Shown here: one piece after another, positions 1-64,000 of the stretch
How positions within the stretch are numbered: position 1 is the stretch's first letter
Layout of the letters: every line of letters starts with the position of its first letter
NCBI GenBank assembly: GCA_964658305.1
Contig: OZ210885.1
Span: 24,676,001 to 24,740,000, forward strand
Length of the DNA stretch: 64,000 bases
Direction of reading: 5' to 3'
Origin: Leptogorgia sarmentosa
Lineage: Eukaryota
Position numbers and translations under genes: made by a program
The notes under the pieces: model-generated
The model's input: the letters and a program-made list of their open reading frames with translations, nothing else
Database searches by the model: none
Told to the model about the DNA's origin: nothing

Positions 1-1310
1 GTGATGACTCAATCAAAGGTGTTTTTGCAGATGACCCTCATTATTTTAACAGTCTCATTGGCAGCTTGTTAACACACTTTTGTGATGGTACACTTGCCTG
101 GAGCATGTGACATCACATGAAATTAGAAACAGTCCTTGTCTACCCTTATTAAGTGTTTTGACAGCAGCGTAAATCAAGGAGTGTTTACTGATGTAAAATA
201 CCTTCCTCTCCATGGCGTAGGGAGGAGAGAGGGAAAGTCACTCCCATCTTTCAAGTGTAATTGCTTGCACACAGGGCCCTGTTTTATTGAATATGGGCCT
301 GCCTTAGTTCCCACACTACAGTATATTGTAATTTTGCTGTTTTATATAATAACCCAATACCTTCCATCTGTTTGATCAGTTTGATCTTCTTCATCTGAAG
401 AGCGACTCAAAAGACTCTCTGATGTAGCTCCATCATATGACATGTTTGACTGGAAAGATGAACTCCTCTGTTGATTTCTAAGGAGATCACTTTCATGAGT
501 TTCATCCACTCTCTCGTCACTTAGCTCGTCACCAGTTTCACCGGCACTATCTTCTTCGTTTTCACTTGACAAAAGATCACTTGCTTTGGTTGCAACTTTC
601 AATTTTGCATTGGTTTCCGAAAATATTGGATTTATTATGTGAAACCACTCCGGCTCGTTCATGGCTGCTTTGCCACTTCCTGACTTGACTCTATCCGTAT
701 ATTGTCGCCACTTATCTTTGATCCACTTATACTTTGCTCGAAGTTTAACAATTGATGTGTCAATGCTTTTTTCTTTCTTTTGAACCTTGGAGCTGGCAGG
801 TTCTTCTCGTCGCTCCGTTTCAGATTCTTGTTGTTTGGATAGACGACTATCAAATTCTTTCTTAATGCTTTCGAATACATGAAGATTGGCCGATTTTTTC
901 AAAGCTAAAGACTCTAGCGTAAATGCAAAATCAGTCTGGTCATCTGCAAGAACAGTTGCAAATATTTTAAGCTGTGATAAACTCCATCTCGCACCCCGAA
1001 CCTCCTTATTTTTGCGTTTGGGCGCCATGTTGTTTACAGTGTCAAGCGTCAACCTCGATTTCATTCGCCTGAGTCAGCTCAAAATCGTCTCCAATGCTGG
1101 TGAATTATGCCGACTTGTTTTTATACTGGACGATTTTATCGTCTGAGACGATATTACCGTGTATAAGAGCGTCTTCCAGACGCTCTTATCTGAGGACGTT
1201 ATTACCATCAGACGAAATTGTCGTCGCCGTATTTATATTAGACGTTAACGTCGTCTGAAGACGATAATGTCGTCTCAGACGATAATATCGTCTCTAGTAT
1301 AAAAACGGCC
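1..1310 (-). mobile_element. One end of a PIF/Harbinger-like DNA transposon; the other end lies outside the window
   Basis: The minus-strand terminus reads GGCCGTTTTTATACTAGAGACG starting at 1310. It is followed by clustered AGACGAT/ATCGTCT subterminal motifs (1118-1305) and a Myb/SANT-like gene. The second TIR is not visible. Confidence 0.6.
361..1028 (-). CDS. Myb/SANT-like (trihelix/MADF-type) DNA-binding protein, first exon; typical Harbinger accessory gene
   Basis: ORF 342..1064 contains RWSLSQLKIF...VFESIKKEF...KLRAKYKWIKDKW...SGSG...PEWFHIINPIFSETN and an acidic tail. Probable start is MAPKRK (1028), with a GT donor near 360. Confidence 0.7.
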
Positions 1311-1794
1311 AATGACTTAAGTTACATATTGTTGAAATTCTTTTCCCTATAATTATAAGGTTAAAATAAGTCGCTTAGAAATTTATAAATGTATAAAAAC
1401 ACAATGTTTATACGACGGAACAGGTTTTTTCATCAATTTGATCTATTTTGATGCCTGGTGACAAATGGAGGTTTGGTTCGCACATACTTTATATGTACAT
1501 GTAGTATTATTAAGACGAAGGTTTTCTGTGTGTCACATATCTCGCGCTGATGAGTTCATAATTATAAATGATATAAAACGAAAATAAAAATGATTTTGGA
1601 GGGTTCGCCAAAGAGAAAATCAGGTCTGAAATCTTGCATTTATTGTTTAAATCTTCATTCATATTGTGCAGGTTATACCAGCATTGATGCTCATAATTTT
1701 CATATTCCCTTTACTTTCTCAATTCATGCACACACGTCCCATTTCGAAGATAGCAAACAGTTTTGTCGAGACAGATATTATCATAGACTCTTAA

Positions 1795-1852
1795 CCAGGG
1801 TGATCTCAATACATGGAAAAGGACTGGGAGTAGCTGTCAGATAGAAATCCAT
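1795..1852 (+). repeat. Truncated 5' fragment of the MITE family seen complete at 33869-34138
   Basis: ccagggtgatctcaatacatggaaaaggactgggagtagctgtcagatagaaatccat closely matches 33869-33925. Confidence 0.8.
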
Positions 1853-1865
1853 GGTAAAGTGAGAT

Positions 1866-2345
1866 CAGGGATGCCGGAAGTTATTCAAGGGAACGGGTGC
1901 AATTTTTTATCAAAAGGGCATATTTTTGACAAAAGGGCACAACCAAATATGAAAAGGCACTTAAAAACCTAGGACACAAGTTAACCGAAGAAGACATGAA
2001 GGGTTCAATAAACTTTTAATAAAAGTTTTAGCCCCTCAGTACGTCATGTTACACGCCATTTAATGAACATATATAATACCCCAAGGAGTGAGACACGACT
2101 TGAAGCAAAAACCATGCTCAATGGTCTGAAAATAAGTGAGAATCCTGTACATAGAATTATGCGCGGTTGTACTAGAACACTAAGTCAATATATCATGGTT
2201 CATATAAATATTTTGTTTCTGTCAAACCTGTTCCACAGCACCTTCACTGCACCCGTTGTGCACCCGTAGTGCACCCGTAATGTTGTGAAGACAAAAGGCA
2301 ACGGGTGCAACTGCACCCACTGCACCCGTGGTTCCGGCATCCCTG
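1866..2345. mobile_element. hAT-type MITE (480 bp)
   Basis: TIRs CAGGGATGCCGGAA / TTCCGGCATCCCTG. Perfect 8-bp TSD AGTGAGAT at 1858-1865 and 2346-2353. Confidence 0.9.
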
Positions 2346-2353
2346 AGTGAGAT

Positions 2354-2766
2354 CTGGTTCGCACATACCTTATAAGTATATATTAGGCCGAATGTGACCA
2401 GCTTTTGTTCGGGTACTTAAATTTAAACTTTCGTCTTGAAATTTTTACCATGATTTAGATTTAGTAAAACTAGAACGGGCACAAAATTTCAGGAAATTTC
2501 GTTGCATTTTAATGGCTGGTGGAAAAATGAGGTCTGGTTCGCACATACCTTATAAGTATATTAGATATTAGCACCGTTTGGCCGAATTTGACCAGCTTTT
2601 GTTCGGGTACTTAAATTTAAACTTTCGTCTTGAAATTTTTACCATGATTTAGATTTAGTAAAACTAGAACGGGCACAAAATTTCAGGAAATTTCGTTGCA
2701 TTTTAATGGCTGGTGGAAAAATGAGGTCTAGTTCGCACATACCTTATAAGTATATTAGCACCGTTT
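2354..2766. repeat. Tandem duplication, unit about 194 bp, about 2.1 copies
   Basis: gccgaat(g/t)tgaccagcttttgttcgggtac... recurs at about 2387 and 2581. The motif g(g/a)ttcgcacatac occurs at about 1475, 2356, 2536 and 2730. Confidence 0.85.
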
Positions 2767-3944
2767 GATGCTTCAAATAAATCATTATCTTGTCAATTTT
2801 CTGAGTTTCCCTTGTATTGTATTCTAATGTAAAAGTTGGGTTGAGTTTGTTTGCATTCAAACTTGACATGTCTATAATACGCGGCACCAAAAAAATTATA
2901 CAAATTACTCAAGCCGTATTTATGCACGGGCGCGAATATTGTAGAATAGATCTACAGAGAACTTTGATGCTTCCAGAGTTTTATTATCATTGAATGATTC
3001 AAGCAGGATTTGGAAAATGTCAACCGTTGGTGGTGCAAATTTTAAATTCATTTGTACTGTTAATGAGTGTTAAGTGTGGGTTATCAGTTTAGATTTGCTT
3101 CTGTTACCTTATAATTATGTAACTATATAACTGTTCCCTTGTTATAAATGTTACAAGATACGACTTTCTAAAGTAAATTCCGAAATTTAAATTTTGAAGA
3201 ACTTACACTTAAATTTTCTGAAACTTTGAACGAAACACAACAAAATCACTCGTAAGCATTCAAATTTCATGCGCAATTTTCCTTCGGTTGGAAACGACAC
3301 TCGCCTTGGTTTTGAAAATTCTCAGAAATCATTTATTTTACGTCGAAAGTACCCAAGTAATCATCTCCATGTGCAGTTTCTATAAATAATACCACGTGCA
3401 CGTGTTGAATTATTCTTTTCAACATGCAGACATCTACAAAATATCGGATCATCGCCAACATCTCTTTTTATAAGTTTATTTCGAAGTCTTACCGAAATCC
3501 AACTCGACCTCGTGTCAGGTCATTAGTGGACAATAATAGACAAGTTTATATTTGAAAAAATATAGTCTGCGACAATAGGCCAATGACAATGTAAAATGTG
3601 CATTGTGCAATATACTTACAAACGCAAAAGGAATATTAGAATATTCGTGAAATTCTTAACTAAAGTTGTCTAGAGGCAATTATATTGATATGGGTAATTC
3701 ATAGATTTACTGTATCTACAAACAATAATTACTCCGTTATTCCTTTTACATATTCATATATTGTAGATTTTACATTTGACTATTGTCATGGACAACCTTA
3801 ATTGAAATAGCTGTATATGAACAATGAGTATATTTCAACTTTCATTAGAGTGAGACACATTGTAGAGTGCATAAGTAGCCATATACCAACAGAATTTACA
3901 TTATAGAATTTACATGCAAGAGTTTACAGAGTGCAAATGCATGC

Positions 3945-5969
3945 TTAGGTGGATTTAAGAGGAAGAGCAACGGAAGTAAGCGGCCAGCAATGGAACTCTC
4001 CTCGCTGGATTTGCTCTGGATCATCAAAAGCACCAGGACACAGCGGCTTCAGCTGACAGGTCGGCAAAACGTCCTTTATTTCCACTACAATATGGCCTTG
4101 TTGCAATGGTCTGCCATGAATCGTTGAACGATTGTGAACAACAGCCCATGCTTGCACGCGTCGATTAGCATCAACAAGCCCAACCTTTGTTCCTGAAAAT
4201 AAGAAATAAGAAACAAGAAAATTGGTATTATGAATAGAAACATACACTTTCATGCTGGATAAAATTTGCTGGATTTCAATATTAACCTTCTTGGATGATG
4301 AATAAACTACACTCAATTTACTAGAAAATGTGGCCATATCGAAGAGTATTTACCTGGTTTAATAAGTACAACATTTTTTTTTGGTACGGTGTTTGGCGAA
4401 TGAGTGCGAACAGCAATGTTAGTGCCAGCACCACTGGCATTTTTATCGTCTGTACTGTCAGTGTTAACATTTTTAGTGTTTCTAGTGTTATTAGTGTTGG
4501 TAGTGCTAGTGTTATTAGTGATAAAATTGTTAGTGTTGGTAGTGCTAGTGTTAGTTCTATTATTGTTAACATTGTCAGTGTTGGTACTGTTAGTGTTAGT
4601 GTTAGTACTATTATTGTTAACACTGTTAGTGTTGGTAGTGTTGGTGTTAGTGTTAGTACTATTATTGTTAACATTGTTAGTGTTAGTGTTGGTGTTGGTG
4701 TTAGTGTTAGTACTATTATTGTTAACATTGTTAGTGTTGGTAGTGATGGTACTGTTAGTGTTAGTACTATTATTGTTAACATTGTTAGTGTTAGTGTTGG
4801 TGTTGGTGTTAGTGTTAGTACTATTATTGTTAACATTGTTAGTGTTGGTAGTGATGGTACTGTTAGTGTTAGTACTATTATTGTTAACATTGTTAGAGAT
4901 GGTAGTGCTGGTGTTAGGACCATTATTGATAACATTGTCAGTGTTGGTAACGTTAGTGTTAACATTGTTAGTGTTAGTACTGTTAGTGTTACTAATGTTA
5001 GTTTTATTAGTGTTAACATTGCTAGTGTTGGCATTGAGAGGGTGAATACAGGTGTGGCTGTTAGTGTTAGAAGGAGAGGTGGGGTTAGCATGACTAAGCG
5101 TATTAGTATTCACAGTTGTTGGGTTAATTTCATCAGTGGTAGAGTCTTCCTTTACGTTAGCCATTTCATTTATAATACCAAGCCTAAAGATGTTCTTCAA
5201 GCTGGAACCGGCTTTTGAATTATTCAAGAGTTCCATACTCAGACCTGGCGTTCCAAAATAATCCCAAGTATGACCTCTACTGTGGGATTTGTGAAACATG
5301 ACAATAATGTCATAATGATGGTTAGTATGCAGAATATCAACCTGGAAAAATAAATTATTGCGCAATTACATATTATTTCATACAATTGCAAGACGACTGA
5401 TTGTTTATCACCAGAAATCCCCATTTTCTTACGTAAGAAAAAACAAATATATACGGCAGTCATAAAGAGTTATTACCCTTTTTTTCAAAAGGTCCCATTG
5501 GTTTGAGGGGTTGGTTTTTTCTGGCAAAGCAACTCTAGCCTTTTTCCTGTGTTGTTTGCAGTCGGAGCCACAATGAGGACATCGTCGACAGGCATTTCCA
5601 ACTTGAGTGTCGCAAGTGGGGCATTTCTTTTTCGAGTAGTATTCTAGACAATAAATAAAAACAAAAGTATATTAGTAATTAGTATAGTTGCCTAAAGGTT
5701 GTAAGATTGCATGAAACCTCGAGAAAAAAAAATTGTTATTAATAAACACTAATAATAAATTATACCAATTTACTATTGCTACAAACACACTACCCACTTC
5801 TGGATACAAGCAATTCCTACGGCATTTCTCTCATTCGTTTTTTAATCATTTTGTGGTTAATTTTGTGTTTGGTCTCTGAACCCACTGAAACTGACAATTA
5901 GATTACTCGCTTACCATTTCCATGAGGTGATCCGGGGGTCGAACTCGCCAACTGTCTATCATACTGCAT
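3945..5969 (-). CDS. Intact 4-exon hypothetical protein (about 485 aa): N-terminal CxxC..CxxC zinc ribbon, Asn/Thr-rich repeat, compact C-terminal domain
   Basis: Exons 5969-5915, 5643-5477, 5341-4354 and 4192-3945 join through GT-AG introns into one stop-free frame: MQYDRQ...KKKCPTCDTQVGNACRRCPHC...VDILHTNHH...(N/T)n...GTKVGLVDANRRVQAWAVVHNRSTIHGRPL...CWP. Confidence 0.7.
4450..5030. repeat. Coding low-complexity minisatellite (ACTAAC-based, encoding Asn/Thr)
   Basis: Repeated gttagt / tattattgttaacattgttag units. Confidence 0.95.
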
Positions 5970-7598
5970 ATACTATTGCAAATGCTATAGTTTGATTCGT
6001 TATCTTTACTCGTTATACCTCGGTGGATATAGCGAGTAACAAATCATTCATTTCCCGCGGATAATTATTTGTGGACAGTGGCAGATTACTCGATAGCCTG
6101 AGCAGGCCAAAGCCGACAGGCCTGGGGTTTTGAAGGGAATGATATTTTCCTTAGTTTTTCTCTTTTTATCATAACTAAGCATTGGAATAAGACCTTGGCA
6201 AATTCAGTAATGTTATTGCTGCCTTCCCGTTGGTTTGTGAATATTACCCCTTGAACGTTATCAAGCACAGCGCGCATTATGCTCTGGACTCTTTCTACTA
6301 CGAGATGTAACACCGCCTATACCTGAGACTGAGAGAATACAATCTCAAGCCCCGCGAATTTTCACTTAGCCTATAAGCCTCGCAATCAGTAATCCGCCAC
6401 TGTTTGTGGAATATTTTGTTTGATCTTCGGTTTATACCAAGGTAATTCTCCGCCCTAATCAACTATCATATTGTATAGCGAGTAGTCTAATAGTTCAATA
6501 AGGTTTTGAAATCCAAGATCACATCCGGAGAGGCCCTGATTTTGAAATTTCTTATTTAATAGAATTAGACGTCTGCGAAATCACAATAGATTACAGTTAG
6601 AAAAGTCAATTTTAAGCAGTCGATGGACTAAAAGTCTTCATAACAGTTACGAGTTTGGTTTAGTCCATTGATTAATCTAAGATTTTGTACCCTGCGCCAG
6701 GAACCCACTTACTACTTTTGAAACTGCGTTTGGCGTACCTTCTTCCACCGGTACTGAATATTGAAATATAAAAAGAAAATAGTTAATTACATCACAAAAA
6801 GAAATCATCATTAACTAATCGATGTCATTCATTGAACTGTAGATTTGAAGAAACAGGCAATAACTGAATGTACATGTATAACATTTGGCATTCAGCATTC
6901 AAAGTATACAAATTTTCCAAGGATGCAAGGCTATGGAACATTCCAGCAATACAATTATGTACTGAAATCGTGTACAAAACCCTATAAAAAACGTTTGCTC
7001 TGCCCTTAGGGGGCATATTAGCTAATGCAGGGAATGGGCCAAAATTATTCATCTCTTATGAGCAGGTTTACAACTATATGCAATAAACAAATTATGCAAA
7101 TTGCATATGTTGTGCCCCAGTGCTGCAAAAAAACCCGATTAAATCACTGGTGGGTACACATAAACTACTGCAAATGATATTTGAAATATCGCATCATCGT
7201 TTAACGAACACAGACTTATGTAATGCGTAGAAACACATAATTCGAAAGGTCTAATTGTTTAATTACACATATTAAGCAATGATTGAATGAGGTCGTAGCC
7301 TGAAAACAGACCTACTTATTCACCCTCCCTAAAATTCGCGGGTGAGGGTTCGGGGCGAAACGTAGGTCTGATAAAAATGTTGTCAAAACCGTCTGGAAAA
7401 AGACCGTCAGACGGTCTATTTACCTGATTGGCTAATTCACTTGGTAATGATTTGTGATTGGTTGGTCGCTAACATGAAAGGTTCAGAGCGTGTTTAGAAA
7501 GGTCAAGTTGACAATATTTCATTCAATCGATTTTTATAACTGTAGAATTGCCACATATTGCTAAAAAGAAAATCCAATTATAGTAGTTGTGTGTGGAA

Positions 7599-9631
7599 AT
7601 GTCGAAGGACAAGTTATTCGAACAGGCACTGGAGTTAACATTAAAAAAATTTAAGTTTCATTCGTTGAAAGTTGAGCAAGAAACGTGTATTCGAAAGCTC
7701 GTGGTCGATCATGAGGATGTATTTGCTGTGTTACCAACTGGCTACGGAAAAAGCCTTATTTACCAGGTATTACCATCAGTGTTCACCGAAATGGATGTAC
7801 TTGAATACGGCCATTGTAACGATGCTCACATTGTTATTGTCGTGAGTCCTCTTGAGTATATTCGCGTGCAACAAGTTGAGAATTTAAATCGTCTTGGTAT
7901 TTGGGCTGTGTCGTTGGGTCCTTCGTTCAATCCAACAGAAAACGTGGAAGCAGTATCAGCACGAATTATATATGGTAGCGCTGAGCAATGGCTATCTGAT
8001 ACCTGGATAAAGAAACTGAAAGACGGTGAACTTGGAATTGTCAAAACACTGGTAATAGACGAAGTACATACTGTGGAGATGTGGTAAGACTATCTACATT
8101 ATCAGATACATTTGTTATTATATATTGTTATAGTATGGTTATAGTATGTATACAAATTGCAAATACAGTCTGGTCTCATGTAATAAACATGTCAAGCTGA
8201 AAGACAGGTCTTGTGTCCACATTGTATAAATTTATTACAAATGTCAACATACTTGTTGAAGAATGCAGTGATTTATATCAATTCATCTGACTACATAATA
8301 CAAAAATCCAGTTCATGCATTATATAAATATAACCATCTAAAATTTTAGGGGAACAGGTCGAAAAGGTCAGGCGGCTTTCCGAGAGGCATTCAGACGAGT
8401 ATCAGAGCTTAGGTCTTTCTTACCATTAGGAACACCAACGCTTGCCCTTACAGCAACTGCTAACGAAGAAATGAGAAAAAGGCTGGTAAAATTTATTGGA
8501 TTCAAGGATTACTGCAAGGTAATTGTAAGTCCTAACAAGAACAACATTCGATTCAACATCATTAAGGCAGACAGTACATTGAAATGTTTAAACTGGTTGG
8601 TGGAAATGATGAAAGAGAAAAATGAACAGATGCCATTTACCCTGATTTTTTGCCAAGTTGTTAATGATATTGTTTTTATACTAAGCTACCTCCCAATGGA
8701 ACTTGGTAGTTCAGGGTTATATGCCAAAGGACACTTACCTCAACAACAATCCTGTTTAATTGGTGTATACTACTCTCAAACCCCACAGAGTCTCAAAGAC
8801 ACCTTAACAGCTTCATTTGAAAATGACACTGGGTGTACACGAGTTGCAATTGCATCATCTTCACTCAGTATGGGTGTTGATTTCCCAAATGTTAAGTATG
8901 TCATTCACTTTGGGCCATCTAAAACATTAACTGGGCAGTTACAAGAAGCTGGAAGGGCAGGACGTGATGGTTCAGAAGCATTCAATATTATCATGTACCT
9001 TCCTGAGCACTTAAAGAACTGTGAGAAACAAGTAAAGCAATTCATTCATACTGGTGAGAAGACCTGTGTACGGCAAGCTCTACTTTATTCTTTTGATAAT
9101 AACATTCTTCCCAATGAACCATTACATGCATGCTGCAATATCTGCCATATGCAGTGCAAATGCCAGGGTGATGAATGTGATGTGCCACTGTACAGGTTTG
9201 ATGAACCAATATCACATCAAGAGGATATGCAAATGGTATCTATCCGTTTTGTATCAGAAGATGACAAGGAGTGCTTGAAGAGTGCACTAGATGAATTACA
9301 TGTAACTTTGGCATCACAATCATCAACTGCTGTTCTTAACTGTTCTAATTCATATCTATTTGGTCTTGATGCTAATACAATCCAAACGATAGTGGACAAT
9401 GCAAGTGATATATTTGAGATTGCTGACTTAAGGAGATACTGTCCATATTTGTCAGTTAAACTTTTAATCATGATTCTTGAAGTTATGAGAGAAATGTTTG
9501 ATGACATTGAAATCCCTGATGACTTATACCAAATATCGTTGGAAACTGAACCATTCATAAACAAACTACTCGAAACTATTGACCAGACACAAACTGATGA
9601 TGACGTTTTCAAGAGAATTTTTCCTGGATGA
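7599..9631 (+). CDS. RecQ-like SF2 helicase of AcademH (2 exons: 7599-8083, 8350-9631; about 588 aa; intact)
   Basis: Motifs LPTGYGKS, VVSPL, IDEVH, WG..AFR, ALTATA, SMGVDFPNV and QEAGRAGRDG, plus a C-terminal Cys cluster. The GT-AG intron 8084-8349 restores the frame. Confidence 0.92.
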
Positions 9632-9841
9632 AACCTTTCATTTGTCAGATGAATGGTTGTAATGTATGTATACATTGACTATTTACATTGGATGAAACTG
9701 ATAGGCTACGTAATTACTTGCATGCTTGTCCATACGGTGATACATTACATAATTATTTAATTTAGTACTTACAAAGAATCCAGAGTTGACTGAACCTCAT
9801 AAGTTAATAATCTCAATCATTATTCAATTATATCCAGTGAC

Positions 9842-12800
9842 TTATTTGTCTTTATGGTGAGGTGACTTGTAAATACCTTCCCAACGTTTAATAGTATTTC
9901 TTGCCCATGTAAAAAAGTCCCTGTAGTCACTGCCAATGATATCTTTTTTAAATTTCTTGAAAGAATTGTACCCTTTTCTTCCAGGCTGATGTGTGAACAC
10001 CTTACCAGCCACTAGATCCTTTACAATTGTTTTAACAGAAGATTCTGGATCCTGTCCTCCATGGTGGCCACTTGGTCGTTTCTTTTTACAATCTTCATTG
10101 ACTGATTTCATGATTCCACCGAGGGTATGCAATGACCTTGCATTTCTTTGAATTGTCTTTTCTGTTAAGTGTCCACCACTGTTTTTTAGCAAGAGTTTAA
10201 GCATTAGGTTTAGGTGCTCCATGTGCAAATCAAGTGGAATGTTGTTCCCCACTCCTCCAACATAATTAATAAAACGGTTGCTGAGTAAACGTATAGCCTC
10301 ATCTTCAGATAAAACAGCATAGAATTTCACCAAAAAATGTAGCAATAAGTATGCATACTTAGTGTGACGGTGCTTGTATTCAAACAATAATGCAAATTTG
10401 AAGCAGCGAAGTAGCCTGTACCCATCTCCATGTTTTATAGCATCTTCCAAATTTAAAAAATATAAGCCAATCTGAAGACGTGACATGTGATAATTCCATA
10501 TACCATCTTCATCTTTTTCGTCATTTTCATGAACTGGTGCACTAGGAACAAAACCAGGATGTTCTCTCTTTTCATGCCTGTCGAAAAAAAAGTTTCATGA
10601 CAAGATAAAGCACATGCATAATGATATGGGTTATTTTAAACACTGCACATAATTATATTGAACATCCTTAAATTTGGCAACATGCTCTTTTAAAAATTCT
10701 TTACATAATAATCAGGTGTTTGAGATCAATGCTGCCTCAATAGGGTACTTCAAATTTGCATGGTTGCTGCAACCATTTGTTGAATTAAAAAAGTGGAAAT
10801 TCTGTAGTATATCACAACCCTACGTACTAAGCTAAAAATATTCACGACACCCACTGTTCCCTTGTTGCATTTGTGGTATAAACAAGATCACACTGTGATG
10901 ATTTTACACGACATTTGAAGTAGCCATACTTGTCTCTATTTTCACAGCCACCATCATCTGCTATGAGTTGTGGATGATCCTTCTTCTCATGACTGAAAAG
11001 TGAATATATCTATGACAGTTAATTAATATATAAATCAACATCATTTATAAACAGCACTTATAATATGTCGTAGTACTCACAGTACAACATCTACGTATGA
11101 CTAATCATTTGACAATATTATACACTACCGTTTTCTTGCCGAGTGTAGAGGAAATTTCATGCTACATCCAATGCCACGACAAGCAAACCCACTTCTGTGC
11201 TCATCATCCAAACTGACCACTTTTTCAGGCATGTCCAAATTTATAAATACTGCACCCAAAAAAGTATGTGCTTCCTTTTTCAACCAGTCTGCAGTGATTT
11301 CTTTGTCCCAACTTTCAATATTTTCTGGAATAACTCTTTTTGTTGGCTCACCTTGAAAGAAGATATATTTATAATTGAGCCATATAATTTGTACATGATT
11401 GTCAGCTTTAAAAATACCTAGCCATATTTACAATGATTACAATTTTATGTATTAAATTCCCTGTGCTAACAATATGCAAAAATGTTATTATTCACACTGG
11501 CAACCAAATTGGATGTGTGTGTTCCCTATGAGCAAGCAGAGGTGTAGATACCTCTGTTCACAGAGAATTTTGTGTGGTATTAGTGCATTGGGTTGTCCTG
11601 CATATAATTAATAGTTAATGAAGGACCCTAGAGTAATTAGCTTACTTTCAGTTGTTTCCATACCAACGAAATCCATCCACCAACTTATTATATGTGCCTC
11701 AGTTTCTCGATCAAAAAAGTCTTTAAATGCATTGTAATCTACATCAGGTCCTTTTTTTGCATTTGTCTTGCCAGTCCGGTTCATTGAAGCACATGTTGTT
11801 CCAATCTGAGCCATAGAATCATCTTTGAAGTATATATTATGGCAAATCTGCAATTACAATAAATAGATTTTGATAAAATATATTCAATCCTGAGATATTC
11901 GCAGTAAATGAAACCTCTTGGTATTACCGGGTTTTTAAACCAGTAATTAATAATAGTTCAAATAATTTGTAATAGGCAACACTCTGGCCTTATTTATTTA
12001 TATTCACCTGATATAAATTCTTCTTCAGATGCCAGTCAGCAAATGATGGCTCAAGTCCTTCAAGTCTTTCAATCTGACTATCAGCAATAACATTTGCCCA
12101 ACTTGCATTTCGAGCTCTCTCTTCGGTTAGTTGATCACCATCAAATATAATCTTTTCCAATACTTCGGTTTGATGTATTGGAACATACTTGTTTTGAATG
12201 ATATTGCATATTTCTGCCATTTCTGGAGATTTGTTTGAATTTTTAAATATCATTCCCAGTGGGCACTGAATCAAGATGAGAAAACTAATTAATTTAGTGT
12301 TTCTTATTTGTTAAAAATTGATGTTAGTGATTATTTACAATTTATAATTGTACCATTAATATTAATTTTACCAATATTGTGCTTTTATTAAGTTAATCAA
12401 CATTACCCATTCAGATTGTTTCTTCATCTCTTCATTATGTGGGTGAACAATGTGTTTGGTCACTGATTTCCATAAAGGGGTGTATGACTTCAAATAATTT
12501 ACCAATATACGAGGAATGATATTAGACAAATCTTCAACAAATGCTTCTTGGACAACAGATGTTGGAAGAAACTCATCCATACTTAGAGATTTGATACTCC
12601 TTTGTGGTTTGGACCTGCTTACATTTTCTGGGTAATATACTCTGTCAGCTACTGCATACATATGAAAGTAGTGGAGTGATTTGTTCGTTTTGGTAATTGT
12701 TTGACTTCTAGATTTCACTTCTATGTCCCAGTTATCTCCAACTACCCTAAATTTGAACAGAAAAACAATACCACTATCAAGAAAAACTTGGTGTTTCATT

Positions 12801-15061
12801 CTAATGACTTGCTAAACAGTATCCATATTTTTTACATAAAAATTAGATACCTGCATGTTAGTAAATCAATTGACATCTTAACTGACATCTTATGAAATAT
12901 ACCTGTATCTCATATGTTGGTTATTACAACCCTTGCTGATGATATTCAAAACTTCTTCTTCATCATAAACATGCGATTCACTAGCAGGTAATTTGGACAT
13001 ACAACCCTTGTAAACATCATCTGTGTAACTTTCACAGGATTGTACAGCATCCTTGTTTAGATTGATAGTGCATACTTCCATAGCATCTTCTACACTCGCA
13101 TTGTGTTGCTCTTTAACAACTTCTTCGATAAACTTTTTCTCTGAGAATGATTTCACAAGCTCATTTTTCCACACAATTACCTTTTTGTCAAACGATTGGG
13201 ACATTTTCTCTTGCATGTTGTTCATGGTAAGAGGGTGACTAGCCATACCTAAAAATTTAAAATGCATGAAAATAGTTAATAAAAGGAACAATAAGCAGCG
13301 TCTTGAAAGACGTCAAAGAACACTTCGATTATTTTTAACGAGGATAAATATCATAAAAATAAGTGTATATATGGGCTACCCAAAATTAAAAAAAATATAT
13401 ATTGGCTCGCCAGAATCAGACTGCATTATTCTGAGGGTGTCCCAAAATATAAACGCCAAATCGTATAGTTTATCAACAATTATTCGATCTAAATTACAAC
13501 ATAGTACATAGTTACTTACAAATTTACAAACAAACGTTTACTAGTACAGACACAACTTACTTCTTGGCTCCTTCCCTCAAAATATATACAAATATGAACC
13601 ACAAAATCCCGCAATAAATCTTAATTAATGTTTCCTTTGTCCGTCAACGTGCTTCGCCTTTTTTGTCAATCACATGACCCGAACATAAATTATACACAAA
13701 CGTCACATAAATTATACTAAACAGAACATATATATATATATATATAACTTCGCAAAACTTTCTTTTTTTTTTACAGCACTTTACAAGTAAATTTGAAATA
13801 AGTTAAATTCGAGATATTTTCAGTAATAATTTAATATGCACTTACCAAGCTTGTGAAAAGTTTCGATTTCGGCTTTTTTACATCCACCGGCGGTAAGTAT
13901 AACATTATTCCTATACACAAACTTTGACTTTGGAATCCAACTGTTCAAAACCGATGACAAGGCAAGCACTGTCTTGCTAATAGCTGTTTTTGGAGATTTT
14001 TTACCCGCAGTGTTCGCTATAAAACCGTACGTGAGAGGTAGTTTTTCCTGACAATCGTTTATCAAGTCAATCCCTTTATACTCTGCAAGCTTCTGAAAGG
14101 AATCATCAAAACGGAAAACAGACGATTTCATTTTGGAGTAGTTTTTTAATTCGGTCCGAGCTTCAGCATCAATTTTTTTCAACAAAAAATCTTTCATGTT
14201 CGGATGTGTAAATGCTGCGTATGCTGCAGTTTTGTAGTTCTTCACTGCCAGATTTCTCACAAGTATTTTTTCCACTCCCTCGCATTCACGTTCGATTATT
14301 CTGGTCTTATAACCAACGAATATCTATAAAGACAAATTGTGATGATCGTGAGAAATAAAGTTGGAATTTTAGATTCTGGAGATTCACTCTAAGCACTCAA
14401 GAGAAACATAATTATTCAGTATAATTATTGAATTGAAGTTTGTACTTCAGTACCTGAAAAGCTTATAGTGCGACTGACGTACCTTGACAATGGGAGATGA
14501 TTGGGTTCCATCTTCAGTCACGGGTAAGTTCATCAAATTTGCGATCGCATCCTGCTCATCCTGCTCAGTTACGTTATCACGAACGGACGCAGCGCTTGAT
14601 AAATTCAATCGTTTTCGTGCAATCTGACTTGACGCCCTTGGTCGTGTTGTTGTCTTTGCGTGAGGGCTTAGACCAGTTGGAGAAAAAAATTGCTGTCTTT
14701 TTCAAATACGTGCATTTGGTGAAGATGGAGGCGTTTCAGGCGTCCCAGGCGTTCCCACGTTGGAGGAAAGTGAGCCATTCTTTTTTACTACTTCGCATAT
14801 TTCCATAAATGTATTGTATGTACTTGTAACTTTCCGCGCACATTTCTTGCAAACCGATCTGCGACTTACTGCAAAAGTATCTTTTTGAAGATGTATTCCG
14901 ATACGGGATAGAAGAACACTCAATGTAACTGTACTTAGACTTCGTCCCTTCACTAGGGTGATAATTTCTTTATTATTAGTGCTAGAGAATAGTGGAACTC
15001 TAGTGCGTGTAGTGCCTTGAATTTTAAAATTGCCGAAACAAAAGGCACACTCAGCCGACAT
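9842..15061 (-). pseudogene. Academ transposase (DUF6589-like), multi-exon, with one in-frame TGA in exon 1
   Basis: Exons include 15061-14483, 14323-13846, 13248-12903 and one starting at 12746, with further exons to 9842. Motifs: VVGDNWD, FDGDQLTEER, ADWH, DAIKHGDGYR, KYAY, NIPLDLHMEHLN. The TGA at 14704-14702 is followed by open sequence in the same frame (KRQQFFSPTGLSP). Confidence 0.85.
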
Positions 15062-16925
15062 ACTTCGCGAATGTTTACAAAACGCTATGTCTAGACGCTA
15101 AAATAGGCAAGGTCATAATTTTTATTTTTAGATGTTATTTTTAGGTGTTAAATGTGTCAATCATCATGGTTAATTATTACAAAATGCAAAGTGGGCGGAA
15201 GACGGTTTTGACAACATTTTTATCAGACCTACGTTTCGCCCCGAACCCTCACCTGCGAATTTTAGGGAGGGCGAATAAGTAGGTCTGTTTTCAGGCTAAT
15301 GAGGTCGAGGTTTGTGTTGCAAATAACACAAACTCAGGCCTTAATAATTCAGCATATCCTGTGAGAACCGAATTCAATAATCGCTTTGTTAGTTATTTGT
15401 AAATGTTAATCGGAGTAAACGCTTGCGTTTTAAACAACATTAATCTTTCTTTGATGAGGCCATCTGCATTTTCCCGCTTTTAACATAAGCAGCATAAAAT
15501 ATTCGGCGTCGATCATAATGTAATACAATTTTCAATATACCACATAATTACGTCATTATGTCGTATACGTGTTTTGCCGAACAGATATGAGGATTTCATC
15601 CACACCTCTTAACCAATCAAAACTCTTGAATTATTTGAAATAAATAATAAAATTTAATATTGAATCGGTGTCCTTCAATTTACGGTACTGCAGTTTGTAC
15701 ACACAATAGTGACAAACTTTTAAATTTACATCCATCAAATAGATAAGATATGCAGAAAAATGCTCAAAAAATGCTTTGGATGGCTATATCAGTAGTAGAT
15801 TAAACTATAATTATAAACTCCATGTATATGCCAGTTTAGTTTATTGAGACATTGAGGACGGTAAACTTTGACATAGGACACTAATTCAAGCAGGTGAGAA
15901 GACAAACTTCAGTATGCCGACAGTGCAGGTATCGAATAGCAACATCAACAAGCAGTCAAATACTACAAACAGATTCAATGTTTTGAGCAAAGGCCCTTCA
16001 TCTGAAATCAATGTGGAAATGTCTGAGAAGTTACACATGCTAATTCCTGCCAGAGGCCTTTGCTTGAGGCATTGAATCAACTGTTTGTATCGTTTAGGTA
16101 GTGGGCAGAACTTTGACTGTTTGTTTTAAAATCAAATGGAAAGACATGGTTTTTTTTTACATGAGAGAAACCAAGAAACATATAAAACCCAGAACTAATT
16201 TAATCCTCCTTTCAACATGTGATCAAACATCGTTTTTAAGTGTTAAACTCTGTACCAACAGCTAAGTTGGTCACAATGAGTGGTCATCTCATGTCAATCC
16301 AACAAGTGTGGCTAAGTGAGAATGAAGATTGTTAATTAAATTTCTTAAATATCACAACAGGAATATGTGCCCACTGGAAAAAATGTCTAGCCCATGATGC
16401 TGAGTTTTTCAAAATATTTCAGCACATACATGTGCATCTAACTGGGTAAAATATCACATGTGCTTATCACTGTGTGTGCACTGTCCAGCCATGCAAAACT
16501 CAGTACTCATGTGTTCGATCAATGTGTATGAGGCACAATAGGCAGTTTAGAACAATAAAATTGGGTTAACCTACAATTCATAGTGCACAAGACCCCACCC
16601 TGAAATTACTGCAATTCTTATATAGCAGTAATTTCATTGTTAAAATTATCAGCATCAATTCACCCTCGTCCCATTAGCTATACTGTCAGGTAGCCTGTTC
16701 TCTCAAGGTGGAGCCCAACTAATTAGAATTACTTAACCAAAAAAGTAATTTCAGACAATGTATTGCATAATGCTCTTGTGGGTGGATATACCAAATATTT
16801 TTTTCTCTAAAGGGAACTGGGAACATCTTTTCAATATCATCTTTTCAATATACATATATGTCCTTTATATCACATGCACTGACGAAGAATGTTTGGATGG
16901 TGTCCGGTCAAATATATTATATATA

Positions 16926-17442
16926 CAGGGTGTATCAAAAAAAAGTTTACTGATGAAAAACATTCTCTAAACAACGAGCGATGTCCAAAAACTGGATTTT
17001 GCGTTCTTTCCTGCGTGATTACCGATTAATTTATGCATAATTGGATATTTGCATTAATTACCAATGCAAATTGCAAGCTTATTCCCAAAGGTCCGTAATT
17101 ACGCGAAGAAATTGCGGAAAATCCAGTTTTCGGACATCTAACGTTCGTTTCAGTGTGCACCAAATTTCTCAAAACTTGAATAGCTTGTATATCATACTCC
17201 ATATTTTCATCCGATTAAATCAAATTGTGTGAAGAAAACTTATTTTTTCCGCGCAAGCCGTTTTTAATGGGCCTTTCAGTAACCACATTTCCCATTCTAA
17301 AAAAGTTTGTTTTTAAAATAAACTTAGTGCTAGATATACCAGAGGGTGTTAAACTACCCAGGCTAACCAAAAGTTTTGGAAATTTTGAGCGCTCGTTAGC
17401 TTAGAGAATGTTTTTCATCAGTAAACTTTTTTTTGATACACC

Positions 17443-17445
<3 letters not shown>
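16926..17445. mobile_element. Tc1/mariner-type MITE inserted at TA
   Basis: TIRs of about 44 bp (CAGGGTGTATCAAAAAAAAGTTTACTGATGAAAAACATTCTCTAA and its reverse complement), flanked by TA and a (TA)n tract. Shares its core with 38411-39128. Confidence 0.88.
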
Positions 17446-17482
<37 letters not shown>

Positions 17483-18719
17483 GACTACAGCAACTGCACT
17501 GTGTACACAGTATTTCAATCAAATACTTTCCTTCAATATTTTTATGGTGTGAAGCACCATGTCGATGCAGATGAATATGTGATCAGTATTATCAGTATTA
17601 AATGTTATAATATAAATACATCTATAAAAATCCAAAAATATATTCCAAATTTCGTATAATATAGTGTAGTGAACAGATTTAGTCCGAAATCTGAGCAACA
17701 TATAGTCAAGCAAACCTATAAATAAAAAGTTTATTTTCACAAACCCAGCATTAAAAACCAAATTAAAAACCAATAGTTTTATACAAAGCACCTCAACTTT
17801 TACCTGTTGTTACCTCATCCATATTCATATGAATAGCTATTGAAAATATCACAAAATGCAAATATATATTTGGCGAACTGGCACGTTTTCTTCGCTCCTT
17901 TTAGATGCGCGCCAGCGAATTGGGTGCCAAATCTGTTCAGCGATCAACATCATTAAAAATAAGGCAATAGCTTAATTTGAGGGGTTTTTTACAATTAAGA
18001 TATAGTCTTATTTTTGGAAAGAGATCATGTTGTTTTATCGACACAAACCTGCAAAATGCGTCATAATCCCGAAATTGCTTTTCTTGGTGCGCGACATATG
18101 CGTGGAACAACGATGGCGTCGAAGCATCTGTGGCCGAATGGCCGAAGTAGGCTATTATTATCAGAATTTGACGAGTTTACAGGTCTGTTGCTGTGCTTCT
18201 ATGCAAGCTATGCAAGTAAGATACCAGCGTTTGATTTAACGTTTCAAGATCTGTTTAAAGAAGTAAGTTATACCTTGCTACTTTAGCCTGTCTAGACATT
18301 ATTTGTTGATAAATTCATAAAATATGGATTCACACAAAACAGCATTATAATTTATCTGTAACTGTTATGAGGTACACATTCTTTTTTCTTCTTTTCAATC
18401 GATTGGGCTAAGGCCTAATTTTCTGTGTACAAAGTATAACACAACTAATTGAATATCAAATATACTATCCACTCTTAAACTTGCCAGTCAAACTTTCGCT
18501 GTTGTTTTATATAGTTGCATTCAAATCTACTGTAATAATAGTAGTCTGTTTACAGAATTTTTATATATTTTCCATGCAATTTTGCTTGCATCTATAGGCA
18601 TACTGTGTCTCTTTTCTCCTTCATGCATAGAAGCGTGACGAGCGTCAGTGTCAAGGAAGTATTTGTGACATAACAACTGAAATGGCATATTGTCGGTTTA
18701 TTTATTCAACTACCAACTA

Positions 18720-18955
18720 TTCGTTTGGTACTGTGGGCCCATATTGCCTAGCCCTTGCCCTAAACCACCCTGTCAACTTTCCCTGTGGGAGAAACCAGAG
18801 TACCTGGAGAAAACCCATGACTTTTGGCAGAGTGTTGACATAATCTTTTCACATGAGAAATGGGTTCAAGATGCATTGTGGGATGCACTACTGAGAATAA
18901 AACCTGGAACCTTAGAGGTGAAAGACAAGTCGTTTAACCACTTTGCCACCAGTAG
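18720..18955 (-). mobile_element. Degenerate tRNA-derived SINE-like repeat
   Basis: The minus strand begins with an A-box-like TGGCAAAGTGGTT and a B-box-like GGTTTTATTC. The body contains GTCAACACTCTGCCAAAAGTCATGGGTTTTCTCCAGGTACTCTGGTTTC, a SINE-like core. Ends are approximate. Confidence 0.55.
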
Positions 18956-19751
18956 ATATATCGTAAATGTCTTCCCCCGACAGACCAGCCGGTTGTTAAC
19001 CCATTTTATTCCAAGCTTTCACAAGTACAATTGTTGTGCATTTGAGTTAGACAAAAAACAAGGCACAATGGGCCACATTTCTGTTAAATGGGTAAAAAAG
19101 AGACATGGGCTGATAGTTTTATTAACCCATTAAAGCTTCAAAGGCTCTGTCTGGATAAGTAAAATAGCATGGTATTAGACACAGCAAAGTAACAAAGTAG
19201 GGCACCTGGAAGCATTGCTGTTTAACCCATGCATTGAGGGGCAGTATTCTTTCACTAAGATGTAAAATTATCGGGCAGTAGACAGAGTAGTATAAACGTC
19301 AGGGAGGCAATACATTGCCACTAAGTTAATGCATGATTAACCAGAAAATTGATAGTTAATTTGTAGTTAACCCTTAGCTATGCCCTTTAAGAGTAAAATT
19401 ATCTGGTGTTAGATAATAAAGTAAAATAACAAAGTAGTGGAGTACGTTGCTGCTTAACGGGTTAACATTTATATGGCATCAGACACAGTTCAATAACAGT
19501 ATGGTTTGCTGGTTGGACTTGCAAGTTCATCCAAATGGTAGCACTGTCTACCTGCATGACTGTGAATACAACTCTTTTACAACATTCTACTCAAACTTCC
19601 GGGAACCATTCTATGTACAGAATGCACAATGGTTTGATTTAGTCTTCTGTTTGGACAAAATGTCCAATTAAGCATGGACAAACTGGAATTTGGTCAAAAA
19701 ATGTCTGACAGTTGCAAGGGCCAAAGTTGAGCTAGTCTGCGAACAGGCTCC

Positions 19752-19910
19752 CAAGAAGGGGGTGAATATTCATATATTTATGTTCTACCTGAAAAATGTC
19801 TTGGAAATCAGTTGTTTTTAAGTTCACTTCAAATGAAATTAGTTGGGCAGAGCACGAATATATGAATATTCACCCTGCCCCCAATTAACATTCTAGTTTT
19901 GCCCTTGGGC
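19752..19910. repeat. Small degenerate MITE-like remnant
   Basis: Inverted pair GGTGAATATTCATATATT (about 19761) and AATATATGAATATTCACC (about 19857). No TSD established. Confidence 0.4.
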
Positions 19911-20406
19911 ATCTTGGATGGTTGCTTCAGGATTCCGCTATAGAGCATCAACTGAGCGACAAATTCTCAATAATAGAAATATGTAATTAACCCAACATGT
20001 TATATGAAAATATGAAAATTACAACTAAGGCTCTCTGCTATAAGTATTAATGAATAAGTCAGCTTTCTTAGATATATGCATGATTTTGTCTAGCATTCAA
20101 ATATGTATGAATAATAATTGGATGAAAAAGCAAGACAAGCAAAAACTCAAATAATCTGTGTTTTGTTCTTTATAACAAAACAACCAATAGTACAATCAAA
20201 AACTGACTCAGTCATGAAGTGGTATATCCACAGACAGTCAAGGTTCATGCAAACATAACCTGCTTATAAACAAAACGAATCAATAATGATATACATCATC
20301 ATATAAACATAACTAAGTTTCAGGTACATAGTATATACAGACAAACGCTGTTACCATGTTCAGAGAAATCAGAAATATCAACAGTCAACAGTTTTAGTCA
20401 GTTTAT

Positions 20407-21504
20407 TCAGCTATTCGCTGAGTCGCTGACTTGCATATGTATGACTAATTTGTCGTCCATTGCAAGTTTAAAAACGACTTTCTTTACTTGGAGCAGAGTC
20501 TCTACAATCATCTTTCTTGGGAGATGCGATGTGTCAGTGTCCTCAATGTTGTAATCTTGTGTTGCTTTAACAGAAGTGAACATTGCATTTAGAACCTGGC
20601 CAGAACAATGAAAACGACCTTTATTCTCGCCACTTTCGTCGACAATAACGATATTGGCACTGACGCTTTTCTTCAGATCTTCTGTCATAGTCGTTACGTT
20701 GCAGGTACGACATTCGATGAATTTTTCTGTCGACTCAGGAATCCGGCTTCTGCAAGAAAGGCAAACATGTGCGAAGGATACATCAACAGCCAGCACTCGA
20801 CCAGTCACGTCTACCGCTTCCTTGACTTTGGGTTTCATTTCCTCGGCTGCTGCGATTACTTCTGGTGGTATTTCTACGACTTTAATCTCTTTCACCAAGG
20901 ATTCTGGCGTGCCATTCAGACACCGTTTATTAAAGTAGGCCACTTTGAATTTCTGGAAGACATACGACTCGCCCTCGGATACAGTTGGGATCATTTTCTC
21001 CCAAATCGTTGCTTCGATTACAGCACTTGTGTCAGCCAGGATCAATTGACATTTATCCAGATCTTTCCTAAATGCGTGAGAAAAGACCCTTTCTGTTTGT
21101 CCTTTCCAAATTACTTTCGCTTCGATGGACACGACGTCGCCAGTAAAGCTGGACCAGAGTAAATTGCTGATCAACAGTGGACCCTTGTCGCCGGCAGGTT
21201 TGCTCCATGGAAACGAAATATTCTTGGTTCGCATGACCTTCGAAGTATTGTTCATTATATACTCGATATTCTCCGGTTCAAATTTACGTTTCTTCTGGGA
21301 TACGTTAAAGATTTTGACTGGTGACTTTTTCTGCTCGTTTTCTTTTATGTTTTGACGTTTGTCTGGACTAAAGCAAACCACATGCCTATTTATGTCTTTC
21401 CCCTGGATTTTGAAATCGAAGTATCTGTTGCCCGACGACGGCGTTTTTACGTCGGAGACTTCATGGATGTAACCTTCGACGTCTTCTTTTTTTCTTTCAG
21501 CCAT
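20407..21504 (-). CDS. RPA70-like multi-OB-fold ssDNA-binding protein (365 aa, intronless, intact), probably a Helentron accessory gene
   Basis: OB-fold-like segments (VEGYIHEVSDVK...YFDFKIQ; VSIEAKVIWK...LILADTSAVIEATIWE) and a CxxC-x12-CxxC zinc motif (CLSC...CRTC) as in RPA70 DBD-C. Lies head-to-head with the Rep-Hel ORF. Confidence 0.7.
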   Translation of the reverse strand: MAERKKEDVEGYIHEVSDVKTPSSGNRYFDFKIQGKDINRHVVCFSPDKRQNIKENEQKKSPVKIFNVSQKKRKFEPENIEYIMNNTSKVMRTKNISFPWSKPAGDKGPLLISNLLWSSFTGDVVSIEAKVIWKGQTERVFSHAFRKDLDKCQLILADTSAVIEATIWEKMIPTVSEGESYVFQKFKVAYFNKRCLNGTPESLVKEIKVVEIPPEVIAAAEEMKPKVKEAVDVTGRVLAVDVSFAHVCLSCRSRIPESTEKFIECRTCNVTTMTEDLKKSVSANIVIVDESGENKGRFHCSGQVLNAMFTSVKATQDYNIEDTDTSHLPRKMIVETLLQVKKVVFKLAMDDKLVIHMQVSDSANS

Positions 21505-22439
21505 TTCGCCTCGGCTTTTTGTTGTCGTTTTTGAGGGTTTTTCACTTTTTCTGTATAATTTTTACGCACCAGCAACTGAACCGCCTCACGAAAATACGAA
21601 ATGATAAACCGCACGTGCGTGCCTGCAAATACAGGTTCCGATCTCAGTGGTTCCGATTGGCTAATGAAGCAGAACCGGAAAAACAGGCTCACTTTTTGTC
21701 TAAGTATATGCAGGCTCATGCGACAACTAGAGAAAAATACCCTCGGCAAAAGTAAGTTATTTGTAGAAAATTCGTAGCTTTTTGCCTTTTTCTTTGAACT
21801 CACTAAACGTGTAATTTAGTAGCGTTGAATGCGCCGATGTTTTGCATGAATTGGCAAGCACAGTTCGTCATGCCAATGCTCGCTGATGACCACGCAAGAT
21901 GAATCGCAAGATACTTCGCAAGATGACTTTCCCTAGTAACACTAGGAACTGACAAGTAATATTGCAGGCTCATGCGTTATGTTTTGGAACTTGTTTGTCT
22001 TTGAGTCTTTCGTAAGTCGTATTTATAGGTTGCTGCATGTCGCAGTGCACGTGTCAGTGTCGTCGAAGATATGCAATCACTGCTATACCAGCCTACGGCA
22101 ACAACTCGAAATATTTATCAAATGTGCTCGTATCACATACATAAACTTACAGCACTATTTGTGAGAAAGCCTACACTAAAATTCGTAGAGCACACTTTTC
22201 GATCAGGGCCAATGATTCACAAATACCAAAATACCGAAAGGTACTTTTACATTGCTATCAAACCTCTTTTGTTTAAATTACAATTTTACTCATTGAGTAT
22301 GTTTATAACGCATAGAAAGCATCAGAAGCGAATTTTATACACTCTACAAAACAAAATAAATGCTCTTTGGAGGGCGAAGGGTCAGAAGGGCCTTCATGTC
22401 ATGAATATTTATTACACTCGCGTGGTGTATTACAACAAC

Positions 22440-24776
22440 ATGGCGTTTTATACAAACGAAGTTCGTGTAACGCTATTTATTGATTCAAGTACATGCACAG
22501 ACAATACTGCAATGCTTTCTGACAAGAACATACGATACGATGACTGAAAAAAGAAAGGACATACCATCAATAACTGTCCTACTATTGGCAAACAAAGTCA
22601 AGGTTCGAGTATAAAGCATTTCCAACACTCACGGTATTTTCACTTTCAAACTATTGTATTATTTTCTCATTTTGATAGTAGTGTGAGACAGTACGTAAAG
22701 ACCAGATATTTTGAAACCCACAAACAAAGGGCATTGCTGAATCATATTTTTCCAGGTTTCTTTCTGAAACTTTCTTTTTACCCTGCAAGTGATAGGCAGG
22801 ATTTAGCAATTCAGCATGTGTACAAGAGTTTAACTCACATAAAAAGTGTTTGTCAGTCTGCACTTTATTCTGATATTGAAACTAATCCCGGTCCCCCATT
22901 TTATATCGATCCTACTGTTACAATAAAGGCACCATACAGCCAAGGTAGTGTAAGCATATTTGGAGAAACAATGTCTAGGAATGTGTCTGTGTGCTCTAAT
23001 ATATAACAAAAGGCGGCCTATTTGCTTGCCAGAGGACCTAATTCAAATAATGGCTGTTGGCAATGAGTTATATTTAAGCCTGTCCCAGTCAGCAGGTCAA
23101 ACGTTTCTAATGTTTTCCAAGTTTTCCATCACAACTTACAGTTTTCGACACAGATTATATACTGGAGTATAGTGAAAGCTATAGTGGTATAATAATTGGA
23201 GACTGTTATCTTGATGGATATCAGTACTGTGTGCCATTTCACAGAGCATTTGAATTGCTACTGGCTGAAAACTATTCTTCATTCATCTTAACAATCAACA
23301 GTAATGCTGTTTGCATATATTGTACTTGTTATGGAAAATATAAAATTTTTGACTCGCATTCAAGGGATATTTATGGGCAAAGTAATCCACAAGGTACATG
23401 TGTGTTGTTAGAAGCAGCTAGCATTGATCATGTTATTCTACATTTCCAATCCTTATACAATGAAAACAGTCAATTTGAGATAAAAGGTGTAAATATTCAG
23501 CAAGTTAGTGCCTCAGATATTAACCAGAACTTGCTTGACAATGTTGAAAACTCTGATTTCAAAGAATTTGAATCTGTACATGAGCAGAACTTAACTAACA
23601 ATACAGGAACCTCTGACATGACACCTTCTAATGTCTTCTCAGACACTGAAAGTGCTAACTTTTCTTGCTGGTGTTTACAATGCTGTGCCGTTTCATTGTA
23701 TTCCATTTGCTACTCCACTGTGAAGCCATGTAATTACTGGAATGAAACTACAGTGACTGAAATTGCTTACTTTGGTACTATTTTGTACAATAACACAGGA
23801 ATGCACACTCGTACTGATCTTCCTAGAAAGGTTGAAATATGTGGAGCTGAAGTCCATGTAACATTACAGAATCATTTTGAAGGGGTAGTTAATAACAATT
23901 TAGAAACTCAATTAAATATACTAGAAAGTTTCATATGTAATAGCAGTGAAAGTTCTGGTTTTTTACTTTGGCTTGGAAATTATTGTATTTCTTGCATATT
24001 TCATGGAAGATCAAGGGAAAAGTTGTATTCAGTATTAGCATATGATGGTGCAGATAACCCACCAGCTATATGCTTCTATAAAAATGCAACTGACAAGCAC
24101 ACTTTAATGAAAACACTCTTTAACCTAGCACATGACAAAATTAGGGGAGAATGTACTAATTATGAAATTCAATTTCTATCTTGTTCTTCTGAAGTAACTG
24201 ACATTGAAAGAAAAAGGGTTATGAGAAAACACACACAACACTATCACAATGATAACATAGCACCAGCACAAAAGAAACAAAAGTTAGAAAAACAGAAAAT
24301 ATGGCACAACAATATGCCATGGGAAGATTTAAAAGAACAACCACAAATAGACATGTACATTGAAAAATTTAAAAAGCAAATTAAAGCTGGTCCATTTTAT
24401 ATCTGCTGTGTGTGCAACCGGACATTATATAGAAACTCTGTAATCATCTTAAAGAAAAGTAAGTATATCCGCCAGGATTGTTTTATGATTCAATTTTCTT
24501 TTGATGGCAAAGGGTACATCTGCAAAACTTGTGATGCTAAACTAGTGAAGGGGCAGAAACCATGTCAAGCTGTTGTGAATAACTTATTTGTTGATGAAAC
24601 CCCTGCTGAACTTGCTGCATTAGAGAAACTTGAACAGATCCTGGTTGCGCAGAGAATAGTCTTTGAGAAAATCGTAATAATGCCAAAAGGACAACAAAGA
24701 AAAATTAAAGGAGCTATATGCAATGTGCCAGTAGAGTGTGATCAAACATACAATATTCTACCTAGGCCACCTGATA
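22440..24776 (+). pseudogene. Helentron polyprotein part 1: leader, 2A-like motif, C76-like cysteine protease domains, Cys-rich/DUF6570-like region
   Basis: ATG at 22440, in-frame TGA at 22545, DIETNPGP at 22872-22895, then APYSQG...QCLGMCL...GNELY and KIFDSHSRD, YICCVCNR, ICKTC, GQQRKIKGAICNVP. Frameshifts near 22970 and 23125. Interrupted by the hAT at 24777. Confidence 0.8.
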
Positions 24777-25360
24777 CAGGGGCGGATCCACGGTAGTTTC
24801 CGTAGTTTCCAGAAACTACTGAAAATTTTTAAATGATCTTTTTAAATTAATGTTATAATATGCGTTGCTAATTTGAGGTGATTTTAAGGGCATTTTGTCA
24901 AAATTTTCTGCAAGAATTTTGGTGTTTTTTTTGTCGAAATAGTGGCTTTTTCGTCGAAAATGTAAGTGAAAATTATCAAAAACGCGGGGAAACCGGCCAG
25001 CTATGCGTAGAAGTTTGGGAACTAGCAGGAAACTACTGAGCTTCGAGGAAACTCTTCTCTGATTGGTCGGAAACACCCTGGCCTCGTCTCTTATTGGCCG
25101 GAAACTACTGAGGAAACTACCGAGAAAAGTATAAATACCTAAGCCTACCCCGGTTAGGTTCTCTGTTTTGTAATGACATTGTTGATTTCAACTGTAGTTG
25201 ATTAGTTTCATTCATTTCTACGTTCGAATTTGAGAAGAAAGCTCAAGTTGTAAGTTTTTCTAAAGATTATTGAAATTTAGCTTGTTGAGTAATTATCTTC
25301 GTTCGACGTTAGCGAATAATATTAAAATTAAGATCGATCAATATTTAGGTTTCCGCTTGA

Positions 25361-28142
25361 ATGAATATGGCAGATCAAGTGCGAGCTGTAGCTCGTGGTG
25401 AGCCGATCTTTCGAAAGGAAGACTGCTCTCCGCTTGATATTGGTGCTGTTCTTGATCATGCCGGGCAATTTTCTGACGCTGAGAAGCTACATTTTATTGA
25501 AAATGTATGGAGTCCGCGTGATCCCTTGTTTGAATTTCCGTCGACTGTGGAATCAGGAAAATCGCGTAAATTCCAACGTGCATGGCTACAACAATATTCA
25601 TGGCTTGCTTACTCAAAGTACCTGGACGGTGCCTTCTGTTTACCGTGTTTTCTTATTTGGCCGAGGTGCGACTGTGGCTAAATTGATGAAGTCTCCTATT
25701 ACCTGCTGGACCTCTGCAACCAGTCGTTTTAAAAAACACTCTAATGGAAAGTGTGAGACCCACAATACTGCAGTTTTGGATAACTTTGTGAGGGTTATGA
25801 AGCGCCAAATTGTACCTATAAACGAGCAGCTGGATACTTTACTGCAACAGCAAATTGACACGAACCGCAAAATCCTGTCATCTCTCTTAAAGACTGTTTT
25901 TTTTATGTGGCTGCAACAACATTGCTCTTAGAGGTCACCGAGATGATAAACCTGGAAATTCAGCCTCTCAAGGAAATTTTCGGGCTTTGCTTGCGTTCCG
26001 AGTGGACAGTGGTGATGAGACTCTACAGCAGCACCTGGAAAATGCGCCCAGAAATGCTACTTACACCTCCAAAACCATCCAAAACGAGATGATTACAACT
26101 GTGGGCACATATTTGCTGGATAAGCTGTCATGCGAGATGAAAGGTAGCAGTATTTTGGCAGATGAGGCTGCAGATATCTCGAATAAGGAAAACCTATCTA
26201 TTGTAATCAGGTTTGTGGATGCCTCTAACTCTATACGCGAGGACTTTGTTGGTTATCATCCGTGCAAAGAAGGGACAACTGGAGTAGCCATTAAGAACAT
26301 AATTTTGAAAGCTGTGTCTGATTTGGGACTGTCCATGGATGACTGCCGAGGGCAATGCTATGATGGTGCTGGCAACATGGCAGGACAATTTAATGGAGCC
26401 TCTGCTCTTATCAAGCAACAATATGAGAAGGCTATTTATGTTCACTGTATGAGCCATCGGCTAAACCTTTGTGTAGCTGACACCTGCTCTCTGACTCTTG
26501 TGAGAAACATGATGGGAGTCGTGAAAAAGCTCTCAGACTTTTTCAATAATTCGCCAAAGCGACAAGATTACCTTATGAAGATTGAAGCGTTACTGCCTGG
26601 GAGTAATCACCATGTCCTCATTGATGTTTGCAGGACTAGATGGATTGCACGCATAGATGGGATGGACAGGATTGTTGAATTGCTACTGCCAGTTTTTTCT
26701 ACCCTGGAAGACATTTCATTAAACAGAGATGCATTTGGCAACCAGCAATGGAACTACAACAGTAGGAATGATGCACAGTCCTTGGTGAATGCTATCAACT
26801 TCAGTTTTATTGTTACTGTTGTTGTTGTGAAACACATCTTGGGTTTGACTAGGCCCCTCACAGTTAAGCTGCAAAGAAAGGAGGCAGATCTCATGAAAGC
26901 TAAGGATGAGATTGATAGTTTGAAATCTATCTTGACTGATATGCAAGCCAACATTAATGACAGACACCACATACTGTATGATGAAGCAGTTGAACTGGCA
27001 CATAGTATCCAAATTGAACCTTGTATGCCCAGGTTAACCCAGTGTTATGGAAACCCTGCGACGATGGTCTTCCAACTTGGTTGGGACTGTATAGACTCGA
27101 CAACATGACAACCAGAAATATTACACAGGTTTTATTCTACAAGTACTATACGTTACACTCTGACGCTCTAAACATTATATGATTTAAGGTTACATGGTTG
27201 TATTTATAGTAAAATTACAGGAAGAAAATAACTAAATGATTACGTTAAAGGAAGAAAATACCAAGGCTCCTACGCTTGTAGGAAGATCATTCTTTTCTAA
27301 CTTTAGCTATCTATGGGAACAGATTAGCATAATTTGCGTTCGAAGGAAGAACATGTCAATCAGGGCAATGCATAGGCATTGTTACAATATCCCCTTGAAT
27401 GGCAAAGACCTAGACCTATATTTCCTCTATATATTATTTCTATATATTGCTTATATATAACTTATACTTAGCGCCTAAATGATGGGACTTATTTATCGAC
27501 GCGCGCACATTTCTTAATTTGCGCGACACCCAGAGACAAATCTACAGGGCAAATAATCCAGCCCAAACACCAGAGGATTATTACAGGATAAACTTGACCA
27601 TAGTGTTCCTTGATCATGCACTGCAACAACTTAACACCAGGTTTCAAGATCAAGTGTTTGTGTGCTATAAGGGGTTGTCAATAATTCCCTCACATTTGCT
27701 AGAACACCCACAGGATTGGAAGGACCATGTTATGGAATTCTGTCAGAATTACAGACAGGACATTCCCAATGCTGCTGGTTTAGAGGCAGAGCTTATTTTG
27801 TGGGAAAGATTGTGGAAGGATAAGGAAGGTAAAAAGGAAGATATCCCTGACAGAATATCATTCACCTTCAAGTTTACTGACAAAGAATGTTTTGTAAACA
27901 TTTTTGCTATCCTCCAAGTGCTGGCAACTATCCCAATCACCTCTTCCAGTTGTGAAAGGTCTATTTCAGTGCTACGGAATTTAAAAAACTATTTGCGGAG
28001 TACCATGTCCCAAGATAGACTGAATGGCTTGGCCATTATGCATGCACATGCTGATGTTAACTTAAACCTTGGTGAAATTATTGACTTGTTTGCAAACTTA
28101 CACCCAAGAAGAATGAGGATGGCAAACATTTTGCAGGATTAG
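25361..28142 (+). pseudogene. hAT transposase (THAP12/ZMYM1-like: TTF zinc finger, DUF4371, hATC), frameshifted and interrupted by a solo LTR
   Basis: WLAYSKYLDGAFCLPC, LRGHRDD, ILADEAAD, CRGQCYDGAGNM, VHCMSHRLNL, CRTRW, SCERSISVLRNLKNYLRSTMSQDRLNGLA. Confidence 0.9.
27043..27528 (-). mobile_element. Solo LTR (486 bp)
   Basis: TGT...ACA termini. 5-bp TSD CCCAG at 27038-27042 and 27529-27533. Removal rejoins the transposase as PRLTQRQIYR. AATAAA on the minus strand near 27130. Confidence 0.85.
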
Positions 28143-29149
28143 AGGAAGGTGCATGGTGTGCAGATAAAGACCCAGACATGAAGGTATTGAGTACCAGTAT
28201 ATAGAAGTTCTCATTTTCTTGTGGTCAATTGACTTATAGAGAATTTGTTGATATTTCCAGTTGTTGCTCTTATTCGTAAATTAAAACTAGACTGAATCAA
28301 TGACGTGAAAGAATTGAGTGATGACTGATGAGGTAGTGGTTGTGGCCTTATGGCTTATTCAAATTTTATTTAATATTTATTTTTTTATTCATTTATTTAT
28401 TCATTTTGAAATATTCTGGTTGTTTTGTTGCAGTTGTCATGTTGTTGTGAATTTAACATGAAGGAAAACAGAGTTGAATGACCCATATTATAGTACCGAC
28501 ACAAGGAATATTTAAAGGTGATTAATTAACCTATTTTATACTCATGTCTATTTATTTGTAGTTAATATTTGTTGTCCTTCTATTACAGTTGTTGCTGTTA
28601 TAGAAAACATGATGAATTACATGTACATCTTATTGTATACAAACTATATTAAGGATGAACCATCAAGGTATTGATTAATTTATTTTGTGATACATTGTAC
28701 ATGTCATTCATGTCTTGTCATTTTTATTATCCTTTCAATAGAGCATATCCATTCAATTGTTGTTGGAGACTGAACAGCTCACAATGCCAGTGGTGTTGGT
28801 CCATAAAGTGTGAAAAAGGGAAGTACATGACATGCTTTCTTTTAACATACATTTATGTACTAATTGTCATATTCCTAATTCTTCATTATTCCCTCTCTTT
28901 TTATCATATTTTATCTAGTTATATCATGAATCAAAGAGGATAAAGTCAAGAGCAATGCTATGTAACCTGCAAAACTGTGATCAGCTGGATGGGAGGTTAG
29001 CAGTGAATAGCTTAGCAATGTCCACTTTTAATATGAACCTAGTGGCCGAGTCTACTGCGTGTAAACTGGATTGAAACTTCAAACTAAAGTTAATTATACA
29101 TTTAAGTGTATGTACATAATTGGTAGTACAAGGCATGTAAGTAAAACAC

Positions 29150-32100
29150 TTATTATTATTATTATTATTATTATATTGATACAAAATGCTGTAATGTTTG
29201 TTTGATAATTTGATAAAAATATTCTTGTTCCTCCCGATAAAACGTTCTATGATGTAATATATTTAGATAAATAACAATTAAAAATTTATTAAAAATGATT
29301 TAGTCCATGCATTATAAAAAGCATTCTTAAAAACCGAGCCCATAAAAAAAAAGTCTATAATACATCCGCGATCACTGAGTTTAATTTAAAGTCGTCCACA
29401 TTATCATTATGTGATCTGAAGGGTGTTCTAGATCCTCTTGTACATAGATGGACAGATCTCAAGATTTCAAAAGATAATCGAGTTCTTATCCAGGTTACTA
29501 CGTTACTGTAGTCATCTCCGTTCTTCCGTGCCAGCTTCTCGGCAAGATTTTTTAAAAACAATTGACATTCGGTTCCCATGCCTCCATTTGTCCCAAACAC
29601 TAAGGGAGTAAACGTGCCCATTTCTACATCCAATACTCTTTGCTGGTATTTTCTTTTCTTCTCGTTTTCCTGCTCCTTGAATATCTCGGTCGTGCTTTTG
29701 TTCTGGTTACATTGAGAGTTTACGTGCGTTACACGGACGTCAAAGAATGCCGTAACCCCCCGTGTCCAGAAATCACTAGCCTTTATATCAAGACGTGCGT
29801 CGGAGCTTCTATTCGTGGTCCTTAAGTTGAATTTCTCGTTGTCCAATTGGATGAGTTTCGGTTCTACCTCCACGTTGTTGCAGACTTTGCTGACTAATGT
29901 AGTCAGTAAGTCGCGAACACCGTCATGTCTTCGAGCTACGAAACCTCCTCTTTTACATGAGAGAGCGTGGTTGACTGTGAACGCTGCTCCACACGTACAG
30001 AAACTTGGCAGATCAGATAATGGCAAGTTGTAGCGTAGTCTCATCGAATCCCTGAATTCTTGCTTGTTTAAAACCAAACCTTGCTCTTCTATGGGTATAG
30101 CGTTCAGCCATGAGCTTGCTCCTTTATCTCTGGCTTGAATAACATGCTGCAGTAGGTCATCTGAGAGGGAAGAGTCAATACGTCCCATTTTCACACTCAC
30201 ATTTGTCTTCTTTAATGACTGTTGCTGCTTCTTTAAATCCTCCGTTATCGTTGGCATGGTTGTGCTTTGCGTAATAATAGCCTCCGTGTGTGGACCCGTT
30301 ATTATCTTCGATGTTGTGTATTGTTGGGGTGCCTCTTCTTTCAATGACGGTATCCCTAAACCACCCTGGGCTGGAGTCAGTGTGAAGAGATCAGTTAACT
30401 GGTCAGGTAGTGGTTGTGTTTGTCCAAACAATTCTGGTAGAAGTAACTGATTTACAACCTCCTGGATAGGGTCAACATAATCTTCAAATGAATCAATGGT
30501 TCGCAAGAAATATGTAAATTTCGATTTGTAACCTTTTGTAAAGGCAGCATAAGCTGCATGAGGTTGGCTCTTTGCAATTTCACTTAGAGTTTCAATCTCT
30601 GCTTTCCATTGGGCAATCTTCTCGTTGCAGTACTCGTCTTTGTAACCCTGAGAACCCACAACTGCCCCAAGATGGCGTTTCCCTTCGCATGTTATGTTGA
30701 CTTCTTCTCCAAAAACATGTTCTGCTTCAGAGGCAATTGTCTTTGATTTGACAATTAGCCAGCTTTTGGAACCATTAACATGATATCCAAATTTCTTTCC
30801 TTCATCGCACAGGGTCTTATACCAGGAATATAATGCCGTGATCTTTCCTCCTCCTGCTGAGTCGTCAGCTAACCAAACTTGTTTCACACCAGATGTGTTA
30901 CATCTCAGGTTTTGAATGATGAGTGATGTGTTAACTAAGTACCATGGCATGGCCAAAGGATCACCCTGTGTGATTCCCTCTTGGGATAAGATTTCACCTC
31001 CACCACATACAAATAGCCTAGACGGATGTCTATAGGTGTTTACTATGTAGAGTGAGATTTCTTTGCACGTGATTTGTATATTATGCATGGCCACATGTCG
31101 ATTCATCAGATTGAAAGCATTGCTCGCATCAATCAATAGTATACCATCACTTTCATCTTCTGCAAATATCTGACTCATGGCATGCACAGCGGCTTCGGCA
31201 CCTGCACTGTGTCCTGCGCAAACTTGCAGAGGCCCTGCTGCTAGTTTGATTTCTTCCTTGAAGAACGCGGATACAGTTTTGCCAATAATTCGCCGTAATA
31301 CTTCTCCTACTCCTATAGGCCGGATTCCCGGGTTCTTATCCAAAGGTATTAGCCTGCACGAGGTATAAGCTTCAACAAGTGAGGGGTCATATGATGATTT
31401 CAGTAGATTTCTCGTCATTATGGCTATTTCTTCTCTTAAACGCTTTCCTTCTTTGGTGAAATTCTTTGAACATAAGATTCTTCTGTACAGGTCTGCGTCC
31501 ATTCCCGATGGTCCTGCTGACCCTTTTGTTCTCATCGCGGCGTTCTGAATCATCTGTTCGTCGATTAAATCAAAAACATTTGGCGGGGTGTTATCCATTG
31601 GACCGTACAGAAGACATTCTTCTTCAATATCTGCTGCGGGTGGATGCTTCTTCTTGAGGTCTTCTAACACTTCAGGCGTTAGCGTGAGAAGCCCCGAAGA
31701 ACTCTCTGTGTCCAAGAGCTTTATGGCTGCTGTTATCTTCCCTTGCATTACTAATTTCGCAAACACTTTAGATAAATCTTCAACTGACCTTGCCTTCTTC
31801 GATGTTTTAAACTTTTTTTGGATGAATCTTACTTCTTTCATTAGGAGCTTTATCTCACCTCGTCTCCATAACAGTAATCTGCGTTCAATAGCTTCGGTAT
31901 GCTCTTTGCTTTTAGACTTCGCCGAGGGTTTTTGTAAAATCAGCGTAGGGAGCACCATAAATGCTTTTAAGGCAATCGAATTTAAATCTGCATTTGCATT
32001 AAATTGTTTAAGCCAATATGTCAACTCGTCTATGAAATCTTTCCCTGCTTTACCCGACGGTATATTGAAAATATTTCTTCTAAAGTGAACGATTTCATCG

Positions 32101-32700
32101 TATATACCATTTACATCATTGCAGAGTTGTTGATAGCTAATTTCTCCCCACATTTTTGCTTTAATTTCAGATGGTAATACATTTATTTCGGGTAGATTTG
32201 GTAAACATTCAGCTGGTCGGCTTTCATCTTTGTTTACTAGCTCCTTGGGGGTTTGTAAGACTTTGCCCGTATGCAAATTTGGCATTCGCTTCGGTTGGCT
32301 TGTCATAATGGCCACTTCGGCGTCAACAACTTCTTCCCTGATTTCTTCCAAAGGGATATCACTAACTGAAGAACCATCCCGCATCTTTTGAAGCCTTGAC
32401 GCTTGGTCTCTTAGGTTTTGACCCGTAAGGCCAAGATTGCCATGGCCTTTCTCATCCCAAAGCTGCTTCATTAGCTGAATATAGCCCATCTTTCTACCAC
32501 TTGTCTGACTGATCGGCGGTTCATCCGAAGATAGTAATTCTTGAGCTCTCTCCTTACATTCTAATACATCCCTGTTCAACTCTTCTGTCCATTTCGTTCT
32601 TCTAGACTTCTTTGACATTGTTTTACGACGGAATAGTCTTCAAACACATCAAACACATGATAATTTTGCAGAGCCTGTTTTTGACACGTCCATCTCTAAG
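29150..32700 (-). mobile_element. RLE-type non-LTR retrotransposon (CRE-like), apparently full length
   Basis: Single long RT-RLE ORF with a 3' (TAA)n tail at 29150-29174. The 5' end is approximate and no TSD was established. Confidence 0.85.
29355..32618 (-). CDS. Reverse transcriptase + zinc knuckle + restriction-like endonuclease (1087 aa, intact)
   Basis: GSAGPSG, IRPIGVGEVLRR, IDASNAFN, QGDPLAM, WLADD, RHLGAVVG, CTC..NHALSC..RHD, RLDI..FDVRVT, EKKRKY. Confidence 0.93.
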   Translation of the reverse strand: MSKKSRRTKWTEELNRDVLECKERAQELLSSDEPPISQTSGRKMGYIQLMKQLWDEKGHGNLGLTGQNLRDQASRLQKMRDGSSVSDIPLEEIREEVVDAEVAIMTSQPKRMPNLHTGKVLQTPKELVNKDESRPAECLPNLPEINVLPSEIKAKMWGEISYQQLCNDVNGIYDEIVHFRRNIFNIPSGKAGKDFIDELTYWLKQFNANADLNSIALKAFMVLPTLILQKPSAKSKSKEHTEAIERRLLLWRRGEIKLLMKEVRFIQKKFKTSKKARSVEDLSKVFAKLVMQGKITAAIKLLDTESSSGLLTLTPEVLEDLKKKHPPAADIEEECLLYGPMDNTPPNVFDLIDEQMIQNAAMRTKGSAGPSGMDADLYRRILCSKNFTKEGKRLREEIAIMTRNLLKSSYDPSLVEAYTSCRLIPLDKNPGIRPIGVGEVLRRIIGKTVSAFFKEEIKLAAGPLQVCAGHSAGAEAAVHAMSQIFAEDESDGILLIDASNAFNLMNRHVAMHNIQITCKEISLYIVNTYRHPSRLFVCGGGEILSQEGITQGDPLAMPWYLVNTSLIIQNLRCNTSGVKQVWLADDSAGGGKITALYSWYKTLCDEGKKFGYHVNGSKSWLIVKSKTIASEAEHVFGEEVNITCEGKRHLGAVVGSQGYKDEYCNEKIAQWKAEIETLSEIAKSQPHAAYAAFTKGYKSKFTYFLRTIDSFEDYVDPIQEVVNQLLLPELFGQTQPLPDQLTDLFTLTPAQGGLGIPSLKEEAPQQYTTSKIITGPHTEAIITQSTTMPTITEDLKKQQQSLKKTNVSVKMGRIDSSLSDDLLQHVIQARDKGASSWLNAIPIEEQGLVLNKQEFRDSMRLRYNLPLSDLPSFCTCGAAFTVNHALSCKRGGFVARRHDGVRDLLTTLVSKVCNNVEVEPKLIQLDNEKFNLRTTNRSSDARLDIKASDFWTRGVTAFFDVRVTHVNSQCNQNKSTTEIFKEQENEKKRKYQQRVLDVEMGTFTPLVFGTNGGMGTECQLFLKNLAEKLARKNGDDYSNVVTWIRTRLSFEILRSVHLCTRGSRTPFRSHNDNVDDFKLNSVIADVL

Positions 32701-32946
32701 GTCTGAGGATTAATCTTATTAAAATTCACGATTTTGTACTGAATAAAAGAAACTAAAAGCAAAATTTGCAGTTGAAATATACAATTTTAACTTAGAAATA
32801 TTTCTCTCAGAATGCAGGAAAATGGGTTTCCGCGGTTCTAGATTTCAAAATTTTACGGGGGAGCATGCCCCCGGACCCCCCTAGCGGCTCGCGCCTTTGG
32901 CGCTCGGAAACCACAGGATCAATATTCTGAATCCGCCCCTGTGATA

Positions 32947-35748
32947 GATCAGGAATAATTTTACTTAAACTAAAAAGGAAGCTTCAATTCAGGGGCCATG
33001 TTTACTTCCAAGCAGTTCGTCCTCAGTTTGTTCTTTGTGCATTAAACTGGCTTCTAGCAAACAATCTGTTATATGAGAACATTCAAATTCAGTGTGACAA
33101 TATTAGGTCAGACTTGACTAATTTAAACTGTTCGTTACCTAATGATGAAAACACGGACAATTCATTGCAACTGCAAACAACTGCAAATATAGAACAGCTT
33201 GACGTAGAAGGTGAGGAACAAGATGATCCATTAAATGAATACCGCTCAGCTGCAAGTGAAACCTGTCTTCAGTCCATCTTGCCAAATTATCCTGTTAATC
33301 TTGAAAATACAGATAGTGATAGTTCAACAGGAAGAGAAGTTTTTAACATAGCACCAGGTGAAGGTAAACACCCTGTATCAATGATGACTGATAAACTTTG
33401 TGAGGAACTTTCATTTCCTGTACTCTTTCCGAAAGGAAGGTTTGGCTACACAGCTGAACGAGACATAAAATTATCTCCAGTAAAATATTTTAATGCTAGG
33501 CTACTACATTACAGTGGAAAGTTTGCAACAAATCCAGAATATCTTTTTTTTGCACAGTTCATCATGGAACAGAAAAAGATCTGTGATAGTATCAATATAG
33601 CTTTGAAAAAGGTACATGGTCAGTCTGTTACAGCATCCCAAGTAAAATCAAACACACAAGATTTTCAAAATCTTCTTTTGCAAGATCAAGCTGATTTGTT
33701 TTTAAGACAAATTCCTGGCTCACCTCCTTACTGGCAAAAATTTATGTACGAAGTTGTAGCAATGGTTAAACAGCTAGGAATACCAACATGGTTTTTGACC
33801 TTATCATGTGCAGATTTAAGGTGGCCTGAATTATTTCACATTATTGCCAAGACAAAGGGTCATAACATCCAGGTGATCTCGATACACGGAAAAGGACTGG
33901 GACTAGCTGTCGGATAGAAATCCATTTTTCGATTGAAACAACTGAGTATCTCCCATAATATACATTATTTCGATTCCATATTTTTATCAAAGCTATAGTT
34001 CTCATAGGCAAACATAATTACAAAATTTCAACCAGTTTCACGCAGAATTACGAAAGATATAATCGAGTGAATATAATTCTATTCGGACAACCCTTTCTGA
34101 GCGCTGATTGGCTGAAATACGAACACGAGATCACCTGGATGACAGATGAGGAAGTAGAGGCTCTCTCCTATCATGAGCGATGTTCAATGCTAAATTTAAA
34201 CCCAGTTATTGTTGCTAAACACTTCCAGTACCGTGTTGGAAAATTTTTCAGGGAAGTCTTGCTTTCAAATGCTAACCCAATTGGTAAGATAGTGTACTAT
34301 GCACTCCGTATTGAATTTCAAATGAGAGGTTCACCACATTTACATGCCTTAATATGGACATCTGATTGCCCAGACTTGACAAATGATACAAAGGATGCAT
34401 ATATTGATTACATTGACAAACATGTACAAGCATACCTTCCAAACAGAGAAACAGACCCTCATCTTTACGACTTAGTAAAAACCTACCAGACTCATAATCA
34501 TAGTAAAACATGCAGAAAATACAAGAATGTTGCATGTAGATTCAACTTTGGACAGTTTTTTACGGAGAAAACAATTGTTGCTGATCCATTATCGGAAGAC
34601 ATAGATGAAGAGACGAAATCTAATATTCTAACCAGAAGAAAGGAAATTTTGTCGAAAGTTAAGCAGAAAATTGACGATGTGCTAAACCCAAGCAAATCTA
34701 CTTATGAGCCAAATGCAACTCTAAATGACATTTTAAACGATATAGGTATTACAGAACAAGCTTATAAATGGGCAATATCGATATCACCAGACTCTGACCA
34801 TGAATTGCATCTCAAAAGACCACTTGACAGTTGTTTTATCAACAGTTACTTTGTTGCTGGATTAAAAGGATTTGCCGCAAATGTTGACTTACAGCCGGTA
34901 TTTAATCATTATAAATGTATTACATATGTTTGTTCCTATTTTACAAAGGATGAGACTGAATGTTCTCTAGCCATTTTGAATGCTACAAAAGAAGCTAAAC
35001 AATTGAACTTAAGTATAAGAGATGGATTGAAAAAAATAGGAGCAGCTTTTCTCTCTGCCCGTGAAGTCAGTGCTCAAGAATGTGTTTATAGGTGTATGCC
35101 CAAACTCTGGTTAAGAAAAATGTTTCCGAAAACCATTTTCGTTAGCACAGATTTTGCTGAAAACCGTGTTAGGGTTACAAAAACTCAACGAGAACTTGAT
35201 GAATTGGATGATGATAGTACTGACATTTTTAAGTCTAACATTATTGTCCGTTACAGTGACAAACCCAAAAGCATTCCTGCCGTCAATAATATGTGCTTAG
35301 CATTGTTTGCTGCAAATTATTTTAAAGATTACAAGAGTGATTTCCATGAAGTATCTGATTCTCAACCACAAATACTTAGTGATGATTTTATTGAATCTCA
35401 AAATATTGAGAACACTGGACTTCCTGATCAAATAAAACTGATGAACACCAAAGAAGTTATGAAATGCAGAAAAGTTAAAGCAGTCATTCGATATCACATT
35501 CCAAACAAAAGAAAAGAACCTGAGAAATATTTTCATCACCTTCTTATGTTGTATTTCCCATGGCGTAATGAACAGGAACTCCTTGGTCAAGACCACACAT
35601 ATATTTCCAAAATTTATGAACCAGATGTTCAAACGATAGTCGAACGCAACAAAGAAATATTTGAACCACATGGTGATGCTATTGATGAAGCGCTAGAAAG
35701 CTTACGCAACTTTGATGGGATCCCAACTTGCTTCTATGACCCAATAAA
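32947..35748 (+). pseudogene. Helentron polyprotein part 2: HUH Rep endonuclease domain, interrupted by the MITE at 33869-34138
   Basis: EELSFPVLFPKG, GSPPYW, QLGIPTWFLTLSCAD (motif 1), RIEFQMRGSPHLHALIW (HUH motif 2), YVCSYFTK (motif 3), REVSAQE, LMLYFPWRNE. Confidence 0.92.
33869..34138. mobile_element. MITE (270 bp) with 2-bp AT TSD; superfamily uncertain
   Basis: TIRs CCAGGTGATCTCG / CGAGATCACCTGG with AT on both sides. Removal restores KGHNMTDEEV. Confidence 0.88.
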
Positions 35749-36002
35749 TATGGGGCGCCAAATATGACATAAAGATTAGGTTAATTATACAAAGTTAAAG
35801 TCAAATTTCTAAAGTCAAATAAATATATAGAAAGTAAAAATTGTATATGTAAAGTCAAAAAGTGAATTATATAAAGTAGAAATAGTATTTATATAGTTAA
35901 AAACATCGATAAAGCGAAAATGTTTATATATATAGTCATGGGCACCAACGGTCAGCACGTGTCATTCAGTTCCATGCCCAGAACGCAATTTAGAAAGTCA
36001 AT

Positions 36003-37906
36003 ATGGCGGAAGAGAGCAACCCATTGAACCTGGAGAACTTTTTCAGAAATATCCCATCGCAGTTGGAAGAGGCGCGCAGGAATCTCCACTCAGATAATAT
36101 TAATGTTTTGGAATTTATTCAACGTCGTCTTGAAGATAGTATTCATGTTTTAAATGTTTTGATTTGGCGAAGTTCCTGCCTTCAAATAGGCGAATGCGAG
36201 AACCTACTAAGATGTTTGTTTTCTGAGCTACAGCAACTATACGCGAGGTATGACAATCTATGTTCCCAGTCAGTAGTTCAAAGTGAACACCATTTTTCGT
36301 GCCCCACAGAAACTACTATTAGAGGACGGCCGCGGTATTCGATATCTAACGATGTCATTTCAAGTTTACATCAAATCCATCGTAGCTGGCAGCAAGTATC
36401 TGCTGATATTGGAGTTGTAGGAATTCAAGTCCCTCAGTTTATTTAACTATTTATTTATTTACTCCCAATATAAACGATACAAGAACGTATACATGTGTTC
36501 TCTATTCTAGCCTGCTTGTCTCGCCTGAACGCAGGCATTGTTATTAACAACCGGAAGTTAAAATATGTTCTCGGTTAGTCGCTACAGAGTAAGCTATCGC
36601 ACTCTGCTCAGGCGAAGGCACGAAAACAGAATGGTTGTAAACAACACAAGTGGGCCACGAAGCAGCTACAGTGATGTAAGCAGTGATCAATTGTGCCAAC
36701 ATATTTCTCAGGTTCTGCACATTCTTCCTAATGCAGGAGAAACCTTTGTTTTGGGGGCATTGCGGCAAAGAGGAATTCATGTACAAAGATATCGGGTACG
36801 AGATGCAATTTGGATGGTAGATCCACTGAGTCGAGCAATGAGAAGATCTGTAGCTGTTATGAGACGTGTTTATAATGTTCCTTGCCCAAATGCATTGTGG
36901 TAAGTGTCAGTGAGGCAGACAGTCTTGCATTTGTCATGGAATATTATCCTCAGTAATATTTTCAGACTGCACTATTGGGAAACACCCCTGTTATAGTATA
37001 TTGTTGGCTTTCCTGTTACTTCCACCAGGACACTATCAAATGGATATTTGACTGGTTGTAGACAACTAAACCCTTTTTTATTAACTTTCAGGCATATTGA
37101 TGGCCACCGTAAGCTTATTCGATGGCGTTTGGTGACGCATGGTGGTATTGATGGCTACAGTAGGTGGTATTGATGGCTACAGTAGGTGCATTGTTTATTT
37201 AACATGTTCACCAAATAACTGTGCATCTACAGTTCTCAATCTTTTTATTCATGCAGTGGAATGGTTTGGGGTACCATCAAGAGTTAGAGCAGACTTTGGA
37301 ACTGAAAATGTCGATGTTGCTCGCTATATGTAACAACACCCTGATCGTGGGACAAACAGAGGAAGTTTTATTACAGGGAAAAGCACCCACAATCAGAGAA
37401 TTGAGAGATTGTGGGCTGACCTCAGAAGAGTTGTTATCAGATACTTTGAACATCTGTTCCATCACCTAGAGCAATCAGGTGTGCTTGATGTTCTGGATGA
37501 GAAATGTTTGTTTGCCCTTCACTATGTATTCATTCCCAGAATAAACAGAGCCCTTAATGAGTTTGCAGCAGACTGGAACAATCATCCACTGAGCACAGAA
37601 GGTAACCGCTCACCTCTGTCCCTATGGCACACAGGGGTGATGACAATGATTAATTCTGGCCATAGTGCAATTGAAAGTCTGATCACTGACAACTGGAATG
37701 ATTATGGAGTGGATGATGATGGACCTTTGCCAGAATCTCATTCTGATAACAATGTTCAAGTACCAGGTGTTGAATTTGATGCAAGTGATGAGCAACTACA
37801 GTACTTGTATAATGCAGTAAATCCATTAGAAGATGATGGAAACCATGGCTGTGAACTTTATTGCCAAACTATTAACATAATAAACCAAATGCTGGCTCAA
37901 ACATAA
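36003..37906 (+). pseudogene. IS3EU-type DDE integrase/transposase, disrupted
   Basis: GRPR..HTH (IGVSYRTL), [67 protein letters not shown]. Disrupted by a solo LTR, a 22-bp tandem duplication at about 37141-37184 and a TAA at 37331. Confidence 0.88.
36416..36586. mobile_element. Short solo LTR-like insert (171 bp)
   Basis: TGTAG...CTACA termini. 4-bp TSD GAGT at 36412-36415 and 36587-36590. Removal restores ADIGVSYRTLLRRR. Confidence 0.8.
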
Positions 37907-38410
37907 ACACTAATCTTTTGAGTCAAATGTTTTACATTACTGTTTTAAAACTTGAAATGTCAACTTTACTTCTAAACCAACCAAATCTGGAGAATACATA
38001 TTTAGTATGTTGTTCATGTTGTTCTAACATAAAATACTTTTACTTAATATCTACCTACAGCCTACCACATCCAACCTTGGCATATCGAATGGAGGTGTCC
38101 ATAGACTTCTTGAACTGCTCGTAATTTTCATGTGCAGTTGGTAGCTTAAGTTGTCTGAAACAGAAGTCAACTGCTGGCAAAACATGTCCCTCCTTTGGCA
38201 GGAAGGACACACTCAGTTTTTCTCCCATAGTAGGTAGAGAAGGCCATCCTGTCCAGAACTGCACCAAGTCTTCTAACTGCTCTTCATCTGTACTTTCTGT
38301 GAAATTGCAGCAAATAGAACCTTTTTAGATCAAACTAAATGTAGTAACAATACCAATGTACTGTGCATAAGCACAGTTAGTTTGTAAAAAAAAATGGGTA
38401 CCAGTATCTA

Positions 38411-39128
38411 CAGGGTGTATAAAAAAAAAGTTTACTCGCGAAAAATGTCTTTTAGGCCGAAGCGCACGCACCCCATTGCAAACCATTGGTATATCTAAGT
38501 AGTTTGAGCCCTTCGGATACATCCTACACTAAAAGTTTGCAGAAAACGACCATTTTACGACTACGAAAAGTGTTATAAAAAGCCGTAGTAAAAATGGCTT
38601 GCGCGAAAAAATGTGAGGCGAAAAATGCAATTTGATTTGACAGCCTAAATCTATCGAACAGGTTTCATAAGTTATTCAAGTTTTGAGAAATGTGCGATGT
38701 CCGAAAACTGGATTTTCCGCAATTTCTTCGCGTAATTACGTACCTTTGGGAATTAGCTTCCAATTTGCATTGGTAATTAATGCAAATATCCAATTATGCA
38801 TAAATTAATCGGTAATCACGCAGGAAAGAACGCAAAATCCAGTTCGTCTCAGCGTGCACCAAATTTCTCAAAACTTGAATAACTTATGAAACTTGTTCAA
38901 TAGATTTAGGCTGTCAAATCAAATTGCATTTTTCGCGCAAGCCATTTTTACTACGGCTTTTTATAACACTTTTCGTAGTCGTAAAATGGTCGTTTTCTGC
39001 AAACTTTTAGTGTAGGATGTATCCGAAGGGCTCAAACTACTTAGATATACCAATGGTTTGCAATGGGGTGCGTGCGCTTCGGCCTAAAAGACATTTTTCG
39101 CGAGTAAACTTTTTTTTCATACACCCTG
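38411..39128. mobile_element. Tc1/mariner-type foldback MITE with long (about 270 bp) TIRs, in an intron of the HECT-like gene
   Basis: TA|CAGGGTGTAT...ATACACCCTG|TA. Arms at about 38411-38690 and 38860-39128 are near-perfect reverse complements. Confidence 0.9.
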
Positions 39129-41306
39129 TATAATTATAAGAATTTGTAAAAAAAAATTGCACTGTGCCTACCTCTAGCTGACAATTCATCTAAGTATTTT
39201 TCAAAAAACAACTTTGCATTTACAGGACTGTCACCCTCCACTTGGGCATATTGTATGATTTTTGTCAAATCATTCAGTTCAATCTGAGAAGTTGCCTCGG
39301 GAAAGACAACTCGCCTAATCTCTTGATGTTGTGCGGCTAGGTCAAGCAAATTCTTTCTACCAGTCATTGAAGACAATCCCTTTCGCATGTCATCCAACGA
39401 TGGGATTCGCTTGGTTATGACTTCGTAAGTAAGGCAACACTCGTAGGCTAATTGCCTATTTGAAGGGCTGACCATTCCATGTGGAAAACCCGATGCCATG
39501 CGATATCAAAATGTGGGATCGATATGTAGCACCAATATCAAATGTGGGATCTTTATATTTGGCTATTACTTGACTTACAAAACTTTTCTCTCTTGTTATA
39601 AGCAACTCCTCTTGTATTAGCCCTTTTTTCACATGGCTAACAAATGATTTGAGCTCGTCCATTGGGTCACATTTGTGCCTTTTCGGATTCCAAACACTTG
39701 TATTCCAAATCTCCTCATCAGAAGATGTATCTGAAACTAGGAGTTGAATAAAAAATAATGATAAGCACTCATCTTTGATTATAATTTTAGCTGCATCTAC
39801 CAGGCCAGTCAAACAAACTATTAGTCAAGATGGTTGGAAAGTCATGCTCAGGTATCTGAAAATGCAAACTTAGAATTGGGCTGTGAATAAATCCCATATC
39901 ATTTATTATTTTAACAATGAACAGACATTGTGAAGTCTTGTTCTTTTTTTCTACTGCATTATGTGGTTTTAGTGAAGCTTCAATTCGCAAGTAACATAGT
40001 GTTTAAATAAACAATTTAGAACTTTAGAAATTAAATGCAAGTTGTTGTTGTTGGAACAAATTAACTAAGTGACATGCAGCGAGAGGTAATGCATTGCATT
40101 GTGAGTAAAGCCTGTTTTCTACTTGGCAAACAACAAAAAAAAGTAATTTGGCAGAAATAGTCTGATATGAGACAATACAATATACCAGGGGTTGTAGGCT
40201 TGTAGCTAGCAATGGGCTGACTTAAGACACTTCCTAAAGTGGCTTAATAATATATGAGGACAAAAATGAGAAATTACCAATTTCATCTTGGTTACTCAAA
40301 AGCCTATTGACTGCATCATCCATATTACATGCATTTGCTATAATGCTTTCAAGTTCTCTATCTGGGAACATTTCACGCAACTGGATCTCTTCATCTTTTG
40401 ACAGGTGCTGGCAAGTAACATTGGTGGTAGGGTAATCGATACTGGCCACTAGTGGTGGGCTGCTGGTAGTAGGGTTCCAGGTACTGCTCATGGGGCTGTG
40501 ACCAATACCACTGCTTGTTGAGGGCAATGTTGTAGGATCATCAACTTGGACTGCTGGTTGCTTCAGGTCGGTTGCAATATGTTCAGCACTTGTGTTCAGC
40601 TGCTGGGGGCTGATAATCTGCGATACTGTGTCACACATGTATGGCTCAATGCTCTTTGTACAAAGCAGATCAGTTTCTGGCACAAGCCAAACAGTTTTCT
40701 GAGAAAAAAGTTTTGATATCTTTTCTCCATCAAGCTTGCTGCCTGCCAGATTTGGTGCAACCAGATCATTACCAACACCCAACATGATTTGGAAGCTACA
40801 TTGTATACAATAACAAACATAAGATATGATATAAAAAAATACTTTGAACAGTAAAATATTTTAAACTTTGCTGCTATATTAACAGAAATAGGTTCTACCA
40901 GTCACACGAGTCAATATATCTGATTATCTGTGCCCATGGACTGTGCATGTGGATGTATTGTCACTAATCAGTATTCTGTGATTCAGGCTTTAGCTACTGA
41001 TTTGCTTGTTAGTTATTGATGAGACATACATGAAGTTTTATCGTCTCTACTTTTTCTCTCTCTTCATCTTATACACAGCAAAAAATTTGGAGCCTGCAGT
41101 TCAACAGGATTGAACAATATCACAGAGTATATATCATACAGAGGTCTAACTCAATGTTAAAAAGTAACATTTTCATGTACCCACTTTTTTAACTCGGTCT
41201 GGCGAAAAGTTTAAATTTAGTCATCATCATCCAATCAGATGAACACATCTGGTAACTTGCAGAGCATGCACACAAAAAAGTGGGTTACAACAGTTAGACC
41301 TCTGTA

Positions 41307-41832
41307 CAGGGGCCGGTTGTTCGTAGCCCGTTTAGCTTAAACGGTGGATAAGTCAAATTTAAATTACACTCCCGTTCATCTCGTGAATAACTGAACATGA
41401 ATTTTAAACCCTAAATATGTAGTTATTTACATAAGTGTTCTTCTCAGATTGAACATTTTTATTATTATTGTTCAATGAACACACAGACTTGTTTGATATT
41501 TTGGACTTATCCACCGTTTAGGCTAAATGGGCTATGAACAACCGGCCCCTGGGGTGTAGTGGAGGGAAGAGGGGGGCTGAGCCCCCTTTGTTAAAATTTC
41601 AAGTCAATTTGGGGGGGCTCAGCCCCCCTTTATTATTTTAGTTTTGTATGCTAAATTTGATTTGACCATTGAATCCCTATCAATTCAGTAGAGATAACTC
41701 TAGCAGAAGAAAACATGCAACAATTAGTTGACAATTATTACTTGTCAAACAAGCAGTTCAGTGTAGAAGTTCCCATCCCTCCCCCAAATTTGTCAGAGCC
41801 CCCCTTGTTAAAAATCTAGGACTACACCCCTG
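41307..41832. mobile_element. hAT-type MITE, interrupted 3 bp from its end by a Harbinger-type MITE
   Basis: Reconstructed TIRs CAGGGGTGTAGT / ACTACACCCCTG. 8-bp TSD CCTCTGTA at 41299-41306 and 41833-41840. Confidence 0.82.
41310..41548. mobile_element. Harbinger-type MITE in a CWG site
   Basis: TIRs GGGCCGGTTGTTC.. / ..GAACAACCGGCCC (about 45 bp, imperfect), flanked by CAG and CTG. Confidence 0.78.
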
Positions 41833-42928
41833 CCTCTGTATATGTAATTACTCTGTGACAATATTTTGCTGCGCACAAGTGCCCACATTGTTCATAGTTG
41901 TCAACAACATTGACAATATTGTTGAGTTTGAACTGGGTGTAACAATGCTGAACATTATCGGTAGCAAACTTTCGTTCATCATGTAGTGTAAATCAACAGA
42001 ACTTTGTGAATTGTGATTCATATTAACAGTATAAAAATAACAGCATGAGACCTTGTGTATACATCAATTCAAATCAGCATTTTGGAACAGAAACCTTACC
42101 CAGTATCATTAAGCACAAGATTGAAAGCATCTCTGAGGTGTTGGAATACTTCCTCTTCTGTCCACTCTTTATAGAATTCAAAGCATTGAATGACTTGCCC
42201 TCTGCGCACGAGGTCAGCCTTGTTGCTTCCGCGTACGACAAATCTACTTTCAGCCTTTGATAGAAGCACGACTTCTCGAGTAAATTTCTTGGGCCTTGCT
42301 CTTCTGTTTCCCCTGCCTCGTGATCGTGCGCTACGCGAACTAAAGCGATTTTGGGAGCCAAGAACAGGAATGAAAGATGCCACAGTTCCTCCTCCACGAC
42401 CACGGCCTTGACCTCTGCCTCCAGCACGAAATATTGCTCGCAGTTCTTGCTGCGGTGATGAATACGACCTTGCATTTGAAGACGATGAAGTGTCAGTCGT
42501 AGAACTGCCATGCGACGATGAATTACTTATGTTACTTCCCTGAACAGCGTCAGAAACGATTCTTCGAAAACCGGGATGGCTGACAAGATTCTCAACTACA
42601 GCTCTGAGATCACGTTCTTGGTTCTGATCAGTCGCCATATTTGCATAACAAAAGCGCTGCATTTTGGCGCGAAATGTGGCAAAACTGCGAAAAAGCGTGA
42701 TTTGATCGTTAGTGCCCATTACTTTATATATTTTTTGCGTAAGTCGTTGTATATATTTATTTGAGATTTGACTTTAAATATTTTTACCGTTGATCTTATA
42801 TATGTATTTATTTTGACTTTACATATACAATTTTTACTTTCTATATATTTATTTGACTTTAGAAATTCGACTTTAACTTTGTATAATTAACCTAATCTTT
42901 TTGTCATATTTGGCGCCCCATAAATAAA

Positions 42929-45260
42929 CGACCAAGAAAATGAAGATGTAAGGCAAAGACTACCTAACGATTCTGATGAAACTGAGTCATATAACGAATC
43001 ATTACCACAACATCTTGCATCAAGTGCTGATTCAGTTCAACCACCTATTGGAATAATTGCTCACAATCAACCATCAGATATAAGTGATGATGACCTACGA
43101 AAAACTATAAGATCATTGAACAATGAACAACGCTATGCATATGACCTAGTTCTTTCTTGGTGTAGAAACAAGATGGCAAACCTAAACACACTTAAACCTT
43201 CCAAAGTAGATCCGCTATATCTCTTCGTTACTGGAGGTGGAGGTGCAGGCAAATCGCACTTAATCAGAGCTATATATCATACAGTTACAAAAATATTCAG
43301 ACATGCTCCTATGAATCCTGAATTATCTTCTTGTTTGCTTATGGCTCCAACTGGTGTAGCTGCTATAAATATCAATGGAACAACCGTACACACAGCTCTA
43401 GCAATTCCAAAAGAATGTGGGAATAGTGTACCTGCAATGTCTGATCAGCGAAGAACACAAATGAGACTGTCCTTGGCTGAATTGAAGCTTATAATAATTG
43501 ATGAAATATCAATGGTCTCAAACATGGGTTTGCTGCATATTCATCAGAGATTGAAAGAGATATTTGTTACGTCCAATAGTGAACTTTTCGCAGGAATTAG
43601 TCTACTCACTTTCGGTGACTTTTTTCAGTTACCACCAATTCGAAGTGCAACAGCCTTTTCCAATTACAAGAATGATGCATTCAATCTATATCATCCATGG
43701 CATGCTTTTAAAATGGCAGAACTAACACAAATCATGAGACAGAAAGATGATATCCCCTTTACACAAACGTTAAATAGACTTCGTACTGCTTCACATACCA
43801 ACGATGATATCAAGTGTATCCAGTCTCGAGCAATAACTACAAGTGATGAAAACTATCCATTGGATGCATTACACATTTTTGCAGAGAATGCACCTGCAGA
43901 TGAATACAATATTAACCGTCTAGAACAAATTCATTCACCTGAGTACATATTAAAAGCTTTAGATCAATTCCCACCTAATGTTCGAAAACAGGATATTGAA
44001 AGATTTTTGTCCAATGGGAGATCCGAGACTGGAGGACTTGAAACCAAAATTATGATCAAAGAAAGTGCAAGAGTAATGCTAACAACGAATGTGGACATTA
44101 CTGATCGATTAATTAATGGGCAGTTAGGTACAGTAATCAGAATTAGTGTTGATAATCATAGCAATACACCCTCTACTGTCTTTGTTAAATTTGATGATAG
44201 TAATGCAGGACTCTCTGCTATGCGAAGTTCATCAAGTAGTTTTGCAAGAGAAAACAATCTTGTTCCTATCAAACCTGTACTGGCGAGAATTAAAGTCAGA
44301 CCAGGAAAACCATCATCTCCTGAAATACAAAGATTGCAATTTCCTTTAACTCTTGCGTGGGCATGCACTGTGCATAAAGTACAAGGATTGACTCTAGATA
44401 ACATCGTCGTCAGTCTTGATTTAAGGAAGCAAAGGTACTTTAACTATGGTCAAGTGTATGTCGCACTCAGTCGAGCAACGTCTTTAAATGGTTTGCACAT
44501 CTTAGGAACACTCGAGAATAAACATATTCGAGCTAATCCTAAAGTCCAGGAAGAATACGAACGATTGCGTGAAATTTTGAGGGTCCAACCACAACTAACC
44601 CTAGATTTAAATGACAAACAGTCTGTTTCCATCTGTATTTTAAACATCCGATCATTTAAGAAGCACTGTCTTGACTTGAGTAATGACCCAACTTTATCAA
44701 AATGCGATGTACTTGCTTTAACAGAGACTCAACTCTTAAGCAATGTTGGAAATGATGAAATGAGCTCAATTCTCAACGATTTTTTTCTTCACAGGCAAGA
44801 TCATAATTCTGATAAGTTCTTAAGTTTGGCCGTTTGCTACAAAAAAACTATTACACTTAGTGAAGTAGCATATTTCAGTTCAATAAATGGGTTAAAATTT
44901 GTAATTAGTAGCTCAGGTAACAATACGTCTTTCACATGTCTATTACTTTATCATAAAAATGGACCTAATATTCAGCAGTTCATTTCATGCTCAGAATACA
45001 TAATGAACAGCTGTGATATCGATATTATTTGTGGTGACTTTAATATTGATTACTTTAACCAAAAGAATAGTTATTTGTTGAAACAACTCGCTGAATCGTT
45101 AAATTACTTTCAACTTGTAACTCAACCAACATTTGTTTCATCTGGAAGTCTTCTCGACCATGTCTATGTTAGGAACTCAATAAGGAATAATGTTGAAACA
45201 AAAGTAATAAGTGTATATTACTCAGATCACGACGCTGTTAACGTTACATTAAAGTTTTGA
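42929..45260 (+). pseudogene. Helentron polyprotein part 3: PIF1 helicase + EEP/AP-like endonuclease (frame open to the stop)
   Basis: TGGGGAGKS, APTGVAA, IIDEISMV, GDFFQLPP, LTQIMRQKD, LINGQLG, QFPLTLAWACTVHKVQG, YVALSRAT. Then LNIRS, LTETQL, CGDFNID, LLDHVY, YSDHDAV. Confidence 0.93.
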
Positions 45261-48135
45261 TATACTGCATAATTTCAAATTCAATTGCATTTGCACTCGC
45301 GTAAAAGCTATTCAGTTACTCTTCCTATTAAATTCTTCAGATTGCCGGAAAAATGGTCAACAAGGACACTGGCTTGGGGACTCTCATAGCTCCCTGAAGA
45401 GACTGCCATGAGGAGTGTTCTTCCGTTTTACACAATGATGGTAAGTTTAATTATGTTAACCGAATGTAAATAGCTACAAAATGTACAGTAACAATTGAAC
45501 AGCAAACTACACAGCTTAATTGTATGAACAAAAATTTTCTCTCCTTTTAGAATAGAATGGTTGAAAGAGACAGTTCTGCCAATTATCACCAATTAGAATG
45601 AAGACTTAGAGAATAAGACAGTTTAGAAACATTATCCTCAAATATGATCAGAAGGTATGTCAAAATTAATTGCAGCTTCCAATTTGTACAGTATATTTAG
45701 TCTAACACCAAATTGCCCTCTACACAGTACTTGCTTCAACTGTCGTTTTCATTTTTTCAGTTGCACTCTTCAGTGCAAGCCGTGTACAATTTTAGAAGTT
45801 CGTTAGTTGGATGAATTCCAATATCTTTTTATTTTTATTGCTTCCGTTTATGTAATCATTACTTTTGTATTTTTATAGATAACATCCAACAAATTCCTAT
45901 AAGCAACGAAGCAATATCCACAGAATAATTCTGTGAAATGTCTGCTTATCTATACACGGTTATGTGGACACTCGTGGTTTTGTACGTAATTCTTTAGACT
46001 TCATGCACGTTACCCTTGACAGATGGCTGCAGTTGATCGTTTTATTTAAGGACATACAAATTGTAGTGGTAGAACTACCATATGAACTTCATCTAAATGT
46101 CAACATTGCAAAACTTCCAGAAAATTCTGCTAATGGAACATACCGTTACCACCATCATCTCTTCCGTGTGCATGTATACAGCAAACTGTCATGCAATAAT
46201 ATACCAAATGGAGTGAAATATAAATATGCAAGTTTCAGGATCGACAGTCTCCCTCACAATTGACTACTGCTTGCTACTGGTACCAAAGGAAGATTGCCAT
46301 TTCTAATGGTGATGATCAACACTTGAATTTTTGCTAAATGAAGCACAAAATCATTCACAATTACTGGCAACAACTTGTCAAACTTGGTTTCTTGCGGGCC
46401 AAAACATATGTCGTGGCAGTAACTACAGCTCAAGGTTCAAACTGTCTTTGCTTTGCTTTTGAGCTCCCTCTATATATCCACAAGCTATTCAATAATTCAT
46501 GCTGTCTTCTTTTAATGTTTGTTTTATGTGTAATTGTATGTTTGTCTTTCTGTCAATTGTTATTGTTGATTTTTTCATAAGCGAGTAAGTGGCATTAACT
46601 GTAGCTCTCAACATGCAGAGTTAACTCAACTGTCTCCATCTATAAACTCCTCATGGAACTCTAATTATAATGGCCAGTCTCTCTTCTTCAATGTTATTGT
46701 ATTATGTGTAACTGTCTGTCTCTCAAGTTGGTAATTATTGTGTTCTATGTGAAGTTATATGAATTTTGTTTAATATTATTTATTATATAAAAGTGTAAAA
46801 AATAAGTAAATAAATATTTTAAACCATCGTCCATTTGTTCATTCTGTTATATACTTCTCTACATATATCGCTATACAACAAACAAGAGGAAATTTAAAAA
46901 CATAGCGATATATAAAGGCTGAGTTACACTACTCACAGTTCCTGTTATCACAGTAGAATTTTGCACAACTAAATTCTGCCTTTTGATAGATTTGTAGGAA
47001 GTGTTTGAGGAAACTGCTTGCTGTATCAGTTCTCTCAAACATTTCTTGGAAGACGGGAAGAGTCGAAGACGGCGAAAACAAACACGAAAGCTATAAATGC
47101 GAAAGCTCGCAAATATGTTGGCTATCATCAACCATATTAACTAAATACAATTTAAAATTATGGCTATCTTGTTGTGACGAGTTCTACTGTGTTACACATC
47201 TGAGTTTGCCCGCTATTTGCGAATTGCGATGGCAATGTCGGCCAACTAAATATTTTAATATAATACGCACGGCGGCTGGTTAACAGTAGCTATTTTAAAT
47301 TGTGCATGACGAGCCAAATACAAGTTTCTGCTAATAATGATAATAAATTTAAATCTCTATATTCATTGCTGATATATAAAGAACATTTTAACTGCTTTAT
47401 CAACGTATTCAGACATGTAGGCCACATGTTATCATCATAGTGAATTACTGATTCACGGTCTCACTCTTAGCATCCGCCATATTGTGTAATTTCATTTCCT
47501 GATTCCCCAGACATTGTGCTGAGTTGCAATTTTTGCAAAAACTTAAATTCCGGAGGGGCCTCCGCCATTGTGTACTGTATTGTGCGCTTCTTTGATCACA
47601 TTTCTCATCTAACAAACTTTCGTATCAATGAGAACAACTGCAAATAATGATGACCAATGATATATAACTGCAATCGAATCATTTTTGTTCAAACATTCCA
47701 AGGATATCAGTCAACTACGGAGTTTCACATATCAGGAGAATTTGGGACGCTCCCCCCGGAGTTTACACTATGAATGAATCGCTGAATAGCTGAATCGCTG
47801 ATGTGAATTTTCGCCCCTCATCACAATACTGCAAAGTTAAACTTTGCACTAAAAACCAATATTGCCAACGTTTAAGAGGTCCCAAGCTCCAATTTTGTTC
47901 ATAGAGCGTCTTGTTAATTTCAAAGCCACATCGTTTTAATTAAAATTCCAAGACCCAATCACATATCACAATATAATCATCAAACGCTCATCCACTACCA
48001 TCCCTCACAACAATCATTACACACGTATATCAACCACCATCTTCCATCATCATGTCTGTTTCCACCCGTCTATCCTCCCCTTTCCCCCAACATCTGGACC
48101 GATCCAAGTGGAAGCACCACACAAGACAGCTGAAC

Positions 48136-49004
48136 CATAGATATAGGAAGCCTAGATTGCTGACTGTAGAATAATTATATGCTGACGCATGTGGCAAACA
48201 TGAGCATCCAAGATGGCTGCTCAACCGGTCAAATTAATAGGAGCTAGTATGGGGAAAACCATGTTTTTCGCATTTTACGTCCGCATAACGTTTCCGATCA
48301 CGTTCTAGCACCATTTTTTGGAAATAACTACCCGTGCTGAAGGTTTTGGATGAAAATTGAGCAATTTGAATGGAATTAACCCCGAAATAATCGATCGTAA
48401 AGTGCGGCCAAAACAGTGAAATTGTTGTTTCAAGACGTTCGAGCCTATCAACCGGTAAACTAACTTATTTTTCTTCAACTAATCGTTGCCAGAAAGAATA
48501 TATTTTGTAAACTTTGGCCTCTTGGATGAATTCCCTTCACGGACAACTCGGTCGCCGAAACGGCGACTAAATATACAGTGAGAATTGTGGACGACAAATC
48601 GCTTCCTGTTTCTCTACCAACACGCCGCTTTCTATTTCTTATCTTTCACAGAAGTCCTATAGAATATTCCAACACCTCAAAGTTATCCAAAAGCTTCATT
48701 CTTCACCTGAAATGTTTCGAACGAAGTCAAGTGACTGTTTTGGCCGCACTTTACGATCGATTATTTCGGGGTTAATTCCATTCAAATTGCTCAATTTTCA
48801 TCCAAAACCTTCAGCACGAGTAGTTATTTCCAAAAAATGGTGCTAGAACGTGATCGGAAACGTTATGCGGTCATAAAATGCGAAAAACATGGTTTTTCCC
48901 ATACTAGCTCCTATTAATTTGACCGGTTGAGCAGCCATCTTGGATTTTCAAAAGTTGCCACACATTTTATACGGAGGCAGCAATCTAGGCTTCCTATATC
49001 TATG
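48136..49004. mobile_element. P-superfamily-like foldback MITE (869 bp)
   Basis: TIRs CATAGATATAGGAAGCCTAGATTGCTG and its reverse complement, plus inner arms of about 235 bp. 8-bp TSD AGCTGAAC at 48128-48135 and 49005-49012. Confidence 0.88.
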
Positions 49005-49016
49005 AGCTGAACCCAC

Positions 49017-49811
49017 CAACAACCACGATCAATCGGATAAATGTGTCCAAATCAAATCACACCCTATCCCAAAACCCAATCCTGACCCCAACCGATCCAT
49101 CCCAAGTCATAAAACTACACCTTAAAGCCAACCCCCATCCAAATCCTGCACCTAAACCCTTAGACCATCATCACGCCTGCTTCCACTTGCACAACTCCAA
49201 CTTCCCCTTTTCCTTCTACGCCCCATGATCGTTCCAAGAGGAAGCACCACACAATACAACTACCACCGATCCCCTCAATCGAAATCTAACCCAAACCCTA
49301 AACCTCACCCTAACCACCTCCAACCTAAATGGACCCCTGTCCTCACCCAAACCCAATCCTTAATCTGACCCTAACCAATCAAATCCGAACCCTTCAGGAC
49401 ACCCTCAACATAACCCCAACCCAATCCTTAATCTGACCCTAACCAATTCCACCCTAACCCTCAAACACACCCTCAACATAACCCCAACCCAATCCTCAAT
49501 CTGACCCTAACCATCAAATCCGAACCCTTAAAAACACCCTTAGCACGCAGAGTCGGTCCCTCAACTGCCTTATAAGTTTTTCAGTCCCACTGTTGCGGTG
49601 GGCCCGACCCCGGGCCCTCCGCCGCCTCAGGCGGTGCGTCGCTCCACACGTCATTTACATGCAGCGCGGCAAGCAAACACACGCAAAGATTTTCCGTACT
49701 CTGGGCTGCCAAGACTGCGAAAGGCGAGGCTTCTGCCTCGGGGGCTTGGGAGGATCAACCTCCGTCCCAAGAGATCGAACCAAGTAGGGTCAACATGTTT
49801 CTAATTTACTT
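49017..49811 (+). repeat. Left copy of an inverted 0.8-1.0 kb repeat, with about 3 units of a 68-bp CCCTAA-containing minisatellite and a GC-rich segment
   Basis: Near-identical reverse complement of 57824-58838. The ORF track gives matching peptides at 49598.. and 57831.. Confidence 0.92.
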
Positions 49812-50213
49812 GTTATCACAATTTACTTGTTATCACAGTTAACAAACGTAATTGGTTCGCCGTCTGTCATACCGGCGCGGCGGGGTGGCCCGGCGCACAG
49901 GCAGCCATTCATCGTCCGGATCGCGGTTAAAACCACCCACCACTCGTCAACGAAAAATAGGTGCACTCGCACGCCAGCCGCAGTGTGTTGGGCCTGGCAC
50001 CCAATATGCGAGCACCTCGTTCCAAGACCAGCTAGCAGGTTAGAAACGTGCTTTCCCAGTTATGCTTGGGGCCTGATGAAACATAACTACGAGTTTTCAG
50101 CGGAAGACCAGGGGACGGGGCCCGGTGATAGTTGGCAATCACTACGGCCCAGGCATTCACACAAAACATTACTATAAACCCGGGTTTTGCCAGTACTACA
50201 CACAATACGGTTC

Positions 50214-50295
50214 GTTTTAATATAATTCCTTTTAATATAATTCCTTTTAATATAATTCCTTTTAATGTAATTCATTCTAATGTGATTCATTTTAC
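50214..50295. repeat. 15-bp tandem repeat (ttttaatataattcc), 3 perfect copies plus degenerate copies
   Basis: Seen directly in the sequence. Confidence 0.85.
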
Positions 50296-51063
50296 TACAA
50301 CCTTCCATCCTACCATAACATTCAACCCCATCCACCATCAAACTCCATGGTGTCACCCATCAATCCACAACCTCAATGAGGACACAGCTATTTCAACCAC
50401 AGTCCAGGATCCGAATACAGTGGCGTAACTACTAAGGGCCCAACCTGGCCGAAGCCGGGGGCCCTAGGAAAGAAACTTCTTAGGGGGGCCCTTGGCTAAT
50501 ATCAAATTCAAATAATACAAATATTGTATTTCATGAGTTCGAAAATACGATTTGTCTTGGTTGCAAAACAACTCTATATAACACCAATGTTCAATTGCTA
50601 CTATTGTCTGTACTATAATGTCGACGTTATGCGAAAGAATACAAAATAGACGAAGAAAGGAATTTTTAAAATCTAAAGTGGAAGCATTGTTTATAAGATT
50701 CATGGATATGATTTTATATTACAATTATTTTAATGCACCTCACCTCGTGTTTCCTCGTGTTATAACTTGCCTACGAACTAATCGAAGGATGAAAGGTATG
50801 AACTATTTATCTTTTTGAAATTTTGACTTAGTTTTTAAAATTTGAAATTGACAAATATAACATATCGTCTAAAATGTAGTAAACACCTAACTGTATGATT
50901 GTTTTAAGGAAGAAAATTTATAGAAAATGTTTTGGCTCTTAATTTGAAAGGCTGTTTATTTTAGCCGTCTGGCTAAAAAGTACATTACATAAGGAAGTAG
51001 GTGTTCCGCTTTTTTTGAGAAATAAGGTAGAGGTTTTGACGTTTTGTGTTTTGCCCTAGAAAC

Positions 51064-54000
51064 ATGTCTTCATCTGCTGCTCTCTCTGGAGCTGCAAAAA
51101 GAAAGAAGAGAAAACTGCAGGCCCAACGCAACGAAGCGGAACAAAAGAAAATCCCTAAAATTTCAAATTTTTTACTGTGTGTTCGCCCAGCACCTGATCA
51201 TGATTCTACCAACGATTTGGATCTTCTATTAGATGATGAACAAGGTAAACTGACTTAGCTGAGAATGAAAGACGGAAAGTTAATATCCATTTTTCGGTCT
51301 TCCACCCTGGACTTCCTATAGCATCCCACATACATATAAGATTTTTGTATAAGGTTATCTCGACTAAATATGGTTATAAACTAGGAGTTACTATCGCAAG
51401 AAAACTGCTGCCGTAGCGCACAAACTTTAAAATCCCGGCTGTGTTGTAGAATACCCGTCCACTTTTGAAACAGTGACATGCTATCGTGATACGAAATCAA
51501 AAAAATCACGCATGTAATATATGATATATCCGAGTTTTTAAAAAGCCTGGGCATGATACATTTTTTTATTACGATCACAGGAAGTGAAATGTGATATACC
51601 CGAGTGTTCAGAAAGCACGCGTTTGACAGCCTTCGTGATACGATTGTACAAAGTGATTAAGTTTACCACGTTTATGTCTCGTTCGTTAAAAGACAATCGC
51701 AAGTTCAACATAACAATTCAAAATGCGATTCGATACGCATATTGTGTTTATGTCTCATACAGCACGCTAGTTAGGGTGAAGGTTTACTGTTACGGTTAGT
51801 GTTCACTATACTATTAGTAATGGTATAGTAAACACTAACCTTAACAGTGTGTCTATTAGGGCTAGCAATATATAGTTGGATAGCAATATGTCTGCGAGAC
51901 TGCGTGCGCAGGTACAATAATATGGTTTGATTCCTCCACATTCAAAAAATTGTACTGTTCCCCAGAATTACGACAATCGGAAGAAAGGACAGACACCAGG
52001 GGCCGGTTGTATCAAAGGCGTCAAGCTTAAGCGCTGGATAAGTCGAAAATATCCAACGAAATTATGAAGTATTGACTACAAGGAGACTAAACTTTTCTGT
52101 GTAAACATAACAACTATGCATAGAGATAGAACTACGAGCAATTATTTACAAAATGAATAGAAGTGTTTTTAAAATTTTGCTTATCCACCGTGCTAAACGT
52201 CTTTGATACAACCGACCGAACGCGAGCACATGGATTATGGAATCGATGAGCAAAAACATGCGCGCACCACAAATTATTGTTTGACCGCACCCCTCATTTT
52301 CTAAAATGACCTGGAGATTGCGAAATTCCCCCGGAAAATTATCATCCGGACAGACACAAATCGAGATTTCGACTATACATAGTTCCGCGCAAAAGACTGG
52401 GTCGAGTGAACTCTGGGGAATCCTTGTGACGTCAAGAATAGTGTGCTGCCTCGCTGGCGCTCGGCAGCAATAATCTTTCTCACTTCTAATCATTCTAATG
52501 CAGAATGTTCTACCAATCGTATATCATCAAGTGAAACAATGTCAGATGGCCCTTTAAGATCTTTGGCTGATGGTTTTCAGTCAAATGCAGAATACCTGAA
52601 TGAAAGTGTGGGACAAGTTGACGATCCAAGAGCGGAACACTCTCTTTCTTGTTTGCCACATGCTGATCTCAACCAGACAACTAATAAAGGTGTGCATAAT
52701 AATCTCAATTGTACCCTGACTATACGTATGGCTGTAACAGGCTGTTTCATAATTGCATAAAAAAAATTTATTTCCCGTGTATTTCACAAGCATTTGTCAC
52801 TTCAGAAAGCAACGCTTCTGATATTGAAGATTTTAATCCTATGGCAGAATTTCCCACCGACAGAGGACATTTTAAGGAAGAATTATCAAGTGACCTTATT
52901 ACTATGCTATCCAAATTTGGAAGTTGTCAACCAAAAGGCATAGTAATGACTGCAAAGGGCAAAGAAATTCATCCTACTGTTTATTATCATAGGTACACTG
53001 TAATGTATACTATTATGTAAAGCCTGTTCTAATTACAGAAAGCTACGTTACTTATTGTATATTGTTAATTTGTTAATCAGCTTTCCAGTACTTTGTCTTT
53101 GTTTTTTTAAAATGTATGAAACGCCCAAGCACAATCTGATTATAGTTTCACCTATAACTGTGCTTATTTGTTTTATTTTTTTTAATTCATTTAGAAAGAT
53201 GAAATTTTTTAAAATTAAACGGGACTGGTTAGCCTTTTCAAATATCCAGGGTACCATTTATTGTCATTCATGTTGGTTATTTGGTCATAAAGCGGCTAGG
53301 AACATGAGATGTCCTTGGATTGATGGTTTTGTTCCGGATGTAAAGCACCTTAAGCAACAAATTAGATCCATGACGAAAGCGAAGCTCATAAAGAAGCAGC
53401 GAAGGCCCAAGCGAGGTATTTCTAATGCCTGTCTTTCAATCGTATATTCAGAAAAAAACTGTTTCTATTTCAATTTCAATTCTAGATGCAAGCAGGGTAA
53501 GGGCATTCATTTGATTGGCGCAGATGGAATAGCTAAAGCGACCAATTTTTGGAGGGAAGTGTTAAGAAGGATAATTACTAAAGCATTATCGAAAACGGTC
53601 ATTGCTTACCTTGTTCAACTTGGTGTAGATCCTTTGAAGATAAGGGGCCAAGGCTATGACGGCGCAAGTGTCATGTCAGGCGATAAAGGAGGCGTTAACG
53701 TCTACATCTCACGTCATTTGGAACAGAACGGTGTTTTATCTCCTGCACCTTTTGTTCATTGTGCAAGTCATAATCTTAATTTAGTGGTGAATGATGCTGT
53801 CGAGTCCAACGTTTTAAGTGTCAGCTTTTTCGGTGTACTTGCAGAAACATTTAGTTTTTTTAACAGAAGCATCAACAGATCCGCAGATTTTAGGAATGCG
53901 CTGACGTTGAAGATAAAGATAACCCATTATCTCTTAAAAAGCTTTGCACTACCAGATGGTCATCTAGAATAGAAAGTGTACGAGCAATAAAAAACAGACT

Positions 54001-54998
54001 ATCTGACATTCTCAACCTTCTGAAGCAATATAGTAAAGGACGTGAAAGCAAAGAAAAGTCTGAGGCTAGTGATCTGCTCAAGAAAATAAACACTTTGGAG
54101 TTTCTTCTTTCACTTATCATCTGGGAAAAAATACTGACGGCAATTAATCTTGCATCTAAAGATCTGCAAGCATTTGATATGGATCTTGGCAAATCATCAT
54201 CCGAATTAGGAAGGGCACTAAATTCAATTAAAGAAATGAGAGGCCAATGGAGAAAGATTTTAAAAGAAGCCACTATCCTATATCCTAGCTCTTAAATTTG
54301 GATTTCCTGTTACTTTTGTTGAAAAAAGAACAAGAAGGGTTCCCAGATTCTTTGACGAGGAAGCCACAGACGAGCCTATCATTAACGCAGAAACAAAATT
54401 CCGTGTGGAACTGTTCTTTCCAATAATTGATACTATTACTTTAAAGCTCGAAGAACGTTTCAAAGGCCAGCATTTTGTTGCCAAAACTTTCAATTTTCTG
54501 TCTCCGAAGAATTTATTGAAAATGACATCGGAAGAAATTCATAAAGCAGCCAAAGATTTTGTTGAAATTTATCAATTCGATATGTGTTCCAAATCTGATC
54601 AGACACAAGATTATTACACAGATCTTAGTGAAGAAATTCTGTCCTACAGACTATGTTTTCAAGAAGATCTCGTCGAAATGGAAGATGGCAAGAGAATAAG
54701 AAGTGCAGCTGACGTACTGAAGCATCTTTGCGAAAACGAAATGACCAGCTCTTATTCCAAGTTGGTATCAGCAATAGTTCTTTTTCTTACTCTGCCCGTT
54801 ACTGTTGCCACTGCTGAGCGATCATTTAGTAAACTTAAGATTATAAAGAACTATTTAAGATCCACAATGGCACAGGAAAGATTGAACGCACTTGCTATTA
54901 TTTCTATTGAAGTTGAAGAGGCAAAAAAGCTTGATATTGACAAAATGATTGATATCTTTGCAGACAAAAAGGCCAGATCAAATAAATTTAACATTTAG
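51064..54998 (+). pseudogene. ZMYM1-like hAT transposase, spliced, frameshifted and internally deleted
   Basis: LSGAAKRKKR, RDWLAFS..IYCHSCWLF, RGQGYDGASVMSG, FVHCASHNLNL, TLPVTVATAERSFSKLKIIKNYLRSTM. The segment carrying the first catalytic Asp appears to be missing between REVLRRII and KALSKTV. Confidence 0.85.
52000..52217. mobile_element. Harbinger-type MITE related to 41310-41548
   Basis: GGGCCGGTTGTATCAAAG...CTTTGATACAACCGACC, with shared TGGATAAG / CTTATCCA motifs. Confidence 0.65.
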
Positions 54999-55379
54999 TT
55001 GAAACATTTTGGTTGCAATTTAAATTGTGTTTGCTTGCACCTTGTCAGTATATTAATTGTTAGGAACTATAAGTCTAACGCTTGTTGTTATTGTTGCTGT
55101 TTTTTAAGCAATATTAAACGGAGCTTTTTTTGCTGTGCTGGGTATAATTGATGTAGTAGATGATATGTTAAGTAGCTATAATATATTCTCGCAATTTTGC
55201 AGAATTCAGCAAAATATTTATAGGATTGGTGTTCCTCGTGTTAATAGCATGGTAAGATCGTTTTGGGGACGAGGTATAATTAAGGGGCCCTCCACACTAC
55301 TTTAACCGGGGGCCCATTGCTGAAGATTTACGCCACTGTCCGAATACCTGCATAAAAAACACTGTATTATTTAACAACC

Positions 55380-56802
55380 GCCACAAAACGAAGCACAAAG
55401 TTAGATGATATTAGAAAGGAAATGAAAAATGATTCCAAGGGTGTTGATGCGTTGTGCTCGACACGATGGACAGTTCGTGGTGAATCTCTTGAATCTATTT
55501 TGAACAATTATGATGAACTAATGGAACTATGGGACTGGTCACTCAAAAACCTACACGACACTCAAATGAAAGCAAGGATTGGAGGTGTCAAAGCAGCAAT
55601 GCCAAAATTCGACTATCTTTACTCCTCTCTACTGGCAATAATGTTTCTAAAGCAAACAGATAACTTGAGCAGAACACTTCAGAACCCCAAGATATCAGCA
55701 GCGGAAGGTAATGAAATAGCCCAGGATGTCATCAAATGTATATCAAAAGATCGCAATGACGAATCATTCAACTTGTTCTGGGAATATACCTTAAAAAAGA
55801 AAGACCTGCTTCACATTGATAGCCCCGAACTTCCGCGAAAACGAAGAGTACCCAAAAGATACGACAATGGCAACAGTGATGACCACTTCTAAAGCCAACA
55901 GCAGAGTCAATGAATTATGAGTTACAAAAATTCACAGTTCACGATTTGATAAAGTTTTTGCAGGGCCTTAGTCATTCCAGAAAAATAGCGATGTCTGAAA
56001 TTATCAAAGCGGCGAAGATCCTCCTTGTATTGCCAGCCACTAATGCGTCCAGCGAAAGATCATTCTCAGCATTGAAACGAGTTAAGACTTATTTGAGATC
56101 AAGCACAACTGACCATTGACTGAATCATCTCCTGACGCTTCATGTCCACCAAGACAAAGTGGATGATATGAATATAATAGGTGTTGCTAATGACTTCGTT
56201 GAGAGAAATGGAGAAAACAGATTTTTGGCCATTTCACCGAAAGAGACACATGCACGAAGCTATCTTTCTCTCATAAGAGCACGCAGACAGACTAAATGCA
56301 TGGTAGAACATCTAATATAAGTTAGCTATCCAGACAAAATGTACTACTCGCTGTAGTTCAGTACACTTTGAACGAATAAATTACACTTCTATTTGTTCCC
56401 ATCATATACTATTGCAAGTCTATTGCATCTCATATCAACAGAAATCAAATAGAAGGAAAGTTTGCAGATTGTAGTTTTTTTATGTTATAATTCATTACGT
56501 AAATAGCTGCTATAAAAATGTAATTTATAAAGATAAAATTCATATATCATAATCTCATACTAATTCAACTATTTGGTTTGGGTAAAGGTTTGGGTCTAAT
56601 GCGACTAGTTCCGTCTTAGTTGATGTACTTTGTAATCTTCAGAATTCTGAAAAATGTACGGAAATCGTAATCTCGGGGGTTCCACATTTCAAAATTTTCT
56701 ACGGGGGGTATACCCCCTAGCAGCGCGAACCCCTTCTGCATTCGCCTAGTGCTGAGGCTTCTGGCGAGCCCCCCCCAATGTATATTAGCTTCCGACGGCC
56801 TT
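55380..56802 (+). mobile_element. 5'-truncated hAT element: transposase C-terminal fragments plus a probable right end
   Basis: LCSTRWTVR, TDNLSRTLQ, LPATNASSERSFSALKRVKTYLRS. End motif CTTCCGACGGCCTTG at about 56788-56802. Confidence 0.75.
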
Positions 56803-56829
56803 GAGGAATATGTGTTGTTCACATGGGTG

Positions 56830-57500
56830 TTTGAAATGGCATATTCTGACCAAATGGAACATTACAACCTCAAAGACTGATTCTGGCATTTCAACACAAC
56901 TTGCACTGTAATCAGACTTATTACAATGGCATGACGGGTTTGAAATAGCCTGGTTTTAATGGTGTTAGGAAAAGCAAATCACCGAATTTTCTCACTCTAG
57001 ATAAGGCGACATATATCCAATGCCTTTTGGAATGTTGTCAATGTCAAACCACAAAATAGCTCTGGCTAGGGTTTGACCTTGTGTTTTAGACATTGTTGTT
57101 GCATAGCCACCAACTCGAAATGGATAACATGTTTTTTGTGCTGTGGGTGTGTGAACAGTGACTGGGTAGGTTGCTACTAATATGTTACCGGGCAGTTTCA
57201 ATATAATAGTGGAATTCTGACGCATTTCCACTGTTGCAATTTGGCCATTGACGACATTGTTAGTTTTGTCTCGGTTCTTGGTTATCATCACTCTCATGCC
57301 TTCTGTTTCACTGTTGAGTTAACAAAGGGCAATTGGGGTATCGTTTGCAAAAACACTGGATGAAATAAGATCATTGAAATAATTTGCTGCGTTGTTAGTG
57401 AAAGTTAAAATGGTAGTCAGTGGGTTCTGTTCAAATGCCTGAATCAATCTTTGAGGTTCTAATGTACCATCTGGGCAAAGTACCTGCCCTTCTTGACTGC
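56830..57500 (-). pseudogene. PIF1-family helicase C-terminal fragment, distinct from the one at 43116
   Basis: TILTFTNNAA, GMRVMITKNRDK..VVNGQ, CYPF..YATTMSKTQGQTL, with frameshifts. Confidence 0.7.
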
Positions 57501-57505
57501 AGAGT

Positions 57506-57813
57506 TAGGTTAAGGATTGGGTTAGGATTATGTCGAGGGTGTGTTTAGGGGTTAGGGTGGAATTGGTTAGGGTCAGATTAAGGATTGGGTTGGGGTTATG
57601 TCGAGGGTGTGTTTAGGGGTTAGGGTGGAATTGGTTAGGGTCAGATTAAGGATTGGGTTGGGGTTATGTCGAGGGTGTGTTTGAGGGTTAGGGTGGAATG
57701 GGTTAGGGTCAGATTAAGGATTGGGTTGGGGTTATGTTGAGGGTGTCCTGAAGGGTTCGGATTTGATTGGTTAGGGTCAGATTAAGGATTGGGTTTGGGT
57801 GAGGACAGGGGTC
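57506..57813 (-). repeat. 68-bp TTAGGG-containing minisatellite, about 4 units
   Basis: Unit gtgtttaggggttagggtggaattggttagggtcagattaaggattgggttggggttatgtcgagggt starts at 57541 and again at 57609. Confidence 0.92.
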
Positions 57814-57823
57814 AGTAAATATA

Positions 57824-58838
57824 AAGTAAATTAGAAACATGTTGACCCTACTTGGTTCGATCTCTTGGGACGGAGGTTGATCCTCCCAAGCCCCCGAGGC
57901 AGAAGCCTCGCCTTTCGCAGTCTTGGCAGCCCAGAGTACGGAAAATCTTTGCGCGTGTTTGCTTGCCGCGCTGCATGTAAATGACGTGTGGAGGGACGCA
58001 CCGCCCGAGGCGGCGGAGGGCCCGGGGTCGGGCCCACCGCAACAGTGGAACTGAAAAACTTATAAGGCAGTTGAGGGACCGACTCTGCGTGCTAAGGGTG
58101 TTTTTAAGGGTTCGGATTTGATGGTTAGGGTCAGATTGAGGATTGGGTTGGGGTTATGTTGAGGGTGTGTTTGAGGGTTAGGGTGGAATTGGTTAGGGTC
58201 AGATTAAGGATTGGGTTGGGGTTATGTCGAGGGTGTGTTTATGTCGAGGGTGTGTTTAGGGGTTAGGGTGGAATTGGTTAGGGTCAGGTTAAGGATTGGG
58301 TTGGGGTTATGTCGAGGGTGTGTTTAAGGGTTAGGGTGGAATTGGTTAGGGTCAGATTAAGGATTGGGTTGGGGTTATGTCGAGGGTGTGTTTAGGGGTT
58401 AGGGTGGAATTGGTTAGGGTCAGATTAAGGATTGGGTTGGGGTTATGTTGAGGGTGTCCTGAAGGGTTTGGATTTGATTGGTTAGGGTCAGATTAAGGAT
58501 TGGGTTTGGGTGAGGACAGGGGTCCATTTAGGTTGGAGGTGGTTAGGGTCAGGTTTAGGGTTTGGGTTAGATTTCGATTGAGGGGATCGGTGGTAGTTGT
58601 ATTGTGTGGTGCTTCCTCTTGGAACGATCATGGGGCGTAGAAGGAAAAGGGGAAGTTGGAGTTGTGCAAGTGGAAGCAGGCGTGATGATGGTCTAAGGGT
58701 TTAGGTGCAGGATTTGGATGGGGGTTGGCTTTAAGGTGTAGTTTTATGACTTGGGATGGATCGGTTGGGGTCAGGATTGGGTTTTGGGAAAGGTGTGATT
58801 TGATTTGGACACATTTATCCGATTGATCGTGGTTGTTG
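57824..58838 (-). repeat. Right (inverted) copy of the 49017-49811 block, with about 6 units of the 68-bp repeat
   Basis: Reverse complement match to 49017-49811, apart from repeat copy number and a few SNPs. Confidence 0.92.
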
Positions 58839-59434
58839 ATGCAACTATCAGAACAATTAAGGGTTAATTTCTAAATTTCCAAATTTCTACATCCTATGAA
58901 CAGTGGGAAGGCACCCACATCCAGATTCACACAAGCACACAGCATGCATTATCACTATGTGGGATTTCCCACCACACACACACAATGTTTAACACAAACC
59001 TCTCTCACACAAGATATTGAAATGATCCAACACATAATCTAGTACTACACCTGCACGTACCAGTATTGTACATATCAAAACCTTATTTTAGATATTTAAA
59101 CACTATATACTAAGTAATCAATAACACAAAAGATCAATAGAACAATATAATAAAATAACAAACGATTCTCACCCAATGTTTAACCTCCACACGCCATGCG
59201 ATCCAATCGAAACATCATCACACATAATGTGCGAACGATTTAAGATAAATACGGGACATTATTGACAGTGACGTAATCGCCAAAAAGTGCGAACACATGT
59301 TTTGATAGGGACGAGAACAATATGGCGGTTGTTTATATTTAAAGTTTATATTGTATGAGTTGTATTTTTACTTATTAAAGGATTTATTGTTTATCACTGA
59401 ACCAGCAACTTAATGTAGCATCGACTCTACATTT

Positions 59435-59451
59435 TGGTCCTTCGAGCCGGA
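59435..59451 (+). promoter_or_regulatory. Primer-binding site, complementary to a tRNA-Tyr-like 3' end
   Basis: TGGTCCTTCGAGCCGGA lies 3 nt after the LTR-terminal CA. Confidence 0.75.
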
Positions 59452-59651
59452 TCTAGAAACGAAATACGGATATATTCGAGCACAGTTCGGACGGAATTGT
59501 GTTGTATTATTTTATCGAGAACAGTCATTCGAACTTGCTACTAAGGACGCATTTATTGGCGGCGCAAGGATATTAGCCATATATAAGATTGGAGAATTGG
59601 TATGTACATTTAGTATCGTTTCGAAGTATGGGGAATTGTATTGTGTTAAAA

Positions 59652-62600
59652 ATGAGCGACGGAGAAATGACAACGGAGGTGCAAAACACGAAAGATTCGC
59701 AAAGGGACGTGAAACTTATTATTGTAGATACAAAAAAGAGTAAAAGAAGCACTAAATCGTTACTGACACGTTTGCTAACGCAACTGGTTGGTTTGCTCTC
59801 GGTACCAGAGGACATTGAGCATAATCGGCAGCACGTTTATGAGTTACTACAACGAATTGACGAACAACAACAAGTGGTATTGGAGATTTTGGATGATCTT
59901 GAGACAGCATTTCGAAAAATGGATGATAGTGTCAATGCAGCAAAGACAATGGACGAAGCGGACAAAATAGAGCAACAGGTGGAAGGTGAAACTGTGGTAG
60001 CTAGGCAGCTCTTAGCATCGCTTGCTAAGAAACAAGTGTTGATGAACAGTGTCAAAAGCACACCAGCAGCGGTGGACCTAGAAAGTGCACAAGGAAATCA
60101 CATGGCTCAAGAAATTGTGGAAGAAGACGAGGATAACAGCAAAGAGGTTAGTCCATCCAATAACGAATTACCTGAAAATGACTCTGGAAATTCCCCGGAG
60201 AATGACAATAACCCATCGAGCAGTGTAGTTGATAATGGTCTAGAAAATCCTGTAGTACCCGGAAACGTTAGTGGTGAGTCTATCCAACAGGGCGTGGGTT
60301 CCCCACTGGAATCAGTAAACCCCCCAGCAGATTCTTCGAATGTCCCACCACCAGAATTGCATAACCCTAACCTATACCCAATCAGTTCGAGTCTTCTTCC
60401 ACGGTTGTCAGGAAATTCACCACCAGGATTGCATGTAAACTTGCCAAACGTGGACCCTACCTCATCGAACACACTTACCACAGCAACAGATTCGAGTGCC
60501 ACCCTACAGAATAGAAATATTTCCCGGGATGGAACACATAACTTGGAAAGAATCCGCATTCCAGTGTTTACAGGGGACAAAATGAAATATCGGCAGTGGG
60601 ATGCAGCTTTCACAAGTTGTGTTGACCAAGCACCATTAACGGCACAATTCAAGATGCTTCGGTTGGAATCATGTTTGAGGGGAGAAGCGGCTGAAACCAT
60701 CAAAGGTCTGGGTTATTCCAAGGAGGCATATGATGCTGCAAGAGCTCGGTTAGCAAGGAAATACGGCGGAAGTCGGCGACAGGTGCAAAGCCATTTAGAG
60801 GAACTAAAAAAGCTTAAACCATTGCAAGAAGGGAATGCAAAAGACCTAGAGACATTTGCAGACGTGTTAGAACGGGCGGTTATCTGTCTTAAAGAAAACG
60901 GACGTCAAACGGACCTCGATGCAGGAACATTGTACACAATCATTTTGGAAAAAATACCAGAGCGACGTTGTCACAATATTATCGCTGGCTACGAGAACAC
61001 CTGCGACACGAATGTATGGAAACTCTCAAAGACTGGATTGGCCAGGAAGCGGAATATCAAGTCCAAGCTGCTGAAATCAAACATGGATTTCCGAAGCTTC
61101 GTCAAGATAAATTTACTGGACATGATACGAGAGGAGGACGGTCATATCATGGCAAGCGGGTTGACGATGGCGACAAGAGGAATAAGAAGTGTATAGTGTG
61201 TGGAGAGACTCATCCAATTTGGAGGTGCTCGGCATTTAAAGCGAAGGCGGCGGATGAGAAATGGCGTCTGGCAAAGAAATTTGGATTGTGTTATAGATGT
61301 TTGGGTGACGACCATTTGGGAAATACATGTACGAGAAGCAAAAGCTGCAACATCGGAGGTTGCAGGGAGAGTCATCATTATTTGTTGCATCGAGAAAGAT
61401 CTTCCTTACCAAGGGCGGAGACTAAGGAGGAAAAGAGCAAGGCCGGTGATAAGGAAGACAACGGGAGCGGTTATGATACGGAGGGGGATCGACAGGCAAA
61501 GTCTTATGGAGCAACACAAGGGCAAGATACGAAATTCATTGCATTGAGGACAGTACCAGTAATCTTGAAGAACGGTGACAAGAAGATTCACGTAAACTGT
61601 CTTCTGGATGAAGGCAGCGACATGACCTACGTAAATGAGGATGTCGTTGAGGCTCTTGGTTTGAGTGGTTCGAAAACAAAGATCGAAGTTAAAGTTGCAA
61701 ATGACGAAACTGTTAGTTTTATGTCGTCAACATTCCAGATAGGACTCGAGAGTATGGATGGTTGAGTGGACACAGAGATAAGAGCACAGACTTCAAAAAA
61801 GATTTGTGGAAGAATGAAGCCAGTCAACTGGATAAAAAGGAAGCACAACTGGGAACATTTGGCCAAGATTCACTTCCCCAGATTAGCACCAGGAAGATCG
61901 ATAGACATTCTCTTAGGGGCGGATCACCACGAGCTCATGTATTCCATGAAAGAAATACCAGGAAAATCGGATCAACCTTCAGCTAGACTCTGTCCATTGG
62001 GGTGGACGGCCGTTGGGAAAGTGCAGGAGACAGCACGGATGGAGCAGCACCATACCACCTTTCATCATTCCTACAGAACAAGTCAGGAGAGTATAGCAGT
62101 CGGAAGCCAACAGGATGAAGACCATAGTTTGAATGATATGTTGAAGCGGTTTTGGGATTTAGAGAGTATTGATATTGCTCCTGTTAACTCGTACCGCTGA
62201 GATGTCGCCTAATGAAAAACTGGCGTGGCGAAAGGTCAGCGAGTCCATGACGTTTAAGGATGGTTATTATGAGGTGGCAGTTCCGTGGAAGAAGCAAAGA
62301 CCTAGTTTACCGAACAACGCGGAATTGGCAAAGAGATGACTGAAATCGACCGAGAGAAAATTAGCCAAAGATCCCGAAGTAGCAGCTGCCTATCAACGTG
62401 TGATCAACGAGTACTTGGCGAAGAACTACATCCGTAAAGTACCTCCTCACGAGCCAAAACCAGAATGCGAGTGGTTGCTGCCTCATTTTCCAGTGGTTCG
62501 CCCAGACAAGGAAACCACCAAAGTTAGAATCGTGTTCGACGGATCAGCAACGTGTGAAGGAAAAAGCCTTAATACGGAAGCGTTGACGGGACCGAAACTG

Positions 62601-64000
62601 CAAAGCGATATTACCGACATTCTTATCAAATTTCGAAAGGAACCTGTTGCTTTAGCAGGGGACATTAGTCAAATGTACCATCAGCTGGTGCTGCGTCCTG
62701 AAGACAGACCTTTGCATCGATTCCTATGGCGGAATCTGGATTCGACCAAAGAGCCGGAAGTTTATGAATTCCTTCGGTTCATATTTGGTGGATGTTACTG
62801 CCCCTTTTGCGCACAGTACACCTGGCAACAACACGCAGAGAATCATCGAGACGAATACCCATTAGCGGCGGCAGCTGTACGAAAGAATTGTTATATGGAT
62901 GATCTAATGCCGTCGGTCGAGACCATATCGAAAGCGAGGGATATGCGCCAGCAGTTAACCGATCTTGGGGACAAGGCAAACTTCCACGTTCGAAAGTGGA
63001 TTTCCAACCGTCGGGAGGTGTTGGAAGATATTCCGGAGAGAGATCGCGCGTCTGAGATCAACCTAGAAAAGAATGAGCTGCCTGTGACCAAGACCTTGGG
63101 GGTTTCATGGACGGCACTCGATGATCAGTTCCTCTTCCATTACACTCCACCTTCCGAGGACTACCGATATACGAAGAGAAATGTGCTTCGTAGCACAGCA
63201 ACCATTTTCGACCCAATGGGTTTTTTAGCACCATTTGTTGTTCGTGCCAAGCTGTTGATGCAACAAGCCTGGGTGCAAGCTTTGAGCTGGGACGAACCGC
63301 TTCCGGACGAGCTTCAGAATGCTTGGAGACAGTGGTTTGGAGAATTAGTTATGCTGCACGAGACCAAGATCCCTCGGTGTTTGAAAGATGCCCCGACTGT
63401 TACGACCATGGAAATTCACACATTCTCCAACGCTTCAGAGAAGGCTTACTCTGCCGCGGTTTACGCGCGGTATGAGTACTTGGATGGTTCATTCAGTTCC
63501 CGCTTGATAGCATCAAAGACAAGGTTGGCGCCATTGAAAACTATCAGCATACCACGCCTTGAATTAATGAGTGCAGTCATCAGCCTTCGTCTGAGCAAAC
63601 AAGTGTGCAAAGCACTGGAGTTGCAACTTCGAACGGTGAACTTTTGGATAGACAGCATGACTGTGGGATATTGGATTCGAGGCCAAAGCAGGAATTACAA
63701 ACCATTCGTCGCACATCGCGTCGGCGAGATACACCAAGATTCGAATCCTCAACAGTGGCGGCATGTTCCCACAGCGTCCAATCCTGCTGACTACGGAACC
63801 CGGGGTATGACGGTCACCGAGCTGAACAACAACGATTGTTGGTGGAGCGGACCTAACTTCCTACAAGGACCGCGTGAACAATGGCCAGAAAGGAAATTCG
63901 AAACCCCAACATCCGAAGCGTATGATGAAGTGAAACCCGAGAGTAGAAATTCCACAGCTTCCTTTATGGCAACCAAGAGAAAGGAGGACGAGGTGAAGGA
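59652..64000 (+). pseudogene. BEL/Pao gag-pol: DUF1759-like gag, Cys/His knuckles, aspartic protease, RT, RNase H
   Basis: IPVFTGDKMKYRQW, CIVCGETH..C, CYRCLGDDH..C, LLDEGSD, KVRIVFD, DISQMY, YMDDL, KTRLAPLKTISIPRLEL, NPADYGTRG. Frameshift near 60965 and stops at 61763, 62198 and about 62338. Confidence 0.9.

Follow-up and report, generated by a model that had tools for sequence, protein, structure and literature searches.

The locus between positions 20407 and 45260 of the 64,000-nucleotide window analyzed here (contig OZ210885.1, Leptogorgia sarmentosa) raises the question of whether its scattered reading frames are the remains of one mobile element and, if so, of what kind and how novel. 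The stretch is very probably a dead, low-copy autonomous Helentron (an HLE2 rolling-circle DNA transposon) in a coral-type cnidarian genome, belonging to a family in which the frame of intact relatives is predicted to be split at a 2A motif. Three nested transposon insertions, a single stop codon and two frameshifts have disrupted this copy. The domain order can be read off directly as leader, 2A, VTD, VTD-like, DUF6570, HUH Rep, PIF1 and AP endonuclease; catalytic motifs are intact in every enzymatic domain, and none of the functions proposed below can work any more in this copy. The components named in an earlier, sequence-only reading (2A, C76/VTD protease, Rep, PIF1, endonuclease and an RPA70-like gene) were all verified by motifs, Pfam and fold matches. 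Relatives of named origin are from Oculina patagonica, Acropora digitifera, Paramuricea clavata and Nematostella vectensis.

Excision of 24777-32946, 33869-34140 and 35749-42928 (8170, 272 and 7180 bp) from 23111-45260 leaves 6528 nt, or 2,175 codons, in which the first stop is the terminal TGA, and the spliced junctions encode LPRPPDRSGIILL, KTKGHNMTDEEVE and CFYDPINDQENED, exactly the in-frame peptides that the sequence-only reading had given for its three insertions. That reading had also proposed a single frame from 22440 to 45260 of ∼2,400 codons, with one TGA and two frameshifts upstream; the open portion stands, but not the start or the length, since the frame most likely begins at an ATG at 22071 or 22122 and comprises ∼2,505 codons. 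The upstream lesions could be located (TGA at 22545-22547, frameshifts near 22966-22970 and 23121-23126). In tblastn, the leader upstream of 22776 no longer shows significant similarity at the protein level to P0027, the closest relative, so these three lesions may not be all of the damage. In tblastn with three intact relatives (P0034, P0033 and P0045), query coordinates are contiguous at every junction and no residue is lost (769/763, 1076/1076 and 1616/1615 for P0034, with the other two alike).

Insertion 1 (24777..32946, plus strand) is an 8170-bp hAT-like element with ORFs carrying DUF4371 and a hAT dimerisation domain, terminal inverted repeats (TIRs) CAGGGGCGGAT and a 5-bp TGATA duplication. 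Its empty site is represented by X3 contig record 8 (1228 bp), which runs from 24771 straight into 32942, and its filled left junction is crossed by X5 record 15 with 0 differences; contigs of sequencing runs thus contradict an absence of assembled junctions from independent reads. Nested within it at 29142-32714 is an element with a reverse-transcriptase-like ORF (RVT_1 at E 0.047 only), which X5 record 17 skips. Insertion 2 (33869..34140, no strand assigned), a 272-bp MITE within the Rep domain, belongs to a very high-copy family, a partial second copy of which lies at ∼1796-1852; contig depth spikes at the MITE. It has 13-nt TIRs CCAGGTGATCTCG and a repeat of only 2 bp, AT, so its duplication is ambiguous. 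Insertion 3 (35749..42928, no strand assigned; 7180 bp) has 112-nt TIRs that are 98% identical, a 6-bp AATAAA duplication, nested MITEs and an integrase-core ORF at 37334-37906 (Pfam rva_4, E 4.2e-36).

The reconstructed frame, on the plus strand throughout, contains at 22896..23560 a VTD (peptidase C76-like) deubiquitinase in which all of the motifs are present: APYSQG, QCLGMC with the catalytic Cys, and FDSHSRD with the Asp-x-His. The Cys together with an invariable Asp-x-His is the defining feature of VTDs in the cited part of Erven et al. (2022; PMC9741609). The window domain itself has no Pfam match, since the two frameshifts divide it among three frames. In relatives, where the VTD starts 15-25 residues past the 2A, Herpes_teg_N exceeds the Pfam cut-off of 25 in all five members of one set (27.5-45.3 bits) and in one of two in another. 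For relative P0043, the modelled fold agrees with that of 8add (E 1.7e-14, TMt 0.85, rmsd 2.1 Å over 214 columns) and, at TMt 0.71-0.73, with that of M48 (2j7q). A second, degenerate VTD-like domain at approximately 23650..24210 keeps the Cys motif QCCAVSLYSIC, with no Asp-x-His seen in the window; hhalign relates the two domains of the family with a probability of 96.2% (E 2.5e-9, 111 columns), and residues 586-765 of the P0043 model, which form the second domain, have a confident fold.

DUF6570 begins at 24548..24776 and resumes at 32947-33104 past insertion 1 (profile positions 1-77, E 1.8e-11, and 101-132, E 3.7e-5). Its end shares the segment 32947..33868 with the first part of Rep (Helitron_like_N positions 1-131, E 1.3e-16), which is collinear with relatives, and the remaining Rep and a linker occupy 34141..35748 (positions 134-191, E 3.8e-13). 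The HUH motif SPHLHALIW lies at ∼34337-34351 and the two-tyrosine (YxxxY) motif YVCSYFTK at ∼34925. A PIF1-type superfamily 1 helicase follows at 42929..44501 (Pfam PIF1, E 1.4e-25), with Walker A GGGGAGKS at ∼43233 and Walker B IIIDEISM; relative P0034 matches PIF1 structures at E 8.5e-35. The C-terminal AP-type (EEP) endonuclease, at 44706..45260 including the stop codon, carries LTETQ, GDFN and SDHDAV and falls just under the Pfam cut-offs for both Exo_endo_phos_2 (E 6.3e-6; 26.5 bits, cut-off 27.4) and Exo_endo_phos (E 8.3e-4), while relatives match PF03372 or PF14529. In the cited sections of the HELIANO report (PMC11417382), DUF6570 is the HLE2 marker, an endonuclease plus Herpes_teg_N marks HLE2 subgroup b, and Herpes_teg_N, Exo_endo_phos, DUF6570 and RPA are listed as recurrent HLE2 domains.

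Ahead of these domains lies a decayed leader frame (22122..22895, with an alternative ATG at 22071) that ends in the 2A/StopGo motif DIETNPGP, located by motif search at 22872..22895. No other D[VI]E.NPGP occurs in any of the window's six frames (number expected by chance 3.7e-5; 0 of 300 shuffles). Of 42 relatives, 28 carry the motif, and 27 of the 28 whose sequence spans the site have it, without exception 159-166 residues upstream of the catalytic Asp-x-His (FDSH); two relatives have a second copy farther upstream. Among the best 149 matches in a 50% representative library, which may overlap with the 42 relatives, 26 cover the site, 20 with the strict motif and six with a one-residue difference. 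The 2A/protease N-terminus is thus retained in other copies. Window leader VRKPTLKFVEHTFRSG resembles the family motif RGRPTLKD.ERFRNG, which is one of three conserved blocks in relatives along with RSRY.KF and RDREPSRIPVK..L..KSRK.R..V...I..N.PKSS. Nineteen leaders, all products of automatic gene predictions, have a K+R content of 15-27% in 18 cases and a hydrophobic stretch of 45-55 residues in 13, which P0027 lacks. Decay of the leader affects each of the three DNA copies examined in the window's own sub-family, namely the window copy, L001 and L015; window DNA over 22108-22360 is 79% identical to L001. Leader and 2A are conserved across the family, and the conserved blocks suggest a protein with its own function.

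The sequence-only reading suggested that the full combination had not been described as a unit, and in this it was mostly wrong, the core architecture being already catalogued in print. Thomas, Vadnagara and Pritham had reported in 2014 on Helentrons that carry a protease and an endonuclease as well as an RPA gene (PMC4067079), and the part of Erven et al. (2022) cited here places tegument-like deubiquitinases inside ORFs of Helentrons from vertebrates, insects, cnidarians and molluscs. Only the 2A and the preceding conserved leader, which that reading had missed, appear to be new: no description of them for any Helitron-like element was found in the literature searched, where such 2A use is in print so far only for RNA viruses and retrotransposons.

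By analogy with known families, Rep would nick the element end, the PIF1 helicase would unwind a single strand, the RPA-like protein would coat it and the AP-type endonuclease would nick a T-rich target. Ubiquitin-chain removal has been shown for zebrafish Helentron VTDs (PMC9741609, section cited), and the VTD would strip such chains, which would likely shield the transposase or counteract ubiquitin-dependent restriction by the host. In intact relatives, the ribosome at NPG/P would free the basic leader and continue into the deubiquitinase-Rep-helicase-endonuclease transposase, thus giving, as we propose, two proteins from one mRNA. A possible, if doubtful, alternative is that no two proteins are separated and that NPGP mainly stalls translation or lowers abundance, throttling the transposase, or acts with a hydrophobic leader as a dual-targeting switch. 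In the dual-targeting version, the unskipped product would be membrane-tethered and the skipped product free. A canonical 2A motif is no guarantee of skipping, non-skipping and 'reduction' classes being known, and most retrotransposon-associated 2A-like peptides reduced protein abundance (2026 preprint PMC13405545, portion cited); 2A-like signal sequences with dual targeting have been described (Roulston et al., 2016, PMC4981915, portion cited), and the hydrophobic stretches noted above would suit them. However, retention of the full canonical motif in nearly all relatives covering the site, and the conserved leader blocks, argue for leader release.

On the minus strand, divergent from and upstream of the polyprotein, lies a predicted RPA70-like ssDNA-binding gene (20407..21561; a 384-codon open frame, likely CDS 21504..20410) whose stop codon at 20407-20409 is overlapped by AATAAA. 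Its product has a zinc ribbon (C267-x2-C270 ... C284-x2-C287) and itself no Pfam match; REPA_OB_2 matches 12 of 20 family members, and six of the 24 homologues found have precomputed PF16900. The family profile matches RPA70 1jmc in the PDB (E 9.2e-4), and the top Foldseek matches of the model (pLDDT 82) are RPA70 chains (9pd4_N, 2.7e-18; 4gop_C, 5.1e-16). The ∼617-bp spacer up to the leader frame (21505..22121, no strand assigned) shares short blocks of 87-91% identity with L001 and is a putative shared promoter region. L001 is collinear with window positions 20496-23157 (70-91% DNA identity). The RPA70-like gene is unlikely to be a host gene that happens to lie next to the element, a domesticated gene or a component of another element. 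That reading would draw on the undefined termini of the element, on an RPA frame that is intact where the transposase frame is broken, and on the ten loci of RPA-like genes for which 1.5 kb or more of upstream sequence is available, only two of which have a polyprotein there and eight none; at the more distant L002, Rep-Hel is convergent and 4.8 kb downstream. Furthermore, the cited HELIANO sections limit RPA in HLE2 to subgroup a, whereas the window element has subgroup-b traits, a conflict that may be explained by an RPA-like protein too divergent for Pfam. Against it, the divergent layout of RPA and leader-2A-VTD recurs with similar spacing in the window, L001 and L015 (DNA identity 81%, and 66-70%), so that the adjacent gene is retained in the close family, although L001 and L015 may be orthologues of the locus in other corals and not independent transpositions. 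Moreover, the RPA-like family is itself multi-copy on many contigs, Helentrons with RPA ORFs are already described (PMC4067079), and HLE2 RPA sits upstream of RepHel (PMC11417382, same sections). We treat the gene as putative Helentron cargo.

No terminal or subterminal inverted repeat better than chance marks the element ends, and contig depth across 20040-24776 is close to single-copy and therefore gives no pile-up at a boundary. It is highly improbable that the element is a self-contained, virus-like episomal replicon and not an ordinary chromosomal transposon, as the phrase 'virus-like replication module' of the sequence-only reading implied: polyprotein-style 2A expression, a herpes-tegument-type deubiquitinase, a membrane-type leader and a Rep, a helicase and an ssDNA-binding protein of its own fit such a replicon, but the phrase is a metaphor, since nothing capsid-like or episome-specific was found, including any packaging gene among the ORFs of 20407-45260. 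Two scans of the viral contig collection gave no relatives, the window copy is chromosomal, approximately single-copy and found in runs of two organism labels, and all components are known Helentron cargo.

As a Helentron, the element resembles HLE2 subgroup b in its Rep-PIF1 protein with a C-terminal AP-type endonuclease, DUF6570 before Rep, N-terminal protease domain and RPA-like ORF upstream of RepHel (PMC4067079; PMC11417382, sections cited), and differs in the conserved leader and canonical 2A before the protease; the subTIRs, 3′ hairpin and TT target of known Helentrons were not identified for it. Zebrafish VTD-Helentrons DrT1 and DrT2 likewise place a tegument-like deubiquitinase with Cys and Asp-x-His ahead of RepHel-EN (PMC9741609, part cited), with the fold match to 8ADD given above, and DrT1 has two tandem VTD-type domains. 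In the coral family, by contrast, the second domain is without Asp-x-His and the first follows a 2A closely. Fish relatives P0049-P0052 carry an OTU domain and lack NPGP. Plant Helitrons (HLE1) also have their own RPA70-like ssDNA-binding gene, although downstream of RepHel and, in the cited HELIANO sections, without endonuclease, DUF6570, VTD or 2A. The closest parallel to the 2A is in APE-type non-LTR retrotransposons from marine invertebrates including cnidarians, in which a long frame with an AP-type endonuclease has, close to its N-terminus, a canonical D(V/I)ExNPGP proposed to yield a separate N-terminal product (Odon et al., 2013, PMC3708506). There the 2A lies 40-80 residues from the N-terminus after a leucine-rich tract, LLxxGD, whereas the coral 2A belongs to a DNA transposon, has the upstream tract C..KLS.D and follows a leader of up to ∼470 residues with conserved blocks of its own.

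Between 20.4 and 45.3 kb of the window, which is eukaryotic DNA of 35-40% G+C, stop-to-stop ORFs are broken into pieces that Pfam assigns to DUF6570, Helitron_like_N (two halves), PIF1 and Exo_endo_phos, with hAT-type and integrase-type ORFs interspersed. The sequence-only reading had proposed that these pieces form one frame interrupted by three insertions (24777-32946, 33869-34140 and 35749-42928), and this reconstruction held: splicing out the three intervals yields a single ORF of 6528 nt (23111-45260; 2,175 codons) with no internal stops, and the junction peptides are those predicted (PPDRSGII, GHNMTDEE and DPINDQEN). In tblastn comparisons with three uninterrupted relatives (P0033, P0034 and P0045) the query coordinates are contiguous over all three junctions, which indicates that the protein has neither lost nor duplicated any residues there. 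A TGATA repeat of 5 bp accompanies the inverted ends CAGGGGCGGAT of the first insertion, a hAT-like element; the second, a MITE, has inverted ends of 13 nt and an AT repeat of 2 bp only, and the third has inverted ends of 112 nt (98%) and a 6-bp AATAAA repeat. An empty site for the first is present in a 1228-bp contig of sequencing run X3 (same organism label), where position 24771 is fused straight to 32942, and the filled left junction occurs with no differences in a contig of another run (X5), which shows the hAT-like insertion to be real, precise and polymorphic. Among the contig matches listed none spans the MITE or the third insertion, which carries no weight as to their presence. For annotation, the lesson is that nested insertions conceal an almost intact 7.5-kb transposase frame.

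The insertions are themselves composite. A 491-bp stretch of the hAT (27037-27527) is missing from other copies of it, and a 3.6-kb element nested in the hAT (29142-32714) is absent from a related hAT contig and reaches about four times the depth of its neighbourhood in run X1 contigs. The ORF of this nested element (P0098; 29355-32639, minus strand, 1094 codons) appears reverse transcriptase-like by eye, with a LADD motif, and its only Pfam family is RVT_1 at E 0.047. The third insertion (7.2 kb) carries an rva_4 integrase-core ORF (37334-37906) and two nested small inverted-repeat elements (38405-39130 and 41307-41551).

The spliced frame encodes the domains expected of a Helentron of the HLE2 group. 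Two Helitron_like_N matches (E 1.3e-16 and 3.8e-13) are followed in the same frame by PIF1 (E 1.4e-25), giving the HUH Rep-PIF1 arrangement; the Rep retains the HUH motif (SPHLHALIW) and the two-tyrosine motif (YVCSYFTK), and the PIF1-type helicase both Walker A and Walker B. Helentrons are defined by a C-terminal AP endonuclease (Thomas et al., 2014; PMC4067079), and the C-terminal domain here matches Exo_endo_phos_2 (E 6.3e-6) and Exo_endo_phos (E 8.3e-4), both slightly below curated cut-offs, contains the EEP endonuclease motifs LTETQ, GDFN and SDHDAV, and corresponds in the relatives to PF03372 or PF14529, so that the endonuclease is of the AP (EEP) type. Ahead of the Rep lies DUF6570, recovered in two halves (E 1.8e-11 and E 3.7e-5) flanking the first insertion; this domain has been proposed by HELIANO as a marker distinguishing HLE2 from HLE1 (PMC11417382).

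The damage upstream of 23111 is as had been described, consisting of a TGA (22545-22547), a change of frame from 0 to 1 near 22966-22970 and another from 1 to 2 near 23121-23126, these positions being read against the closest relative, P0027, which is itself uninterrupted. The frameshifts are not introns: each lacks just one or two residues, the sequence on either side aligns, and intact relatives are uninterrupted there. The long single frame of the earlier reading stands; its start at 22440 does not, and the frame most likely begins at an ATG at 22071 or 22122, giving about 2,505 codons. In the window VRKPTLKFVEHTFRSG matches the N-terminal block of the family, RGRPTLKD.ERFRNG, and DNA similarity to a related contig picks up again at 22108. 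Over 22330-23414 run X5 agrees with the window, and contigs of runs X1 and X3 depart from it; the X1/X3 variant has another letter at the TGA (22545) and lacks 30, 1 and 18 letters at 22440, 23125 and 23232, respectively, and might represent either an allelic form or a closely related paralogue that carries fewer lesions. The leader region is decayed in all three DNA copies examined of the window's own sub-family, and what the window carries is a dead copy belonging to a known kind of Helentron.

The N-terminal protease of the frame is of the VTD type, a tegument-type deubiquitinase related to the herpes-tegument peptidase C76. Herpes_teg_N exceeds the Pfam cut-off in five of five relatives and then in one of two further relatives, the other (P0057) scoring 24.0 against a cut-off of 25, and in the structural model of the relative P0043 a confident VTD domain has as its best PDB match the zebrafish Helentron VTD 8add (E 1.7e-14, TMt 0.85, rmsd 2.1 Å), followed by cytomegalovirus M48. 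The catalytic Cys (QC.AM) and the Asp-x-His (FDSH), the latter described as the hallmark of the VTD family (Erven et al., 2022; PMC9741609), are kept in all 16 relatives that were aligned. The two frameshifts split the domain in the window; its pieces give no Pfam match of their own, and in these out-of-frame pieces QCLGMC and FDSHSRD are both present. Cleavage of ubiquitin chains is documented by Erven et al. (2022; PMC9741609) for the zebrafish proteins DrT1 and DrT2 only. A second VTD-like domain (window 23650-24210; residues 586-765 of P0043) follows the first, is folded with confidence and is a diverged copy of it (profile-profile probability 96.2%, E 2.5e-9). It keeps the Cys motif and no Asp-x-His was seen in it, for which reason this second domain is probably inactive. 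DUF3106, which is recurrent in HLE2, corresponds to the helical region beyond it and not to the leader.

Upstream of the first VTD domain is the octapeptide DIETNPGP (22872-22895), in frame and conforming to the 2A pattern D(V/I)ExNPG|P associated with ribosome skipping (StopGo). No second instance occurs in any of the window's six frames, for which the chance expectation is 3.7e-5, and none of 300 shuffles yields one. In a first census of 42 relatives collected by two word-index searches, D[VI]E.NPGP occurs in 28, of which 27 also have FDSH, the motif in every case lying 159-166 residues upstream of it. The expectation that other copies would keep the 2A/protease N-terminus was thereby borne out, the motif being present in 27 of the 28 relatives that cover the site; the exception is P0053, from a brittle star. 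Four relatives have FDSH and lack 2A, three of them beginning past the site, and two others carry a second copy of D[VI]E.NPGP further upstream. No NPGP was found in the fish relatives, which also have an OTU domain, and a regular expression for the Cys motif, used with the aim of reading the residues at the 2A place, had no matches in the fish and echinoderm relatives. A second census, which may overlap with the first in its members, took the best 149 hits obtained when 1.84 billion representatives were searched exhaustively with P0043 as query; among these, 26 cover the site, 20 with the strict motif and six with one-residue departures that look much as decaying copies would. Given an overall identity in the region of 35-65%, the octapeptide is under constraint.

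The tract upstream of a 2A motif is often helical from -19 to -10. In this family a conserved tract, VYKN.NH....C..(K)L..D, precedes the motif, and the P0043 model places a helix at residues 338-349, just ahead of the motif at 352-359, with pLDDT below 50. The leader that ends at the motif is itself conserved in blocks (RGRPTLKD.ERFRNG, (S/N)DC.(I/L)(F/L).KA, RSRY.KF, RDREPSRIPVK.L..L.KSRK.R..V...I..N.PKSS and VYKN.NH). Its K+R content is 15-27% in 18 of 19 leaders, and a hydrophobic stretch of 45-55 residues is found in 13 of the 19 and is absent from P0027. No Pfam family was detected in the leaders of the relatives scanned, the ESM Atlas returned no usable match to residues 1-355 of the relative P0037, and the leader model is of low confidence except for a long helix across the hydrophobic stretch. 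The VTD domain starts 15-25 residues past NPG|P, so that skipping would free a deubiquitinase-transposase with a short free N-terminus.

On the minus strand, at 20407..21561, lies the RPA-like gene, an intact frame of 384 codons with a likely CDS at 21504-20410, whose stop is overlapped by an AATAAA. Its protein contains a CxxC...CxxC ribbon and has no Pfam match, and phmmer searches of PDB sequences with it and with the N-terminal piece of the polyprotein gave nothing significant; family profiles and folds were therefore needed. At the family level REPA_OB_2 is detected in 12 of 20 members, and the profile matches RPA70 and archaeal SSB structures. The model (pLDDT 82) has three beta-rich modules and its best matches are RPA70 chains over 417-429 columns, with a TM of only 0.25 because the domain orientations differ; tandem OB folds, the last of which bears a C4 zinc ribbon, place the protein among RPA70-like proteins. 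Relatives were found at 21 metagenome loci, the closest being L001 (73% protein identity) and L015 (58%), both of which have leader-2A-VTD upstream on the opposite strand in the same layout as the window, L001 being collinear with window 20496-23157. The RPA-like gene is probably cargo of this Helentron family. Four points keep that judgement short of certainty: of the ten RPA-like loci whose upstream sequence is long enough, eight show no polyprotein; L001 and L015 may represent orthologous sites; no termini of the element were found; and at L002, from a more distant family, the RPA-like gene (698-1807) and Rep-Hel-EN (6587-11805) are convergent, with the latter 4.8 kb downstream, which implies that Helentron families differ in where RPA lies with respect to the transposase. 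This probable cargo of the window's family is missed by Pfam-based surveys.

Helentron/HLE2 ends carry (sub)terminal inverted repeats of 12-16 nt and a 3' stem-loop, and the elements insert at T|T with no target duplication. Between the flanks of the element, exact inverted repeats of at least 11 nt were limited to chance-level 11-12-mers, local alignment gave a best score of 24 (shuffle mean 23.6, maximum 33) and folding gave no strong hairpin; contig depth showed no multi-copy pile-up at the boundaries, and the element was not delimited. The repeat at 19712-19912, just past the 3' end of the RPA-like gene and at about 30-fold depth in run X1 contigs, was ruled out as a Helentron end, being an ordinary small inverted-repeat element. 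Elsewhere in the window, 49014-49816 and 57501-58841 form inverted repeats of up to 451 nt (98%) with 68-bp tandem units, about 8-9 kb apart, in a region of raised G+C and strong GC skew; 4423-5085 is a densely packed tandem array that repeats every 15 nt (and 9 nt), with 26 overlapping copies of a 162-nt reference; and a 99-nt inverted repeat pair at 7296-7394 and 15200-15298 (98%, 7.8 kb apart) probably represents the ends of another large TIR transposon.

The anatomy given by the sequence-only reading is thus sound and its novelty was overstated: the combination was said to be undescribed as a unit, and its components other than 2A are already published in the accounts that follow. Helentrons have been reported to encode OTU-type proteases and RPA proteins, including a mite Helentron with an RPA ORF (Thomas et al., 2014; PMC4067079); most non-viral VTD domains have been placed in Helentron frames of vertebrates, insects, cnidarians and molluscs, those of zebrafish being active deubiquitinases (Erven et al., 2022; PMC9741609); and HELIANO lists Herpes_teg_N, Exo_endo_phos, DUF6570, DUF3106 and RPA as recurrent HLE2 domains, with RPA upstream of RepHel (PMC11417382). 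In the papers and survey main texts searched, no 2A or NPGP was reported in a Helitron or Helentron; the main texts of large 2A surveys mention retrotransposons and no Helitron or helicase context, and Odon et al. (2013; PMC3708506) describe 2A in APE-type non-LTR retrotransposons only. The peptide KLSGDIETNPGP does occur twice in the supplementary catalogue of a 2025 Cell Reports 2A survey, one entry being an unclassified UniParc protein in which it occupies residues 132-144, a position like that in relatives such as P0040; at least one peptide of the family had therefore been harvested with its context unrecognised. Neither the N-terminal piece nor the RPA profile had relatives among the viral contigs scanned.

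The conserved leader-2A module appears to be a novelty at the family level, and we infer that it would act by ribosome skipping. Eukaryotic DNA transposons are usually viewed as producing one transposase per transcript, and we know of no account of the way in which accessory proteins of Helitron-like elements are expressed and dosed. In the proposed scheme, predicted StopGo at NPG|P would yield from one frame a basic, membrane-associated leader and a separate deubiquitinase-transposase, with the divergently transcribed RPA-like protein as a third product, an expression strategy that would resemble that of picornaviruses; the leader might serve, for example, as a membrane tether or a dosage switch for the transposase. 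That this cnidarian Helentron lineage comprises the first DNA transposons to use 2A/StopGo, with three products and the leader as a new rolling-circle accessory factor, is put forward tentatively, as a proposal to which we give slightly less than an even chance. In its tandem VTD domains the coral family resembles the two-VTD layout of zebrafish DrT1. Its upstream tract differs from the leucine-rich 2A class of the 2025 catalogue, adding natural variants of practical interest for co-expression tools, and a 2A placed before a transposase would, if true, add a DNA transposon to the RNA viruses and retrotransposons that use StopGo.

Follow-up and report, generated by a model that had tools for sequence, protein, structure and literature searches.

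A Helentron with a 2A-like motif

The window analysed here, i.e. the whole stretch of 64 kb, encodes the peptide SDIETNPGP on its plus strand at positions 22869-22895. The core DIETNPGP (GAT ATT GAA ACT AAT CCC GGT CCC, 22872-22895, plus strand) is preceded by a serine and agrees with the 2A core D(V/I)ExNPG|P; the break is predicted after the Gly (22890-22892) and before the last Pro (22893-22895). This core ends a 2A-like tract, VYKSLTHIKSVCQSALYSDIETNPGP, which covers 22818-22895 of the plus strand. In all six frames of the window NPGP occurs once, namely at this site, against 0.35 expected. The full pattern D[VI]ExNPGP has a chance expectation of 3.7e-5, calculated from the six-frame residue frequencies of the 64 kb, and gave 0 matches across 300 dinucleotide-preserving shuffles.

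The motif is located on the upstream side of a protease-like domain and a few residues away from it. This domain, VTD 1 (Pfam Herpes_teg_N; 22896-23520, plus strand, end approximate), is broken by an 11-nt deletion and a 1-nt insertion. A 561-codon open frame (23111-24796, plus strand) encodes what remains of VTD 1, followed by a second Cys-rich region and by the N-terminal portion of DUF6570 (about 24548-24775). DUF6570 is split by nested insertions of ~8.1 kb (24797-32930), consisting of a hAT-like element, whose plus-strand ORFs (25361-28142) encode DUF4371 and a hAT dimerisation domain, and of a retroelement-like ORF of 1087 aa on the minus strand (29355-32618). The insertion is spanned in tblastn by residues 720-726 of the relative P0001, which bridge 24784 to 32934. 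The C-terminal part of DUF6570 and the Rep (Helitron_like_N, HUH; PF14214) follow at 32931-35767 (plus strand), distributed over two frames (32931-33917 and 33959-35767). Rep is separated by about 7 kb, in which an integrase-core ORF (37334-37906) lies, from a PIF1-type helicase (PF05970) encoded at 42924-45260 (plus strand). Rep and helicase were both recognized by Pfam and by tblastn with full-length relatives. Fused to the C-terminal side of the helicase is an APE-type endonuclease (Exo_endo_phos and Exo_endo_phos_2, residues 595-772 of the 42924-45257 frame), the hallmark of Helentrons. The rolling-circle host proposed in the preliminary description is supported: with DUF6570, Helitron_like_N, the PIF1 helicase and the C-terminal Exo_endo_phos, it is a Helentron. 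Upstream, a minus-strand ORF (20407-21504) is a weak candidate for an RPA-like Helentron gene; its similarity to an OB-fold protein (HROB) had an E value of 0.088, and its matches in the PDB had E >0.02.

The domain following the motif had been described as protease-like. It is indeed a papain-like cysteine domain; its matches to PF04843 and 8add, however, identify a viral-tegument-like deubiquitinase and not a known polyprotein-processing protease. PF04843 was detected in the relative P0001 (residues 115-255, E 1.5e-6), in P0014, in P0088 and in others, and the profile matched PDB 8add_A with an E value of 4e-11. Foldseek, run with the AlphaFold2 model of the relative P0031, gave 8add (E 6.9e-12, TM 0.74) and 2j7q (E 7.9e-11). 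Both sequence and fold thus resemble the herpesviral tegument and Helitron VTD domains. The AG.QC motif, including its Cys, is invariant among the relatives, and this catalytic Cys lies ~30 residues downstream of the 2A-like motif. In the window, the 11-nt deletion at 22966 falls inside ...ETAGQQC..., adjoins the catalytic Cys and throws it out of frame.

Leader and decay of the copy in the window

The preliminary description had read a single ORF from the ATG at 22440, through the motif and into the protease-like domain. The motif, its position 144 codons downstream in the same frame and the cysteine-protease-like domain directly after it were all recovered. In the window, however, the leader reading frame (22440-22892, plus strand; 151 codons from the ATG to the Gly of NPG) is closed by an in-frame TGA (22545-22547, plus strand), and there is no in-frame ATG between this stop and the motif. 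Furthermore, the 11-nt deletion shifts the frame 24 codons past the motif, and the motif frame is shut again by a TAA at 23004, 36 codons past it. According to tblastn, the protease-like domain continues over 22966-23121 in frame +1 and after that over 23105-24784 in frame +2.

The locus was compared with contigs of public runs (Logan contigs). One contig (X1), which has the same organism label as the window, reads CGA in place of the TGA. Over 22488-23043 it differs from the window only by 22539 G>A, 22544 C>A and 22545 T>C, and these changes give RYNERKK, near the RHNEQK of the relatives. Another contig (X4) has the same letters as the window at the TGA site. Contigs with two other organism labels (X6 and X9) hold 11 extra bases at 22966-22968, which restore ...GETAGQQCLGMCLCAL... 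in the motif frame, and the base inserted near 23125 is absent from X1 and X6. Because these contigs account for the breaks, the ATG at 22440, the 151-aa leader, the motif and the protease are to be attributed to the ancestral element and not to the present window. The stop codon, the two frameshifts and the 8.1-kb nested insertion prevent the copy in the window from expressing anything. It is a fossil without present function.

The true start of the leader is uncertain because the frame is open upstream to 22029, with an ATG at 22071. The start at 22440 (MAFYTNEV) resembles that of the relative P0002 (MAFKTNQV), and P0157 aligns upstream as far as 22140. The leader contains a basic block, VRQYVKTRYFET in the window, which corresponds to VRKYIRKNVPRSS in relatives. 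It matched no Pfam family, and a search of the ESM Atlas gave no usable match. The gene models of the relatives differ among themselves by frameshifts in the leader region. An intron in the leader (GT 22603, AG 22678 or 22691; also a reading from the ATG at 22530 in another frame) was dropped because the X1 contig opens the frame without any intron.

The motif itself varies in contigs of related organisms, which show I>S and P>L and, in one copy, N>S and G>C together with a 1-nt deletion. This variation is drift in dead copies and is uninformative on selection. Drifted motifs were also found in gene models of decayed copies (NPSP in P0002, NPGL in P0157) and in the X8 and X9 contigs, as expected once selection had stopped.

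Conservation of the motif in related elements

The preliminary description had named a lack of conservation in homologues as evidence against the motif. We made this comparison and found the motif kept. In diverged relatives (representatives at most 50% identical to each other; 35 aligned rows, 30 of which cover the site), it is the best conserved stretch of the leader region: the canonical D[VI]ExNPGP is present in 22 of the 30, seven differ by one residue and one has no motif. A set of 52 longer anthozoan relatives includes four gene models that start downstream of the site; the motif is canonical in 47 of the other 48 and reads DVEEHPGP in the last. It recurs at the same position in dozens of independent clusters, and the hosts named are the corals Oculina, Paramuricea, Dendronephthya and Desmophyllum, the clam Ruditapes and the nemertean Lineus.

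The family consensus is vyk..nH..n.c...L..DiEtNPGP. Mean pairwise column identity reaches 0.90 in the motif; it is 0.55 in the domain that follows and 0.27 on the upstream side. The D, the N and both P do not vary, E is kept in 24 of 25 rows, G in 23/25 and I or V at the second position in 23/25; the 'x' position is unconstrained, with T, K, Q, M and V observed. The third residue before the D is a Leu in 23 of 24 rows, a feature shared with FMDV 2A (F2A) and with E2A, and the residue directly before the Asp varies (S, N, R, G, T). Judged from these alignments, the pattern of constraint matches the 2A rule, and the site is a genuine, family-conserved 2A-like site within a DNA transposon.

In the gene models of relatives, up to 1.8 kaa, the ORF is continuous through the Pro codon, and it extends from the motif into Rep and helicase in P0158, P0294, P0297, P0318 and P0330. 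The motif also occupies this position in sister lineages with Leu-rich contexts. A second Helentron lineage has OTU in place of VTD; here 37 of 120 long ORFs contain LLLLAGD(V/I)ExNPGP (also given as LLLAGD(V/I)ExNPGP), and in some of them it comes after a GDSL-hydrolase-like N-terminal part. The fish VTD-Helentron proteins recovered (e.g. P0245-P0251, P0267, P0292) contain no NPGP, and the 2A-like leader junction is therefore a property of some lineages only.

Upstream context, predicted structure and reporter calls

In the AlphaFold2 model of P0031, residues -20 to -9 form a helix, NPGP lies in a loop of low confidence, and the VTD fold, modelled with confidence, starts ~10 residues further on. 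The motif is thus placed by the model at a domain boundary. A helix-then-loop layout is also described for the active classes in a 2026 preprint that catalogues eukaryotic 2A-like peptides (10.64898/2026.06.17.732966, PMC13405545). The same preprint associates activity with at least three Leu in the stretch from -19 to -10; the tract of the window has a single Leu in this region. The residue before the Asp is Ser in the window and Gly in most active 2As. Most substitutions of this Gly are described as abolishing the activity of P2A/F2A, N and I being tolerated.

The preprint lists and assays at least seven matching peptides. According to its supplement, 20-mers were placed in a loop of a fluorescent protein, expressed in HEK293T cells and called by a sort-seq classifier (PMC13405545). 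Among the seven 20-mers that match the family or its sister lineages, three were called 'Nonskipping Only' (HRIKDVAAKLCGDIETNPGP, identical to P0047, HKINHCKFNLSKDVETNPGP and HRVNFGQFKLCTDIEKNPGP), four were called 'Falloff Only' (HRVNFGQFKVCTDIEKNPGP, NAYIPLLIRQANDVEENPGP, NVYVPLLLRLSNDVEENPGP and QVYSKLLLQLSNDVETNPGP) and none showed classical skipping. Three of the four tested 20-mers closest to the family belong to the 'Nonskipping Only' class. No other reporter data could be linked to the family. The preliminary description had proposed that the motif releases a leader or tunes the amount of the protein; with clean skipping in 0/7 linked 20-mers, tuning fits these data better than clean separation.

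Proposed function and alternative explanations

The window holds a dead, interrupted Helentron copy, and we propose that in intact family members the site works during translation in the manner of a picornavirus-type 2A. Jointly with an ancestral single ORF composed of leader, 2A-like site (..L-x-x-D-I-E-T-N-P-G|P), VTD, DUF6570, Rep, PIF1 helicase and APE endonuclease, this reading is given a probability of about 0.55. While the Gly occupies the P site and the Pro codon is in the A site, formation of the peptide bond would be prevented by the nascent tract inside the exit tunnel. The leader, which is basic and would end with ...NPG, would be released, and the ribosome would either resume at the Pro, yielding a DUB-RepHel-endonuclease protein with an N-terminal Pro, or fall off. 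StopGo release or attenuation of this kind would separate an accessory leader from the transposase and limit the amount of the latter. That recoding takes place is a prediction of this proposal, and so are the proportions of resumption and fall-off and the function of the leader.

The reporter calls bear on two further explanations. The site might be a pure translational attenuator, at which release mostly occurs without resumption; the leader would be the major product, and the transposase would arise from the minority of ribosomes that read through, which would make a self-limiting brake. The four 'Falloff Only' calls among the seven linked 20-mers agree with such a brake, as does the argument of the preprint that 2A-like peptides of eukaryotes and retrotransposons more commonly show a lowered protein output (PMC13405545). 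These calls, however, come from a sort-seq classifier applied to 20-mers in a human cell line, the falloff and nonskipping classes are reported to cluster with bacterial, presumably non-functional, peptides (PMC13405545), and the 20-mers of three of the four closest relatives were plain non-skipping. We consider this explanation unlikely. We hold an equally low opinion of an inactive 2A descendant in the VTD lineage, kept for another reason (e.g. as an N-terminal extension of the deubiquitinase or as a recognition element) in a protein made as one fusion. It would account for the 'Nonskipping Only' calls of these same three 20-mers, for an upstream tract that is not Leu-rich and for the poor conservation of the Gly before the Asp. 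Conservation nevertheless obeys the 2A rule at each residue, the free 'x' included, the NPGP is modelled in a low-confidence loop outside the folded domain, and the Leu-rich sister lineages retain the motif at the same place. Moreover, the context on which 2A activity depends is reported to exceed 20 residues (Odon et al. 2013, PMC3708506).

Cleavage of NPG|P by the cysteine protease of the element itself, instead of ribosomal recoding, is very improbable. Such cleavage is suggested by the short distance between the motif and the catalytic Cys of the papain-like domain; that domain, however, is a VTD deubiquitinase, and the OTU lineage has the same motif without a neighbouring VTD. The Helitron members assayed by Erven et al. 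2022 act on the C-termini of ubiquitin and NEDD8, and the accessible text of that study describes no self-processing (PMC9741609). The least probable explanation is that the motif matches by chance or was created by gene prediction, for instance through a wrong intron that joins the leader to the protease. It is true that the frame of the window is broken on both sides of the motif and that GT...AG pairs are present within 22603-22691, but the very low expected count, the recurrence of the motif at one place in dozens of independent clusters, the intron-free opening of the frame by X1 and the restoration of the downstream frame by X6 and X9 all argue against it.

A broader form of our proposal, held at slightly less than even odds, is that 2A-type recoding is an old, recurrent and selected Helentron trait across at least Cnidaria, Mollusca and Nemertea. 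StopGo/fall-off sites would then set, from one ORF, the ratio of leader to DUB-RepHel-endonuclease, with a leader that is a basic peptide in the family of the window and resembles a GDSL hydrolase in another lineage. The Leu-poor VTD context (H..N.C...L..DIExNPGP) would possibly represent a new release-tuned class of 2A.

Relation to known systems

2A or StopGo peptides are found in RNA viruses, in some non-LTR retrotransposons and in a few cellular genes. The Helentron site has the same core as F2A, T2A and P2A, the same predicted helix-then-loop and the same position between two functional modules of one ORF. It differs from them by the Ser in place of Gly before the Asp in the window, by few upstream Leu and by the lack of skipping of the relatives' 20-mers in HEK293T cells. 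The VTD-containing Helentrons described by Erven et al. 2022 (PMC9741609) have the same layout, with VTD, sometimes OTU, then Rep, helicase and APE endonuclease, and the domain of the window family matches zebrafish DrT1-VTD2 (PDB 8ADD) of that study in both sequence and fold. The string NPGP is absent from the accessible text of that paper.

Eukaryotic 2A cases are presented in a recent preprint as sporadic and retrotransposon-linked. The catalogue PMC13405545 annotates one source protein of the matching peptides, XP_044182051.1 of Acropora, as 'ATP-dependent DNA helicase', and the top PDB match that it gives for this protein is 'Viral tegument-like DUBs'. The word Helitron is absent from its available text and from supplement files 1, 3 and 4; the transposon contexts given there are retrotransposons only, and the comparison presented here differs by its family-level conservation and by the position of the site relative to DUB and RepHel. 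The earlier remark that a 2A is less familiar for Helitron-like elements agrees with the literature searched, in which no paper linking 2A to Helitrons was found; an earlier mention is possible in subscription journals or in Repbase Reports.

If the broader proposal is true, 2A recoding would be demonstrated for the first time in a class of DNA transposons, the Helentrons. With a 2A-like site selected at one fixed ORF junction across several animal phyla, recoding of this kind would reach a further class of mobile elements, and Helentrons would have a means to co-express or to ration the transposase. Skipping, fall-off and read-through could also be dissected with the Leu-rich and Leu-poor contexts, which have diverged naturally at a single homologous position.

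A further parallel is provided by the APE-type non-LTR retrotransposons (Rex1, L2, CR1, Crack, Ingi) of marine invertebrates, in which D(V/I)ExNPGP is described near the N-terminus of a long ORF and divides the enzymatic protein from a leader that is short or resembles ORF1 (Odon et al. 2013, PMC3708506). In contrast to these elements, the downstream product of the Helentron starts with a deubiquitinase, and the lineage of the window has the context H-x-x-N-x-C-x-x-x-L-x-x-D, which is not Leu-rich as in the active retrotransposon 2As. The APE endonuclease of Helentrons is reported to be related to that of CR1 elements (Thomas et al. 2014). Since CR1-type retrotransposons are also carriers of 2A, the site may mark genetic exchange between both element classes.

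A 2A-like motif near the start of a Helentron ORF

The peptide DIETNPGP is encoded at 22872-22895 (+), as the preliminary description had claimed, with a serine directly before it. NPGP was found only once in a six-frame scan of the 64 kb window, for an expectation of 0.35. The full pattern D[VI]ExNPGP is expected 3.7e-5 times from the six-frame residue frequencies of the window, and it matched in 0 of 300 dinucleotide-preserving shuffles. The ATG at 22440, proposed as the start, does lie in the same frame, 144 codons 5′ of the motif, but the frame between them is not open: a TGA occurs at 22545-22547, no in-frame ATG separates it from the motif, and the frame ends again 3′ of the motif at 23004.

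By Pfam and tblastn, the motif belongs to the 5′ end of the ORF of a Helentron, a rolling-circle transposon whose defining features are Rep, helicase and an AP endonuclease at the C-terminus (Thomas et al. 2014, PMC4067079). On the plus strand, a cysteine-protease-like domain directly follows the motif and is succeeded by the N-terminal part of DUF6570 (to about 24775), the remainder of DUF6570 with Rep (Helitron_like_N; 32931-35767) and, as the last part of the element, a PIF1 helicase with an APE-type endonuclease fused to it (42924-45260). DUF6570 is split by a nested 8.1-kb block (24797-32930), which holds a hAT-like element as well as a retroelement ORF on the minus strand. About 7 kb of other material separates the Rep and helicase parts; an integrase-core ORF (rva_4) lies in this gap at 37334-37906. 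The hAT-like element (25361-28142, +) carries, spread over three frames, DUF4371 and the hAT C-terminal dimerisation domain, and a further hAT dimerisation ORF is found at 54264-54998. The retroelement ORF (29355-32618, −) is intact (1087 aa) and shows by eye RT-like motifs (..RPIGVGEVLRR.., ..LLIDASNAFN.., ..WLADDSAGGG..); Pfam gave no match to it at an E-value limit of 0.01.

The domain following the motif, previously described as protease-like, is more precisely a viral-tegument-like deubiquitinase (VTD). Relatives exceed the Pfam cut-off for Herpes_teg_N, and a profile of 23 of them matched in PDB the zebrafish Helitron DrT1-VTD2 (8ADD chain A, E 4e-11). The AlphaFold2 model of the related protein P0031 (mean pLDDT 70.7, VTD domain mostly >80) matched the same structure (E 6.9e-12, TM 0.74) and also resembles the murine cytomegalovirus M48 protease. 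According to Erven et al. (2022, PMC9741609), VTD domains occur in the Helentrons of both vertebrates and invertebrates (insects, cnidarians, molluscs), and deubiquitinase activity was shown for those of zebrafish; the string NPGP does not appear in that article. Between the VTD and DUF6570, a second Cys-rich region (23618-24500, +; ..CLQCCAVSLYSICYS.. ..GNYCISCIFHG..) gave no Pfam match to VTD; it could be another VTD-like domain that has diverged, an arrangement known from zebrafish DrT1.

The motif is conserved in VTD-type relatives

A HMMER search with P0001, the closest protein found, against 1.84 billion representatives of 50%-identity clusters gave 5027 matches at E up to 1e-3. Among the best 150 of these, together with P0001 and P0002, 35 alignments cover the residue just after the motif, five of which start after the motif. 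The canonical D[VI]ExNPGP is present in 22 of the 30 rows covering the site; seven carry one-position variants (NPSP, NPVP, DTE, lost D, AQKNPGP, GIEQNPGP, DVATNPGP) and one lacks the motif. The conservation suggested as a check is thus observed. When 24 close-clade representatives and the window are aligned with MAFFT, mean pairwise identity is 0.90 for the seven constrained motif columns, 0.27 for the upstream leader and 0.55 for the start of the VTD. The 'x' column is variable (T15, K7, Q, M, V), and a leucine stands three residues before the Asp in 23/24 rows.

A further search, aimed at longer relatives of P0031, yielded 53 clusters including P0001. The canonical motif lies directly 5′ of the VTD in 47 of the 52 others; one has DVEEHPGP and four are gene models starting 3′ of the site. 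Several longer models extend into Rep and helicase (for instance P0318, 1807 aa, and P0330, 1790 aa). The hosts on record for relatives are corals (Desmophyllum pertusum, Oculina patagonica, Paramuricea clavata, Dendronephthya gigantea), the clam Ruditapes philippinarum and the nemertean Lineus longissimus. Two contexts precede the VTD, that of the window, VYK..NH..N.C...L..DIE(T/K)NPGP, and a Leu-rich one, YVPLLLRLSNDVEENPGP.

The copy in the window is a pseudogene

The alignment of P0001 (809 aa) to the window passes through three frames in turn before crossing the nested insertion. Logan contigs of public runs, aligned to 22300-23400, account for every break. Contig X1, of the same organism label, differs from the window by only three clustered bases and has CGA for the TGA; X4, sharing the label of X1, retains the letters of the window. 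X6 and X9, from two other labels, have 11 extra bases at 22966-22968 that, by our reading, would restore GETAGQQCLGMCLCAL in the frame of the motif, and at 23125 X1 and X6 have one base fewer. Because the contigs repair each break, we infer that the ancestral element had one frame running from leader through motif to deubiquitinase. The copy studied here is a pseudogene.

The N-terminus of P0002, MAFKTNQV, resembles MAFYTNEV encoded at 22440; the leader would have 151 residues if it starts there. This start codon is uncertain: the frame is open 5′ to 22029, and the P0157 alignment reaches back to 22140. Relatives share a basic block 5′ of the motif (EPSRIPVKQL..KSRKIRKAVRKYIRKNVPRSSKIH), partly matched in the window by VRQYVKTRYFET and predicted as helices in the P0031 model. 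For the leader, Pfam returned no family and the Atlas nothing usable. Just upstream, on the opposite strand, a 365-aa ORF (20407-21504, −) has CxxC...CxxC, a weak OB-fold hint only (HROB, E 0.088) and PDB matches at E >0.02. RPA-like accessory genes are reported for Helentrons, and this ORF may be one of them.

OTU-type Helentrons and published 2A contexts

P0148, a 2187-aa ORF with DUF6570, OTU, Rep, PIF1 and endonuclease domains, begins with MIFVLLLAGDVEKNPGP. When 120 long relatives of this N-terminal part (first 420 residues) were inspected, the strict motif was present in 37 and NPGP in 40, at positions from residue 14 to residue 602; in almost all the context is LLLLAGD(V/I)ExNPGP with a basic stretch, R(T/M/Q)KK.S, after it. 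Several of those without the motif are models starting 3′ of its place. In the full-length OTU-type ORFs P0237, P0224 and P0220, a GDSL/SGNH-hydrolase-like (GDSL-lipase-like) domain (residues about 20-170) precedes a canonical motif at about residue 455, which is followed by STPR, DUF6570, OTU, Rep, helicase and endonuclease domains. Fish VTD-Helentron proteins recovered by this search contain no NPGP; the 2A-like feature is therefore recurrent, not universal, in Helentrons.

As anticipated, 2A motifs are less familiar in Helitron-like elements: the literature searched (subscription journals and Repbase Reports lay outside it) links Helitrons neither to 2A-like sequences nor to ribosomal skipping or NPGP. 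The accessible part of a 2026 catalogue (PMC13405545) includes some of these peptides, never names Helitrons, and gives retrotransposons as the only transposon contexts; a second preprint describes eukaryotic cases as sporadic and retrotransposon-linked. The motif itself is of the standard 2A type; the class of element that hosts it is new, and the family-level conservation is the main new evidence.

Activity of the site

The StopGo mechanism is established for 2A peptides (Odon et al. 2013, PMC3708506; the second preprint). In the P0031 model, the motif lies in a low-confidence loop just outside the folded domain, with a helix predicted at −20 to −9. Motif, constraint pattern, loop position and upstream helix together have the appearance expected of a StopGo site. 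The supplement of the 2026 preprint (PMC13405545) reports classifier-based calls for 20-mers that were placed within a fluorescent protein and assayed in HEK293T cells, seven of which can be linked to this family or sister lineages. The call was Nonskipping Only for HRIKDVAAKLCGDIETNPGP (identical to P0047), HKINHCKFNLSKDVETNPGP (family-type) and HRVNFGQFKLCTDIEKNPGP (close to P0106), and Falloff Only for HRVNFGQFKVCTDIEKNPGP (family-type), NAYIPLLIRQANDVEENPGP (Acropora and Pocillopora), NVYVPLLLRLSNDVEENPGP (as in P0340) and QVYSKLLLQLSNDVETNPGP (as in P0102); none of the seven was in the skipping class. In that supplement the Acropora peptide comes from a protein listed as 'ATP-dependent DNA helicase', whose top PDB match is 'Viral tegument-like DUBs'.

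These calls bear on the two main rival readings. Falloff, release without resumption, is what pure attenuation predicts, and the nonskipping calls are consistent with an inactive relic. The same preprint ties activity to at least three Leu at −19 to −10, where the window has one; the second preprint reports that P2A and F2A lose their activity with most substitutions of the Gly preceding Asp, N and I being tolerated, and the window has Ser. On the other side stand the constraint on the motif columns and the nature of the assay. The calls come from a classifier and a 20-residue insert in human cells, and 2A activity depends on a context longer than 20 residues (Odon et al. 2013, PMC3708506); we therefore put NPGP-dependent release in intact elements, with or without resumption, at a probability of about 0.55.

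Other elements in the window

DEAD/Helicase_C ORFs (7587-9631, +) adjoin a DUF6589 ORF (9842-10594, −). At 59577-63998 (+), a piece of a BEL/Pao-type LTR retrotransposon with DUF1759, aspartyl protease, RVT_1 and Peptidase_A17 domains continues past the end of the window.
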